Assembly: GCA_964016885.1 (NCBI GenBank)
Contig: OZ024742.1
Coordinates: 362,638,001-362,702,000, forward strand
From: Eledone cirrhosa
Lineage: Eukaryota
Direction: 5' to 3'
Length of the DNA stretch: 64,000 bases
Shown: in pieces, positions 1-64,000 of the stretch
How the letters are laid out: each line of letters opens with the position of its first letter
How positions within the stretch are numbered: the first letter of the stretch is position 1
Notes under the pieces: generated by a model
The model's database searches: none
The model's input: the letters and a program-made list of their open reading frames with translations, nothing else
Told to the model about the DNA's origin: nothing
Translations under genes and position numbers: made by a program

Positions 1-224
1 AGAAAGCCCATTAAAGAAAAGCCACGGTGATCCTGACCACCAGGGAAATTGTCCTCTCCCAGTTTTCCACCTTCAATTTACAGGCATATACTCAGAGTAG
101 GTCCACTCACTCGGGCCATTCTTGCCTCTCTCACCCATCTTTCAACAAAAAGCTGGGAAGAGAGCACCTCCCTCTCTACCCTGATTTTCCTTTTCAAATG
201 AAATTGCAAAAAGTTAATCAGGGC
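1..224 (-). mobile_element. 5'-truncated L1/Tx1-type element: 3'UTR plus the last ORF2 codons; diverged copy; continues left of the window
   Basis: Aligns by eye to 478-700 with many substitutions; breaks off at ...aatcagggc directly into (ATA)n. Confidence 0.85.

Positions 225-289
<65 letters not shown>
225..289. repeat. (TAA)n target/spacer tract
   Basis: Pure trinucleotide run. Confidence 0.99.
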
Positions 290-291
<2 letters not shown>

Positions 292-551
292 TTTCTTTAT
301 TAACCACAAGGGTTTACATAAAGTAGACATTAAAGACAGTGCAGGACAATGCAGGACGGTACAAATGGGCATTTCTGCGTGTAAAAAAACAAAAACAGAG
401 GATGTAACAAAAATAACAATGAAAATAACAATGAAAAATTCCCCAATAGGGGGGAGACTTCGGAGGGACATTTGTGGAGAAAGCCCAGTAAAAAGCCACA
501 ATGACCCTGACCACCAAGGCAAGTGCCCTCTCCCAGTTTTCCACCTTTAGT

Positions 552-3500
552 TTACAGATATATACTCAGAGTCGGCCCATTCACTCGGGCCATTCTTGCT
601 TCTCTCACCCATCTTTCAACAAAATGCTGGGAAGAGAGCACTTCCTTCTCTACTCTGATTTTCCTTTTCAAATGAAATTTGAAAAAGTCAATCAGAGCAT
701 CACCGAAGAGGTAAGTGCTCGTCTTCAGCCCTTTCAAACGTGTCCACCATACTATCTCTTTCGCCATGGCCACCAGACAGATAAAAACTGCCTGCCCTTC
801 CCGGCTAAAGGAGGAGGGCGGGGCAATCCTCACGATAGACTCAGATGATAGCTGGATCCGTCCTAAACGCGACAGCAGGTGTTCGACATAAACCCACAAG
901 TCAGCAATTTTCGGACACTGGACGAGTGCGTGCAGGACGGTTTCGTCGCCCTGCGCGCATCTCGGACATGCCCGGCTGACGGCACCTCCATGCCTGTAGA
1001 GTTTATCCCGAACTGGCAAGGCTCCTCGGTAGCACTGCCAGGCCAGAGATTTCTGGAAGTTGTCCATAGGCCCTGGCCCGAAAGTTCTTCCGAAGAGATT
1101 GGCTAGTTGATTTTCGTCGACGCCTAGAGTTTCCCCAAGTACGTCGTCGCTCTTCCCCTCCACTAATCCTCTATAGAACGCCGAGGTGGAGTTTCCACCG
1201 ATCACATTGCCCGATTGGTCGAGGGCTGTGAGCGCCTGAAGACATTCCAGTCTCCAGGCGCTCCCTCTCGGTCTTCGCTTGACCCAGGACTGCAGCTCCG
1301 TCAAGGAAACGAGCTGGGGAAAAACGCGTCTAGCAAACGGCGACCACACCTGATCACCGTCGAGGAAGAGGTGGAGATGTCGTAGCCTGAGCGCGTGCCT
1401 GCGCATCATCAGCCACGGCATGCCCAGCCCTCCACGTAGCGGGTGTTGACAACAGATGGACCGCCTGACCATCGGAGCACGTCCCTTCCACAAAAAGCGA
1501 AAGAGCAAACGCTCCAGCGCAGTCAGGCGAGGCTTAGGACAAGGTACGACGGTTAGGCGGTAGCAGATGACAGACGCGATGTACGCGTTAGCCACCTCCG
1601 CTCGACCTTTCAGGGATAGCTTCCTCTCCGCCCATTTCTGGGTGAGAGAAGCCACCCTGCTCGTCACCTCGTCCCAGTTTTTGTCCGTCTGGAGGTCCGG
1701 ACCGAACCAGACCCCTAGCAATTTAACCGGTCCGTCCGTCCAGCGCCCGACGACGCTGTTGGACGGCATGGACCTGCCTCTCCAGGTGCCGAGCTGCAGG
1801 CCCACTGACTTTTCCTGGTTGATCATTGCTCCTGTCACCGCTTCGTATTCTCTTAGTGTAGTGCCGATCGCCTCGATGTGTTTGGCGTTCGACACCACTA
1901 CGGTGACATCGTCCGCATATGCTGACACGGATCTTCCGCATCCTAGTTCGCGCGGGACTCCCCTCAACGTCTCCAGTTTGTGCAGTAATGGCTCGAGAGT
2001 CAATACGTACAAGAGGGACGAGAGGGGACATCCTTGGCGGACCGAGCGCATGATGTTGAACGGTTCCGACAGGTGACCGTTCACTCTCACCACAGAGCAG
2101 ATGTCGCTGTGCATGGCAGCGATCCAGCCTCTGAAGACGGGCCCAAAGCCAGCCGCCCTCAGGACTGCCGCTAGGTAACGATGGTCGACCCTATCGAAAG
2201 CTTTCGACTGATCTAAATTGATCAAGGACCCACCCGTGCCAGGTTCCCTAGCTACCCTCTCTACGATGTATCGCATGAGGTGGAGGTTGTCGTGGATGGA
2301 TCTGTCGGGAATGGCGCATGTCTGCGCCTCTCCCACCAGACCACCAACGACAAGCGCCAACCTCTTTGCTAGCACCTTGGCCAAAATCTTAAACTCTGTG
2401 TTTAGCAGAGTTATGGGCCGGAAATTGTCTATGTTATCCCCCTTGTTCGGATCCTTTCTCAGCAGTGCCACCGCTCCTCGGCTCACAGAACTGGGAATTC
2501 TCCCGTTCTGTTGCCAGTTGCAGTAGACGTCCGCCAAGAGGCCTCCGAACAAGTCTGGCATCTGTACGTAAAGTTCATAGGGCAGACCATCCAAACCAGG
2601 CGATTTACCCCTTGTGCAGCCAGTCATTGCCTCCCGTACTTCAGCGGCTGTTATCGGCTTTTCGCAACACTTCGCCTCAGTGGCCGAGAGCCGCGGCAGT
2701 CCGTCGAGGTAGACACTAAAGTCCATCCCTCTACCCGGCCCCCCGCTGCCCCCGAACAGCTGAGCGAAGTGTCGCTGAAAAGCTTCACACATTTGCCCGG
2801 GATCGAGTAGCATGCGCCCGTCGTGGTCCACCAAAGACCGGATCGTGGCTTTGTTGCCACGACGCGCCTCCGCCACTCGGGCCCATTGAACGGCTTTCGT
2901 CCCCTCGTGTCTGAGAGCACGCACCCTAGCTCTGACAACGCAGCCTTCGTGCTTTGCATTGAAGAATTGGTCAAGGGCCAATTTCGCCGCAAGCACGTCG
3001 GTCGCAATGCCTTTGCTAAGCGCCTCGTCTAATTTTCTAACTAGTTCTCCCTCTGCTCTATTTTTCTCTATTGCTAAAGCCTTACTAAACCTAATCGATT
3101 CTATTCTAATCGCTCTTTTCAGAGCAAACCACCACTTGTTGTTGACGATGGCCCCCGTCAACGCCCGCTTAACTAGTTCGCTAATCCGGTCTCTGTAGGC
3201 CTTGCGCGCTGGTAAGGACGCGTTTAGCTTCCAGTAGCCGGGTCCTCGTCTATGAAGCCTATCTAAGTCAAGCACACAGGTCACGAATTTGTGGTCCGTG
3301 TAGCTGACTATCTTGAATTGTGGACAGCCTATGCTAGACCTATCTATTTCCCTACAAAATACTCTTTCTAGATATGATCTGGATGACCCTATGCGGTTTG
3401 TCCAAGTCCACATTGGCACATTCGGGAAATCCAATCGGTACCTGTCAGACAGTTCAAAACGCCTGAGCAGGTTGGTGAGGCTCTTGCACCCTCCACCCCT

Positions 3501-3971
3501 ATCCGCTAATCCCACACAGTCCCAGCGTGCATCTAAGATCCCGTTCCAGTCGCCCACTAACACTAAAGAGCGGGACGTTCCAAGAAAGGTCTCCAGACGC
3601 CGGAAGAAATCAGGCCGCCCTGTTCCTGTCGGGGCATAGACGGCCACTAGCCTGAAAGCTTGCCCGTCTCCGCTGGTTACGTCCAGCACCACCAGCTTAC
3701 CCTCTGGGTCCAGGAAGATGGCCCGTATGGCGAGATCCAAACCTCTCCGAAAAAGCACAGCAACTCCTCCACCCGATCCAGGACGGCTGGGAGATGCGTA
3801 CACGTCGTAGCCGCCGAAGATCGGTGCGAAGGCCCGTGCTTCGGAGATTCTGGTCTCGCTGATGGCCACTACATCTATGTTTAGTGACCTGAGGTCGTTG
3901 AGCAGGTGACCCTGCTTCCATGACGACCCCAAGCCACGCGCATTTATGCTGCCTATTCTGAGTGAGGTCAT
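552..3971 (-). CDS. ORF2: apurinic-like endonuclease + reverse transcriptase + C-terminal CCHC (1139 aa)
   Basis: APE motifs SINARGL, SETR, VGDWN, YTDH; RT motifs KSPGLDG, FRPITLLN, DQSKAFD, RQGCPLS, YADD; CPRC-x8-H-x4-C. Confidence 0.96.
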   Translation of the reverse strand: MTSLRIGSINARGLGSSWKQGHLLNDLRSLNIDVVAISETRISEARAFAPIFGGYDVYASPSRPGSGGGVAVLFRRGLDLAIRAIFLDPEGKLVVLDVTSGDGQAFRLVAVYAPTGTGRPDFFRRLETFLGTSRSLVLVGDWNGILDARWDCVGLADRGGGCKSLTNLLRRFELSDRYRLDFPNVPMWTWTNRIGSSRSYLERVFCREIDRSSIGCPQFKIVSYTDHKFVTCVLDLDRLHRRGPGYWKLNASLPARKAYRDRISELVKRALTGAIVNNKWWFALKRAIRIESIRFSKALAIEKNRAEGELVRKLDEALSKGIATDVLAAKLALDQFFNAKHEGCVVRARVRALRHEGTKAVQWARVAEARRGNKATIRSLVDHDGRMLLDPGQMCEAFQRHFAQLFGGSGGPGRGMDFSVYLDGLPRLSATEAKCCEKPITAAEVREAMTGCTRGKSPGLDGLPYELYVQMPDLFGGLLADVYCNWQQNGRIPSSVSRGAVALLRKDPNKGDNIDNFRPITLLNTEFKILAKVLAKRLALVVGGLVGEAQTCAIPDRSIHDNLHLMRYIVERVAREPGTGGSLINLDQSKAFDRVDHRYLAAVLRAAGFGPVFRGWIAAMHSDICSVVRVNGHLSEPFNIMRSVRQGCPLSSLLYVLTLEPLLHKLETLRGVPRELGCGRSVSAYADDVTVVVSNAKHIEAIGTTLREYEAVTGAMINQEKSVGLQLGTWRGRSMPSNSVVGRWTDGPVKLLGVWFGPDLQTDKNWDEVTSRVASLTQKWAERKLSLKGRAEVANAYIASVICYRLTVVPCPKPRLTALERLLFRFLWKGRAPMVRRSICCQHPLRGGLGMPWLMMRRHALRLRHLHLFLDGDQVWSPFARRVFPQLVSLTELQSWVKRRPRGSAWRLECLQALTALDQSGNVIGGNSTSAFYRGLVEGKSDDVLGETLGVDENQLANLFGRTFGPGPMDNFQKSLAWQCYRGALPVRDKLYRHGGAVSRACPRCAQGDETVLHALVQCPKIADLWVYVEHLLSRLGRIQLSSESIVRIAPPSSFSREGQAVFICLVAMAKEIVWWTRLKGLKTSTYLFGDALIDFFKFHLKRKIRVEKEVLSSQHFVERWVREARMARVNGPTLSIYL

Positions 3972-4006
3972 GTTTAAAATAGAGTGGAAAAGATGGGAAA
4001 GACCAC

Positions 4007-6103
4007 TTACCGTACTTTTGGTAGAGGAGGGATGGTTTTTACATCCCTTTTCACTTGATCGTCTGGTGAAGGGACCGTTGAATCGTCCCTTCGGCTGGTC
4101 GTCGGCTCTTCTAAGAGAATGTCTGAGTATACTCTTCGATTGATGGTTCCTCCTAGGTCCCTGAAATCACCAACTGCGTTGGGGAATTTCGTTTTAATAT
4201 TTGTGTATTGTTTCTGTGCTATTTTTAGCAGTCTTATGTTAGTTGGCGTTTTGATTGGTGCTGGTATTATGTAGTCCTGTTGTGAAATGTCTGTGTGTTC
4301 AATTATGTAAGTCATTAGTTTCTTGTTGTGTGTATTTATTGCCGTGCATTTGTTTTTCTGGGGGTGGGGTGTGGTTCTGCTATTTTCTTGTCGTTGTTGC
4401 TGGGTGTGTGTGTTTTGTTGTTGTGTTTGCGATGTTGGTGCTTGTGGTGGTGGTGTTGAAGGTGTTGTTGGCGGTGGGGTTGTCGCCGGTGGTGATGGTG
4501 GCGCTAGTGTGGGTGGTGATGGTGTTGGTGTTGTTGCTGCTGTGGGTCTCTTTGCAGTAGACTTTACCCTTTTCTCATTTCTTTCCTCACTTTTCAAAGG
4601 CGACGATGCGCTGCTTCTGCGTTTGTGCCTTCTTACGACCTTTTGCCATCTCTCTCCCACCTCACACTCCATGTCTGATTCTGTGAGGTCGGGGAGGGGT
4701 ACCAACTCCACTCTTTCACTTGTTGTTGTTGGTGATGTTTGCACTGGAGTCTCTGTTGCAGCTGCATTTGGTATTGCTGTTGTTGTTGTTAGTATTTCCA
4801 CTGCTGCTGCTGTTTTTGATTTCCGTGGAGTGGGTATGGGTGCCACGGGCCTATCGTTCCTGGTTGCCGCTTGTCCTGTTGCTGGTAGCCGTGGAGCCGG
4901 ATTCGGAAGGAGGGGGGTTTTCTCCTTTCTCAGGGTCTTCTCGTTGCAGAAGGCCCTGAGGTGAGTCTTCGATCCACAGCGAAAGCATTTCGGGCGTTTG
5001 CCCTCAACACTTATGGGCAGTTGAGTGCCGTTATCGAAGTCTATCACATCCGGGATAGCTTCGATGCACTCCTGGTTGGTTTGGATTAGCATCTCAATGG
5101 AGGAGCCGACCCAATCTTCTCTTACTTTTTTTTGTACTTGCAGTACAGTTGTTTTGTCCTCGATTCCGACGAGGACAGACGCGGCCAGCCAAGAAGGGGT
5201 CATTCCGGGGGGGACGTGGGTCAGTTTGACCCTCACAATTTTTTGCCCACAGTAGGAGGGCACCAACACCATTTCCTCGCTCCTTAGGGTCACTACTGAT
5301 TGGGCCTTTGCCTCCTGGGGTGTGGCAAAAAGTACGTCTACGGTGGCATATTTTTTGCCTCGGGTGATGTGCGTTTTCCGCTGCCACACAGACCCCAAGG
5401 CTTTTTGTATTTGGGCCTCTGTGGCTCTTTCCACCCTACGGGATTTTGTACTTACTGTACGGTACGTGACCGTACAGTGCTCTTGGGTTTCGAAAAAATT
5501 TTTCGCTGCCTTGCAGATTGCTCGGTGTCCGTTCTTTGTCACCATCTTCTTCGCTTCCTCTAATTCCTCATTTGTTATGAGGATTGTTTCCAAGTTTTTC
5601 GCAATACCTGCAAATGAGATTGGTTTTTCTCTGCTGTTGTTGTTGTCGTCAGAGCTGCTGGTACTTTTGTTGTTGCTGCAGGTACTACGACTACTGCCTC
5701 CGCCGCTGTTGCTGTGGTTGTTGTTGGTGTTGCTGCTGCTAATGCTGTTGTTGTTTATGCTGCTGGTGATGCTGTTTCGGCTGCTACTGTTGTTTTCATT
5801 GTCACTGTTGCTGTTGTTATTACGGCTGCTACTGCTATTATTCCTGACGTCAGACGAATGAACTGGGTTTTCGTATTTCCCGCACACCTGTTTCGTCGCT
5901 GTCGTCGTCGTCGTGGAGAAACCTTGCACGCTTTGCACGAGACTTTTCTTTTCTTTCGTCACTTGCGAAAGAGAAGGGAGGGAGAGAGACACATTTAAAG
6001 AAGGGAGGGAGAGAGACAATCTTCTCTCTGCTGTAGTGATGATTGAGGAAGAAGAAGACGGAATGAGTGGGAGTGACGTATGAAATTTCTTTTTCGTAGC
6101 CAT
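4007..6103 (-). CDS. ORF1 gag-like nucleic-acid-binding protein (698 aa)
   Basis: CFRCGSKTHLRAFC (CX2CX4HX4C) knuckle, RRM-like central region, S/N-rich and P/T-rich low-complexity flanks; upstream of ORF2. Confidence 0.9.
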   Translation of the reverse strand: MATKKKFHTSLPLIPSSSSSIITTAERRLSLSLPSLNVSLSLPSLSQVTKEKKSLVQSVQGFSTTTTTATKQVCGKYENPVHSSDVRNNSSSSRNNNSNSDNENNSSSRNSITSSINNNSISSSNTNNNHSNSGGGSSRSTCSNNKSTSSSDDNNNSREKPISFAGIAKNLETILITNEELEEAKKMVTKNGHRAICKAAKNFFETQEHCTVTYRTVSTKSRRVERATEAQIQKALGSVWQRKTHITRGKKYATVDVLFATPQEAKAQSVVTLRSEEMVLVPSYCGQKIVRVKLTHVPPGMTPSWLAASVLVGIEDKTTVLQVQKKVREDWVGSSIEMLIQTNQECIEAIPDVIDFDNGTQLPISVEGKRPKCFRCGSKTHLRAFCNEKTLRKEKTPLLPNPAPRLPATGQAATRNDRPVAPIPTPRKSKTAAAVEILTTTTAIPNAAATETPVQTSPTTTSERVELVPLPDLTESDMECEVGERWQKVVRRHKRRSSASSPLKSEERNEKRVKSTAKRPTAATTPTPSPPTLAPPSPPATTPPPTTPSTPPPQAPTSQTQQQNTHTQQQRQENSRTTPHPQKNKCTAINTHNKKLMTYIIEHTDISQQDYIIPAPIKTPTNIRLLKIAQKQYTNIKTKFPNAVGDFRDLGGTINRRVYSDILLEEPTTSRRDDSTVPSPDDQVKRDVKTIPPLPKVR

Positions 6104-6317
6104 GTTGTTTTTTGTTTAAAATGAATATTGGGTACAAAACCCCAATAACTGGTTATTTAACCCCGAAGGGCCAAATAACGGACAGAAAGACCCCTCTCAC
6201 GAGGAGGAGGGTGTCTTTATCAACAATTTGGTTCAAGTTTTAAACAATTTACAATTGTTTTAACGGTCAAAAATTACTATACCTTACAGAGCCGAGCCTC
6301 CGTCAACCATGGCATTC

Positions 6318-6365
<48 letters not shown>
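6318..6365. repeat. (TAA)n target/spacer tract
   Basis: Pure run. Confidence 0.99.
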
Positions 6366-7817
6366 TGTCCGTATTTTCAGCAGTGATATATGTATGCAGT
6401 TTGGTATTGGTAAATGTGGAGTCATTGTGATGAAGAGGGGTAGGTTGAGCAGAAGTAACGGGATCCAGATACCAACAGGTGAGATGATAAAGGAAATTGA
6501 CTCTGAGGAAGGATACAAGTATTTGGGCGTTCTGGAGGCTGATGGCATAAAGAACAAAAAAATGAAGGAATTGTTAAGAACTGAATACATTCGGAGAGTA
6601 AGGAGCGTATTGAAGTCACACCTGAACAGCAGAAATGCCATAAGCGCAGTAAATTCCCGAGCTGTGTCTATTATTAGGTACAGTGCGGGAATTCTGAGAT
6701 GGAATGTTGCTGAACAAAAAGAAATGGATAGGAAGACTAGGAAGCTATTGACTATCTACAACATGTTCCACAAGAGGAGTGATGTCGATAGACTCTACCT
6801 AAGGAGATCTGAGGGTGGAAGAGGTCTTATCAGCATAGAGGACTGTGTTCAGATGGAGAAAAACAACCTATACAAATACGTGACCTATAGTAAGGAGCCA
6901 ATGCTCAGAACTGTACTGAAGGAGGGGACAGTAGGCCAGGGGATGTCCAGGGAGGAAATAACATCAAGGAGGAAGAGCAGCCTTAAGGGAAAATCCCTTC
7001 ATAGTACCTTCTTTGAGAAAACTGAATTTAGAGATCCACAGACATGGAACTGGTTGAGAAGAGGAGACCTCAAAAAGGCTACAGAAGGAATGCTAATGGC
7101 TGCGCAGGAGCAGGCCCTCAAAACGAAGTGGTTGAAGCACCATATCTACAAGGAGGAGGCTAGCCCACTGTGCAGGATCTGTGGAGAGAGAGAGGAGACT
7201 GTGGCTCACATTGTGTCCGAGTGTAAACACCTAGCCCAGACCCACTATAAGGGCTGGAGACACGATGTGATAGGCAGGGTGATCCACTGGCACCTGTGCA
7301 AAGTAAACAATCTACCACATTCTGAGAAATGTTATGAGCATAGGCCAGAGGCGGTGATGGAGAACAATCAGGTGAAGGTGCTGTGGGATTTTAGGATACA
7401 GACGGACAAAAAACTGGAACACAATAGACCTGACCTGGTGGTTGTGGACAAAGAAAAAAGATCGTGCCTGATTGTGGATGTGGCCTGCCCGTTCGACACG
7501 AGAGTGCAAGAGAAGGAGAGGGAGAAAATTAACCGATACCAGGACCTAAAGTGGGAGGTGAAAAGGATTTGGAACTGCCATGAAGTCAAAGTGATCCCGA
7601 TTGTCATAGGCGCACTGTGGACTATCTCCAAAAGTTTCCAGGGATGGTTAAAGAAAATCGGCCCCTTCACGCATTTTGGAATGCTTCAAAAGGCATGCTT
7701 GCTTGGAACAGCAAGAACCCTCCGATACGTCCTGAATATCTGAGGCTGCAGGTAGTGGCTTGATATTCAATCCAACGGACTTTCCAGTTAACCAACATCA
7801 ATGACTGAGATTCATGG
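6366..7817 (+). mobile_element. 5'-truncated R4/Dong-clade element, family D1 (copy D1-1)
   Basis: Starts mid-RT at tgtccgtatt (cf. 24308); open frame 6394-7743 with CRIC-x8-H-x4-C, RHD and RPDLVVVD..D..EK RLE motifs; short 3'UTR then AATAAC(AAT)n. Confidence 0.93.
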
Positions 7818-7829
7818 AATAACAATAAC

Positions 7830-7872
<43 letters not shown>
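7818..7872. repeat. AATAACAATAAC(AAT)n tail/spacer
   Basis: Direct reading. Confidence 0.98.
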
Positions 7873-7876
<4 letters not shown>

Positions 7877-9525
7877 CTAACCAACTGGAAATCGCCAGGC
7901 CCAGATGGTGTGCAGGGGTATTGGATTAAACATTTAACATCCCTCCACCCGAAGCTGACGGCCATGTTCAATGACTACTTGGTGTCGGGTGAGGTGCCAG
8001 AGTGGTTGACAAAAGGTACCACAGTTCTGATAATGAAAGACCGAATCAAGGGTAATGATGTTACCAACTATAGACCTATCACATGTCTGTCCGTAATGTG
8101 GAAACTGTTGACGAGCATTGTGTCTGAGGAAATCTACCATCACCTCCACACAAACAACTTGTTACCGGACGAACAGAAAGGATGCCGAAAGAAGTCACCT
8201 GGTACAAAGGACCAGTTACTTATTGATAAGATGGTAATGGGGAATTGCAGGAGGAGACACACTGATCTTGCCATGGGATGGATAGACTACAGAAAGGCAT
8301 TTGACATGGTGCCTCATTCTTGGATCACCAAAAGCCTGGAGATCTTCAGGGTGGCAGATAACATCAGACAGTTGCTAGGCAGGAGTATGGGGTCCTGGGA
8401 GACAGAGTTGACATCAACTGGAGTATCCTTGGGAAGCGTGAAGATCAAGAGAGGTATCTTCCAGGGAGATAGCCTGTCCCCTCTGTTGTTTGTCCTTGCC
8501 CTGATGCCCTTGACCATTATGCTGCGAAAAGTGAGAGCAGGATACAAGTTGGGAAGGGGAGAGCTTACCATCAATCACCTCCTCTTCATGGACGATCTTA
8601 AGCTCTTCGGGAAAAGTGAGAAGGAGTTGGATGTGCTTGTTGACACTGTCCGTATTTTCAGCAGTGATATATGTATGCAGTTTGGTATTGGTAAATGTGG
8701 AGTCATTGTGATGAGGAGGGGTAGGTTGAGCAGAAGTAACGGGATCCAGATACCAACAGGTGAGATGATAAAGGAAATTGACTCTGAGGAAGGATACAAG
8801 TATTTGGGCGTTCTGGAGGCTGATGGCATAAAGAACAAAAAAATGAAGGAATTGTTAAGAACTGAATACATTCGGAGAGTAAGGAGCGTATTGAAGTCAC
8901 ATCTGAACAGCAGAAATGCCATACGCGCAGTAAATTCCCGAGCAGTGTCTATTATTAGGTACAGTGCGGGAATTCTGAGATGGAATGTTGCTGAACAAAA
9001 ATGAATGGATAGGAAGACTAGGAAGCTATTGACTATCTACAACATGTTCCACAAGAGGAGTGATGTCGATAGACTCTACTTAAGGAGATCTGAAGGTGGA
9101 AGAGGTCTTATCAGCATAGAGCACTGTGTTCAGATGGAGAAAAATAACCTACACAAATACGTGACTAACAGTAGGGAGTCAATGCTCAGAACTGTACTGA
9201 AGGAGGGGTCAATAGACCAGGGGATGTCCAAGGAGGAAATAACATACCAGGACCTAAAGTGGGAGGTGAAAAGAATTTGGAACTGCCATGAAGTCAAAGT
9301 GATCCCGATTGTCATAGGCGCACTGGGGACTATCTTCAAAGGTTTCCAGGGATGGTTAAAGAAAATCGGCCCCTTCACGCTTTTTGGAACGCTTCAAAAG
9401 GCATGCTTGCTTGGAACAGCAAGAACCCTCCGATACGTCCTGAATATCTGAGGCTGCAGGTAGTGGCTTGATATTCAATCCAACGGACTTTCCAGTTAAC
9501 CAACATCAATGACTGAGATTCAAGG
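7873..9525 (+). mobile_element. 5'-truncated D1 copy (D1-2) with TGA at 9002-9004 and a 573-bp in-frame internal deletion
   Basis: RT frame 7910-9004 (LFMDD); second frame 9005-9451 is 191 aa shorter than 19392-20411; junction aacat|accag at ~9245. Confidence 0.92.
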
Positions 9526-9561
9526 AATAACAACAATAATAATAATAATAATAATAATAAT
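9526..9561. repeat. (AAT)n tail/spacer with AAC units
   Basis: Direct reading. Confidence 0.98.
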
Positions 9562-9805
9562 GTTTTCTTTATTAACCACAAGGGTTTACATAAAGTAGAC
9601 ATTAAGGACAGTACAGGACAATACAGGACGGTACAAATGGGCATTTCTGTGTGTAAAAAAAACGGAGGTTGGAATAAAATAACAAAGAAAAATTCCCCAA
9701 TAGGGGGGAGACTTCCGAGGGACATTTGTGGAGAAAGCCCATTAAAAGACCACAGTGGCCCTGACCACCAGGGCAAGTGCCCTCTCCCAGTTTTCCACCT
9801 TTAAT

Positions 9806-12800
9806 TTACAGACACATACTCAGAGAAGGCCCATTCATTCGGGCCATACTTGCTTCTCTCACCCATCTTTCAACAAAATGCTGGGAAGAGAGCATTTCCC
9901 TCTCTACCCTGATTTTCCTTTTCAAATGAAATTTGAAAAAGTTAATCAGGGCATCACCGAAGAGGTAAGTGCTCGTCTTCAGCCCTTTCAAACGTGTCCA
10001 CCATACTATCTCTTTCGCCATGGCCACCAGACAGATAAAAACTGCCTGCCCTTCCCGGCTAAAGGAAGGGGGCGGGGCAATCCTGACGATGGACTCAGCT
10101 GATAGCTGGATCCGGCCTACACGTGACAGCAGGTGTTCGACATAAACCCACAAGTCAGCAATGCTCGGACACTGGACGAGTGCGTGCAGGACGGTTTCGT
10201 CGCCCTGCGCGCATCTCGGACATGCCCGGCTGACGGCACCTCCATGCCTGTAGAGTTTATCCCGAACTGGCAAAGCTCCTCGGTAGCACTGCCAGGCCAG
10301 GGATTTCTGGAAGTTGTCCATAGGCCCCGGCCCGAAAGTCCTTCCGAAGAGATTGGCTAGTTGATTTTCGTCGACGCCTAGAGTTTCTCCAAGTATGTCG
10401 TCGCTCTTCCCCTCCACTAATCCCCTATAGAACGCCAAGGTGGAGTTTCCACCGATCACATTGCCCGATTGGTCGAGGGCTGTGAGCGCCTGAAGACATT
10501 CCAGTCTCCAAGCGCTCCCTCTCGGTCTTCGCTTGACCCAGGACTGCAGCTCCGTCAAGGAGACGAGCTGGGGAAAAACGTGTCTTGCAAACGGCGACCA
10601 CACCTGATCACCGTCGAGGAAGAGGTGGAGATGTCGTAGCCTGAGCGCGTGTCTGCGCATCATCAGCCACGGCATGCCCAGCCCTCCACGTAGCGGGTGT
10701 TGACAGCAGATGGACCGCCTGACCATCGGAGCGCGTCCCTTCCTTAAGAAGCGAAACAGCAAACGCTCCAGCGCAGTCAGGCGGGGCTTAGGACAAGGTA
10801 CGACGGTCAGGCGGTAGTAGATGACGGATGCGATGTACGCATTCGCCACCTCCGCTCTACCTTTCAGGGATAGCTTCCTCTCGGCCCATTTCTGGGTGAG
10901 AGAAGCCACCCTGCTGGTCACCTCGTCCCAGTTTTTGTCCGTCTGGAGGTCTGGACCGAACCAGACCCCTAGCAATTTAACCGGTCCGTCCGTCCAGCGC
11001 CCGACGACGCTGTTGGACGGCATGGACCTGCCTCTCCAGGTGCCGAGCTGCAGGCCCACTGACTTTTCCTGGTTGATCATTGCTCCTGTCACCGCTTCGT
11101 ATTCTCTTAGTGTAGTGCCGATCGCCTCGATGTGTTTGGCGTTCGACACCACTACGGTGACATCGTCGGCATATGCTGACACGGATCTTCCGAATCCTAG
11201 TTCGCGGGGGACTCCCCTCAACGTCTCCAGTTTGTGCAGTAATGGCTCGAGAGTCAATACGTACAAGAGGGACGAGAGGGGACATCCTTGGCGGACCGAG
11301 CGCATGATGTTGAACGGTTCCGAAAGGTGACCGTTCACTCTCACTACAGAGCAGATGTCGCTGTGCATGGCAGCGATCCAGCCTCTGAAGACGGGCCCAA
11401 AGCCAGCCGCCCTCAGGACTGCCGCTAGGTAACGATGGTCGACCCTATCGAAGGCTTTCGATTGATCTAAATTGATCAAAGACCCACCCTTGCCAGGTTC
11501 CCTAGCTACCCTCTCTACGATGTATCGCATGAGGTGGAGGTTGCCATGGATGGATCTGTCGGGAATGGCGCATGTCTGTGCCTCTCCCACCAGACCACCA
11601 ACGACAAGCGCCAACCTCTTTGCTAGCACCTTGGCCAAAATCTTGAACTCTGTGTTTAGCAGAGTTATGGGCCTAAAATTATCTGTTATCCCCCTTGTTC
11701 GGATCCTTTCTCCGCAGCGCCACCGCTCCTCGGCTCACAGAGCTGAGAATTCTCCCGTTCTGTTGCCAGTTGCAGTAGACGTCCGCCAAGAGGTCTCCGA
11801 ACAAGTTTGGCATTTGTACGTAAAGTTCATAGGGCAGACCATCCAAACCAGGCGATTTACCCCTTGTGCAACTAGTCATTGCATCCCGTACTTTAGCGGT
11901 TGTTATCGGATTTTCGCAACACTCCGCCTCAGTGGCCGAAAGCTGCGGCAGTCCGTCGAGGTAGACACTAAAGTCCATCCCTCCATCCGGCCCGCCACTG
12001 CCCCCGAACAGCTGAGCGAAGTGTCGCTGAAAAGCTTCACACATTTTCCCGGGATCGAGTAGCATGCGCCCGTCGTGGTCCACCAAGGACCGGATCGTGG
12101 CTTTGTTGCCACGACGCGCCTCCGCCACTCGGGCCCATTGAACGGCTTTCGTCCCCTCGTGTCTGAGAGCACGCACCCTAGCTCTGACAACGCAGCCTTC
12201 GTGCTTTCATTGAAGAATTGGTCAAGGGCCAATTTCGCCGCAAGTACGTCGGTCGCGATGCCTTTGCTAAGCGCCTCATCTAATTTTCTAACTAGTTCTC
12301 CCTCTGCTCTATTTTTCTCTATTGCTAAAGTCTTACTAAACCTAATGGACTCTATTCTAATTGCTCTTTTCAGAGCAAACCACCACTTGTTGTTCACGAT
12401 GGCCCCCGTCAACGCCCGCTTAACTAGTTCGCTAATCCGGTCTCTGTAGGCCTTGCGCGCTGGTAAGGACGCGTTTAGCTTCCAGTAGCCGGGTCCTCGC
12501 CTATGAAGCCTATCTAAGTCAAGCACACAGATCACGAATTTGTGGTCCGTGTAGCTGACTATCTTGAATTGTGGACAGCCTATGCTAGACCTATCTATTT
12601 CCCTACAAAATACTCTATCTAGATATGATCTGGATGACCCTATGCGATTTGTCCAAGTCCACATTGGTACATTCGGGAAATCCATTCGGTACCTGTCAGA
12701 CAGTTCAAAACGTCTGAGCAGGTTGGTGAGACTCTTGCACCCTCCATCCCTATCCACTAATCCCACACAATCCCAGCGTGCATCTAACATCCCGTTCTAG

Positions 12801-13222
12801 TCGCCCACTAACACTAAAGAGCGGGACGTTCCAAGAAAGGTCTCCAGACGCCGGAAGAAATCAGGCCGCCCTGCTCCTGTCGGGGCATAGACGGCCACTA
12901 ACCTGAAAGCTTGCCCGTCTCCGCTGGTCACGTCCAGCACCACCAACTTACCTTCAGGGTCCAGGAAGATGGCCCGTATGGCAAGATCCAAACCTCTCCG
13001 AAAAAGCACAGCAACTCCTCCCCCCGATCCCGGACGGCTGGGAGATGCGTACACATCGTAGCCGCCGAAGATCGGTGCGAAAGCCTGTGCTTCGGAGATT
13101 CTGGTCTCGCTGATGGCCACTACATCTATGTTTAGTGACCTGAGGTCGTTGAGCAGGTGGCCCTGCTTCCATGACGACCCCAAGCCACGCGCATTTATGC
13201 TCCCTATTCTGAGTGAGGTCAT
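9806..13222 (-). pseudogene. Disrupted ORF2 (APE-RT) of variant B
   Basis: Fragments 12797-13222, 11903-12790, 11679-12176, 9806-11638; TAG at 12797 and two frameshifts. Confidence 0.92.
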
Positions 13223-13256
13223 GTTGAAAAGGAGTGGAAAAGACGGGAAAGACCAC

Positions 13257-15268
13257 TTACCTTACTTCTCGTAGGGGAAGGACGGTTTTTCCATCCTTTT
13301 CACTGCTTGTGGCCTCCTCAGGAAGGATGTCCTTATAAATCCTCCTGGAGAGTGCTTGTTGGAAGTCTCCGATGTCTTTGGGGAATTTTTGTTTTAGTGT
13401 CATGTACGTTTTCTGTGTGATGCGAGTGATTTGTATGTGTGGAGGTGGTGTGAATTTTGGGGTTGTTGTGTAGTCTTTTTCTGTGATGCTGGTGTTGTGT
13501 TGGATGTAGTGTAATAATTGCTTGTTGTTCAAATTTAATGCTGTGTAGTGTGTATCGTTTTGGTTGTTTTGTTTTGTTTGCGTTTGTTGTGGGTTTGTTT
13601 CTGTTTCGCATTTTGGTGACTTTTGTGGTGTAGGTGATGGTGGTGCTGGGGTTAATGATGGTGATGGTGTTGGTATTTGGGTTGATGGGGTTGGTGATGC
13701 TGTTGTGGATGGTGGCATATCTGTCCTAACTTTTTTGTTTCTTAATTTATTTGTTTCCCTCTGTATTTTGTTTTTGGAGGGGGAAGGAAGAGAATTTTTT
13801 CTTTTTTGGTTTCTTTTTTTTTTCCGGATATCGTTTCCCACTCCTCGTCGTCACAATCTGTCTCCAGTTGTGATAGGCCGGGGAGTGGAAAATCCTCCAC
13901 AGCCGTTAGTTTTGGTTGTGGTGTGGTGGATGGTGTAGGCGCTGGTGCTAGTTCTGAAGCGCTGGGTGGTGTTGGTGTTGGTTTTGCTGGTGGTGGTAGT
14001 GGTGTTGGTTTTGCTACTGTTGCTGGGGTTGTTGCTGTTATAGTTGCTTCTGTTGTTGCTGCTACAGTTGTTGCTGCCATCTCTGCTACTGGTGGTGTTG
14101 ATGGTTGTGTCACTGGGGTGGGTAGGAGAGGTGGACTCAACCTTTTAGCCTGAGGGCAGAAAGCCCTTAGGTGGGTTCCTTCACCACAAACGACACACCT
14201 AGGTCTTCTCCCCTCGACAATTACCGTGAGGTGGCTGCCGTCAGTGAGGTCTATTACCTCTGGGATCTCCTCAATGCTTTTTTGGTCCGCTTGGATCAGG
14301 AGCTCCATCCCAGATCCGGACCAGTTTTCCTGCTTTTCTTTTGCTATTGCTATTATTTTCGTGTTGGCTTCGATGCCGGCGAGGACAGCCGCTATTAGCC
14401 AGGGAATTTCGATGGCCGGTGGAACGTGGGTCACCCTGATCTTTACGAGTCTCTGGCCACAATAGCTTGGGACGAGTGTGAAGTCGTCACTTTTTAATGG
14501 GGCCATGGAGTGTTCTCTAGCCTCCTCTGGTGTTTCAAAGAACACATCCACGGTTCCATACTTTTGCCCACGTCTGATGTGGGTTTTTCTTGCCCACACA
14601 TGTCCCAAAGCTTTTTGGATTTGGGACTCGGATGCCCGTTCCACTCGGCGCGATTTTACATTTATTGTTCTATACGACACGGTGCATAGGCGCCGATGCT
14701 CCATTTTATTAGGTGTGTGTGCGGGGGGGGGGGGGGGGGGGTGAGGCTGACCCTGTACCCATCTTTCTTTACCATTTGTTTGGCATTTTCTAAATCCTCC
14801 TGAGTTACCGTGAATGCTTCAAACTGTTTTGCTACTATGGCGAAACTGAGGGTCGGTTTTATAATGTCATTGTTGTTGTTGTTGCTATCGTTATTTGTGT
14901 TAATATTAATTTTAGTTTCAGTTGTGGTGGTGGTGACGTCAGTCGTCTTTGGTGGGGAAGAGTCCATTTTGCTTGATTTCATTTCGACATCACGAGTTAA
15001 TTTATTTTTTCTTCTTTTGTTTCTGTTGTCGCGGTGGTGGTGGGGGTGGTGGTTGTCGCGGTGGTGGTGGTGGTGGAGGCTTTAACACCTGCAGTCATTG
15101 GTAATGGCGGGAAACGAATGTCTGCCTGAGACAAATTTAAAATATTGCTACTGCTTATATTTTTTTTGTTTTGGCAAACGTAGTAACATTTACAATGGTG
15201 GTGTCGGTGTGAGGTGTTAATTTGTGAGGAAGGCTTTCAGCTGCTTGTTGCAGAGGTGAATTAGCCAT
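13257..15268 (-). pseudogene. Frameshifted divergent ORF1 of variant B
   Basis: Fragments 14662-14982, 13742-14704 (CVVCGEGTHLRAFC), 13257-13841; breaks at G and T homopolymers; probable start MANSPLQQ at 15268. Confidence 0.8.
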
Positions 15269-15475
15269 TCTTTTCAACGAAATTTTTTGATAATAATAAA
15301 AGTTTAAATTTTGGGTACAAGGCCCCAATCTTTTTGGGTGTCCTTTTCGGAAAACAATGTATGTGCGCTTATAAACAGTTAACAATAACATTTTCCATAA
15401 ATGACAATTTTTAACAAACGGAAATAACAAACCTTTGCGGAGCTCACGATGATACGATTTACTACGTAGGTCGCC

Positions 15476-15533
<58 letters not shown>
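15476..15533. repeat. (TAA)n spacer
   Basis: Pure run. Confidence 0.99.
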
Positions 15534-15535
<2 letters not shown>

Positions 15536-15585
15536 TGGTTGTGACTTGGTGATAACTCGTATGAACATAAAGCAAGATAAATGCA
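15534..15585 (+). mobile_element. ~52-nt extreme 5'-truncated insertion of the D2 3' terminus
   Basis: actggttgtgacttggtgataactcgtatgaacataaagcaagataaatg matches 36465-36514; TAA on both sides. Confidence 0.9.

Positions 15586-15647
<62 letters not shown>
15586..15647. repeat. (TAA)n spacer
   Basis: Pure run. Confidence 0.99.
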
Positions 15648-15813
15648 GGGAAGAAGACGCACGAGGTGACGGAGGTCATGAAATCGCTCCCGTAAGTTTT
15701 GAATTTTTAACACATTTAAATCATTTGTGAAATAACAACTCTTAGTACAAATGCTACGTAAAGCACCCGGCTTGAGCCCCAAAAAAATTCGGACCCCAAA
15801 TATATTGTTATAA

Positions 15814-16459
15814 GGCTCAAATATTCAAATATTCAACTTTGTATTGTACACTGTATATCCAAAAAAAAAATGGCTATAAATGGAAGAAGAAGAACCCCCC
15901 CCCCTCCTCTCCTCTGGCTACACTATATAGGACAGCTAAACTCACCAACACCAGAAACTAGATACACCACCCACCCCATCATCTGTGTACACTAAACACA
16001 ACAGCATTTTCACCTTCACCGCCACCGCTCACTACGGCCATCATTACCACCACTATCCCATCACCGCCGCCACCACCCCTTGACTCCTTCACTGCTGCTG
16101 CCACCGCTACAGCACCATCACTACAGTAATACGGCTCAAATATTCAAATATTCAACTTTGTATTGTACACTGTATATCCAAAAAAAAATAAAATGGCTAT
16201 AAATGGAAGAAGAAGAACCCCCCCCCCCCTCCTCTCCTCTGGCTACACTATATAGGACAGCGAAACTCACCAACACCAGAAACTAGATACACCACCCACC
16301 CCATCATCTGTGTACACTAAACACAACAGCATTTTCACCTTCACCGCCACCGCTCACTACGGCCATCATTACCACCACTATCCCATCACCGCCGCCACCA
16401 CCCCTTGACTCCTTCACTGCTGCTGCCACCGCTACAGCACCATCACTACAGTAATACGG
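15814..16459 (+). repeat. ~320-bp tandem duplication in the D1-3 5'UTR
   Basis: ggctcaaatattc...cagtaatac begins at 15814 and again at 16133. Confidence 0.92.
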
Positions 16460-17018
16460 TCGCATCACCGCCACCACTGCCTCGGTATCGACATCACCAC
16501 CACCACTGTCTCAGTATCGCCAACGCCGCCAGTCTCTGCTGGCTGCCACTTCCACATTATAGAATTCCTACTACTAACAAAGAGGAAGGCATCAAAATAT
16601 ATAGATAGACTCAAAAGAAAAAAGAAAAAACAAACAACAAAAGCAGCACAGCAACAACAGCAAAAAACGAGAAAAACAAAAACAAAAAAAGACACCCCAA
16701 AAACGTAAAGAAAATAAGAATGAAGAGAGAAGCAGGCGGACGGACAGAGAAGAGGGGGGAAAAAGTAAAACTTAAAAAACAAAAACTAAGTCAGACATTC
16801 GAATACTACATTACAATGAAACTTATGCTTATTCATTTTTGGGGCCCTTTCTGCCCGTGTGTTTGTTTGTTTATGTGTGTCCGTATACAGCGTGGTGATA
16901 ATGCCACACAAGGGCCAAGTGGGATCGCGGATCCACAGATGGCTATGTAAACATACATTCGCCAATCCTCGATAAGAGTGTTTAAATATCGAACATAAAC
17001 AGTTCGAATAACGGTGAA

Positions 17019-19391
17019 ATGGAGACTAGAACGTCATGTGACAGACTCTCACCCAACAGGTGCCCCCTGGCTCAGCAGCAGGAACCTGACTGTCAACCAA
17101 ATACTGCTGATGTTGGAGGAAGAAGAAGAAGGAAAGGGGCCAGAACCAACTGGACGAAAGAATTGAATAGAACTGTTATGCAATGCTACCTGAAAAGTAA
17201 CCCCAAGGAGAGGGGCTACAGGAGACGGATGCATAACATCTGGAACGAGATTGGTTTATTTAAATTAGATGAACAAAAATTGGCCGGGCAGGCTCGGGTA
17301 ATAAGAACTAATGGGTGGATAAGCGAGCTGGAACTGGAGGAACTGAGCAGAGAGAATGGCTTGGAGATGGCGGGTGTAGTATGCCAGACAAGCGAGCCGG
17401 CGGGAAATGAAGGTGAGGAGGTCCTGAGAACGGAGGAACCACCCGAAGCAGACAATGATCTGAATACTGAGATAAATAATACCTGGAACAGAGATACGGC
17501 CACTGAGGAGATGAATGCTGACGGGCTAGGACAAGATTCGGTTGACATCCTAAATTTAGTGGTAGATGAGTTGAACAATGATAGTGGGAGACCTATGAAC
17601 CTAAGATTTGTAGACAGGAAAAAGTTAAAAGAAACAACAGCTAAGGTAAACAAAGTCATCCCATACCTTGAGGCGAGGAGTCTTCACCAGTGCAACAATA
17701 TCCTCAAAGCAACAGCAAATACGGTGAGGAAACTACTTGGTATAAAAGCGAGAGGAAACAACAGACAAGAAAGAGCAGAGCCGTGGTGGAAGAAGCGACT
17801 GAGTGGGCAAATCGGGGAAATGAGAAATGACATAGGAAAGCTTGAGTCACTACTGAATGGGACACTAAAAAACATAGGCACTAAAAATAGACTGGAAATA
17901 AAATACAAAACTAGGAGTAAAAAGCTAAATATTATCATAGAGGAATTGAAGCAACGCATTGTAGCAAAGAGTGCCAAAATCAGGCGATACGAGAACAGAG
18001 TCAGTCAGTATAAACAGAACCGCATGTTCGACAACAACCAGAAGATGCTGTTTGGACAGCTTGAGGGGAAAGAAAGAGGCAACGACTTGATCCCTGGGGC
18101 GGAAGAAGCTAAAACATTCTGGAGAGGAATATGGGAGCAGGATGTTAGACACAATGCCCAGGCAGGGTGGATTGAGACAGTACAGAGGGAGATCGGTGAG
18201 CAGGCACAGCAACAGACTGATTTGAGTATCACAGTTGAAACTCTAAAGGGGCAAGCCAAAAAACTAACCAACTGGAAATCACCAGGCCCAGATGGTGTGC
18301 AGGGGTATTGGATTAAACATTTAACATCCCTCCTCCCGAAGCTGACGACCATGTTCAATGACTGCTTGGTGTCGGGTGAGGTGCCAGAGTGGTTGACAAA
18401 AGGTACCACAGTTCTGATAATGAAAGACCGAATCAAGGGTAATGATGTTACCAACTATAGACCTATCACATGTCTGCCCGTAATGTGGAAACTGTTGACG
18501 AGCATTGTGTCTGAGGAAATCTACCATCACCTCCACACAAACAACTTGTTGCCGGACGAACAGAAAGGATGCCGAAAGAAGTCACGTGGTACAAAGGACC
18601 AGTTGCTTATTGATAAGATGGTAATGGGGAATTGCAGGAGGAGACACACTGATCTTGTCATGGGATGGATAGACTACAGAAAGGCATTTGACATGGTGCC
18701 TCATTCCTGGATCACCAAAAGCCTGGAGATCTTCAGGGTGGCAGATAACATCAGACAGTTGCTGGGCAGGAGTATGGGGTCCTGGGAGACAGAGTTGACA
18801 TCAACTGGAGTATACTTGGGAAGCGTGAAGATCAAGAGAGGTATCTTCCAGGGAGATAGCCTGTCCCCTCTGTTGTTTGTCCTTGCCCTGATGCCCTTGA
18901 CCATTATGCTGCGAAAAGTGAGAGCAGGATACAAGTTGGGAAGGGGAGAGCTTACCATCAATCACCTCCTCTTCATGGACGATCTTAAGCTCTTCGGGAA
19001 AAGTGAGAAGGAGTTGGATGTGCTTGTTGACACTGTCCGTATTTTCAGCAGTGATATATGTATGCAGTTTGGTATTGGTAAATGTGGAGTCATTGTGATG
19101 AGGAGGGGTAGGTTGAGCAGAAGTAACGGGATCCAGATACCAACAGGTGAGATGATAAAGGAAATTGACTCTGAGGAAGGATACAAGTATTTGGGCGTTC
19201 TGGAGGCTGAGGGCATAAAGAACAAAAAAATGAAGGAATTGTTAAGAACTGAATACATTCGGAGAGTAAGGAGCGTATTGAAGTCACATCTGAACAGCAG
19301 AAATGCCATAAGCGCAGTAAATTCCCGAGCTGTGTCTATTATTAGGTACAGTGCGGGAATTCTGAGATGGAATGTTGCTGAACAAAAATGA
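17019..19391 (+). CDS. D1 ORF N-terminal part: N-terminal domain + RT (790 aa), ends at TGA
   Basis: WKSPGPDG, YRPITCL, IDYRKAFD, GIFQGDSLSP, LFMDD, YKYLG. Confidence 0.85.
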   Translation: METRTSCDRLSPNRCPLAQQQEPDCQPNTADVGGRRRRKGARTNWTKELNRTVMQCYLKSNPKERGYRRRMHNIWNEIGLFKLDEQKLAGQARVIRTNGWISELELEELSRENGLEMAGVVCQTSEPAGNEGEEVLRTEEPPEADNDLNTEINNTWNRDTATEEMNADGLGQDSVDILNLVVDELNNDSGRPMNLRFVDRKKLKETTAKVNKVIPYLEARSLHQCNNILKATANTVRKLLGIKARGNNRQERAEPWWKKRLSGQIGEMRNDIGKLESLLNGTLKNIGTKNRLEIKYKTRSKKLNIIIEELKQRIVAKSAKIRRYENRVSQYKQNRMFDNNQKMLFGQLEGKERGNDLIPGAEEAKTFWRGIWEQDVRHNAQAGWIETVQREIGEQAQQQTDLSITVETLKGQAKKLTNWKSPGPDGVQGYWIKHLTSLLPKLTTMFNDCLVSGEVPEWLTKGTTVLIMKDRIKGNDVTNYRPITCLPVMWKLLTSIVSEEIYHHLHTNNLLPDEQKGCRKKSRGTKDQLLIDKMVMGNCRRRHTDLVMGWIDYRKAFDMVPHSWITKSLEIFRVADNIRQLLGRSMGSWETELTSTGVYLGSVKIKRGIFQGDSLSPLLFVLALMPLTIMLRKVRAGYKLGRGELTINHLLFMDDLKLFGKSEKELDVLVDTVRIFSSDICMQFGIGKCGVIVMRRGRLSRSNGIQIPTGEMIKEIDSEEGYKYLGVLEAEGIKNKKMKELLRTEYIRRVRSVLKSHLNSRNAISAVNSRAVSIIRYSAGILRWNVAEQK

Positions 19392-20411
19392 ATGGATAGG
19401 AAGACTAGGAAGCTATTGACTATCTACAACATGTTCCACAAGAGGAGTGATGTCGATAGACTCTACCTAAGGAGATCTGAGGGTGGAAGAGGTCTTATCA
19501 GCATAGAGGACTGTGTTCAGATGGAGAAAAACAACCTATACAAATATGTGACCTATAGTAAGGAGCCAATGCTCAGAGCTGTACTGAAGGAGGGGACAGT
19601 AGGCCAGGGGATATCCAAGGAGGAAATAACATCAAGGAGGAAGAGCAGCCTTAAGGGAAAATCCCTTCATAGTACCTTCTTTGAGAAAACTGAATTTAGA
19701 GATCCACAGACATGGAACTGGTTGAGAAGAGGAGACCTCAAAAAGGCTACAGAAGGAATGCTAATGGCTGCGCAGGAGCAGGCGCTCAGAACGAAGTGGT
19801 TGAAGCACCATATCTACAAGGAGGAGGCTAGCCCACTGTGCAGGATCTGTGGAGAGAGAGAGGAGACTGTGGCTCACATTGTGTCCGAGTGTAAACACCT
19901 AGCCCAGACCCACTATAAGGGCTGGAGACACGATGTGATGGGCAGGGTGATCCACTGGCACCTGTGCAAAGTAAACAATCTACCACATTCTGAGAAATGG
20001 TATGAGCATAGGCCAGAGGCGGTGATGGAGAACAGTCAGGTGAAGGTGCTGTGGGATTTTAGGATACAGACGGACAAAAAACTGGAACACAATAGACCTG
20101 ACCTGGTGGTTGTGGACAAAGAAAAAAGATCGTGCCTGATTGTGGATGTGGCCTGCCCGTTCGACACGAGAGTGCAAGAGAAGGAGAGGGAGAAAATTAA
20201 CCGATACCAGGACCTAAAGTGGGAGGTGAAAAGGATTTGGAACTGCCATGAAGTCAAAGTGATCCCGATTGTCATAGGCGCACTGGGGACTATCTCCAAA
20301 GGTTTCCAGGGATGGTTAAAGAAAATCGGCCCCTTCACGCTTTTTGGAACGCTTCAAAAGGCATGCTTGCTTGGAACGGCAAGAACCCTCCGATACGTCC
20401 TGAATATCTGA
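19392..20411 (+). CDS. D1 ORF C-terminal part: CCHC + restriction-like endonuclease (339 aa); ATG immediately follows the TGA
   Basis: CRICGEREETVAHIVSEC, WRHD, RPDLVVVD, IVDVACP, EKINRY; same frame as 17019-19391. Confidence 0.75.
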   Translation: MDRKTRKLLTIYNMFHKRSDVDRLYLRRSEGGRGLISIEDCVQMEKNNLYKYVTYSKEPMLRAVLKEGTVGQGISKEEITSRRKSSLKGKSLHSTFFEKTEFRDPQTWNWLRRGDLKKATEGMLMAAQEQALRTKWLKHHIYKEEASPLCRICGEREETVAHIVSECKHLAQTHYKGWRHDVMGRVIHWHLCKVNNLPHSEKWYEHRPEAVMENSQVKVLWDFRIQTDKKLEHNRPDLVVVDKEKRSCLIVDVACPFDTRVQEKEREKINRYQDLKWEVKRIWNCHEVKVIPIVIGALGTISKGFQGWLKKIGPFTLFGTLQKACLLGTARTLRYVLNI

Positions 20412-20485
20412 GGCTGCAGGTAGTGGCTTGATATTCAATCCAACGGACTTTCCAGTTAACCAACATCAATGACTGAGATTCAAGG

Positions 20486-20497
20486 AATAACAATAAC

Positions 20498-20544
<47 letters not shown>
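20486..20544. repeat. AATAACAATAAC(AAT)n tail/spacer
   Basis: Direct reading. Confidence 0.98.
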
Positions 20545-20692
20545 GGGAAGAAGACGCACGAGGTGACGGAGGTCATGAAATCGCTCCCGTAAGTTTTGAA
20601 TTTTTAACATATTTAAACCATTTGTGAAATAACAACTCTTAGCACAAATGCTACGTAAAGCACCCGGCTTGAGCCCCAAAAAATTCGGACCC

Positions 20693-21990
20693 AAAATATA
20701 TTGTTATAAGGCTCAAATATTCAAATATTCAACTTTGTATTGTACACTGTATATCCAAAAAAAAATAAAAATGGCTATAAATGGAAGAAGAACCCCTCCC
20801 CTCCTCTCCTCTGGCTACACTATATAGGACAGCTAAACTCACCAACACCAGAAACTAGATACACCACCCACCCCATCATCTGTGTACACTAAACACAACA
20901 GCCAGATAACGACACATTTTCACCTTCACCGCCACCGCTCACTACGGCCATCATTACCACCACTATCCCATCACCGCCGCCACCACCCCTTGACTCCGCT
21001 ACAGCACCATCACTACAGTAATACCGTCACATCACCGCCACCACTGCCTCGGTATCGACATCACCACCACCACTGTCTCAGTGTCGCTAACGCCGCCAGT
21101 CTCCCACTTCCCTGCTGGCTGCTACTTCCACATTATAGAATTCCTACTACTAACAAAGAGGAAGGCATCAAAATATATAGATAGACCCAAAAGAAAAAAG
21201 AAAAAACAAACAACAAAACCAAAGCAGCACAGCAACAACAGCAAAAAACGAGAAAAACAAACAGAGAAAAACAAAAACAAAAAAAAGAAACCCCAAAAAC
21301 GTAAAGAAAATATATTGTTATAAGGCTCAAAACGTAAAGAAAATATATTGTTATAAGGCTCAAAACGTAAAGAAAATATATTGTTATAAGGCTCAAATAT
21401 TCAAATATTCAACTTTGTATTGTACACTGTATATCCAAAAAAAAAAAAATGGCTATAAATGGAAGAAGAACCCGTCCCCTCCTCTCCTCTGGCTACACTA
21501 TATAGGACAGCTAAACTCACCAACACCAGAAACTAGATACACCACCCACCCCATCATCTGTGTACACTAAACACAACAGCCAGATAACGACACATTTTCA
21601 CCTTCACCGCCACCGCTCACTACAGCCATCATTACCACCACTATCCCATCACCGCCGCCACCACCCCTTGACTCCGCTACAGCACCATCACTACAGTAAT
21701 ACGGTCACATCACCGCCACCACTGCCTCGGTATCGACATCACCACCACCACTGTCTCAGTATCGCTAACGCCGCCAGTCTCCCACTTCCCTGCTGGCTGC
21801 TACTTCCACATTATAGAATTCCTACTACTAACAAAGAGGAAGGCATCAAAATATATAGATAGACCCAAAAGGAAAAAGAAAAAACAAACAACAAAACCAA
21901 AGCAGCACAGCAACAACAGCAAAAAACGAGAAAAACAAACAGAGAAAAACAAAAACAAAAAAAAGAAACCCCCAAAACGTAAAGAAAATA
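20693..21990 (+). repeat. ~620-bp tandem duplication with three 33-bp junction units (~21295-21393) in the D1-4 5'UTR
   Basis: aaaatatattgttataaggctcaaatattc...cgtaaagaaaata occurs twice; caaaacgtaaagaaaatatattgttataaggct x3 at the junction. Confidence 0.9.
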
Positions 21991-22292
21991 AGAATGAAGA
22001 GAGAAGCAGGCGGACGGACAGAGAAGAGGGGGGAAAAAGTAAAACTTAAAAAACTAAAACTAAGTCAGACATTCGAACACTACATTACAATGAAACTTAT
22101 GCTTATTCATTTCTGGGGCCCTTTCTGCCTGTGTGTTTGTTTGTTTATGTGTGTTCGTATACAGCGTGGTGATAATGCCACACAAGGGCCAAGTGGGATG
22201 GCGGATCCACAGATGGCTATGTAAACATACATTCGCCAATCCTCGATAAGAGTGTTTAAATATCGAACATAAACAGTTCGAATAACGGTGAA

Positions 22293-25200
22293 ATGGAGAC
22301 TAGAACGTCATGTGACAGACTCTCACCCAACAGGTGCCCCCTGGCTCAGAAGCAGGAACCTGACTGTCAACCAAATACTGCTGATGTTGGAGGAAGGAGA
22401 AGAAGGAAAGGGGCCAGAACCAACTGGACGAAAGAATTGAATAGAACTGTTATGCAATGCTACCTGAAAAGTAACCCCAAGGAGAGGGGCTACAGGAGAC
22501 GGATGCATAACATCTGGAACGAGATTGGTTTATTTAAATTAGATGAACAAAAATTGGCCGGGCAGGCTCGGGTAATAAGAACTAATGGGTGGATAAGCGA
22601 GCTGGAACTGGAGGAACTGAGCAGAGAGAATGGCTTGGAGATGGCGGGTGTAGTATGCCAGACAAGCGAGCCGGTGGGAAATGAAGGTGAGGAGGTCCTG
22701 AGAACGGAGGAACCACCCGAAGCAGACAATGATCTGAGTACTGAGATAAATAATACCTGGAACAGAGATACGGCCACTGAGGAGATGAATGCTGACGGGC
22801 TAGGACAAGATTCGGTTGACATCCTAAATTTAGTGGTAGATGAATTGAACAATGATAGTGGGAGACCTATGAACCTAAGATTTGTAGACAGGAAAAAGTT
22901 AAAAGAAACAACAGCTAAGGTAAACAAAGTCATCCCATACCTTGAGGCGAGGAGCCTTCACCAGTGCAACAATATCCTCAGAGCAACAGCAAATACGGTG
23001 AGGAAACTACTTGGTATAAAAGCGAGAGGAAACAACAGACAAGAAAGAGCAGAGCCGTGGTGGAAGAAGCGACTGAGTGGGCAAATCGGGGAAATGAGAA
23101 ATGACATAGGAAAGCTTGAGTCACTACTGAATGGGACACTAAAAAACATAGGCACTAAAAATAGACTGGAAATAAAATACAAAACTAGGAGTAAAAAGCT
23201 AAATATTATCATAGAGGAATTGAAGCAACGCATTGTAGCAAAGAGTGCAAAAATCAGGCGATACGAGAACAGAGTCAGTCAGTATAAACAGAACCGCATG
23301 TTCGACAACAACCAGAAGATGCTGTTTGGACAGCTGGAGGGCAAAGAAAGAGGCAACGACTTGATGCCTGGGGCGGAGCAAACTAAAACATTCTGGAGAG
23401 GAATATGGGAGCAGGATGTTAGACACAATGCCCAGGCAGGGTGGATTGAGACAGTACAGAGGGAGATCGGTGAGCAGGCACAGCAACAGACTGATTTGAG
23501 TATCACAGTTGAAACTCTTAAGGGGCAAGCCAAAAAACTAACCAACTGGAAATCACCAGGCCCAGATGGTGTGCAGGGGTATTGGATTAAACATCTAACA
23601 TCCCTCCACCCGAAGCTGACGGCCATGTTCAATGACTGCTTGGTGTCGGGTGAGGTGCCAGAGTGGTTGACAAAAGGTACCACAGTTCTGATAATGAAAG
23701 ACCGAATCAAGGGTAATGATGCTACCAACTATAGACCTATCACATGTCTGCCCGTAATGTGGAAACTGTTGACGAGCATTGTGTCTGAGGAAATCTACCA
23801 TCACCTCCACACAAACAACTTGTTACCGGACGAACAGAAAGGATGCCGAAAGAAGTCACGTGGTACAAAGGACCAGTTGCTTATTGATAAGATGGTAATG
23901 GGGAATTGCAGGAGGAGACACACTGATCTTGCCATGGGATGGATAGACTACAGAAAGGCATTTGACATGGTGCCTCATTCCAGGATCACCAAAAGCCTGG
24001 AGATCTTCAGGGTGGCAGATAACATCAGACAGTTGCTGGGCAGGAGTATGGGGTCCTGGGAGACAGAGTTGACATCAACTGGAGTATCCTTGGGAAGCGT
24101 GAAGATCAAGAGAGGTATCTTCCAGGGAGATAGCCTGTCCCCTCTGTTGTTTGTCCTTGCCCTGATGCCCTTGACCATTATGCTGCGAAAAGTGAGAGCA
24201 GGATACAAGTTGGGAAGGGGAGAGCTTACCATCAATCACCTCCTCTTCATGGACGATCTTAAGCTCTTCGGGAAAAGTGAGAAGGAGTTGGATGTGCTTG
24301 TTGACACTGTCCGTATTTTCAGCAGTGATATATGTATGCAGTTTGGTATTGGTAAATGTGGAGTCATTGTGATGAAGAGGGGTAGGTTGAGCAGAAGTAA
24401 CGGGATCCAGATACCAACAGGTGAGATGATAAAGGAAATTGACTCTGAGGAAGGATACAAGTATTTGGGCGTTCTGGAGGCTGATGGCATAAAGAACAAA
24501 AAAATGAAGGAATTGTTAAGAACTGAATACATTCGGAGAGTAAGGAGCGTATTGAAGTCACATCTGAACAGCAGAAATGCCATAAGCGCAGTAAATTCCC
24601 GAGCTGTGTCTATTATTAGGTACAGTGCGGGAATTCTGAGATGGAATGTTGCTGAACAGAAAGAAATGGATAGGAAGACTAGGAAGCTATTGACTATCTA
24701 CAACATGTTCCACAAGAGGAGTGATGTCGATAGACTCTACCTAAGGAGATCTGAGGGTGGAAGAGGTCTTATCAGCATAGAGGACTGTGTTCAGATGGAG
24801 AAAAACAACCTATACAAATACGTGACCTATAGTAAGGAGCCAATGCTCAGAGCTGTACTGAAGGAGGGGACAGTAGGCCAGGGGATGTCCAGGGAGGAAA
24901 TAACATCAAGGAGGAAGAGCAGCCTTAAGGGAAAACCCCTTCATAGTACCTTCTTTGAGAAAACTGAATTTAGAGATCCACAGACATGGAACTGGTTGAG
25001 AAGAGGAGACCTCAAAAAGGCTACAGAAGGAATGCTAATGGCTGCGCAGGAGCAGGCCCTCAAAACGAAGTGGTTGAAGCACCATATCTACAAGGAGGAG
25101 GCCAACCCACTGTGCAGGATCTGTGGAGAGAGAGAGGAGACTGTGGCTCACATTGTGTCCGAGTGTAAACACCTAGCCCAGACCCACTATAAGGGCTGGA

Positions 25201-25685
25201 GACACGGTGTGATGGGCAGGGTGATCCACTGGCACCTGTGCAAAGTAAACAATCTACCACATTCTGAGAAATGGTATGAGCATAGGCCAGAGGCGGTGAT
25301 GGAGAACAATCAGGTGAAGGTGCTGTGGGATTTTAGGATACAGACGGACAAAAAACTGGAACACAATAGACCTGACCTGGTGGTTGTGGACAAAGAAAAA
25401 AGATCGTGCCTGATTGTGGATGTGGCCTGCCCGTTCGACACGAGAGTGCAAGAGAAGGAGAGGGAGAAAATTAACCGATACCAGGACCTAAAGTGGGAGG
25501 TGAAAAGGATTTGGAAATGCCATGAAGTCAAAGTGATCCCGATTGTTATAGGCGCACTGGGGACTATCTCCAAAAGTTTCCAGGGATGGTTAAAGAAAAT
25601 CGGCCCCTTCACGCTTTTTGGAACGCTTCAAAAGGCATGCTTGCTTGGAACAGCAAGAACCCTCCGATACGTCCTGAATATCTGA
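22293..25685 (+). CDS. R4/Dong-type polyprotein: RT + CCHC + RLE (1130 aa)
   Basis: LFMDD RT, CRIC-x8-H-x4-C, PD..D..K RLE motif at C-terminus, no APE domain. Confidence 0.95.
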   Translation: METRTSCDRLSPNRCPLAQKQEPDCQPNTADVGGRRRRKGARTNWTKELNRTVMQCYLKSNPKERGYRRRMHNIWNEIGLFKLDEQKLAGQARVIRTNGWISELELEELSRENGLEMAGVVCQTSEPVGNEGEEVLRTEEPPEADNDLSTEINNTWNRDTATEEMNADGLGQDSVDILNLVVDELNNDSGRPMNLRFVDRKKLKETTAKVNKVIPYLEARSLHQCNNILRATANTVRKLLGIKARGNNRQERAEPWWKKRLSGQIGEMRNDIGKLESLLNGTLKNIGTKNRLEIKYKTRSKKLNIIIEELKQRIVAKSAKIRRYENRVSQYKQNRMFDNNQKMLFGQLEGKERGNDLMPGAEQTKTFWRGIWEQDVRHNAQAGWIETVQREIGEQAQQQTDLSITVETLKGQAKKLTNWKSPGPDGVQGYWIKHLTSLHPKLTAMFNDCLVSGEVPEWLTKGTTVLIMKDRIKGNDATNYRPITCLPVMWKLLTSIVSEEIYHHLHTNNLLPDEQKGCRKKSRGTKDQLLIDKMVMGNCRRRHTDLAMGWIDYRKAFDMVPHSRITKSLEIFRVADNIRQLLGRSMGSWETELTSTGVSLGSVKIKRGIFQGDSLSPLLFVLALMPLTIMLRKVRAGYKLGRGELTINHLLFMDDLKLFGKSEKELDVLVDTVRIFSSDICMQFGIGKCGVIVMKRGRLSRSNGIQIPTGEMIKEIDSEEGYKYLGVLEADGIKNKKMKELLRTEYIRRVRSVLKSHLNSRNAISAVNSRAVSIIRYSAGILRWNVAEQKEMDRKTRKLLTIYNMFHKRSDVDRLYLRRSEGGRGLISIEDCVQMEKNNLYKYVTYSKEPMLRAVLKEGTVGQGMSREEITSRRKSSLKGKPLHSTFFEKTEFRDPQTWNWLRRGDLKKATEGMLMAAQEQALKTKWLKHHIYKEEANPLCRICGEREETVAHIVSECKHLAQTHYKGWRHGVMGRVIHWHLCKVNNLPHSEKWYEHRPEAVMENNQVKVLWDFRIQTDKKLEHNRPDLVVVDKEKRSCLIVDVACPFDTRVQEKEREKINRYQDLKWEVKRIWKCHEVKVIPIVIGALGTISKSFQGWLKKIGPFTLFGTLQKACLLGTARTLRYVLNI

Positions 25686-25759
25686 GGCTGCAGGTAGTGG
25701 CTTGATATTCAATCCAACGGACTTTCCAGTTAACCAACATCAATGACTGAGATTCAAGG

Positions 25760-25794
25760 AATAACAATAACAATAATAATAATAATAATAATAA
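25760..25794. repeat. AATAACAATAAC(AAT)n tail/spacer
   Basis: Direct reading. Confidence 0.98.
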
Positions 25795-27620
25795 GCCAGG
25801 GGAAGAAGACGCACGAGGTGGTAGAACGTCACGAAATTGCTCCCGTAAGTTTTTTGATTTTTAACATATTTAAATCAATTGTGAAAGAACAATTCTTAGC
25901 ACAAATGTTGCATAAAGGCACCGAATGAGGTCCCATAAAGTTTCGGATCCATATTATATTGTTGTATCGCTCAAATATTCAATTTTGTATGATATATCTT
26001 GTATTAAAAAAAAGAAAACGGTTATAAATGGAACAAAACACCCTCTGTCTACACTATATAGAACAGCGGCAATTTCAATTTCACCAACACCAGAAACTTG
26101 ATACACTACCTATCCCTTCACACCAGATAACGGCAATTTCACCGGCATCATAATAATAATTACTATTATTATTGTCTCAAATTTTAAAAAATGTTTAATT
26201 CAAATTTTACGGGAATATGTCAACACAAAATATAATGAAAATATATATTAAACATACGAACACAAACTCATAGATACTATATCAGTAACCACAACACCAC
26301 CGTTGCCACCACCCCACCACATCCATCATCGCCGCCACCACTCATTCAGTGCTACTGACACTATTCCCCTGTTAACTTGAGAGAGAAAAGGGAAGGTGGC
26401 GGTAGCACTAGACAAGAGAGAGGCTAGCAAAAGATATAAATAGATTGACTGGTGACCTTGCCACGGCCAAACGTCTACATCAACAATTATGGGACTGCTG
26501 GCTCACCCCTTCCTCACCAACAATATAAAAAGCCCCGGCACCACCACCGACATAGCCAGCAGAAATAACAGCCAACTACAACAAAAAGTATATTATATTA
26601 TTGTAATGCACTGGGTGATTGCTGGCCTTGTGCCTGGAGTGGAGACGATTATTAATAATTTTATTTTTAAGCCACGCAATGCTCACATTAAGGAACCACT
26701 CATGATAATAACAATTTAAAAAAAAACAACAAAAAGAAAACCCCGTGACCAAGAAATACCGGGATGGCGGCCGGCGGGGAATAGCCATGTCTCTAGGGGA
26801 GAACGACCCCTCTAGTCTTGGTTGACACTCGTTCTAGAAGTGGTACCACGAAATGATTACCCCTTGGCGGATAAGGATAAAACGCGACAAAATAAAGTAA
26901 ATGTCTAATGATAAAATCTCATACCGGATCGGCCGTCACCCGGGTAAAAAAGGGCCGCGTCCCTCAGAGAGGAACCAGACTGGGGTCGAAAAATCAGCTA
27001 ATGGTTCAAACCTTCCCATCACTTCGGAGCTGGAGACCTCCCATAACCGGAATACTCCTACTGTTGGCCCTCCATGCTCACCACCAAGAAATCCAAAGAA
27101 AAAGAGAGAAAAATGGTCAAGGGAAGATAATAAAGAAGTCCTTGAGGCTTTCTACACTGCCATGTACTACCCATCAAATACATCGAATACAGAACAAACA
27201 TATATCAACTGGAAAAAGAAACATCCCGAAAACAGAGGCTATATTGACAGTAACAAACTAGCCAATATACGAAGAAATATTGTAAGAAAAAAGTTACTAA
27301 CTGATATAGAAATTGATCAGATCAAGCTATTAGCACAAAGTCAGCGAAGGGAAAATGAAGCATGTGTCAGTGAAAACGAGGTAAACTGTAACACTTCGAA
27401 TCCCAGGGTTGGGGCGGAATCACTGGCAACAGAACAAATTAAAGAAAGGAGCGAAAAAGTGGAGGGAGTGCATGCTCAGGATGAAACTCCAAATGAAAAT
27501 AATGAGATCGTAAATGATAAAGAAATGAATGAGAATGAACTTGCCAACTTGAAGGATGAAATTATGATCGAATGGATGAAAATGAAAGAATCTGACATGG
27601 GGCAACGAGACACCCTCCCT
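25795..27620 (+). mobile_element. 5' part of R4/Dong-clade family D2 (D2-1); 3' part deleted
   Basis: Collinear with 31606-33470; ORF starts 26901 (MSNDKISY..KWSREDN) and is fused at ~27620 to Tx1 sequence. Confidence 0.9.
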
Positions 27621-30600
27621 CAGCAGTGCCACCGCTCCTCGGCTCACAGAACTGGGAATTCTCCCGTTCTGTTGCCAGTTGCAGTAGACGTCCGCCAAGA
27701 GGCCTCCGAACAAGTCTGGCATCTGTACGTAAAGTTCATAGGGCAGACCATCCAAACCAGGCGATTTACCCGTTGTGCAGCCAGTCATTGCCTCCCTTAC
27801 TTCAGCGGCTGTTATCGGCTTTTCGCAACACTTCGCCTCAGTGGCCGAGAGCCGCGGCAGTCCGTCGAGGTAGACACTAAAGTCCATCCCTCGACCCGGC
27901 CCACCGCTTCCCCCGAACAGCTGAGCGAAGTGTCGCTGAAAAGCTTCACACATTTGCCCGGGATCGAGTAGCATGCGCCCGTCGTGGTCCCCCAAAGACC
28001 GGATCGTGGCTTTGTTGCCACGATGGGCCTCCGCCACTCAGGCCCATTGAACGGCTTTCGTCCCCTCGTGTCTGAGAGCACGCACCCTTGCTCTGACAAC
28101 GCAGCCTTCGTGCTTTGCATTGAAGAATTGGTCAAGGGCCAATTTCGCCGCAAGCACGTCGGTCGCAATGCCTTTGCTAAGCGCCTCGTCTAATTTTCTA
28201 ACTAGTTCTCCCTCTGCTCTATTTATCTCTATTGCTAAAGCCTTACTAAACCTAATGGATTCTATTCTAATCGCTCTTTTCAGAGCAAACCACCACTTGT
28301 TGTTGACGATGGCCCCCGTCAACGCCCGCTTAACTAGTTCGCTAATCCGGTCTCTGTAGGCCTTGCGCGCTGGTAAGGACGCGTTTAGCTTCCAGTAGCC
28401 GGATCCTCGTCTATGAAGCCTATCTAAGTCAAGCACACAGATCACGAATTTGTGGTCCGTGTAGCTGACTATCTTGAATTGTGGACAGCCTATGCTAGAC
28501 CTATCTATTTCCCTACAAAATACTCTATCTAGATATGATCTGGATGACCCTATGCGATTTGTCCAAGTCCACATTGGCGCATTCGGGAAATCCAATCGGT
28601 ACCTGTCAGACAGTTCAAAACGCCTGAGCAGGTTGGTGAGGCTCTTGCACCCTCCACCCCTATCCGCTAATCCCACACAGTCCCAGCGTGCATCTAAGAT
28701 CCCGTTCCAGTCGCCCACTAACACTAAAGAGCGGGACGATCCAAGAAAGGTCTCCAGACGCCGGAAGAAATCAGGCCGCCCTGCTCCTGTCGGGGCATAG
28801 ACGGCCACTAGCCTGAAAGCTTGCCCGTCTCCGCTGGTCACGTCCAGCACCACCAGCTTACCCTCTGGGTCCAGGAAGATGGCCCGTATGGCGAGATCCA
28901 AACCTCTCCGAAATAGCACAGCAACTCCTCCCCCCGATCCAGGACGGCTGGGAGATGCGTACACATCGTAGCCGCCGAAGATCGGTGCGAAGGCCCGTGC
29001 TTCGGAGATTCTGGTCTCGCTGATGGCCACTACATCTATTTTTAGTGACCTGAGGTCGTTGAGCAGGTGACCCTGCTTCCATGACGACCCCAAGCCACGC
29101 GCATTTATGCTGCCTATTCTGAGTGAGGTCATGTTTAAAATAGAGTGGAAAAGATGGGAAAGACCACTTATCGTACTTTTGGTAGAGGAGGGATGGTTTT
29201 TACATCCCTTTTCACTTGATCGTCTGGTGAAGGGACCGTTGAATCGTCCCTTCGGCTGGTCGTCGGCTCTTCTAAGAGAATGTCTGAATATACTCTTCGA
29301 TTGATAGTTCCTCCTAGGTCCCTGAAATCACCAACTGCGTTGGGGAATTTCGTTTTAATGTTTGTGTATTGTTTCTGTGCTATTTTTAGCAGTCTTATGT
29401 TAGTTGGCGTTTTGATTGGTGCTGGTATTATGTAGTCGTGTTGTGAAATGTCTGTGTGTTCAATTATGTAAGTCATTAGTTTCTTGTTGTGTGTATTTAT
29501 TGCCGTGCATTTGTTTTTCTGGGGGTGGGGTGTGGTTTTGCTATTTTCTTGTCGTTGTTGCTGAGTGTGTGTATTTTGTTGTTGTGTTTGCGACGTTGGT
29601 GCTTGTGGTGGTGGTGTTGAAGGTGTTGTTGTCGGTGGGGTTGTCGCTGGTGGTGATGGTGGTGCTAGTGTGGGTGGTAATGGTGTTGGTGGTGTTGCTG
29701 CTGTGGGTCTCTTTGCAGTAGACTTTACCCTTTTCTCATTTCTTTCCTCCGTTTTCAAAGGCGACGATGCGCTGCTTCTGCGTTTGTGCCTTCTTACGAC
29801 CTTTTGCCATCTCTCTCCCACCTCACACTCCATGTCTGATTCTGTGAGGTCGGGGAGGGGTACCAGCTCCACTCTTTCACTTGTTGTTGTTGGTCATGTT
29901 TGCAGTGGAGTCTCTGTTGCAGCTGCATTTGGTATTGCTGTTGTTGTTGTTAATATTTCCTCTGTTGCTGCTGTTTTTGATTTCCGTGGCGTGGGTATGG
30001 GTGCCACGGACCTATCGTTCCTGGTTGCCGCTTGTCCTGCTGCTGGTAGCCGTGGAGCCGGTTTCGGAAGGAGGGGGGGTTTCTCCTTTCTCAGGGTCTT
30101 CTCGCTGCAGAAGGCCCTGAGGTGAGTCTTCGATCCACAGCGAAAGCATTTCGGGCGTTTTCCCTCAACACTTATGGGCAGTTGAGTGCCGTTATCGAAG
30201 TCTATCACATCCGGGATAGCTTCGATGCACTCCTGGTTGGTTTGGATTAGCATCTCAATGGAGGTGCCGACCCAATCTTCTCTTACTTTTTTCTGTACTT
30301 GCAGTACAGTTGTTTTGTCCTCGATTCCGACGAGGACAGACGCGGCCAGCCAAGAAGGGGCCATCCCGGGGGGGGGGGGGGCGTGCGTCAGTTTGACCCT
30401 CACTATTTTTTGCCCGCAGTAGGAGGGCACCAACACCATTTCCTCGCTCCTTAGCGTCACTACGGATTGGGCCTTTGCCTCCTGGGGTGTGGCAAAAAGT
30501 ACGTCTACGGTGGCATATTTTTTTCCTCGGGTGATGTGCGTTTTCCGCTGCCACACAGACCCTAAGGCTTTTTGTATTTGAGCCTCTGTGGCTCTTTCCA

Positions 30601-31492
30601 CCCTACGGGATTTTGTACTTACTGTACGGTACGTGACCGTACAGTGCTGTTGGGTTTCGAAAAATTTTTCCGCTGCCTTGCAGATTGCTCGGTGTCCAGT
30701 CTTTGTCACCATCTTCTTCGCTTCCTCTAATTCCTCATTTGTTATGAGGATTGTTTCCAAGTTTTTCGCAATACCTGCAAATGAGATTGGTTTTTCTTTG
30801 ATGCTGTTGTTGTTGTTGTCGTCAGAGCTGCTGTTACTTTTGTTGTTGCTGCAGGTACTACGACTACTGCCTTCGCCGTTGTTGCTGTGGTTGTTGTTGG
30901 TGTTGCTGCTGCTAATGCTGTTGTTGTTTATGCTGCTGGTGATGCTGTTGCGGCTGCTACTGTTGTTTTCATTGTCACTGTTGCTGTTGTTATTACGGCT
31001 GCTACTGCTATTATTCCTGACGTCAGACGAATGAACTGGGTTTTCGTATTTCCCGCACACCTGTTTCGTCGCTGTCGTCGTCGTCGTGGAGAAACCTTGC
31101 ACGCTTTGCACGAGACTTTTCTTTTCTTTCGTCGCTTGCGAAAGAGAAGGGAGGGAGTGAGACACATTTAAAGAAGGGAGGGAGAGAGACAATCTTCTCT
31201 CTGCTGTAGTAATGATTGAGGAAGAAGAAGACGGAATGAGTGGGAGTGACATATGCAAATTCTTTTTCGTAGCCATGCTGATTTTTTTGTTTAAAATAAA
31301 TATTGGGTACAAAACCCCAATAAGCAGTTATTTAACTCCGAAGGGCCAAATAACGGGCAGAAAGACCCCTCTCACGAGGAGGAGGGTGTTTTTGTCTACA
31401 AGTTGGTCTAAGTTTTAAACAATTTACAATTGTTATAGCGTTCAAAATTTACAGTACCTTACAGAGCCGAGCCTCCGTCAACCATAGCATTC
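27619..31492 (-). mobile_element. 5' part of Tx1 family A (copy A3); 3' ~2.2 kb deleted; nonsense-mutated
   Basis: Collinear with ~2459-6317; ORF1 split 29894-31312 / 29168-29872; ORF2 28038-29132 ends at a premature TGA. Confidence 0.92.
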
Positions 31493-31522
31493 AATAATAA
31501 TAATAATAATAATAATAATAAT

Positions 31523-31605
<83 letters not shown>
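31493..31605. repeat. (TAA)n spacer with one TTA interruption; longest tract in the array
   Basis: Direct reading. Confidence 0.98.
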
Positions 31606-34600
31606 GGGAAGAAGACGCACGAGGTGGTAGAAGGTCATGAAATCGCTCCCGTAAGTTTTTGATTTTTAACATATTTAAATCAATTGTGAAATAACAATTA
31701 TTTGTACAAATGTTGGATAAACCACCGAATCAAGTCCCATAAAATTTCGGATCCATATTATATTGTTATATCGCTCAAATATTCAATTTTGTATTATATA
31801 TTTTGTATTCAAAAAAGAAAATGGTTATAAATGGAAGAAAACACCCTCTGTCTACACTATATAGAACAGCCAAATAACAGCAATTTCACCAACACCAGAA
31901 ACTTGATACACCACCTACGCCATCACACTAAATATAACAGCCAGATAACGGCAATTTCACCACCACCACCACCAATCCCAGCATCATAATAATAATTACT
32001 ATTATTATTGTCTCAAGTTTTAACAAAATGTTTAATTCAAATTTTACGGGAATATGTCAACACAATATATATTAAACATACGCGACACACACTCATAGAT
32101 ACTACATATCACAAAACTCAGTAACGACAACGCCACCGCCGCCACCACTCCATCCATCATTGCTACCACTATCCCATCACCGCCGCCACCACTCCTTCAT
32201 TGCTACCACCACTATTCCCCTGTTAACTTGAGAGAGAAAGGGGAAGGTGGCGGTATCACTAGACAAGGGAGAGGCTAGCAAATGATATAAATAGATTGAA
32301 TTAGTGACCTGGCCACCGGCCAAACGTCAACATCAACAACTATGGCACTGCTGGCTCACCCCTTCCTCACCAACAATATAAAAATCCCCAGCACCACCAC
32401 CGACATAGCCAACAACAATAACAGGCAACTTCAGCAAAAAGTATATTATATTATTGTAATGCACTGGGTGATTGCTGGCCTTGTGCCTGAAGTGGAGACA
32501 ATTATTAATAATATCATTCTTAAGCCACGCAATGCTCACATTAAGGAACCACTCATGATAATAACAATTTAAAAAAAACAACAAAAAGAAAACCCCGTGA
32601 CCAAGAAATACCGGGATGGCGGCCGGCGGGGAATAGCCGTGTCTCTAGGGGAGAACGACCCCTCTAGTCTTGGTTGACACTCGTTCTAGAAGTGGTAACA
32701 CGAAATGATTACCCCTTGGCGGATAAGGATAAAACGCGACAAAATAAAGTAAATGTCTAATGATAAAATCTCATACCGGATCGGCCGTCACCTGGGTAAA
32801 AAAGGGCCGCGTCCCTCAGAGAGGAACCAAACTTGGGTCGAAAAATCAGCTAATGGTTCAAACCTTCCCATCACTTCGGAGCTGGAGACCTCCCATAACC
32901 GGAATACTCCTACTGTTGGCCCTCCATGCTCACCACCAAGAAATCCAAAGAAAAAGAGAGAAATGGTCAAGGGAAGATAATAAAGAAGTCGTTCAGGCTT
33001 TCTACACTGCCATGTACTACCCATCAAATACATCGAATACAGAACAGACATATATCAACTGGAAAAAGAAACATCCCGAAAACAGAGGCTATATTGACAG
33101 CAACAAACTAGCCAATATACGAAGAAATATTGTAAGAAAAAAGTTACTAACTGATATAGAAATTGATCAGATCAAGCTATTAGCACAAAGTCAGCGAAGG
33201 GAAAATGAAACATGTGTCAGTGAAAACGAGGTAAATTGTAACACTTCGAATCCCAGGGTTGGGGCGGAATCACTGGCAACAGAACACATTAAAGAAAGGA
33301 TCGAAAAAGTGGAGAGAGTGCATGTTCAAGATGAAACTCCAAATGAAAATAATGAGATCGTAAATGATAAAGAAATGAATGAGAATGAACTTGCCAACTT
33401 GAAGGATGAAATTATGATCGAATGGATGAAAATGAAAGAATCTGACATGGGGCAACGAGACACCCTCCCTAAGATCCAGAACTCCTAACAGAACCAAAAG
33501 ATAATACACAAGACTAACATAATTCTTAAAAAAATTATCACAAACAAACTAAACATTACTGATTTAAATCATCTCTATTATGCATCGGCTAAAGTCACCA
33601 CTCACTTATGTGGAGTGAAGATGAAAAAACAAAGGAATTCCCACAAGAAATCTACTTGGCAAGATAATATCAATCGCCAAATAAACCTTCTCCGATCTGA
33701 CATAGAAATTTTAACAAACTATAAAGTAGGTGAACATGTTAAACAAACTAAACTTAGAAAATTGAAAAAAAAGTACAGTATAAAATCAACATGTGACATA
33801 GACATGCTGATAGAAATAATCAAGCAAAAAGTGTCGGCCAAAGCTGCTCGCATAAGGCGCTTTGAAAAACGATCTAGATTCTATAAGGACAATAATATGT
33901 TCAAAAACAACCAAAGAAACTTCTACAGAAAAAATTGGTAAGTCAACAATAACTGCTAAATCAATACCACCCAAGGAGGAAGTGCAAGAATTCTGGGAAA
34001 AGATCTGGGCCGAAGAAAAAGTTCATAACATACATGCCCCATGGATAGACAGACAAATGAAAGATACAGCTCACCTTGAGGAACAAATATGGGAAAATAT
34101 AACAGTTGAACAGTTGCGCTTGGCCTAAGAAAAACCAGCAAATGGAAATCCCCAAGAAAAGACAAAATACAAAACTTTTGGATAAATGCCTTCACAGAGT
34201 CTCATGAGCTGTTAGCCCAACTTTACAATGAAATAGTTAAGGAGCCAGAAAAGATACCATCATGGCTAGTTAACGGCATTACATTCCTGCTTCCGAAGAA
34301 TGATGAGACAAACAATCCCAAAAATTACAGACCGATAACTTGCTTGACCACAATGTATAAAATGTTAACATCAGTCCTAACTGAATACACATATGACCAC
34401 CTGATAATAAATGACCTATTTCCCATTGAGCAGAAAGGGTGTAAACGAGGCTCATATGGCTGTAAGGATCAGCTTCTGGTTATGTCATAATAGACACAAA
34501 AATCTATCGATTGCTTGTATAGATTATAAAAACGCATTCGATAGTTTGCCACACAGTTGGATTGAAAAATGTTTAGAGATTTTCAAAATATCCCCCGTTG

Positions 34601-36520
34601 TCAGGAGGTTTTGTCATTCAGTATGAAGACATGGAAAACGACACTCCTTTTGAATAGTGAAACAAAATCACTGGAAGCTGGAGAAGTTAATATTAATTGT
34701 GGAATTTTTCAGGGTGACTCTTTATCACCGCTTTTATTCTGCATCGCACTTATACCATTAAGTAAAATGTTGAATGAAACAAAACATGGATATAAAGACT
34801 ATGACAAAACCATTAATCACTTGTTCTACATGGATGACCTGAAACTATTTGCAAAAAATGATTAACAATTGCAAGGGCTATTATCCACTGTGGAGCAGTT
34901 CAGTGATGACATTAAAATGGAGTTTGGACTAGATAAATGCGCCAAAGCAACGTTCACCAGAGGAAAGCTGCTGAAGAGTTCAGACATTAATCTTGATCGG
35001 GGGAACGTGATAAGAGAACTTGATCAAGAAAAAACTTACAAATATCTAGGTGTTTGTGAAGGAGACGGAATCAAGCACTCGACAATGAGGGAAAGGATAA
35101 GGAAGGAATGTTACCGCAGAGTAAGAGCAATCTTAAGAACGGAATTGAATGCAAGGAATAGGATCGATGCCATAAACACGCTTGCCATACCAGTAGTAAC
35201 CTACAGTTACAATGTCATCAACTGGTCAAGCACAGAGATCCGTAGGCTCGATACAAAAATTCGAAAACTCTTAACCATGCACAGAATGCATCACCCTAAG
35301 GCAGATATAGATAGAATATATCTCCCTAGGAAAGAAGAAGGACGTGGGTTAAGTCCAGTTAGACATTGCTTTGAAAACTGCAACAATTGGATTATCTACA
35401 TATCTAAGGGAATCAGATGATTGGATGATCAAACTCGTTTTGAAACACGAAAGCATCAAAAGATCATATTCCATTACAAAAGATGCACAAAGATACAGTA
35501 ATGGACTACAAATTTCAGAAGTCCCATTTACGGCTGAAATGGAAAACACAGAAAAAGCAAAGCAGGTAAAAGTAACTACAAAGAAAGAACTGCTACAGAA
35601 ACTGGCTAAGAAATGGCAAGAAAAGCCTCTGTATGGAAAATACCCAGAGCGAGCTAACAATCCTGATGTTTACAAAACTTTAACCCATCAGTGGTTGGCA
35701 TCCTCTGGACTGAAATCGGAGACTGAAGGACTGATTATATCAGCACAAGATGTGTCTGCCAACAAAAAATTACCAAGCCAACATAATAAAAAATGGATGC
35801 AGCCCATTATGCCGTGTATGCAAAAAACAACCAGAGACCATTGACCATATAATTTCAATGTGCAGTCCTATAGCTCCAACCGAATACCTAAACAGGCATG
35901 ACAGAGCTGCACAATACATACATTGGATAATGTGTAAGCATTTTGACCTGCCCCATCAAAAGAATTGGTGGGAGCATCAACCACCTCCCATACTTGAAAA
36001 AGATCACATCTCAATCTTGTGGAACTTTAGCATCCAAACAGACCGAAAAATAGATGCAAATAGACCTGATATAATATTGAAGGACTTTAAAAAGAGGGTA
36101 TGCCTGCTAATTGATATGTCTGTTCCAATAGACAAGAATGTATCTATAAAAACATTTGAAAAATTGAGCAAGTATAAGGACCTGGAGATAGAAATTGGAA
36201 AAATGTGGAAATTGAGAACTAAAACAATACCAGTGGTTGTAGGCGCTCTGGGAATGATACCTAAGGGGGCTAATGATTACTTATCGCAAATCCCAGGAAA
36301 CCCGCGTATAGGAGAAATACAAAAGATTGTACTAATGCGAACTGCCCATATAGTAAGGAAGATTCTGTCAATATAAGTAGATCACAAGTCTAAACACTAA
36401 AGATGCATGTGTGAGTATGTATGTTCTTTCTTGAACATGGCGGACCTTGTTGTCTCTTGAGGTCACTGGTTGTGACTTGGTGATAACTCGTATGAACATA
36501 AAGCAAGATAAATGTAAATG
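31606..36520 (+). mobile_element. Full-length degenerate R4/Dong-clade D2 copy (D2-2)
   Basis: Shared GGGAAGAAGACG 5' end; RT and RLE fragments; 3'UTR then (TAA)n. Confidence 0.92.
32753..36376 (+). pseudogene. D2 RT-CCHC-RLE ORF with multiple frameshifts and stops
   Basis: GIFQGDSLSP and LFYMDD (34569-34865), YKYLG, CRVC-x8-H-x4-C, RHD, RPDIILKD..IDMSVP..EKLSKY (35750-36376). Confidence 0.92.
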
Positions 36521-36548
36521 TAATAATAATAATAATAATAATAATAAT
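36521..36548. repeat. (TAA)n spacer
   Basis: Pure run. Confidence 0.98.
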
Positions 36549-36551
36549 GAT

Positions 36552-39500
36552 GATTTCTTTATTAACCACAAGGGTTTACATAAAGTAGACATTAAGGACA
36601 GTGCAGGACAATACAGGACGGTACTAATCGGCATTTCTGCGTGTAAAAAACAAAAACAGAGGATGTAACAAAAAATAACAATGAAAAATTCCCCAATAGG
36701 GGGGAGACTTCGGAGGGACATTTGTGGAGAAAGCCCAGTAAAAGGCCACGGTGACCCTGACCACCAAGGCAAGTGCCCTCTCCCAGTTTTCCACCTTTAA
36801 TTTACATATACGTACTCAGAGTCGGCCCATTCACTCGGGCCATTCCTGCTTCTCTCTCCCATCTTTCAACAAAATGCTGGGAAGAGAGCACTTGCCTCTC
36901 TACTCTGATTTTCCGTTTCAAATGAAATTTTAAAAAGTCAATCAGGGCATCACCGAAGAGGTAAGTGCTCGTCTTCAGTCCTTTCAAACGTGTCCACCAT
37001 ACTATCACTTTCGTCATGGCCACCAGACAGATAAAAACTGCCTGCCCTTCCCGACTAAAGGAAGAGGGCGGGGCAATCCTCACGATGAACTCAGATGATA
37101 GCCGGATCCGTCCTACACGTGACAGCAGGTGTTCGACATAAACCCACAAGTCAGCAATTTTCGGACACTGGACGAGTGCGTGCAGGACGGTTTCGTTGCC
37201 CTGCGCGCATCTCGGACATGCCCGGCTGACAGCACCTCCATGCCTCTAGAGTTTATCCCGAACTGGCAAGGCTCCTCGGTAGCACTCCCAGGCCAGAGAT
37301 TTCTGGAAGTTGTCCATAGGTCCCGGCCCGAAAGTTCTTCCGAAGAGATTGGCTAGTTGATTTTCGTCGACGCTTAGAGTTTCCCCAAGTACGTCGTCGC
37401 TCTTCCGCTCCACTAATCCTCTATAGAACGCCGAGGTGGAGTTTCCACTGATCACATTGCCCGATTGGTCGAGGGCTGTGAGCGCCTGGGGACATCCAGT
37501 CTCCAGGCGCTCCCTCTCGGTCTTCGCTTGACCCAGGACTGCAGCTCCGTCAAGGAAACGAGCTGGGGAAATACGCGTCTAGCAAACGGCGACCACACCT
37601 GATCACCGTCGAGGAAGAGGTGGAGATGTCGAAGCCTGAGCGCGCGTCTGCGCATCATCAGCCACGGCATGCCCATCCCTCCACGTAGCGGGTGTTGACA
37701 GCACATGGACCACCTGACCATCGGAGCGCGTCCCTTCCACAAAAAGCGAAAGAGCAAACGCTCCAGCGCAGTCAGGCGGGGCTTAGGACAAGGTACGACG
37801 GTCAGGCGGTAGCAGATGACAGACGCGATGTACGCGTTAGCCACCTCCGCTCGACCTTTTAGGGATAGCTTCCTCTCCGCCCATTTCTGGGTGAGAGAAG
37901 CCACCCTGCTCGTCACCTCGTCCCAGTTTTTGTCCTTCTGGAGGTCCGGACCGAACCAGACCCCTAGCAATTTAACCGGTCCGTCCGTCCAGCGCCCGAC
38001 GACGCTGTTGGACGGCATGGACCTGCCTCTCCAGGTGCCGAGCTGCAGGCCCACTGACTTTTCCTGGTTGATCATTGCTCCCGTCACCGCTTCGTATTCT
38101 CTTACTGTAGTGCCGATCGCCTCGATGTGTTTGGCGTTCGACACCACTACGGTGACATCGTCCTCATATGCTGACAAGGATCTTCCACATCCTAGTTCGC
38201 GCGGGACGCCCCTCAACGTCTCCAGTTTGTGTAGTAATGGCTCGAGAGTCAATACGTACAAGAGGGACGAGAGGGGACATCCTTGGCGGACCGAGCGCAT
38301 GATGTTGAACGGTTCCGAAAGGTGACCGTTCACTCTCACCACAGAGCAGATGTCGCTGTGCATGGCAGCGATCCAGCCTCTGAAGACGGGCCCAAAGCCA
38401 GCCGCCCTCAAGACTGCCTCTTGGTAACGATGGTCGACCCTATCGAAAGCTTTCGACTGATCTAAATTGATCAAATACCCACCCGTGCCAGGTTCCCTAG
38501 CTACCCTCTCTACGATGTATCGCATGAGGTGGAGGTTGTCGTGGATGGATTAGTCGGGAATGGCGCATGTCTGCGCCTCTCCCACCAGACCACCAACGAC
38601 AAGCGCCAACTTCTTTGCTAGCACCTTGGCCAAAATCTTGAACTCTGTGTTTAGCAGTGTTATGGGCCTGAAATTATCTATGTTATCCCCCTTGTTCGGA
38701 TCCTTTCTCAGCAGTGCCACCGCTCCTCGGCTCACAGGGCTGGGAATTCTCCCGTTCTGTTGCCAGTTGCAGTAGACGTCCGCCAAGAGGCCTCCAAACA
38801 AGTCTGGCATCTGTACGTAAAGTTCATAGGGCAGACCATCCAAACCAGGCGATTTACCCCTTGTACAGCCAGTCATTGCCTCCCGTACTTCAGCGGCTGT
38901 TATCGGCTTTTCGCAACACTCCGCCTCAGTGGCTGAGAGCCGCGGCAGTCCGACGAGGTAGACACTAAAGTCCATCTCTCGACCCGGCCCACCGCTGCCC
39001 CCGAACAGCTGCGCGAAATGTCACTGAAAAGCTTCACACATTTGCCCGGGATCGAGTAGCATGCGCCCGTCGTGGTCCACCAAAGACCGGATCGTGGCTT
39101 TGTTGCCACGACGCGTCTCCGCCACTCGGGCCCATTGAACGGCTTTCGTCCCCTCGTGTCTGAAAGCACGCACCCTAGCTCTGACAACACAGCCTTCATT
39201 GCTTTCATTGAAGAATTGGTCAAGGGCCAACTTCGCCGCAAGCACGTCGGTCGCGATGCCTTTGCTAAGCGCCTCGTCTAATTTTCTAACTAGTTTTCTC
39301 TCTGCTCTATTTTTCTCTATTGCTGAAGCCTTACTAAACCTAATGGATTCTATTCTAATCGCTCTTTTCAGAGTAAACCACCACTTGTTGTTGACGATGG
39401 CCCACCTCAACGCCCGCTTAACTAGTTCGCTAATCCGGTCTCTGTAGGCTTTGCGCGCTGGTAAGGAGGCGTTTAGCTAACAGTAGCCGGGTCCTCGTCT

Positions 39501-42500
39501 ATGAAGCCTATCTATGTCAAGCACACAGATCACGAATTTGTGGTCCGTGTAGCTGACTATCTTGAATTGTGGACAGCCTATGCTAGACCTATCTATTTCC
39601 CTACAAAATACTCTATCTAGATATGATCTGGATGACCCTATGCGATTAGTCCAAGTCCACATTGGCACATTCGGGAAATACAATCGGTACCTGTCAGACA
39701 GTTCAAAACGCCTGGGCAGTTTGGTGAGGCTCTTGCACCCTCCACCTCTATCCGCTAATCCCACATAGTCCCAGCGTGCATCTAAGATCCCGTTCCAGTG
39801 GCTCACTAACACTAAAGAGCGGGACGTTCCAAGAAACGTCTCCAGACGCCGGAAGAAATCAGGCGGCCCTGCTCCTGTCGGGGCATAGACGGCCACTAGC
39901 CTGAAAGCTTGCCCGTATCCGATGGTCACGTCCAGCACCACCAATTTACCCTCTGGGTCCAGGAAGATTCACAGCAACTCCTCCCCCCGATCTAGGACGG
40001 CTGGGAGATGCGTACACATCGTAGCCGCCGAAGATCGGTGCGAAGGCCCGTGCTTCGGAGATTCTGGTCTCGCTGATGGCCACTACATCTATGTTTAGTG
40101 ACCTGAGTTCGTTGAGCAGGTGACCCTGCTTCCATGACGACCCCAAGCCACGCGCATTTATGCTGCCTATTCTGAGTGAGGTCATGTTTAAAATGCAGTG
40201 GAAAAGATGGGAAAGACCACTTACCGTACTTTTCGTAGAGGAAGGATGGTTTCTCCATCCCTTTTCACTTGATCGTCTGGTGAAGGGACCGTTGAATCGT
40301 CCCTTCGGCTGGTCGTCGGCTCTTCTATGAGTATGTCCGAATATACTCTCCGGTTGAGAGTCCCTCCTAGGTCTCTGAAATCACCATCTGCGTTGGGGAA
40401 TTTCGTTTTAATGTCTGTGTATTTTTTCTGTGCTATTTTTACCAGTCTTATGTTCGTTGGCGTTTTGATTGGTGCTGGTATTATATAGTCGTGCTGTGAT
40501 ATGTCTGTGTGTTCAATTATGTAAGTCATTAGTTTCTTGTTGTGTGTATTTATTGCCGTGCATTTCTTTTCTGGGTGTAGGGTGTGGTTCTGCTATTTTC
40601 TTGTCGTTGTTGCTGGGTGTGTGTGTTTTGTTGTTGTGTTTGCGATGTTGGTGCTTGTGGTGGTGGTGTTGAAGGTGTTGTTGTTGTTGTCGGTGGGGTT
40701 GTCGCCGGTGGTGATGGTGGTGCTAGTGTAGGTGGTGATGATGTTGGTGGTGTTGCTGCTGTGAGTCTCTTTGCAGTAGCCTTTACCCTTTTTTCATTTT
40801 TTACCTCCCTTTTCGAAGGCGACGATGCGCTGCTTCTGCGTTTGTGCCTTCTTACGACCTTTTGCCATCCCTCTCCCACGTCACACTTCATGTCTGATTC
40901 TGTGAGGTAGGGGAGTGGTACCAGCTCCACTCTTTCACTTGTTGTTGTTGGTGATGTTTGCAGTGGAGTCTCTGTTGCAGCTGCATCTGGTATTACTGTT
41001 GTTGTTGTTAATACTTCCACTGCTGCTGTTGTTCTTGATTTCCGTGGCGTGGGTATGGGTGCCACGGACCTATCGTTCCTTGTTTCCGCTTGTCCTGTTG
41101 CTGGTAGCCGTGAAGCCGGTTTTGGAAGGAGGGGGGTTTTCTCCTTTCTCAGGGTCTTCTCGTTGCAGAAGGCACTGAGGTGAGTCTTCGATCCACAGCG
41201 AAAGCATTTCGGGAGTTTGCCCTCAACACTTATGGGCAGTTGAGTGCCGTTATCGAAGTCTATCACATCCGGGATAGCTTCGATGCACTCCTGGTTGGTT
41301 TGGATTAACATCTCAATGGAGGTGCCGACCCAATCTTCTCTTACTTTTTTCTGTACTTGCAGTACATTTGTTTTGTCTTCGATTCCAACGAGGACAGACG
41401 CGGCCAGCCAAGATTGGGCCATCCCTGGGGGGGGGGGGGGGCGGCGACGACGTGGGTCAGTTTGATCCTCACCATTTTTTGCTCGCAGTAGGAGGGCACC
41501 AACACCATTTCCTCGCTCCTTAGGGTCACTAAGGATTGAGCATTTGCCTCCTGGGGTGTGGCATATTTCTTGCCTCGGGTGATATGCGTTTTCCGCTGCC
41601 ACACAGACCCTAAGGCTTTTTGTATTTGAGCCTCTGTGGCTCTTTCAACCTTACGGGATTTTGTGCTTACTGTACGGTCCGTGACCGTACAGTGCTGTTG
41701 GGTTTCGAAAAGTTTTTCGGCTGCCTTGCAGATTGCTCGGTGTCCGGTTTTCGTCACCATCTACTTCGCTTCCTGTAATTCCTCATTTGTTATGAGGATG
41801 GTTTCCAGGTTCTTTGCGATACCTGCAAACGAGATTGGTTTTTCTTTGCTGCTGTTGTTGTTGTTGTTGTTGTTGTCGTCCGAGCTGCTGTTACTTTTGT
41901 TGTTGCTGCAGGTACTACGACTACTGCCACCGCCGCTGCTGCTGTGGTTGTTGTTGTTGTTACTGCTGCTGTTGTTGTTGCTGTTAATGCTGTTGTTGTT
42001 TATGCTGTTGCTGATGCTGTTGCGGCTGCCACTGTGGTTTTCCTTGACACTGTTGCTGCTGCTGCTGCTGTTATTACGACTGCTACTGCTATTATTCACG
42101 ACGTCAGACGAATGAAATGGGTTTTCGTATTTCCCGCACACCTTTTTCGTCGTTGTCGTCGTCGTCGTGGAGAAATTTTGCACGCTTTTCGCGTGATTTT
42201 TCTTTACTGGCGTCGCTTGCGAAAGAGAAGGGAGGGAGAGAGACACATTTAGAGAAGGGAGGGAGAGAGACAATCTTCTCTCTGCTGTAATGACGATTGA
42301 GGAAGAAGACGGAATGAGTGGGAGTGACTTGTGAAAATTATTTTTCGTAGCCATGTTTTTTTTTGTTTAAAATAAATATTGGGCACAAAACCCCAATAAG
42401 CGGTTATTTAACTCCGAAGGGCCAAATAACGGGCAGAAATACCCCTCTCACGAGGAGGAGGGTGTTTTTGTCTACAATTTGGTCTAAGTTTTAAACAATT

Positions 42501-42568
42501 TACAATTGTTATAGCGGTCAAAATTTACAATACCTTATAGAGCCGAGCCTCCGTCAACCATAGCATTC
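36552..42568 (-). mobile_element. Full-length degenerate Tx1 family A (copy A4)
   Basis: Both termini present; ORF2 (36802-40185) and ORF1 (40221-42354) broken by stops, frameshifts and small deletions; YADD reads YEDD. Confidence 0.93.

Positions 42569-42625
<57 letters not shown>
42569..42625. repeat. (TAA)n spacer
   Basis: Pure run. Confidence 0.99.
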
Positions 42626-42627
<2 letters not shown>

Positions 42628-42888
42628 TTTCTTTATTAACCACAAGGGTTTACATAAAGTAGACATTAAGGACAGTGCAGGACAATGCAGGACGGTACAA
42701 ATGGGCATTTCTGCGTGTAAAAAAAACAAAAACAGAGGATGTAACAAAAATAACAATGAAAATAACAATGAAAAATTCCCCAATAGGGGGGAGACTTCGG
42801 AGGGACATTTGTGGAGAAAGCCCAGTAAAAAGCCACAATGACCCTGACCACCAAGGCAAGTGCCCTCTCCCAGTTTTCCACCTTTAGT

Positions 42889-45800
42889 TTACAGATATAT
42901 ACTCAGAGTCGGCCCATTCACTCGGGCCATTCTTGCTTCTCTCACCCATCTTTCAACAAAATGCTGGGAAGAGAGCACTTCCTTCTCTACTCTGATTTTC
43001 CTTTTCAAATGAAATTTGAAAAAGTCAATCAGAGCATCACCGAAGAGGTAAGTGCTCGTCTTCAGCCCTTTCAAACGTGTCCACCATACTATCTCTTTCG
43101 CCATGGCCACCAGACAGATAAAAACTGCCTGCCCTTCCCGGCTAAAGGAGGAGGGCGGGGCAATCCTCACGATAGACTCAGATGATAGCTGGATCCGTCC
43201 TAAACGCGACAGCAGGTGTTCGACATAAACCCACAAGTCAGCAATTTTCGGACACTGGACGAGTGCGTGCAGGACGGTTTCGTCGCCCTGCGCGCATCTC
43301 GGACATGCCCGGCTGACGGCACCTCCATGCCTGTAGAGTTTATCCCGAACTGGCAAGGCTCCTCGGTAGCACTGCCAGGCCAGAGATTTCTGGAAGTTGT
43401 CCATAGGCCCCGGCCCGAAAGTTCTTCCGAAGAGATTGGCTAGTTGATTTTCGTCGACGCCTAGAGTTTCCCCAAGTACGTCGTCGCTCTTCCCCTCCAC
43501 TAATCCTCTATAGAACGCTGAGGTGGAGTTTCCACCGATCACATTGCCCGATTGGTCGAGGGCTGTGAGCGCCTGAAGACATTCCAGTCTCCAGGCGCTC
43601 CCTCTCGGTCTTCGCTTGACCCAGGACTGCAGCTCCGTCAAGGAAACGAGCTGGGGAAAAACGCGTCTAGCAAACGGCGACCACACCTGATCACCGTCGA
43701 GGAAGAGGTGGAGATGTCGTAGCCTGAGCGCGTGCCTGCGCATCATCAGCCACGGCATGCCCAGCCCTCCACGTAGCGGGTGTTGACAACAGATGGACCG
43801 CCTGACCATCGGAGCACGTCCCATCCACAAAAAGCGAAAGAGCAAACGCTCCAGCGCAGTCAGGCGAGGCTTAGGACAAGGTACGACGGTTAGGCGGTAG
43901 CAGATGACAGACGCGATGTACGCGTTAGCCACCTCCGCTCGACCTTTCAGGGATAGCTTCCTCTCCGCCCATTTCTGGGTGAGAGAAGCCACCCTGCTCG
44001 TCACCTCGTCCCAGTTTTTGTCCGTCTGGAGGTCCGGACCGAACCAGACCCCTAGCAATTTAACCGGTCCGTCCGTCCAGCGCCCGACGACGCTGTTGGA
44101 CGGCATGGACCTGCCTCTCCAGGTGCCGAGCTGCAGGCCCACTGACTTTTCCTGGTTGATCATTGCTCCTGTCACCGCTTCGTATTCTCTTAGTGTAGTG
44201 CCGATCGCCTCGATGTGTTTGGCGTTCGACACCACTACGGTGACATCGTCCGCATATGCTGACACGGATCTTCCGCATCCTAGTTCGCGCGGGACTCCCC
44301 TCAACGTCTCCAGTTTGTGCAGTAATGGCTCGAGAGTCAATACGTACAAGAGGGACGAGAGGGGACATCCTTGGCGGACCGAGCGCATGATGTTGAACGG
44401 TTCCGACAGGTGACCGTTCACTCTCACCACAGAGCAGATGTCGCTGTGCATGGCAGCGATCCAGCCTCTGAAGACGGGCCCAAAGCCAGCCGCCCTCAGG
44501 ACTGCCGCTAGGTAACGATGGTCGACCCTATCGAAAGCTTTCGACTGATCTAAATTGATCAAGGACCCACCCGTGCCAGGTTCCCTAGCTACCCTCTCTA
44601 CGATGTATCGCATGAGGTGGAGGTTGTCGTGGATGGATCTGTCGGGAATGGCGCATGTCTGCGCCTTTCCCACCAGACCACCAACGACAAGCGCCAACCT
44701 CTTTGCTAGCACCTTGGCCAAAATCTTAAACTCTGTGTTTAGCAGAGTTATGGGCCGGAAATTGTCTATGTTATCCCCCTTGTTCGGATCCTTTCTCAGC
44801 AGTGCCACCGCTCCTCGGCTCACAGAACTGGGAATTCTCCCGTTCTGTTGCCAGTTGCAGTAGACGTCCGCCAAGAGGCCTCCGAACAAGTCTGGCATCT
44901 GTACGTAAAGTTCATAGGGCAGACCATCCAAACCAGGCGATTTACCCCTTGTGCAGCCAGTCATTGCCTCCCGTACTTCAGCGGCTGTTATCGGCTTTTC
45001 GCAACACTTCGCCTCAGTGGCCGAGAGCCGCGGCAGTCCGTCGAGGTAGACACTAAAGTCCATCCCTCTACCCGGCCCCCCGCTGCCCCCGAACAGCTGA
45101 GTGAAGTGTCGCTGAAAAGCTTCACACATTTGCCCGGGATCGAGTAGCATGCGCCCGTCGTGGTCCACCAAAGACCGGATCGTGGCTTTGTTGCCACGAC
45201 GCGCCTCCGCCACTCGGGCCCATTGAACGGCTTTCGTCCCCTCGTGTCTGAGAGCACGCACCCTAGCTCTGACAACGCAGCCTTCGTGCTTTGCATTGAA
45301 GAATTGGTCAAGGGCCAATTTCGCCGCAAGCACGTCGGTCGCAATGCCTTTGCTAAGCGCCTCGTCTAATTTTCTAACTAGTTCTCCCTCTGCTCTATTT
45401 TTCTCTATTGCTAAAGCCTTACTAAACCTAATCGATTCTATTCTAATCGCTCTTTTCAGAGCAAACCACCACTTGTTGTTGACGATGGCCCCCGTCAACG
45501 CCCGCTTAACTAGTTCGCTAATCCGGTCTCTGTAGGCCTTGCGCGCTGGTAAGGACGCGTTTAGCTTCCAGTAGCCGGGTCCTCGTCTATGAAGCCTATC
45601 TAAGTCAAGCACACAGGTCACGAATTTGTGGTCCGTGTAGCTGACTATCTTGAATTGTGGACAGCCTATGCTAGACCTATCTATTTCCCTACAAAATACT
45701 CTATCTAGATATGATCTGGATGACCCTATGCGGTTTGTCCAAGTCCACATTGGCACATTCGGGAAATCCAATCGGTACCTGTCAGACAGTTCAAAACGCC

Positions 45801-46308
45801 TGAGCAGGTTGGTGAGGCTCTTGCACCCTCCACCCCTATCCGCTAATCCCACACAGTCCCAGCGTGCATCTAAGATCCCGTTCCAGTCGCCCACTAACAC
45901 TAAAGAGCGGGACGTTCCAAGAAAGGTCTCCAGACGCCGGAAGAAATCAGGCCGCCCTGCTCCTGTCGGGGCATAGACGGCCACTAGCCTGAAAGCTTGC
46001 CCGTCTCCGCTGGTCACGTCCAGCACCACCAGCTTACCCTCTGGGTCCAGGAAGATGGCCCGTATGGCGAGATCCAAACCTCTCCGAAAAAGCACAGCAA
46101 CTCCTCCACCCGATCCAGGACGGCTGGGAGATGCGTACACATCGTAGCCGCCGAAGATCGGTGCGAAGGCCCGTGCTTCGGAGATTCTGGTCTCGCTGAT
46201 GGCCACTACATCTATGTTTAGTGACCTGAGGTCGTTGAGCAGGTGACCCTGCTTCCATGACGACCCCAAGCCACGCGCATTTATGCTGCCTATTCTGAGT
46301 GAGGTCAT
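42889..46308 (-). CDS. ORF2 APE-RT-CCHC (1139 aa)
   Basis: Same motifs as 552-3971, with SYLDR. Confidence 0.96.
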   Translation of the reverse strand: MTSLRIGSINARGLGSSWKQGHLLNDLRSLNIDVVAISETRISEARAFAPIFGGYDVYASPSRPGSGGGVAVLFRRGLDLAIRAIFLDPEGKLVVLDVTSGDGQAFRLVAVYAPTGAGRPDFFRRLETFLGTSRSLVLVGDWNGILDARWDCVGLADRGGGCKSLTNLLRRFELSDRYRLDFPNVPMWTWTNRIGSSRSYLDRVFCREIDRSSIGCPQFKIVSYTDHKFVTCVLDLDRLHRRGPGYWKLNASLPARKAYRDRISELVKRALTGAIVNNKWWFALKRAIRIESIRFSKALAIEKNRAEGELVRKLDEALSKGIATDVLAAKLALDQFFNAKHEGCVVRARVRALRHEGTKAVQWARVAEARRGNKATIRSLVDHDGRMLLDPGQMCEAFQRHFTQLFGGSGGPGRGMDFSVYLDGLPRLSATEAKCCEKPITAAEVREAMTGCTRGKSPGLDGLPYELYVQMPDLFGGLLADVYCNWQQNGRIPSSVSRGAVALLRKDPNKGDNIDNFRPITLLNTEFKILAKVLAKRLALVVGGLVGKAQTCAIPDRSIHDNLHLMRYIVERVAREPGTGGSLINLDQSKAFDRVDHRYLAAVLRAAGFGPVFRGWIAAMHSDICSVVRVNGHLSEPFNIMRSVRQGCPLSSLLYVLTLEPLLHKLETLRGVPRELGCGRSVSAYADDVTVVVSNAKHIEAIGTTLREYEAVTGAMINQEKSVGLQLGTWRGRSMPSNSVVGRWTDGPVKLLGVWFGPDLQTDKNWDEVTSRVASLTQKWAERKLSLKGRAEVANAYIASVICYRLTVVPCPKPRLTALERLLFRFLWMGRAPMVRRSICCQHPLRGGLGMPWLMMRRHALRLRHLHLFLDGDQVWSPFARRVFPQLVSLTELQSWVKRRPRGSAWRLECLQALTALDQSGNVIGGNSTSAFYRGLVEGKSDDVLGETLGVDENQLANLFGRTFGPGPMDNFQKSLAWQCYRGALPVRDKLYRHGGAVSRACPRCAQGDETVLHALVQCPKIADLWVYVEHLLSRLGRIQLSSESIVRIAPPSSFSREGQAVFICLVAMAKEIVWWTRLKGLKTSTYLFGDALIDFFKFHLKRKIRVEKEVLSSQHFVERWVREARMARVNGPTLSIYL

Positions 46309-46343
46309 GTTTAAAATAGAGTGGAAAAGATGGGAAAGACCAC

Positions 46344-48473
46344 TTACCGTACTTTTGGTAGAGGAGGGATGGTTTTTACATCCCTTTTCACTTGATCGTC
46401 TGGTGAAGGGACCGTTGAATCGTCCCTTCGGCTGGTCGTCGGCTCTTCTAAGAGAATGTCTGAATATACTCTTCGATTAATGGTTCCTCCTAGGTCCCTG
46501 AAATCACCAACTGCGTTGGGGAATTTCGTTTTAATGTTTGTGTATTGTTTCTGTGCTATTTTTAGCAGTCTTATGTTAGTTGGCGTTTTGATTGGTGCTG
46601 GTATTATGTAGTCCTGTTGTGAAATGTCTGTGTGTTCAATTATGTAAGTCATTAGTTTCTTGTTGTGTGTGTTTATTGCCGTGCATTTGTTTTTCTGGGA
46701 GTGGGGTGTGGTTCTGCTATTTTCTTGTCGTTGTTGCTGGGTGTGTGTGTTTTGTTGTTGTGTTTGCGATGTTGGTGCTTGTGGTGGTGGTGTTGAAGGT
46801 GTTGTTGGCGGTGGGGTTGTCGCCGGTGGTGATGGTGGTGCTGGTGTGGGTGGTGATGGTGTTGGTGGTGTTGCTGCTGTGGGTCTCTTTGCAGTAGACT
46901 TTACCCTTTTCTCATTTCTTTCCTCCCTTTTCAAAGGCGACGATGCGCTGCTTCTGCGTTTGTGCCTTCTTGAGACCTTTTGCCATCCCTCTCCCACCTC
47001 ACACTCCATGTCTGATTCTGTAAGGTCGGGGAGGGGTACCAGCTCCACTCTTTCACTTGTTGTTGTTGGTGATGTTTGCACTGGAGTCTCTGTTGCAGCT
47101 GCATTTGGTATTGCTGTTGTTGTTGTTAATATTTCCACTGCTGCTGCTGTCTTTGATTTCCGTGGAGTGGGTATGGGTGCCACGGACCTATCGTTCCTGG
47201 TTGCCGCTTGTCCTGTTGCTGGTAGCCGTGGAACCGGATTCGGGAGGAGGGGGGTTTTCTCCTTTCTCATGGTCTTCTCGTTGCAGAAGGCCCTGAGGTG
47301 AGTCTTCGATCCACAGCGAAAGCATTTCGGGCGTTTGCCCTCAACACTTATGGGCAGTTGAGTGCCGTTATCGAAGTCTATCACATCCGGGATAGCTTCG
47401 ATGCACTCCTGGTTGGTTTGGATTAGCATCTCAATGGAGGAGCCGACCCAATCTTCTCTTACTTTTTTCTGTACTTGCAGTACAGTTGTTTTGTCCTCGA
47501 TTCCGACGAGGACAGACGCGGCCAGCCAAGAAGGGGTCATTCCGGGGGGGACGTGGGTCAGTTTGACCCTCACAATTTTTTGCCCGCAGTAGGAGGGCAC
47601 CAACACCATTTCCTCGCTCCTTAGGGTCACTACTGATTGGGCCTTTGCCTCCTGGGGTGTGGCAAAAAGTACGTCTACGGTGGCGTATTTTTTGCCTCGG
47701 GTGATGTGCGTTTTTCTCTGCCACACAGACCCCAAGGCTTTTTGTATTTGGGCCTCTGTGGCTCTTTCCACCCTACGGGATTTTGTACTTACTGTACGGT
47801 ACGTGACCGTACAGTGCTCTTGGGTTTCGAAAAAATTTTTCGCTGCCTTGCAGATTGCTCGGTGTCCGTTCTTTGTCACCATCTTCTTCGCTTCCTCTAA
47901 TTCCTCATTTGTTATGAGGATTGTTTCCAGGTTTTTCGCAATACCTGCAAATGAGATTGGTTTTTCTCTGCTGTTGTTGTTGTCGTCAGAGCTGCTGGTA
48001 CTTTTGTTGTTGCTGCAGGTACTACGACTACTGCCTCCGCCGCTGTTGCTGTGGTTGTTGTTGGTGTTGCTGCTGCTAATGCTGTTGTTGTTTATGCTGC
48101 TGGTGATGCTGTTGCGGCTGCTACTGTTGTTTTCATTGTCACTGTTGCTGTTGTTATTACGGCTGCTACTGCTATTATTCCTGACCTCAGACGAATGAAC
48201 TGGGTTTTCGTATTTCCCGCACACCTGTTTCGTCGCTGTCGTCGTCGTCGTGGAGAAACCTTGCACGCTTTGCACGAGACTTTTCTTTTCTTTCGTCGCT
48301 TGCGAAAGAGAAGGGAGGGAGAGAGACACATTTAAAGAAGGGAGGGAGAGAGACAATCTTCTCTCTGCTGTAGTGATGATTGAGGAAGAAGAAGACGGAA
48401 TGAGTGGGAGTGACGTATGAAATTTCTTTTTCGTAGCCATGTTTTTTTGTTTAAAATGAAATTTTGGGTACAA
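46344..48473 (-). CDS. ORF1 gag-like CCHC protein (probable ATG at 48440, MATKKK)
   Basis: Near-identical to 4007-6103. Confidence 0.9.
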   Translation of the reverse strand: MYPKFHFKQKNMATKKKFHTSLPLIPSSSSSIITTAERRLSLSLPSLNVSLSLPSLSQATKEKKSLVQSVQGFSTTTTTATKQVCGKYENPVHSSEVRNNSSSSRNNNSNSDNENNSSSRNSITSSINNNSISSSNTNNNHSNSGGGSSRSTCSNNKSTSSSDDNNNSREKPISFAGIAKNLETILITNEELEEAKKMVTKNGHRAICKAAKNFFETQEHCTVTYRTVSTKSRRVERATEAQIQKALGSVWQRKTHITRGKKYATVDVLFATPQEAKAQSVVTLRSEEMVLVPSYCGQKIVRVKLTHVPPGMTPSWLAASVLVGIEDKTTVLQVQKKVREDWVGSSIEMLIQTNQECIEAIPDVIDFDNGTQLPISVEGKRPKCFRCGSKTHLRAFCNEKTMRKEKTPLLPNPVPRLPATGQAATRNDRSVAPIPTPRKSKTAAAVEILTTTTAIPNAAATETPVQTSPTTTSERVELVPLPDLTESDMECEVGEGWQKVSRRHKRRSSASSPLKREERNEKRVKSTAKRPTAATPPTPSPPTPAPPSPPATTPPPTTPSTPPPQAPTSQTQQQNTHTQQQRQENSRTTPHSQKNKCTAINTHNKKLMTYIIEHTDISQQDYIIPAPIKTPTNIRLLKIAQKQYTNIKTKFPNAVGDFRDLGGTINRRVYSDILLEEPTTSRRDDSTVPSPDDQVKRDVKTIPPLPKVR

Positions 48474-48653
48474 AACCCCAATAACTGGTTATTTAACCCC
48501 GAAGGGCCAAATAACGGACAGAAAGACCCCTCTCACGAGGAGGAGGGTGTCTTTATCAACAATTTGGTTCAAGTTTTAAACAATTTACAATTGTTTTAAC
48601 GGTTAAAAATTACTATACCTTACAGAGCCGAGCCTCCGTCAACTATGGCATTC

Positions 48654-48716
<63 letters not shown>
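48654..48716. repeat. (TAA)n spacer
   Basis: Pure run. Confidence 0.99.
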
Positions 48717-48718
<2 letters not shown>

Positions 48719-48978
48719 TTTCTTTATTAACCACAAGGGTTTACATAAAGTAGACATTAAGGACAGTGCAGGACAATGCAGGACGGTACAAATGGGCATT
48801 TCTGCGTGTAAAAAAACAAAAACAGAGGATGTAACAAAAATAACAATGAAAATAACAATGAAAAATTCCCCAATAGGGGGGAGACTTCGGAGGGACATTT
48901 GTGGAGAAAGCCCAGTAAAAAGCCACAATGACCCTGACCACCAAGGCAAGTGCCCTCTCCCAGTTTTCCACCTTTAGT

Positions 48979-51900
48979 TTACAGATATATACTCAGAGTC
49001 GGCCCATTCACTCGGGCCATTCTTGCTTCTCTCACCCATCTTTCAACAAAATGCTGGGAAGAGAGCACTTCCTTTTCTACTCTGATTTTCCTTTTCAAAT
49101 GAAATTTGAAAAAGTCAATCAGAGCATCACCGAAGAGGTAAGTGCTCGTCTTCAGCCCTTTCAAACGTGTCCACCATACTATCTCTTTCGCCATGGCCAC
49201 CAGACAGATAAAAACTGCCTGCCCTTCCCGGCTAAAGGAGGAGGGCGGGGCAATCCTCACGATAGACTCAGATGATAGCTGGATCCGTCCTAAACGCGAC
49301 AGCAGGTGTTCGACATAAACCCACAAGTCAGCAATTTTCGGACACTGGACGAGTGCGTGCAGGACGGTTTCGTCGCCCTGCGCGCATCTCGGACATGCCC
49401 GGCTGACGGCACCTCCATGCCTGTAGAGTTTATCCCGAACTGGCAAGGCTCCTCGGTAGCACTGCCAGGCCAGAGATTTCTGGAAGTTGTCCATAGGCCC
49501 TGGCCCGAAAGTTCTTCCGAAGAGATTGGCTAGTTGATTTTCGTCGACGCCTAGAGTTTCCCCAAGTACGTCGTCGCTCTTCCCCTCCACTAATCCTCTA
49601 TAGAACGCCGAGGTGGAGTTTCCACCGATCACATTGCCCGATTGGTCGAGGGCTGTGAGCGCCTGAAGACATTCCAGTCTCCAGGCGCTCCCTCTCGGTC
49701 TTCGCTTGACCCAGGACTGCAGCTCCGTCAAGGAAACGAGCTGGGGAAAAACGCGTCTAGCAAACGGCGACCACACCTGATCACCGTCGAGGAAGAGGTG
49801 GAGATGTCGTAGCCTGAGCGCGTGCCTGCGCATCATCAGCCACGGCATGCCCAGCCCTCCACGTAGCGGGTGTTGACAACAGATGGACCGCCTGACCATC
49901 GGAGCACGTCCCTTCCACAAAAAGCGAAAGAGCAAACGCTCCAGCGCAGTCAGGCGAGGCTTAGGACAAGGTACGACGGTTAGGCGGTAGCAGATGACAG
50001 ACGCGATGTACGCGTTAGCCACCTCCGCTCGACCTTTCAGGGATAGCTTCCTCTCCGCCCATTTCTGGGTGAGAGAAGCCACCCTGCTCGTCACCTCGTC
50101 CCAGTTTTTGTCCGTCTGGAGGTCCGGACCGAACCAGACCCCTAGCAATTTAACCGGTCCGTCCGTCCAGCGCCCGACGACGCTGTTGGACGGCATGGAC
50201 CTGCCTCTCCAGGTGCCGAGCTGCAGGCCCACTGACTTTTCCTGGTTGATCATTGCTCCTGTCACCGCTTCGTATTCTCTTAGTGTAGTGCCGATCGCCT
50301 CGATGTGTTTGGCGTTCGACACCACTACGGTGACATCGTCCGCATATGCTGACACGGATCTTCCGCATCCTAGTTCGCGCGGGACTCCCCTCAACGTCTC
50401 CAGTTTGTGCAGTAATGGCTCGAGAGTCAATACGTACAAGAGGGACGAGAGGGGACATCCTTGGCGGACCGAGCGCATGATGTTGAACGGTTCCGACAGG
50501 TGACCGTTCACTCTCACCACAGAGCAGATGTCGCTGTGCATGGCAGCGATCCAGCCTCTGAAGACGGGCCCAAAGCCAGCCGCCCTCAGGACTGCCGCTA
50601 GGTAACGATGGTCGACCCTATCGAAAGCTTTCGACTGATCTAAATTGATCAAGGACCCACCCGTGCCAGGTTCCCTAGCTACCCTCTCTACGATGTATCG
50701 CATGAGGTGGAGGTTGTCGTGGATGGATCTGTCGGGAATGGCGCATGTCTGCGCCTCTCCCACCAGACCACCAACGACAAGCGCCAACCTCTTTGCTAGC
50801 ACCTTGGCCAAAATCTTAAACTCTGTGTTTAGCAGAGTTATGGGCCGGAAATTGTCTATGTTATCCCCCTTGTTCGGATCCTTTCTCAGCAGTGCCACCG
50901 CTCCTCGGCTCACAGAACTGGGAATTCTCCCGTTCTGTTGCCAGTTGCAGTAGACGTCCGCCAAGAGGCCTCCGAACAAGTCTGGCATCTGTACGTAAAG
51001 TTCATAGGGCAGACCATCCAAACCAGGCGATTTACCCCTTGTGCAGCCAGTCATTGCCTCCCGTACTTCAGCGGCTGTTATCGGCTTTTCGCAACACCTC
51101 GCCTCAGTGGCCGAGAGCCGCGGCAGCCCGTCGAGGTAGACACTAAAGTCCATCCCTCTACCCGGCCCCCCGCTGCCCCCGAACAGCTGAGCGAAGTGTC
51201 GCTGAAAAGCTTCACACATTTGCCCGGGATCGAGTAGCATGCGCCCGTCGTGGTCCACCAAAGACCGGATCGTGGCTTTGTTGCCACGACGCGCCTCCGC
51301 CACTCGGGCCCATTGAACGGCTTTCGTCCCCTCGTGTCTGAGAGCACGCACCCTAGCTCTGACAACGCAGCCTTCGTGCTTTGCATTGAAGAATTGGTCA
51401 AGGGCCAATTTCGCCGCAAGCACGTCGGTCGCAATGCCTTTGCTAAGCGCCTCGTCTAATTTTCTAACTAGTTCTCCCTCTGCTCTATTTTTCTCTATTG
51501 CTAAAGCCTTACTAAACCTAATCGATTCTATTCTAATCGCTCTTTTCAGAGCAAACCACCACTTGTTGTTGACGATGGCCCCCGTCAACGCCCGCTTAAC
51601 TAGTTCGCTAATCCGGTCTCTGTAGGCCTTGCGCGCTGGTAAGGACGCGTTTAGCTTCCAGTAGCCGGGTCCTCGTCTATGAAGCCTATCTAAGTCAAGC
51701 ACACAGATCACGAATTTGTGGTCCGTGTAGCTGACTATCTTGAATTGTGGACAGCCTATGCTAGACCTATCTATTTCCCTACAAAATACTCTATCTAGAT
51801 ATGATCTGGATGACCCTATGCGGTTTGTCCAAGTCCACATTGGCACATTCGGGAAATCCAATCGGTACCTGTCAGACAGTTCAAAACGCCTGAGCAGGTT

Positions 51901-52398
51901 GGTGAGGCTCTTGCACCCTCCACCCCTATCCGCTAATCCCACACAGTCCCAGCGTGCATCTAAGATCCCGTTCCAGTCGCCCACTAACACTAAAGAGCGC
52001 GACGTTCCAAGAAAGGTCTCCAGACGCCGGAAGAAATCAGGCCGCCCTGCTCCTGTCGGGGCATAGACGGCCACTAGCCTGAAAGCTTGCCCGTCTCCGC
52101 TGGTCACGTCCAGCACCACCAGCTTACCCTCTGGGTCCAGGAAGATGGCCCGTATGGCGAGATCCAAACCTCTCCGAAAAAGCACAGCAACTCCTCCACC
52201 CGATCCAGGACGGCTGGGAGATGCGTACACATCGTAGCCGCCGAAGATCGGTGCGAAGGCCCGTGCTTCGGAGATTCTGGTCTCGCTGATGGCCACTACA
52301 TCTATGTTTAGTGACCTGAGGTCGTTGAGCAGGTGACCCTGCTTCCATGACGACCCCAAGCCACGCGCATTTATGCTGCCTATTCTGAGTGAGGTCAT
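48979..52398 (-). CDS. ORF2 APE-RT-CCHC (1139 aa)
   Basis: Same motifs as 552-3971. Confidence 0.96.
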   Translation of the reverse strand: MTSLRIGSINARGLGSSWKQGHLLNDLRSLNIDVVAISETRISEARAFAPIFGGYDVYASPSRPGSGGGVAVLFRRGLDLAIRAIFLDPEGKLVVLDVTSGDGQAFRLVAVYAPTGAGRPDFFRRLETFLGTSRSLVLVGDWNGILDARWDCVGLADRGGGCKSLTNLLRRFELSDRYRLDFPNVPMWTWTNRIGSSRSYLDRVFCREIDRSSIGCPQFKIVSYTDHKFVICVLDLDRLHRRGPGYWKLNASLPARKAYRDRISELVKRALTGAIVNNKWWFALKRAIRIESIRFSKALAIEKNRAEGELVRKLDEALSKGIATDVLAAKLALDQFFNAKHEGCVVRARVRALRHEGTKAVQWARVAEARRGNKATIRSLVDHDGRMLLDPGQMCEAFQRHFAQLFGGSGGPGRGMDFSVYLDGLPRLSATEARCCEKPITAAEVREAMTGCTRGKSPGLDGLPYELYVQMPDLFGGLLADVYCNWQQNGRIPSSVSRGAVALLRKDPNKGDNIDNFRPITLLNTEFKILAKVLAKRLALVVGGLVGEAQTCAIPDRSIHDNLHLMRYIVERVAREPGTGGSLINLDQSKAFDRVDHRYLAAVLRAAGFGPVFRGWIAAMHSDICSVVRVNGHLSEPFNIMRSVRQGCPLSSLLYVLTLEPLLHKLETLRGVPRELGCGRSVSAYADDVTVVVSNAKHIEAIGTTLREYEAVTGAMINQEKSVGLQLGTWRGRSMPSNSVVGRWTDGPVKLLGVWFGPDLQTDKNWDEVTSRVASLTQKWAERKLSLKGRAEVANAYIASVICYRLTVVPCPKPRLTALERLLFRFLWKGRAPMVRRSICCQHPLRGGLGMPWLMMRRHALRLRHLHLFLDGDQVWSPFARRVFPQLVSLTELQSWVKRRPRGSAWRLECLQALTALDQSGNVIGGNSTSAFYRGLVEGKSDDVLGETLGVDENQLANLFGRTFGPGPMDNFQKSLAWQCYRGALPVRDKLYRHGGAVSRACPRCAQGDETVLHALVQCPKIADLWVYVEHLLSRLGRIQLSSESIVRIAPPSSFSREGQAVFICLVAMAKEIVWWTRLKGLKTSTYLFGDALIDFFKFHLKRKIRVEKEVLSSQHFVERWVREARMARVNGPTLSIYL

Positions 52399-52433
52399 GT
52401 TTAAAATAGAGTGGAAAAGATGGGAAAGACCAC

Positions 52434-54563
52434 TTACCGTACTTTTGGTAGAGGAGGGATGGTTTTTACATCCCTTTTCACTTGATCGTCTGGTGAAGGG
52501 ACCGTTGAATCGTCCCTTCGGCTGGTCGTCGGCTCTTCTAAGAGAATGTCTGAATATACTCTTCGATTAATGGTTCCTCCTAGGTCCCTGAAATCACCAA
52601 CTGCGTTGGGGAATTTCGTTTTAATGTTTGTGTATTGTTTCTGTGCTATTTTTAGCAGTCTTATGTTAGTTGGCGTTTTGATTGGTGCTGGTATTATGTA
52701 GTCCTGTTGTGAAATGTCTGTGTGTTCAATTATGTAAGTCATTAGTTTCTTGTTGTGTGTGTTTATTGCCGTGCATTTGTTTTTCTGGGAGTGGGGTGTG
52801 GTTCTGCTATTTTCTTGTCGTTGTTGCTGGGTGTGTGTGTTTTGTTGTTGTGTTTGCGATGTTGGTGCTTGTGGTGGTGGTGTTGAAGGTGTTGTTGGCG
52901 GTGGGGTTGTCGCCGGTGGTGATGGTGGTGCTGGTGTGGGTGGTGATGGTGTTGGTGGTGTTGCTGCTGTGGGTCTCTTTGCAGTAGACTTTACCCTTTT
53001 CTCATTTCTTTCCTCCCTTTTCAAAGGCGACGATGCGCTGCTTCTGCGTTTGTGCCTTCTTGAGACCTTTTGCCATCCCTCTCCCACCTCACACTCCATG
53101 TCTGATTCTGTAAGGTCGGGGAGGGGTACCAGCTCCACTCTTTCACTTGTTGTTGTTGGTGATGTTTGCACTGGAGTCTCTGTTGCAGCTGCATTTGGTA
53201 TTGCTGTTGTTGTTGTTAATATTTCCACTGCTGCTGCTGTCTTTGATTTCCGTGGAGTGGGTATGGGTGCCACGGACCTATCGTTCCTGGTTGCCGCTTG
53301 TCCTGTTGCTGGTAGCCGTGGAACCGGATTCGGGAGGAGGGGGGTTTTCTCCTTTCTCATGGTCTTCTCGTTGCAGAAGGCCCTGAGGTGAGTCTTCGAT
53401 CCACAGCGAAAGCATTTCGGGCGTTTGCCCTCAACACTTATGGGCAGTTGAGTGCCGTTATCGAAGTCTATCACATCCGGGATAGCTTCGATGCACTCCT
53501 GGTTGGTTTGGATTAGCATCTCAATGGAGGAGCCGACCCAATCTTCTCTTACTTTTTTCTGTACTTGCAGTACAGTTGTTTTGTCCTCGATTCCGACGAG
53601 GACAGACGCGGCCAGCCAAGAAGGGGTCATTCCGGGGGGGACGTGGGTCAGTTTGACCCTCACAATTTTTTGCCCGCAGTAGGAGGGCACCAACACCATT
53701 TCCTCGCTCCTTAGGGTCACTACTGATTGGGCCTTTGCCTCCTGGGGTGTGGCAAAAAGTACGTCTACGGTGGCGTATTTTTTGCCTCGGGTGATGTGCG
53801 TTTTTCTCTGCCACACAGACCCCAAGGCTTTTTGTATTTGGGCCTCTGTGGCTCTTTCCACCCTACGGGATTTTGTACTTACTGTACGGTACGTGACCGT
53901 ACAGTGCTCTTGGGTTTCGAAAAAATTTTTCGCTGCCTTGCAGATTGCTCGGTGTCCGTTCTTTGTCACCATCTTCTTCGCTTCCTCTAATTCCTCATTT
54001 GTTATGAGGATTGTTTCCAGGTTTTTCGCAATACCTGCAAATGAGATTGGTTTTTCTCTGCTGTTGTTGTTGTCGTCAGAGCTGCTGGTACTTTTGTTGT
54101 TGCTGCAGGTACTACGACTACTGCCTCCGCCGCTGTTGCTGTGGTTGTTGTTGGTGTTGCTGCTGCTAATGCTGTTGTTGTTTATGCTGCTGGTGATGCT
54201 GTTGCGGCTGCTACTGTTGTTTTCATTGTCACTGTTGCTGTTGTTATTACGGCTGCTACTGCTATTATTCCTGACCTCAGACGAATGAACTGGGTTTTCG
54301 TATTTCCCGCACACCTGTTTCGTCGCTGTCGTCGTCGTCGTGGAGAAACCTTGCACGCTTTGCACGAGACTTTTCTTTTCTTTCGTCGCTTGCGAAAGAG
54401 AAGGGAGGGAGAGAGACACATTTAAAGAAGGGAGGGAGAGAGACAATCTTCTCTCTGCTGTAGTGATGATTGAGGAAGAAGAAGACGGAATGAGTGGGAG
54501 TGACGTATGAAATTTCTTTTTCGTAGCCATGTTTTTTTGTTTAAAATGAAATTTTGGGTACAA
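52434..54563 (-). CDS. ORF1 gag-like CCHC protein (probable ATG at 54530)
   Basis: Translation identical to 46344-48473. Confidence 0.9.
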   Translation of the reverse strand: MYPKFHFKQKNMATKKKFHTSLPLIPSSSSSIITTAERRLSLSLPSLNVSLSLPSLSQATKEKKSLVQSVQGFSTTTTTATKQVCGKYENPVHSSEVRNNSSSSRNNNSNSDNENNSSSRNSITSSINNNSISSSNTNNNHSNSGGGSSRSTCSNNKSTSSSDDNNNSREKPISFAGIAKNLETILITNEELEEAKKMVTKNGHRAICKAAKNFFETQEHCTVTYRTVSTKSRRVERATEAQIQKALGSVWQRKTHITRGKKYATVDVLFATPQEAKAQSVVTLRSEEMVLVPSYCGQKIVRVKLTHVPPGMTPSWLAASVLVGIEDKTTVLQVQKKVREDWVGSSIEMLIQTNQECIEAIPDVIDFDNGTQLPISVEGKRPKCFRCGSKTHLRAFCNEKTMRKEKTPLLPNPVPRLPATGQAATRNDRSVAPIPTPRKSKTAAAVEILTTTTAIPNAAATETPVQTSPTTTSERVELVPLPDLTESDMECEVGEGWQKVSRRHKRRSSASSPLKREERNEKRVKSTAKRPTAATPPTPSPPTPAPPSPPATTPPPTTPSTPPPQAPTSQTQQQNTHTQQQRQENSRTTPHSQKNKCTAINTHNKKLMTYIIEHTDISQQDYIIPAPIKTPTNIRLLKIAQKQYTNIKTKFPNAVGDFRDLGGTINRRVYSDILLEEPTTSRRDDSTVPSPDDQVKRDVKTIPPLPKVR

Positions 54564-54743
54564 AACCCCAATAACTGGTTATTTAACCCCGAAGGGCCAA
54601 ATAACGGACAGAAAGACCCCTCTCACGAGGAGGAGGGTGTCTTTATCAACAATTTGGTTCAAGTTTTAAACAATTTACAATTGTTTTAACGGTTAAAAAT
54701 TACTATACCTTACAGAGCCGAGCCTCCGTCAACTATGGCATTC

Positions 54744-54811
<68 letters not shown>

Positions 54812-54827
54812 GAAGAAGAAGAAGAAG
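54744..54827. repeat. (AAT)n(GAA)5 compound microsatellite; right edge of the array
   Basis: Direct reading; non-array sequence follows. Confidence 0.98.
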
Positions 54828-55204
54828 TCTATTGAAATAGGATTAGCCAATAAGGAAAACGTAGTGACTATTACTCTGATTAGGGCTTCTGAGATTGGTG
54901 AGAGTGAGTGAAGGAGGGATTATCCTCAAACCGGAGACCTGTGGAACAGACTGTACTCCACTAAAGGCACATAAGGACCATGTATTGGTACTAAACCAGG
55001 AAACCAATTAACTCTACTCCTCATGTAGTCCAACGAATGAGTGGAACACAGAACTCATTGATCCGGAACAAACGATGCAAGACACCACATTCAATACTCG
55101 AACAATTCCTCCTCTCCACCATTCCAGAAGTGGTGTTTATTTGATCGAAATCCCAAATCTTTATTTTGACTGTCCTGTTTAAAAAAATATAATAATAAAA
55201 GGCA

Positions 55205-55290
55205 ACGCTATCCTCATAGAATTTGAACTCATGGAGCAGAGACCCGGAACATATAACCGGCCTTATTTTGTTCTACTTGATAACTGTGAC
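55205..55290 (-). mobile_element. Degenerate tRNA-derived SINE relic
   Basis: Reverse B-box-like gaatttgaac and loose reverse similarity to 56428-56520. Confidence 0.4.
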
Positions 55291-55946
55291 AATTCGACAC
55301 CTATTTGTGAAGTTTTAAAATGTGGAGTACCACGTGAGAAACTACACAAAAAGTAAGGGGCCGATCCGTAGATCGGACCAAAAAGAATATTTGATTTGTC
55401 TTTTCCTGGCCGATTCTATCTGTAGTTTCGAACTCCTGACACAACCAGCATCGTCAACTAAAGTATTTTATTCAAGAATAAAACTCACCGTATTATCCTG
55501 CAATCGAATCCACGACCTTAATGTCATGTTCCCAACATACTACCCACCGAGCCACACGATTTATTGTTTTTTATGGCAATAAAACCATTGTTAAAACCTG
55601 GAGAAGTTGATGTAAGAAAAGACAACACACAGATCCAAATATTAAAACAGTATCAACAATGATAACAAAAATATTTGAAATTTGATAAAATTCCTTCGAT
55701 CACTGGGTTTGTAATGTGGACAATAAACTAGGTAAAGAAGGAATAGAACTCTGGCAGCAGGAAACCACACCACTACCACCACAAACACCAACGACCGCAA
55801 CACACATCACCACCACCACCATCACTACTGTCACCACCACCACCACCACTACCACCACCACCACTATCACCGCCAGCAGCAACCGCAACACACACAACCA
55901 CCTCATCAAAACAAACACACATTAATCGCAATAACAACAAAACAAA

Positions 55947-55947
<1 letters not shown>

Positions 55948-55977
<30 letters not shown>

Positions 55978-56029
55978 AAGAAGAAGAAGAAGAAGAAGAA
56001 GAAGAAGAAAAAGAAAAAGAAGAAGAAGA
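55948..56029. repeat. (GAA)n microsatellite, preceded by a CAC-rich tract (~55765-55900)
   Basis: Direct reading. Confidence 0.97.
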
Positions 56030-56427
56030 ATGATGTAGTTTAAAGTTACGTCACTGTTAGAAACCTCTTTTGAGGATGTCGTTTACTTCACATTGGATAA
56101 ATATTGAAATATTCAATCTAGATGGAGACATATGCAATGCTTTTATGTAATTCTCAGTGACGCTGATAAGGGGATAACAGTCCTATTTAAGTCCTTCCCT
56201 TCATCTCTTATCTAGCTCTCATTTCAGTTGTCTGTAATGCTTTCATAAGTAATGGATATTTGTCTTGTTGTAAAGATCAAACCAACATTCACCTGTTCCT
56301 TACTGTTTCTAGTGAAAATATTTAGCTTTAAATGGAGTCTCAGCTTTAAATTCTTGGCCTGATACCGGGATTGTATAAACTTGATATGGACGTCATTAAA
56401 TTTATATAGTTGCATTTATCTAGTGAG

Positions 56428-56570
56428 ACTGCGAATTGGCAGAATCATTTCAGTGTCGGATACATTGCTTTGTGGTATTCATTCCGGCTCTCTGCATTCT
56501 TAGTTCAAACCCCGCCGAAATCTACTTTACCTTTTATCCTTTCGAGTCCAGCGCGTCCTCTACGCCGTCG
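56428..56570 (+). mobile_element. tRNA-derived SINE relic (resembles Octopus SINEs from recall)
   Basis: A-box-like tggcagaatc, B-box gttcaaacc at 56503-56511, then tactttaccttttatcctttcg. Confidence 0.6.
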
Positions 56571-56979
56571 TCCGGGAAGAGGTGGGGTGGCTATTTATTC
56601 TGTTCGCTGGGGCTACGAGGCAGACTGACCCTTAAATTTAATTTATGATGTTGGCGTATATATATATATATATATATATATATACGTCTTATGGTAGCTA
56701 AGATGCGTCCATAGGTGGTATGCCGGTTGAGCACTCTATGCTCCTACGGAACAGAGTATGATAGAATAGAAAACGAAGAATCAGTGATGCAATTTATTAC
56801 GTATTACAATTGTTTCTCGGGCGAACAGCTCGAGGTGCGGTCTATTTGTGAATCGAACCTGCGAATCCAGAGCCAGGTTCAATCCATACACAGTTCGCAC
56901 CTGGAGCTGTTCGCCGGGGAAACAATTGTAATACGTAATAAATTGAGTTCCGATGCATCACTGATTCTTCGTTTTCCAT

Positions 56980-57012
<33 letters not shown>

Positions 57013-57155
57013 TTATTAAAATAACAGATTAAAGTTTAATGGTTCTTATATATTTTATATATATATATATATATATAACGAAGGAGTTGTGGTAAGGAAC
57101 CAGATGGACCAAAACACACCAGAGTACTCAATACTTAGTGTAGTTGAGTGGGTAA

Positions 57156-57261
57156 TAGGAAAATGAATTATGACCCTGACGGCACAGCTCAAGCCGTTTC
57201 GACGGCTATTTCTGGACTCCGCCGAAACGGCTTGAGCTCTGCCGTCTGGGTCATACATTTT

Positions 57262-57265
<4 letters not shown>
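57156..57265. repeat. 110-bp hairpin (MITE-like) bounded by TA
   Basis: taggaaaatg..tgaccctgacggcacagctcaagccgtttcg pairs with cgaaacggcttgagctctgccgtctgggtca..cattttccta. Confidence 0.8.
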
Positions 57266-57341
<76 letters not shown>

Positions 57342-57595
57342 TGTACGTGTGTGTGTCCCCGTGTCTGCCCTTGATTATGTCCCATACACTTGAAAACCTG
57401 ACAAAGAGATCGATAAAATAAGTACAAGACCTGAAAAAATAATTGATGTTGCGGTATAATAAACTAAATTCTGCTGGGAAATAGATCGAAAGATTGCTGA
57501 ACAAACAGTTATACATACATCTACACGCACATATATATGTAAATATATATGTATATATATGTATATACACACATACATATATTTATATATATATA

Positions 57596-57688
<93 letters not shown>
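57264..57688. repeat. (TA)n tracts (57264-57338, 57532-57688)
   Basis: Direct reading. Confidence 0.97.
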
Positions 57689-57690
<2 letters not shown>

Positions 57691-58515
57691 TAGTAGCAGT
57701 ACCCAGCGTTGCCTGGGTAGGTAAAATAATATCTGCTTTGATGAAAAGGTGTTGATCTTAGCGACTGCTCTCGATGACTCATCTATGGCCACACACAGGC
57801 CATGCGGGGGAGGGTGGTGATGACTTCTATCACTGAGAAACGCGGGTGACTAACGAAGGGGCATGCTGGGGGAGGCAGGTAATGACCTCTAACACTAAGC
57901 CAAATTTCCTTACGCTACTTGATTGGAAACCGATGAATTCTCAAATACACAACTAAAAGTTCAGACGACGTCAGTGGCCATCGTTTTTCTTTGACCATCT
58001 ATAAGATGTACAATGATAGGTTCTATCGTAGTATAAAAGTTGAGCCAAATAAATTGATTTGTGTGTGAGGTGGAGCCGAAGTTTCGAATTTGAATGAAAT
58101 CGATTGAGAAATGTGGGAGCTAGAGCCCAAAAGGCGGACATTTGAGCGAAAAGGTGGTATTTTCGAATATTTTAGCGGCTGCCACGCCGTTCATGAACAA
58201 CGAATGTAACATATAAAGCCAGTACCGGATGTGCAATGATAAATTCTATTTTGCTTTAAAATTTGAACGAAATCGGTGGCAAGACGTGGGAGCTAGTGCC
58301 AAAAATCTTATTTTTCGATACCTAAAAAAAAGGTGACCCCCTATCGATTTTTATCTGCAGAATGACCCCGGAATAAAGAAAACGATATGTTGATATACAG
58401 AAAACACTCACCGCTGACTAATCTATGAGCCCGTAAAGATTTATGAAAATCTGTCGTAAGATGTAGGCCCCTATAGGTAATACACAGACACACTTAATTT
58501 TATATATATACAGAT
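57689..58515 (+). mobile_element. Non-autonomous Helentron/DINE-1-like element inserted in (TA)n
   Basis: ACTAG start with subterminal hairpin tacccag-cgttgc-ctgggta; internal repeated aaatcg..gtgggagctag motif; ends acagacacac..ttttatatata; partial inverted copy at 61837-62085. Confidence 0.55.
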
Positions 58516-58896
58516 ACATATATAAATATGTATAACCCTACAGATACATATATAAATATATATAACCCTACCGATGCGCTGAACGACTATGACATTTTAG
58601 TCCAGCCAGCGACTTGAAAACTCTGGTACAAACACTACACTTGTGACAATTATTGACACATAGTGCTGGGCCCATGGTACCATGTGACGACAAGTGCAGA
58701 GAGATCTCCAGATATAAAGCAATGCCTGTGCTGTGAAGCTTTTATAGTGAGCAAAGGCACTGCACAAAGCCAGTCCCACTCTCTTAACCAAGATGATATT
58801 TACCAAAAAGAAGAACAAGTCAACATCATTGGATACCATCAGGGTTGCAGGTGTTATATCAGAGTTTTCCTTCTAGAATTCTGCCTTAACAAAGGC

Positions 58897-59368
<472 letters not shown>

Positions 59369-60346
59369 GTATGTATGTGTGTTTGTGTGAGTCTGTGAGT
59401 GTGCATAATATAATATATAATATAATACATATACATCTACACATTTATAAATAAAATGTTCGCTCTACATGGCTGAAAACAAGAGCAATATGAGGGGGTC
59501 ATTCTACTGAAATGGCTTTAAAAAAGAAGCTGTTTGCATAATTGCATACGAATCGAATATTATTAATATTCGAAAAACTCAGATTTCATATAACAATAAA
59601 TTATTATCTGCTGGAAACAAAATGGCGTAGGACAGAACAAAGGAGAGGCACAGAAACAAAGAAAGGAATCCCCAGTCACTGAAGAGGTTACAGAGTGTGT
59701 GACGAAAGAACTATGACTATATATAAACAACTATCTGGTTGTGGAACCAACCAACCAACCATAAATTTATAAATTTATAAATTTATTATAAATTTATTAT
59801 AAATTTATTATAATAAATTGAAGTGAAAGCAACTGGTGCGTGTGTTTCTTATTGGCAACATGACCCTCCCAAAGTATAACAATAAATTATTGTTTTACTT
59901 AATTTCAATACTGTATATAGTGTGATATGTATATCCCACCGTAACAGAGTGGGATCTCTTTTAGTGGACGTTGATATCCCCGTATGTCTTGTTGAGTAAC
60001 CAAACCTCCACCATGTCTTAAACAATAAAATAATAAAGTTGAAATTTTAAATTTATTTTTCCGATAGTTCCAGAGTGCAAAACTCTCTATATATTGTTTA
60101 ATCGAATCCATTTCTGTAATTTTACAACATTTGTAACGAGAAAAACCAGCCATCTCTCTTCTGTATTGGTAGGTACATAACTTGATAGAGTGTTTTAGCT
60201 AATGTAATTTGTAGATATTGTCACATAACAAATATTTGATGTGTTCTTTACTTGGTCAAAAGAAAGTGAAGGAAATATAACTTTAAAGTACGTTGTATTC
60301 CAATAATGTAATCTACGGAATAACTATCAATTCCCCCCCCCCTCTC

Positions 60347-60350
<4 letters not shown>

Positions 60351-60442
<92 letters not shown>

Positions 60443-60456
60443 CATACATATATATA
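60351..60456. repeat. (TA)n tract
   Basis: Direct reading. Confidence 0.97.
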
Positions 60457-60741
60457 CAAACAAATTAACTCGAAAATCTAGCTTTGAGACGCGTGTGTAT
60501 AAGAATTCTCAGGAAAATGGAAAAACTCGGCGTATGGAATCTGGAAAAAAGAGAAGATGGGAAGGAGGAAGACGTGTTCTCATTCATCCATTCTATTTCC
60601 TCCATCTTATCTTCTCTTCCTTCGAGTCAACTCACATCGAAGCACTGGCCTCTGTCTTTCCAGGTAATATTTTACCCAACACCGCTTCGACGGTATTTTC
60701 GTGTTTTAACAGATTCCACACGCCGAGTTTTTCCATTTTCC

Positions 60742-61414
60742 TGAGAATTCATATAAGGGAAACATTAGAAATAAGAGGGATCAGATGTTGTTTACTTGAG
60801 AGAAGGCTACGTTGGTATGGTCACGTGGTGCGCATGAAAGACGACAGCTGTATACAAAAGTGCAGGGCAATAAAAATAGACGGTAGCCAAGGAGTAGGCA
60901 GACCCAGAAAAACCTGGGACGACTTGATAAATTCCGACCTCACACACTTACACCTCTCCAAGACAATGTCACTGGACCGAGATCTTTGGCGCTACACAGT
61001 AGTAGAGAAGACCCGCCTTAGCTAAATACAAATAAAACCTACTACAGTCAGTAGGCACCTCTAACAAAATACACCCCGTCCCACTACCCCCACCCCATCC
61101 ACACCACCTCCTTAAATGTGAAGTTATGTTGGTACCACAACATCCAGTCCGAAACAAAATGAGGTCGTGTAGGTGTCACGACAAAAAAACACACAGTCCA
61201 CGCTGTAATGTGGCCGTGTAGGTAACACGGTAAAAAGCTCCCAGTCCACACTGTAAACGTGGTTGGTGTTAGGAAGGGCATCCAGCCGTAGAAAATCCGC
61301 CAGACAGTCCTATGCGAGCAAGACAACCACTCTTGCCTCAAGTGGTAAAACTCCCGTCCAAACCCATGCAAGCGTGGAATATGGACGTTAAACGATGATG
61401 ATGATGATGATGAT
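60742..61414 (+). mobile_element. 5'-truncated RTE-clade LINE 3' end with (GAT)n tail
   Basis: C-terminal motifs RRLRWYGHVVRM, GRPRKTW and DRDLWR in ORF 60495-61025; 3'UTR ending ggacgttaaac(gat)n. Confidence 0.8.
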
Positions 61415-61525
61415 ATATATATATATTTAAAGGTTAAACAAGGTTCAATGAATAAATCAAAGAATGAGTTTTACAATAGATTGGAAGCACTCAACAAGTT
61501 GGTTTTCCGGAGTTATTAATATTAA

Positions 61526-61828
61526 TTCAAAATATTAACAAAAATAGACATTCGTGTGACCAATTATATTTTATTATACATATTTCAGAGGTACTGAGCT
61601 ATCTTCAACAGTACGTCACCATCAGATAAAATAAGATGATGCATGACATACCTTGACATAGTAGATGGTTATGACTGAATCTTAACCATCTACTATGTCA
61701 GGGTATGTCATGCATCATCTTATTTTAACTGATGAGGACGTACTGTTGAAGAGAGCTCAGTACCTCTGAAATATGTATAATAAAATATACTTGATCACAC
61801 GAATGTCTATTTTTGTTAATATTTTGAA
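61526..61828. repeat. ~300-bp near-perfect palindrome (arms ~147 bp)
   Basis: Arms are reverse complements with about 7 mismatches; centre ~61677. Confidence 0.95.
61721..61787 (+). ncRNA. Putative minimal type I hammerhead ribozyme (mirror copy on minus strand 61567-61633 has a CUGAUGG core)
   Basis: TATTTTAA-CTGATGA-stem II (GTACTG/CAGTAC)-GAA-ATATGTAT-A-ATAAAATA. Confidence 0.6.
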
Positions 61829-61836
61829 AATATATA

Positions 61837-62085
61837 TCACCTTTTTTAGGTATCGGAAAATAAGAATTTTGGCTCTAGCTCCCACAATTTGCCACCGATT
61901 TCGTTTAAACTTTAAAGCAAAATAGAATTTATCATTGCACATCCGGTAGTCGCTTTATATTTTGCATTTGTTGTTCAGGGACGGCGTGGTAGCCGCTTAA
62001 ATATTGAAAAATACCACTTTTAGACTCAAATTTCAACTTTTTCGGCTCTAGCTCCCACATTAATCAACCTACTTTGTTCAAATTT
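61837..62085 (-). mobile_element. Inverted partial copy of the 57689-58515 element
   Basis: Reverse complement of ~58087-58336 with scattered substitutions. Confidence 0.8.
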
Positions 62086-62119
62086 ATATATATATATATA
62101 TATAATATTAAGGATACTA

Positions 62120-62195
62120 TTTATAGTTATGTATATTTTAAACTTTTTATAGTTATGTATATTTTAAACTTTTTATAGTTATGCATATTTTAAAC
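62120..62195. repeat. Short tandem repeat, about 3 copies of tttatagttatgtatattttaaac
   Basis: Direct reading. Confidence 0.85.
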
Positions 62196-62296
62196 CATAA
62201 ACAGGGAAGGTCAGTAATATATTACTACCTTATTACCAGTAAGATACATAGCTCAATGTAATAACATCAGTTGTTCTACAGAGCAGTTATATAGAA

Positions 62297-62999
62297 TTCA
62301 CAAGAATCAAAGCTATGTTCAAAGCATTTATTCACTTACAATTGTTTCATCCAAACGTAGGCTTGGAATCTTCGGAGCATTTTTCAATCTTTGTACATAT
62401 AATTGACCTACTATCCAACGCAAGAGACATACAGATACATATATATATATTGATGTACAGTGGAGTGACATATATTATACTATACTATATTTGTACAGCA
62501 ATTCAAATTCAAAATCAAAATCAAAATTAAAATTAAAATTAAAATACATTCGGCAGATAACATAGACAATGCAAGAGGATAGTTTGATAGTCAGATTTAG
62601 TAGGTAGTGTAGGCGTTAGTCACACATGGAGCATGCAAGTATGTCTCATTTACATACACACTTGCATACTCCATGTGTGACTAATGCATACACTACCTAC
62701 TAGATCTGACTATCAAACTATCCTCTTGCATTGTCTGTGTTATCTGCCGAATGTATTTTAATTTTAATTTTAATTTTGATTTTGAATTTGAACTGCTGTA
62801 CAAATATAGTATAGTATAATATATGTCACTCCACTGTACGTCAATATATATATATATGTATCTGCATGTCTCTTGCGTTGGATAGGAGGTCAATTATATG
62901 TACAAACATTGAAAAATGCTCCGAAGATTCCAAGCCTACGTTTGGATGAAACAATTGTATGTGAATAAATGCTTTGAACATAACTTTGATTCTTGTGAA
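62297..62999. repeat. ~700-bp near-perfect palindrome (arms ~348 bp, ~11-nt loop)
   Basis: Mirror ORFs 62315+ and 62841- translate almost identically; centre ~62650. Confidence 0.95.
62917..62963 (+). ncRNA. Hammerhead-like motif with variant core CCGAAGA (mirror copy on minus strand 62333-62379)
   Basis: CCGAAGA-T-TCCAAG/TTTGGA-T-GAA-ACAATTGT(palindrome)-A; GUA cleavage triplet; short stem I. Confidence 0.45.
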
Positions 63000-63040
63000 C
63001 TCTCTCTCCCTCTCTCTAGCTCTCTCTCTCTCTCTCTCTC

Positions 63041-63093
<53 letters not shown>

Positions 63094-63139
63094 ATATATA
63101 TATATATATATATAATTTATATATATATATATAATATAT
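63000..63139. repeat. (CT)n then (TA)n microsatellite
   Basis: Direct reading. Confidence 0.97.
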
Positions 63140-64000
63140 GTTTCTTTTATTTGCCACTAGGGCATCAAAAGTGGGACAAGTACAAAGGGGGGAGTTTACA
63201 CAAAAAGGCGTCCTCAATAAGGAGGAGGCAATAACAAAATATAAAAATAAAATAAGATATAATAAAAAATAAAATTTATAACAAAATACTCAATAGAGAG
63301 GAGGCGCCTTGGGGGGGGTCGCACACACCCCCGAAAAAAGTGTGCAACCCTTCTCCTCAGGAGCACAGAGAAGGGGTGCTCCCTTGGTCTTTCATCTTCC
63401 TCACCTATAGTCTGATGTAGAGTGAAGGCCCATTCACACGGGCCATTCTCGCCACTTTCACCCATCTTTCATAGAAACGGCTGGGGTGCAGCACCTCTCT
63501 CTCCATCCTGATCCTTCTTCCGAAATGATAACGGAAGAAACGGACCAGTTGTTGGCCAGAGAGAAAGGTGCCTGACCTCAGTCCTTTCAGACGCGTCCAC
63601 CATACAACCTCTTTCGCCATGGCTATTACGCACAGAAACACCGCCTCTGCTTCATCTTTGAAGGGGGGAGGCGGCTTGATCATTACAATAGACTCGGTGG
63701 TCAACCGGATCGGTCCCGCCCTTGACAGCAGTTGTTCGACATAGCCCCACAGATCGGCTACGCCCGAGCTGTGTACCAATGCGTGTGCAACGGTTTCCTC
63801 GTCGCACACGCATCTGGGACAGATCTTTTTGGCGGGGTCCCTACCCGGGCGCCCGTGTCTGTAGAGCCTTTCTCGAACGGGTAAAGCCCCTCGGTAGCAC
63901 TGCCAGGCCAGGGACTTCTGGAAGTTGTCCATAGGTCCCGGGCTGAATGTCCTACCGAACAGGCTGGCCAGTTCGTCCTCCTCCATGTCTAGGGCTTCTC
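63140..64000 (-). mobile_element. 3' end of a sister L1/Tx1 family (C); ORF2 C-terminus 63405->64000; continues right of the window
   Basis: LFGRTFSPGPMDNFQKSLAWQCYRGALPVR, CPRC, VWWTRLKGL shared with family A; different 3'UTR ending AATAAAAGAAAC-(AT)n. Confidence 0.9.

What the first reader, a model, noticed from the sequence alone, without database searches (positions are those of the whole stretch)
1..54827. >=55-kb self-regenerating (TAA)n retrotransposon array shared by two unrelated clades with strictly opposite strand polarity
Seen: 14 insertions, and every intact junction is a (TAA)n tract. No element lies inside another's body. All 7 APE-type (L1/Tx1) copies are minus and all 7 RLE-type (R4/Dong) copies are plus. 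Copies range from intact to heavily decayed. Known: in target-primed reverse transcription the nicked strand sets orientation, and Dong of Bombyx targets TAA repeats. Inference: the APE enzyme primes from the TAA strand and the RLE enzyme from the TTA strand of the same microsatellite. Each insertion leaves target on both sides, so one microsatellite grew into a multi-family safe-haven array. This parallels telomeric retrotransposon arrays and could mark a functional chromatin domain or small-RNA source.
Basis: partly seen in the sequence, partly recalled or inferred. Interest (0 to 1): 0.85.

Follow-up and report, generated by a model that had tools for sequence, protein, structure and literature searches.

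The report
Two retrotransposon clades share TAA microsatellites
Two unrelated kinds of jumping gene sit in TAA microsatellites across this genome, almost without exception facing opposite ways, and this 55-kb run of them is likely one of the longer pile-ups of a genome-wide process rather than a special chromosome domain.

Summary
The array is real. The window holds 7 Tx1-like (APE) copies on minus and 7 Dong/R4-like (RLE) copies on plus; 12 of 13 internal junctions are (TAA)n and one is a deletion fusion. It ends about 260 bp left of the window, so it is about 55.1 kb with 15 members. It sits between two copies of an otherwise unique segment, one ending in an empty TAA/(GAA)n site.

The polarity rule is genome-wide: 2291 of 2357 A 5' ends run into TAA, and no sampled end abutted the opposite strand. 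The locus is not special. These families have at least 21,000 3' ends, about half of roughly 83,000 long TAA runs touch one, and arrays of about 55 and 49 kb occur on another contig. It is 16 Mb from the contig end with no telomeric repeats.

Each ingredient has a precedent: Dong in TAA, microsatellite-specific Tx1 (Kibi, Koshi), opposite TRAS/SART polarity. Not found in my searches: a TAA-specific Tx1 lineage sharing a microsatellite with Dong, and clustering 5-8 times stronger than equal use of tracts. New variant of a known kind.

The parts
1..225 (-). 5'-truncated Tx1-like A-type stub (402 bp in all; begins at -175, left of the window)
   Evidence: 87% to the A 3' end; truncated 5' end abuts (TAA)21
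226..288 (.). (TAA)21 junction
289..6319 (-). A1, full-length Tx1-like copy (ORF1 4007-6115, ORF2 552-4166; YLERV where A6/A7 read YLDRV)
6320..6364 (.). (TAA)15 junction
6365..7831 (+). D2a, 5'-truncated Dong/R4-like copy
7832..7873 (.). (TAA)14 junction
7874..9536 (+). D2b, 5'-truncated Dong/R4-like copy with an internal deletion near 9245
9537..9560 (.). (TAA)8 junction
9561..15477 (-). B, Tx1-like copy with A-type ORF2 (95%) and a different ORF1/5' UTR (ORF1 core 54% aa to A); a recurrent family, frameshifted here
15478..15534 (.). (TAA)19 junction
15535..15587 (+). 53-bp 3' stub of D1
15588..15647 (.). (TAA)20 junction
15648..20499 (+). D2c, full-length Dong/R4-like copy, ORF 16986-20411 broken by a stop at 19389-19391
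20500..20544 (.). (TAA)15 junction
20545..25773 (+). D2d, full-length Dong/R4-like copy, ORF 22260-25685 (1141 aa stop to stop; RT, CCHC knuckle, RLE)
25774..25794 (.). (TAA)7 junction
25795..27620 (+). D1a, 5' part of a D1 copy, cut by the deletion at 27619
27619..31494 (-). A4, 5' part of an A copy; its 3' 2.2 kb, the TAA tract and D1's 3' part were lost in a deletion with 2-bp overlap
31495..31605 (.). (TAA)9+(TAA)27 junction
31606..36520 (+). D1b, full-length decayed copy of a second RLE family (32-40% aa to D2, shares about 400 bp of 5' end at 75%)
36521..36547 (.). (TAA)9 junction
36548..42570 (-). A5, oldest A copy (4.9% from A1/A6/A7, 13-15 gap events)
42571..42624 (.). (TAA)18 junction
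42625..48655 (-). A6, intact young Tx1-like copy (ORF1 46344-48488, ORF2 42889-46476)
48656..48715 (.). (TAA)20 junction
48716..54745 (-). A7, intact young Tx1-like copy (ORF1 52434-54578, ORF2 48979-52566)
54746..54826 (.). (TAA)22(GAA)5, right end of the array
54827..55949 (.). Right copy of segment X; the left copy (with a 640-bp deletion) lies at -777..-262; its 25-mer start occurs only at these two places in the genome
55950..56009 (.). (GAA)20 after a single TAA: the empty paralogue of the site that holds the array

Best explanation
Tx1-like (APE) and Dong/R4-like (RLE) LINE families of this genome lie in (TAA)n tracts in fixed opposite orientation, likely because Tx1 nicks and primes on the TAA-reading strand and Dong on the TTA-reading strand, and this 55-kb array is likely the long tail of a genome-wide rich-get-richer process. 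Shown: the junctions, the polarity, thousands of dispersed copies, similar arrays elsewhere, and an empty paralogous site. Inferred: (a) the primer strands, from target-primed reverse transcription; (b) for Tx1, a nick at the T/A step as in TRAS1 and L1, helped by pairing with a read-through (UUA)n RNA end, since AATAAA sits 7 nt before the repeat so cleavage would fall inside it, and no poly(A) is seen at the junctions; (c) every insertion turns one tract into two, and junction tracts tend to be longer, so occupied sites attract more insertions; (d) unequal exchange adds duplications and deletions. No host function is needed.
For: Domains: APE-RT-zf on minus, RT-CCHC-RLE on plus. Genome-wide exact counts: A/B 3' end 7554, D1 3' end 3455, D2 3' end 9992, A 5' end 2357 of which 2291 continue into TAA. 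First 30 loci of each search: A 5' 30 of 30, D2 5' 29 of 30, D1 3' 30 of 30, D2 3' 30 of 30 and A 3' 24 of 30 abut TAA on the expected strand. Over all fetched DNA no end abutted the opposite-strand repeat, and 62 Dong 5'-truncation junctions at many different breakpoints abut TAA, which a 3' tail cannot explain. On C1 (1-53.5 Mb) 94 neighbour pairs lie within 7 kb against 6.8 expected; 90 of 94 share TAA polarity and 33 of 36 Tx1-Dong pairs code on opposite strands. Arrays of about 55 and 49 kb at C1:37.10-37.22 Mb follow the same rule. An urn model tuned to the observed adjacency (101 of 150 ends, hand tally) gives 29-45 arrays of 15 or more members. Members are of different ages, and the young ones have relatives 0.07-0.5% away on another contig.
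Against: The simplest form fails: if every tract of 6 or more units were used equally, only 27-33% of ends would have a neighbour and no array would reach 15 members; junction tracts must be 5-8 times more attractive. Their greater length (about 13 against 7-9 units, read by hand) explains only part of that. Tx1 5'-truncation junctions are few and mixed: 3 TAA, 10 other (two GAA, one TAG, two TAA-like) and 21 internal breaks of 34. 6 of 30 A 3' ends lack a clear TAA run. One D2 3' end abuts an ATC repeat. Samples come from the start of C1 and are not random. No biochemistry; read data could not span the junctions.
Confidence: 0.8

Rival explanations
1. The array grew mainly by unequal crossing-over, gene conversion and tandem duplication between TAA tracts or element copies, with only a few primary insertions.
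For: A6/A7 identical over 2745 bp. A [D1 stub + A] unit is repeated at C1:55.44 Mb, and an A copy with the same internal break followed by the same D1 truncation point recurs in the C1:37.1 Mb array. Flank X is duplicated around the array, and its copies differ by 13 of 463 sites, less than the roughly 3-4% decay of A5, which fits exchange between a filled and an empty allele after the array began. This would help explain the excess clustering.
Against: Most members differ in family, truncation point and age. Five A copies in the C1:55.42 Mb array differ from each other by 32-68 sites, as much as from copies elsewhere. Young window copies have near-identical relatives on another contig.
Confidence: 0.1
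2. The locus is a host-maintained domain (small-RNA cluster, centromeric or telomere-like chromatin) that attracts or keeps these elements.
For: Clustering is 5-8 times stronger than equal use of tracts predicts, which a chromatin preference or relaxed selection could cause.
Against: Such arrays are scattered along C1 (106-136 clusters in 53 Mb), two as long as this one. The window is 16.2 Mb from its contig end, with no (TTAGGG)3 or (TTAGG)3 runs in 204 kb. The array has sharp TAA ends in ordinary repeat-rich DNA.
Confidence: 0.05
3. The elements do not seek TAA; they make the tracts as slippage tails, and later copies pair with those tails through their RNA end, so orientation comes from RNA-DNA pairing and not from the endonuclease.
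For: About half of long TAA runs touch these elements, and the only 3 runs of 5 or more units in 200 kb of evenly spaced samples were at element ends. Sister Tx1-like families with nearly the same 3' end and a similar endonuclease loop sit in CTAC, TATC and TA repeats. Pairing of SART1 RNA with its target has been proposed (PMC7265360, passages).
Against: Both ends of solitary copies and the 5' ends of truncated copies are TAA, so target existed before insertion. TAA use is stable across three Tx1 sub-lineages about 20% apart. Endonuclease swaps move specificity between TRAS1 and SART1 (PMC7265360, passages). Pairing is kept as a helper step in the best explanation.
Confidence: 0.03
4. Assembly artefact: dispersed copies were mis-joined through their TAA tails.
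For: Very high copy number; A6/A7 partly identical; the contigs laid could not bridge any junction.
Against: Both ends of the array lie in copies of segment X, found nowhere else in the genome. Tracts are 21-111 bp, short against long reads. Members carry private changes. Pairs with only short tracts show the same structure across C1.
Confidence: 0.02

Closest known systems
Dong (R4 clade; Bombyx mori, Anopheles gambiae, Biomphalaria glabrata)
   Same: RLE-type single-ORF LINE in TAA microsatellites (target as listed in PMC3812793, passages); D1 and D2 have TAA at both ends.
   Different: Here at least two families only 32-40% alike in protein share a 5' end and reach thousands of copies, stacked with an APE clade. 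Clade placement against named Dong sequences was not testable.
Microsatellite-specific Tx1-clade elements Kibi (TC)n, Koshi (TTC)n and crocodilian (TTCC)n/(TTTC)n families
   Same: APE-type, two ORFs, fixed insertion into a simple repeat (PMC4494074, passages); as here, the sense-strand repeat is named pyrimidine-first.
   Different: Target is (TTA)n on the sense strand; no TTA/TAA-specific Tx1 appeared in my searches. Sister families here use CTAC, TATC and TA repeats.
TRAS and SART in Bombyx (TTAGG)n telomeres
   Same: Two families insert in one tandem repeat in opposite directions and build mixed arrays (PMC10088271 and PMC7265360, passages).
   Different: TRAS and SART are both R1-clade APE elements at telomeres. 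Here one partner is APE, the other RLE, and the target is an interstitial microsatellite at thousands of sites.
Keno (Tx1, APE) and Utopia (RLE) in U2 snRNA genes
   Same: An APE and an RLE lineage converge on one multicopy target (passages and abstract).
   Different: The target is a gene, not a self-regenerating simple repeat; relative orientation was not stated in the passages read.
Recently active Dong-R4 and L1-Tx1 LINEs of Octopus vulgaris
   Same: Both classes reported as recently active and abundant, with TE hotspots (PMC13282606, parts 1-2 of 3).
   Different: The parts read give no target or orientation analysis. The host of this window was not determined; the link to octopus is a recalled resemblance, untested.

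Membership tests
Tx1 clade (L1 group) | ORF2 with N-terminal APE endonuclease, RT and C-terminal CCHC | tested here: met
   Pfam Exo_endo_phos, RVT_1, zf-RVT; best solved match human L1 ORF2p, E 3e-52 over residues 60-911; motifs present
Tx1 clade (L1 group) | Separate overlapping ORF1 with RNA-binding domain and CCHC knuckle | tested here: met
   714-aa ORF1 with C-x2-C-x4-H-x4-C; Atlas look-alikes are CCHC and ZCCHC3-type RNA-binding clusters at 0.90-0.93, a lead only; Pfam gave no hit at cut-off
Tx1 clade (L1 group) | Target-sequence preference | tested here: met
   2291 of 2357 A 5' ends run into TAA
Tx1 clade (L1 group) | RT phylogeny groups it with named Tx1 elements | not testable with these tools
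   No named Tx1 reference came; the label Tx1 rests on architecture and recall
R4/Dong clade (RLE LINEs) | Single ORF: RT, CX2-3CX7-8HX4C knuckle, PD-(D/E) restriction-like endonuclease with a distant K..Y | tested here: met
   best solved match R2 protein, E 2e-29, aligned through the endonuclease; feature list from PMC5678591 passages
R4/Dong clade (RLE LINEs) | (TAA)n on both sides, as for Dong | tested here: met
R4/Dong clade (RLE LINEs) | N-terminal Myb/zinc-finger region | tested here: inconclusive
   No Pfam Myb or zinc-finger hit in residues 1-347 at E up to 1; a W-rich stretch resembles R4-type N-termini from recall only
R4/Dong clade (RLE LINEs) | RT phylogeny groups it with named R4/Dong/Rex6 | not testable with these tools
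   Homologues carry no informative names
Telomeric retrotransposon arrays (TRAS/SART type) | Two families in one repeat in opposite orientation | tested here: met
Telomeric retrotransposon arrays (TRAS/SART type) | Target is the telomeric repeat, at a chromosome end | tested here: not met
   Target is TAA; 16.2 Mb from the contig end; no telomeric runs in 204 kb
Small-RNA cluster or centromeric domain | Dense small RNAs or CENP-A/heterochromatin marks specific to the locus | not testable with these tools
   No such data available; no RNA run on record among the holders (a search for DNA holders of the flank)

The most novel reading that the evidence does not exclude
This genome holds a microsatellite-targeting guild. 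A Tx1 lineage that radiated over TpA-containing repeats (TTA, TA, CTAC, TATC), two Dong families and probably SINE passengers divide (TAA)n by strand. They have occupied about half of all long TAA runs, and they insert 5-8 times more often next to each other than into free tracts because each insertion makes more and better target. That would be a cross-clade, self-amplifying niche that builds 50-kb arrays throughout chromosome arms, with sister endonucleases offering a natural series for target-switch studies.
Probability: 0.55. Interest if true: 0.55.

Novelty: new variant of a known kind. Interest (0 to 1): 0.42.

Why it matters
Target-specific LINEs are usually described as low-copy guests of rRNA genes, telomeres or a few microsatellites. 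Here they number in the tens of thousands and shape where sequence accumulates in a 3-Gb genome, with a simple strand rule that can be read from sequence. It makes three things testable: whether the endonuclease or the RNA end sets orientation; how sister Tx1 endonucleases switch between TTA, TA, CTAC and TATC; and whether TE hotspots can arise from target regeneration alone. It also warns that TAA microsatellite markers and insertion-calling in such genomes are confounded. The single locus has no sign of a special role.

Tried and rejected
A DNA search of the own genome with the A 3' end returned nothing because common words are skipped; exact patterns were used instead. The D2 5'-plus-TAA pattern gave overlapping counts (512/277) and was not used as a fraction. 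Protein homologue searches and cluster look-up gave no clade names. The metagenome scan gave 64 loci, mostly under 35% identical; 14 were checked and none showed a TTA/TAA run, so no statement on the target in other species. Laying three contig sets of one sample and one RAD run on the left boundary showed segment X at single-copy depth, but no piece bridged a junction: no verdict on assembly or on an empty allele. Equal-use urn model rejected. The idea that D1 specifically targets the 5' end of D2 was dropped: D1 3' ends are followed by A, D1, D2, SINE-like or unique DNA. Telomere link rejected. Weak MBD and surfactant Pfam hits are below cut-off and ignored. PMC9004415 (passages) and PMC9115989 (passages) gave nothing on targets. 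Three look-ups of earlier findings returned nothing.
Full report
WHAT IS THERE. Window 1-54745 is wall-to-wall LINE sequence. Seven copies read on the minus strand and encode ORF1 (CCHC knuckle) and ORF2 (APE endonuclease, RT, zinc knuckle); seven read on the plus strand and encode one ORF with RT, CCHC knuckle and a restriction-like endonuclease. I call them Tx1-like (A, B) and Dong/R4-like (D1, D2) from architecture and target; no named reference was available for a phylogenetic test. Twelve of 13 internal junctions are (TAA)7-27; the one at 27619 fuses D1 body to A body through a 2-bp overlap, a deletion. B has the A ORF2 but another ORF1 (54% aa in the core) and recurs elsewhere. D1 and D2 are only 32-40% alike in protein but share about 400 bp of 5' end.

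EXTENT AND EMPTY SITE. The window is G000:C3:362,638,001-362,702,000, 16.2 Mb from the end of a 378.9-Mb contig of a 3.0-Gb genome. Neighbouring DNA shows the array stops at about -261, with one more 44-bp Tx1-like stub, so 15 members in about 55.1 kb. It is bracketed by two copies of a segment X that follows a (GAA)n run; the 25-mer start of X occurs only at these two places. The left copy ends in CAA/TAA units that open the array. The right copy ends in one TAA and (GAA)20 with no insertion: an empty paralogue of the site. The X copies differ at 13 of 463 sites, while the oldest member A5 shows about 3-4% decay. The duplication may therefore postdate the first insertions, for example by unequal exchange between the GAA runs of a filled and an empty allele; this is inference from small numbers.

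IS THE RULE GENERAL? Yes. Exact end motifs occur 7554 (A/B 3'), 2357 (A 5'), 667 (D2 5'), 3455 (D1 3') and 9992 (D2 3') times, with reversed controls at 0. 2291 of the 2357 A 5' ends continue into TAA. In the first 30 loci of each search, TAA on the expected strand abuts 30 of 30 A 5', 29 of 30 D2 5' (two with a few GAA units between), 30 of 30 D1 3', 30 of 30 D2 3' (one imperfect) and 24 of 30 A 3' ends. A scripted tally over all fetched own-genome DNA, which includes TAA-selected loci and some loci seen twice, gave Tx1 3' 49 of 53, Tx1 full 5' 42 of 42, Dong 3' 117 of 120, Dong full 5' 19 of 20, and no end beside the opposite-strand repeat. Of 128 other Dong left ends, 62 were truncations on TAA, 29 continued in the same clade and 37 were other, 18 of these an artefact of a duplication inside my reference. 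Of 34 other Tx1 right ends, 3 were on TAA, 21 continued and 10 were other, including GAA and TAG repeats. Truncated 5' ends on TAA show that the repeat is a target and not only a tail; this is strong for Dong and thin for Tx1.

IS THE LOCUS SPECIAL? No sign of it. On C1 up to 53.5 Mb, 230 ends form 94 neighbour pairs within 7 kb (6.8 expected, at most 15 in 1000 shuffles); 90 share TAA polarity and 33 of 36 cross-clade pairs code on opposite strands. Two exceptions that I looked at have their own separate, oppositely oriented tract. All six clusters fetched, chosen because they looked large, are arrays of the same build; C1:37.10-37.22 Mb holds two of about 55 and 49 kb, each with a few unassigned gaps. 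No telomeric repeat runs lie in the 204 kb around the window.

HOW STRONG IS THE CLUSTERING? The genome has 83,319 perfect runs of six or more AAT units. In 70 sampled runs from the first 11 Mb of C1, 18 of 30, 10 of 20 and 6-7 of 20 touched a Tx1 or Dong end (two assigned by eye), about half when weighted; many of the rest end SINE-like repeats. By hand tally 101 of 150 element ends have another of these LINEs across the tract. An urn model in which each insertion turns one tract into two gives only 27-33% if all tracts are equal, and no array of 15. It needs junction tracts to be 5-8 times more attractive, and then predicts 29-45 arrays of 15 or more. So this array is an expected tail, but plain regeneration is not enough. 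Longer junction tracts, local duplication (A6/A7; repeated units on C1), chromatin or selection against insertions elsewhere may each add. These estimates are rough.

MECHANISM. By target-primed reverse transcription (established knowledge) the primer is the strand opposite the element's sense, so Tx1 primes on the TAA strand and Dong on the TTA strand. Junctions fit a T/A nick for Tx1, the step cut by TRAS1 (PMC7265360, passages) and, from recall, by L1. In 40 of 42 A/B 3' ends the AATAAA signal is 7 nt from the first TTA (two of the 40 with one changed letter), and no poly(A) intervenes (these ends were picked for having the repeat). Normal cleavage 10-30 nt downstream (established knowledge) would leave a (UUA)n end able to pair with the nicked strand. 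This is inference. Sister Tx1-like copies with nearly the same 3' end sit in CTAC, TATC and TA repeats and form their own branch (100/100), while TTA use is kept in three sub-lineages about 20% apart (TTA rows were found at TAA sites, so biased). All these targets have a T/A step followed by a purine or T on the primer strand.

COMPARISON AND NOVELTY. Dong in TAA repeats and Kibi/Koshi in TC/TTC repeats are listed in PMC3812793 (passages) and PMC4494074 (passages). TRAS and SART insert oppositely in one repeat (PMC10088271, PMC7265360, passages). Keno and Utopia show APE and RLE sharing a target. Dong-R4 and L1-Tx1 are recently active in Octopus vulgaris (PMC13282606, parts 1-2 of 3; supplements not read). 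Six searches aimed at a TAA-specific Tx1 or a shared Tx1/Dong microsatellite array listed no paper reporting one. Kojima and Fujiwara 2004 and Xiong and Eickbush 1993 were seen only as citations, and Repbase was not available, so a prior record cannot be excluded. The host was not determined.

VERDICT. Observation confirmed; targeting and polarity supported genome-wide; special-domain reading not supported. New variant of a known kind, interest 0.42. The value lies in the genome-wide system, not in this one locus.

Noticed in passing
window 63140-64000 (continues in L043); upstream copies in L031-L042 at about -48457, -42272, -40737; L183: A sister group of Tx1-like families (about 70% DNA identity to A) with nearly the same 3' terminus but ending in (TA)n, (CTAC)n or (TATC)n; they form one well-supported branch. 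Their 5' junctions were not checked.
   Followed up: partly
L195, L199, L229, L249, L252, L255 and L187, L198, L217, L239, L245, L246: Two SINE-like repeats end against TAA runs with the same polarity as Tx1; the first has a 3' end resembling that of A, so it may be carried by the Tx1 machinery. They account for many 'free' TAA tracts.
   Followed up: no
window 15648-16460, 20545-21990, 25800-26200, 31606-32050: D1 and D2 share about 400 bp of 5' end at 75% though their proteins are 32-40% alike; D2 5' UTRs hold 325-bp and 680-bp tandem duplications. Suggests 5' end exchange between families.
   Followed up: partly
window 13305-15477: Family B is an A-type ORF2 with a swapped ORF1/5' UTR, with the same switch point in several loci on C1 and C2.
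   Followed up: partly
window 54827-55949 and L031 (-777..-262): 1.1-kb segment duplicated between (GAA)n runs, with a 640-bp deletion in the left copy; it gives an empty-site control.
   Followed up: yes
L023, L124, L129, L131, L027, L062, L016: Some ends abut (GAA)n, (TAG)n or (GAT)n next to or instead of TAA; compound TAA/GAA tracts are common array ends.
   Followed up: partly
L341-L345 (C1:55.42-55.46 Mb): Five full-length A copies at 99% in tandem, with a [D1 stub + A] unit repeated twice.
   Followed up: partly
window 58087-58336 and 61837-62084; 56657-60456: A 250-bp inverted repeat pair (85%) and long (TA)n tracts right of the array.
   Followed up: no
L226, L230, L233, L235, L148: Another repeated sequence with an A-run, a TAA run and a constant downstream end; not classified.
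   Followed up: no

Follow-up and report, generated by a model that had tools for sequence, protein, structure and literature searches.

A conserved splice-donor motif at the ORF1 stop codon of a Tx1-like retrotransposon of Eledone cirrhosa, and a possible ORF1-only mRNA

In LINEs with two open reading frames (ORFs), the ORF1p:ORF2p ratio and the choice of the RNA that is copied are mostly explained by cis preference and by a reinitiation that is inefficient. Drosophila copia makes a gag-only spliced RNA, and foamy virus has a spliced pol mRNA. Gag-only spliced RNAs have also been described in Arabidopsis EVD (PMC5580714) and barley BARE1 (PMC3735527), and foamy virus Pol is expressed apart from Gag (PMC8402755). 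Among non-LTR elements, termination-reinitiation has been described for mammalian L1, with a 63-nt spacer, and for silkworm SART1, with a UAAUG stop-start and a downstream structure (PMC5972666, PMC4091050, PMC2241872), and Zorro3 requires its first ORF2 ATG (PMC1965478). Spliced human L1 RNAs include SpORF2 (PMC2896524) and SpIREs (PMC5860796). Kibi and Koshi are Tx1-clade non-LTR retrotransposons that target microsatellites (PMC4494074), and in Octopus vulgaris L1-Tx1 is given among the recently active elements (PMC13282606). No stop-linked splice donor was described for Tx1 or other non-LTR elements in the literature covered, which excludes most subscription papers and the Repbase reports.

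The window, i.e., the whole stretch of 64,000 nucleotides analyzed here, contains six copies (A1, B and A3 to A6) of an element that we take to belong to the Tx1 clade, a label that came from an earlier sequence-only reading. Like the Tx1 microsatellite elements as the cited source presents them, it has two ORFs, an APE-RT-zinc finger ORF2, a CCHC ORF1 and insertion into a simple repeat, here (ATT)n, and by its ORF types and target preference it fits this clade (L1 group). It differs from them, as far as the literature covered describes them, by its stop-linked splice donor. A quick-method tree of its relatives, which includes no named Tx1 element, was used for relationships only. Copy A1 (290..6317, minus strand) is full-length, as judged from self-BLAST, the flanking (ATT)n tandem repeats and its ends. 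(ATT)n directly precedes the element start in 6/6 copies, all at this single locus, and the 3' ends are (ATT)n rather than poly(A). Rfam gave no match in the window or in three further loci and a tRNA search found none, and therefore there is no RNA-gene target. ORF1 of A1 (4007..6103, minus; 698 aa, C-terminus K-V-R-stop) has an RNA-binding and CCHC zinc-knuckle core; C-x2-C-x4-H-x4-C is readable in its sequence, a feature search (a lead-level tool) gave 0.94 to CCHC clusters (zf-CCHC/ZCCHC3-like), and the only Pfam match was a sub-threshold one to MBD. ORF2 (552..3971, minus; 1139 aa, with its own ATG at 3971) codes for APE endonuclease, RT and zf-RVT (PF03372, PF00078 and PF13966, run on the A5 copy), and its best PDB match is L1 ORF2p (E 3.5e-52), with R2 at 1e-21. 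A5 and A6 are intact, A3 is truncated and A4 is broken, its ORF2 frame being interrupted by 43 stops. In copy B (element about 9562-15475, minus), ORF1 is frameshifted and the ORF2 frame has five stops, and its identity to A5 goes from 49-61% in ORF1 to 79% between -90 and -38, 92% in the spacer and 96-98% in ORF2. It is a chimera whose junction was, most simply, co-inherited with that of A, and for this reason B loses the role of independent support that the sequence-only reading had given it.

That reading had pointed to a splice donor, G|GTAAGT, placed on the ORF1 TAA, and we found it in 5/6 copies. On the minus strand of A1, positions 4010-3958 run from GTAAGT to CTCAG (53 nt), with the ORF1 TAA at 4009-4007 and the ORF2 ATG at 3971. 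By sequence reading, the same arrangement is present, as had been claimed, in A4 (40172..40224), A5 (46295..46347), A6 (52385..52437) and B (13209..13260, 52 nt), all on the minus strand. A3 (29119..29171, minus) has an A at donor +1 (29171). The defective A3 is indeed the one copy that lost the donor, but the broken B and A4 keep it, which means that intact copies are not the only ones with the donor. The match, described as perfect, is so from -1 to +6 but not over 11 consensus positions (7/11 in A, 8/11 in B). Both proposed splice sites are in phase 2, although for the donor this is no separate coincidence, being automatic because ORF1 stops on the TAA of G-TAA-GT. In A5, it is the sole 7/7 donor match (-1..+6) among the 314 GTs of the sense strand; one GGTAAGT is present on the antisense strand, too. 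A second sense GTAAGT lies within ORF1, at 47792. The chance of a TAA falling inside G-TAA-GT is about 1.4-1.5% (28/1904 TAAs in the window), or 0.4% with the exonic G.

From the window alone, the placement of the donor would be only suggestive, and it is its conservation in a related family, L001 (41% ORF2 identity; ORF1 23% identity, E 2e-11), that lifts it above chance. The ORF1 donor is kept in 54/54 L001 copies. A 14-nt motif, AGTA[C/A]GGTAAGTGG (4003..4016 in A1, minus), combines the 5' splice-site match (intron +1 = 4010) with the ORF1 stop; its 14 nt are identical between copy B and L001 and are the longest match of the two outside ORF2. Within L001 the surroundings of the donor are generally conserved, which makes column conservation uninformative, so only the match between families counts. 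On this comparison, the view of the donor as a real, conserved motif is supported, and it looks selected. In L001, ORF1 is open for up to 757 codons, to a TAA just before the donor, the spacer is 14 nt (15 in one copy) and the ATG lies 13 nt past the donor.

Donors after the ORF2 stop were found in three related families. L001 has one in 45/45 copies (GTAAGTA in 25, GTGAGTA in 20; it contains the stop itself in five), with variable flanks, a core that varies only A/G at +3, and a +7 A that is invariant when the exon side matches poorly; here too, the donor is followed by a pyrimidine tract, with an AG at 34-45 nt. In L018 the ORFs meet in a UAAUG stop-start (2/2 copies have TAATG, in the ORF2 frame) and there is no donor at that point, but a CAG|GTAAGT lies 43 nt from the ORF2 stop. 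In C63 (62% aa to A5; 63397..63407, minus), GTGAGG comes immediately after the ORF2 stop TAG and makes a second donor linked to a stop. A and B have none at the ORF2 stop and L018 has none at ORF1, the ORF1-end donor being present in 2/3 families with a visible junction. Stop-linked donors occur at 4/6 ORF ends not used for discovery, against a background of 1.65%, by a rule (GTRAG, at least 7 of 11, -5..+45) that was set after seeing the data and applied to families that are related; 1/7 control ORF ends pass it (Dong-like 1/3; L040/L041 0/4). The alignment scan gave 41 loci, and a single-protein scan of bacterial genomes gave nine pattern matches, none of them a relative.

As for ORF2, its translation very probably starts at its own AUG, by termination-reinitiation on the two-gene RNA in its unspliced form. 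The inter-ORF spacer of A1 (3972..4006, minus; 35 nt) has a pyrimidine tract right after the donor (4002-3976) and AAAC before the ATG, and AAC precedes both the ORF1 and the ORF2 ATG. Across families spacers measure 35, 34, 14-15 and -1 nt, i.e., both frame and length vary, and reinitiation at the ORF2 AUG accommodates those of 35, 34, 14 and -1 nt alike. A Met is found 6-11 residues before the catalytic Asn in 48/60 placed relatives (nine in the window element), predicted starts being Met by construction and possibly GTG/TTG, and the second codon begins with G in 24/35 relatives versus 27%. The short spacer of variable length and frame, and an ORF2 AUG just before endonuclease strand 1, resemble L1 and SART1 as described in the cited sources. 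The UAAUG of L018 also resembles SART1, and a predicted 23-bp stem-loop downstream of the AUG may do so (+35..+88 of ORF2, 3884..3937 in A1, minus), folded in A5 (z -3.7), B (-3.4), A3 (-3.8) and A4, where the fold differs (-2.3); it ranks 6 of 119 windows, with five scoring better. Unlike those systems, the spacer here begins with a conserved donor, there is no UGGGA upstream of the stop, and reinitiation is a prediction from sequence. A calicivirus-type TURBS, which would have UGGGA 40-90 nt ahead of the stop, is absent: A carries two AGGGA, the shared part of B carries none, and UGGGA does not occur. A long hairpin enclosing the ORF1 stop (z -0.6 to -2.5, the A5 fold unlike that of A4 and B) is a weak lead.

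Two other routes to ORF2 have to be weighed against reinitiation. A -1 frameshift of the ribosome within the final 45-55 ORF1 codons would profit from an ORF2 frame that in A copies is open for 168-195 nt upstream of the ATG and from the hairpins predicted near the ORF1 end, but in B the shift would have to go into the other frame, where no more than 39 nt are open, L001 has an ORF2-frame stop 9 nt before the ATG, and the ORF2 Met is conserved, so that we give it next to no weight. The other route, put forward in the sequence-only reading, is removal of the 52-53-nt intron with ORF2 made as an ORF1-ORF2 fusion, on the argument that splicing, unlike a fixed frameshift or readthrough, could serve spacers of both 34 and 35 nt. 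Both spacers do work with the fusion and a frameshift is mismatched, B needing another frame, but reinitiation, which that reading had left out of account, serves the two as well. The first AG 3' of the donor does lie at 52-53 nt, in frame with ORF2; phase-2 AGs are frequent (6 of the first 14 AGs in A1/A5/A6 and 51/124 YAGs in ORF2). This proposed acceptor, a CAG at 3958..3960 (minus) within the Leu-Arg codons of endonuclease strand 1, was judged not to be the partner of the donor. It is weak, with 9/16 pyrimidines and four T (60/210 YAGs equal it in pyrimidines, 87/210 in T), and the pyrimidine tract is at the wrong end of the intron (+9..+35), not adjoining the YAG; its branch point was assessed by eye only. 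A recursive splice site or a SpORF2-like acceptor upstream of the ORF2 ATG was rejected, the spacer having no AG. The join would retain the hydrophobic-Arg start of the first endonuclease strand (V there in 3/59 relatives), and R is the commonest residue at this position in close relatives (9/17 informative heads), but the other 8/17, decayed copies, have K, C, G or I, and R or S is found at the acceptor-coded position in only 17/60 relatives. In one of 160 proteins, P0157, pieces of ORF1 share the frame of the endonuclease head (0 and 2 of 1000 shuffles), but this protein retains the ORF2 Met, which the proposed splice would remove. An intron of 53 nt is above the cut-offs of 40 and 50 nt given for fly and zebrafish (10.1101/2023.12.29.573658) but below that of 60 nt for human, moth and Arabidopsis; the literature search found no minimum intron length for the host, and models use 40-60 nt.

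Two checks that had been suggested for the fusion went against it. Copies without the intron are 0/6 in the window, even though spliced L1 RNAs are described as being copied in cis (PMC5860796); the sample is small and carries weight chiefly if cis preference applies. In related families, L001 ORF1 stops before the donor in 54/54 copies, so nothing can fuse through it, and L018 has no donor at ORF1. A weak GT five bases upstream of the L001 donor would give a 38-nt intron in 9/11 head sequences; in the commonest L001 type, its AG lands beyond the catalytic Asn. A word search, which is weak evidence, found no longer fused protein and no ORF1 relative among 8000 longer candidates, and no ORF1 relative among 342 of near length; the ORF1 tail had no atlas match. 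Foamy virus, the nearest analogue of obtaining RT by splicing, has a separate Pol and no fusion, and the relatives here give no support for splicing into ORF2. Thus, of the original interpretation the conserved donor stands, whereas the spliced fusion, the more startling claim, is very unlikely, even as a fusion confined to the window's family.

It is probable that the motif binds U1 snRNP, as predicted from its match, and, given such binding, productive splicing to an ORF1-only RNA has about even odds. The joint reading that we prefer, tentatively (probability roughly 0.45), is that ORF2 is made by reinitiation while the donor binds U1 and splices past ORF2. The donor at the ORF1 stop would pair with U1 snRNP and be joined to an acceptor in the 3' UTR, skipping ORF2 and giving an mRNA for ORF1 protein alone, and the unspliced RNA would remain the copied template. 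In the window element, the spliced RNA would lose 3.64 kb and ORF1p would gain 19 residues past the junction codon, followed by a stop and AATAAA; in L001, ORF1p would be unchanged. With the donor on the stop, the exon junction would be held beside it, which would permit escape from nonsense-mediated decay under its 50-nt rule. The candidate partner is a T-rich tract plus CAG in the 3' UTR (375..420 in A1, minus; last intron base 375), 73 nt before AATAAA, with the acceptor at 9647 in B, 36637 in A4, 42711 in A5 and 48802 in A6. It is the top-ranked YAG in A5 (of 209) and in B (of 189); A5, B and L018 all have the best acceptor-like site of the unit in the 3' UTR, and in L001 the ranks are 2 and 5 of 166. 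Compared with shuffles of their own T-rich UTRs, these acceptors are not significant (115, 297, 1647, 445 and 726 of 2000), they lie at non-homologous positions, and C63 has no YAG 3' of its main T tract. An ORF1-only genomic copy was not seen, with 0 junction matches in the window and with ORF1 ends entering the spacer in 54/54 L001 copies, loci that were fetched through ORF2.

The joint reading would resemble Ty1/copia elements which, in the cited descriptions, have a conserved U1 donor where the structural gene ends, more structural than catalytic protein, and unspliced RNA as the template. Those are LTR elements with one gag-pol frame, whereas here we have a non-LTR element with two ORFs, a stop on or beside the donor and splicing that is predicted only; by analogy, it may work like copia/EVD but is not a member. 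Human L1 shares splice sites inside an L1-group element, but its spliced RNAs, according to the same sources, remove the 5' UTR or ORF1, use sites off the ORF1 stop and are viewed as detrimental or incidental; genomic copies of them amount to about 2% of full-length copies, and no spliced copy was seen here. That families with 41-48% ORF2 identity keep a U1 site on their stop codons points to a layer based on splicing or on U1, so far known mainly from LTR elements. A wider version, which we consider doubtful, is that the lineage sorts its RNA pools by stop-codon donors, the ORF1 donor giving ORF1-only mRNA, the ORF2 donor a translated, uncopied mRNA without part of the 3' UTR, and only the unspliced RNA serving as template. 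If true, a non-LTR element would have evolved a strategy like that of copia and BARE.

Two other roles for the motif were considered. The motif might be a U1 site that is rarely spliced, protecting the full-length RNA from early 3'-end formation or delaying the element's own poly(A) site, with the units of donor, tract and AG (34-53 nt) too short to splice and ORF2 reached by reinitiation. U1 is described as acting so in EVD (PMC5580714). The 45/45 L001 copies keep the putative intron of the second donor, though the conserved blocks of the 3' end come only after the candidate acceptor, and the recurrence of donor, pyrimidine tract and AG after the L001 ORF2 stop, the non-significant 3' UTR acceptors and the (ATT)n ends in place of poly(A) fit as well. 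However, AATAAA/ATTAAA is absent from ORF2 of A5 and L001 and first appears in B at +3455, which leaves the ORF1 donor with no canonical cryptic site in its vicinity to suppress, and the hugging of the stop codon is left unexplained; we think this role unlikely. Somewhat less likely still is that the motif has nothing to do with U1 and is a termination/reinitiation signal (a strong stop context, UAAG, and tandem stops in two frames), a donor-like protein-binding site, or partly chance. It is true that AGTAAGGTAAGT has TAA-G in two frames, of which each family uses one, that pairing of the ORF1 end with the spacer is predicted (z -0.6 to -2.5), and that the ORF1 motif is common to only two lineages. 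But matching sites are also present after ORF2, where nothing reinitiates, and the variation of the ORF2 donor, with A/G at +3 and a fixed +7 A where the exon side is weak, fits U1 pairing.

The LINE cluster in the window is embedded in (ATT/TAA)n arrays, and six copies, all of one two-ORF family and on the minus strand, contain the ORF1/ORF2 junction (A1, A5 and A6 intact, A3 truncated, A4 and B broken). ORF1 encodes an RNA-binding core and a CCHC knuckle, and ORF2 an APE endonuclease, a reverse transcriptase (RT) and a zf-RVT domain, with L1 ORF2p as its nearest solved structure. (ATT)n immediately precedes the start of all six copies, and the element fits a microsatellite-targeting Tx1-type LINE. 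The host is probably an octopus: the sole named match was an Octopus sinensis gene model, a piece of which is 64% identical; L1-Tx1 and Dong-R4 are listed among the recently active elements of O. vulgaris (PMC13282606). A4, A5 and A6 lie head to tail with (ATT)n between copies (36521-54811), A5 and A6 being >99.5% identical.

The sequence-only reading had described a GTAAGT donor overlapping the ORF1 TAA and a CTCAG acceptor in ORF2; its junction sequence is right base for base, and the donor is confirmed as real and conserved. It had further relied on both sites being in phase 2 and on copy B as a second case. The sites are as described, but the donor's phase is automatic because the ORF1 stop sits on the TAA of G-TAA-GT, and AGs in phase 2 are common (51 of the 124 YAGs of ORF2). 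Copy B (9562-15475, minus strand) does contain the same junction; however, it is a full-length chimera, with a divergent 5' UTR and ORF1 joined to an A-type ORF2. It is 49-61% identical to A5 up to a 42-nt indel ca. 85 nt upstream of the ORF2 ATG and 79-98% identical from there on, so that the junction is most simply shared with A by descent. These three points lower the face value of the junction; the residual coincidence, the unit's best donor match falling on the ORF1 stop, amounts to 0.4-1.5%. The motif TTGTACCCAAAATTT is common to the A and B types of 5' UTR.

The DNA of relatives provided the decisive test. Scanning prokaryotic assemblies yielded 41 loci, 39 of them animal-like tandem arrays of two families in one MAG record. 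This bacterial record holds many contigs of tandem animal-type LINEs (L001-L039, contigs CAXXMW010000002-18), which are eukaryotic DNA inside a prokaryotic collection. Further L1-like elements in other MAG records have overlapping ORFs (L040) or a TAAATG stop-start (L041). In the L001 family (41% identity to the window family in ORF2, 23% in the ORF1 core) the junction reads GAG TAA G|GTAAGT, then 7 nt and the ATG. The donor was found in 54/54 genomic copies, with ORF1 ending at the TAA ahead of it and a spacer of 14 nt (15 in one copy). A 14-mer is the longest match of this family to copy B outside ORF2. Donor conservation, the test proposed with the original claim, therefore held, and the spliced ORF1-ORF2 protein failed it, since ORF1 stops before the donor and no open frame extends to it. 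The alternative here would be a weak GT 5 bases upstream, joined to an AG 38 nt away (9/11 head sequences) or past the catalytic Asn. The related L018 family (41% identity to A5, 48% to L001) also argues against a fusion, as neither of its two copies has a donor at the ORF1 end, where there is instead a TAATG stop-start (UAAUG in the RNA) in frame with ORF2 (2368-2381). By the general donor consensus, L018 has a strong match (9/11) at 2592, ca. 220 nt into ORF2, and copy B has one at similar depth (12951). The L001 3' UTR (9471-9930) holds several invariant 15-21-nt blocks resembling paired stems, candidates for an RT recognition element.

The proposed acceptor is ordinary: 9 of 16 positions are pyrimidine (4 T), and 60 of 210 YAGs are equally good. 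The pyrimidine tract sits just after the donor, not where an acceptor requires one; U-rich sequence downstream of a donor assists U1 binding (TIA-1). The AG lies within the Leu-Arg codons opening endonuclease strand 1. At this Arg, the 60 placeable of 160 retrieved proteins include 22 K, 11 R, 10 N and 6 S, and among 20 close relatives, which are decayed copies, the 17 informative heads have 9 R and 8 K/C/G/I. In favour of a fusion by removal of a 52-53-nt intron, the spliced product would carry V-R-I at strand 1, with V there in 3/59 relatives. Against it, a search for copies lacking exactly the 53 nt, a check suggested with the original claim, found none among the six in the window, though spliced L1 RNAs are copied, at ca. 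2% of full-length copies (PMC5860796). The intron length falls between the cut-offs of 40-50 nt and of 60 nt applied to other animals (10.1101/2023.12.29.573658); a search for the corresponding host value gave none. In literature searches, neither a spliced ORF1-ORF2 fusion nor a stop-linked donor turned up for Tx1 elements. Overall, we consider the fusion unlikely, and a -1 frameshift from ORF1 into ORF2 slightly more so. In a single protein of the 160 (P0157), the last part of the ORF1 core shares a frame with the ORF1 tail and the endonuclease head; this protein retains the ORF2 Met and misses ca. 225 ORF1 residues and, read from the protein alone, could represent either a gene model or a decayed copy.

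Donors are also found at other ORF ends. The L001 family has a second one after the ORF2 stop in 45/45 copies, the sole variation of its core being A/G at +3 (25 and 20 copies), with +7 A fixed and variable flanks. In five copies the ORF2 stop has shifted into it (CGG TAA GT), which is the layout of the window's ORF1 end. L018 has CAG|GTAAGT 43 nt from the ORF2 stop and C63, a related family in the window, TAG|GTGAGG after ORF2; A and B have no donor following the ORF2 stop. Excluding the discovery site, donors occur at 4/6 ORF ends versus 1.65% of windows (nominal p ~1e-6, by a rule fixed after the data were seen and with families related to each other), and the same rule was positive at 1/7 control ends.

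The reading that we favour, at a probability of roughly 0.45, is that ORF2 is translated by reinitiation while the donor produces a spliced ORF1-only RNA. If spliced, the donor would require an acceptor downstream of ORF2. Ranked by likeness to an acceptor, a site in the 3' UTR comes first within the unit in A5 (1/209), B (1/189) and L018 (1/178), and L001 3' UTR sites rank 2 and 5 of 166; these sites are no better than shuffles of their own T-rich UTRs. The window candidate is 73 nt upstream of AATAAA, and the spliced RNA would meet a stop 19 codons past the junction (3 in the broken A4). No spliced genomic copies were seen among the window or L001-family copies. A U1-binding site that is not spliced, with a precedent in EVD (PMC5580714), is a weaker contender; canonical poly(A) hexamers that U1 could suppress are absent from ORF2. 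A non-U1 signal or chance is somewhat less probable still, albeit well ahead of fusion and frameshift.

As for reinitiation, AAC precedes the ORF2 and ORF1 AUGs alike. A Met is found 6-11 residues upstream of the catalytic Asn in 48/60 relatives, with spacing identical to the window's in 9/17 close heads, and the second codon starts with G in 24/35 (27% background), counts biased by gene callers beginning predictions at Met. Several N-terminally extended predictions, P0157 among them, have an internal Met at the equivalent place. A predicted 23-bp stem-loop downstream of the AUG (ORF2 +35..+88; z -3.7, rank 6 of 119 windows) recalls SART1 (PMC5972666). Inter-ORF spacers within this one lineage measure 35, 34, 14 and -1 nt, a variation that reinitiation would allow. 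Elsewhere, the A-specific 42-nt ORF1 segment (46403-46432, minus strand, and equivalents) has a predicted 8-bp hairpin, whose purine strand could alternatively pair with the inter-ORF spacer, and a second hairpin is predicted between it and the ORF1 stop. The strongest predicted structure of the element is in the RT region (ca. 44600-44700, minus strand, ORF2 +1605; z -8.2, 30 shuffles).

The same (TAA)n arrays contain, on the opposite strand to A and B, single-ORF RT elements (6244-9245, 16986-20544 and 22260-25794, plus strand). They carry a zinc finger at the C-terminus as well as a restriction-like endonuclease motif and resemble Dong/R4 elements; one has an intact 1141-aa frame (22260-25685, plus strand). 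One microsatellite target is common to two LINE clades. A second, decayed family of this type is found at 25760-27623 and 31568-36376 (plus strand). A short frame at 60324-61025 (plus strand), which had no Pfam match, ends in a motif characteristic of the C-termini of RTE-type RTs, and 58897-59453 is a long (TA)n array that has degenerated.
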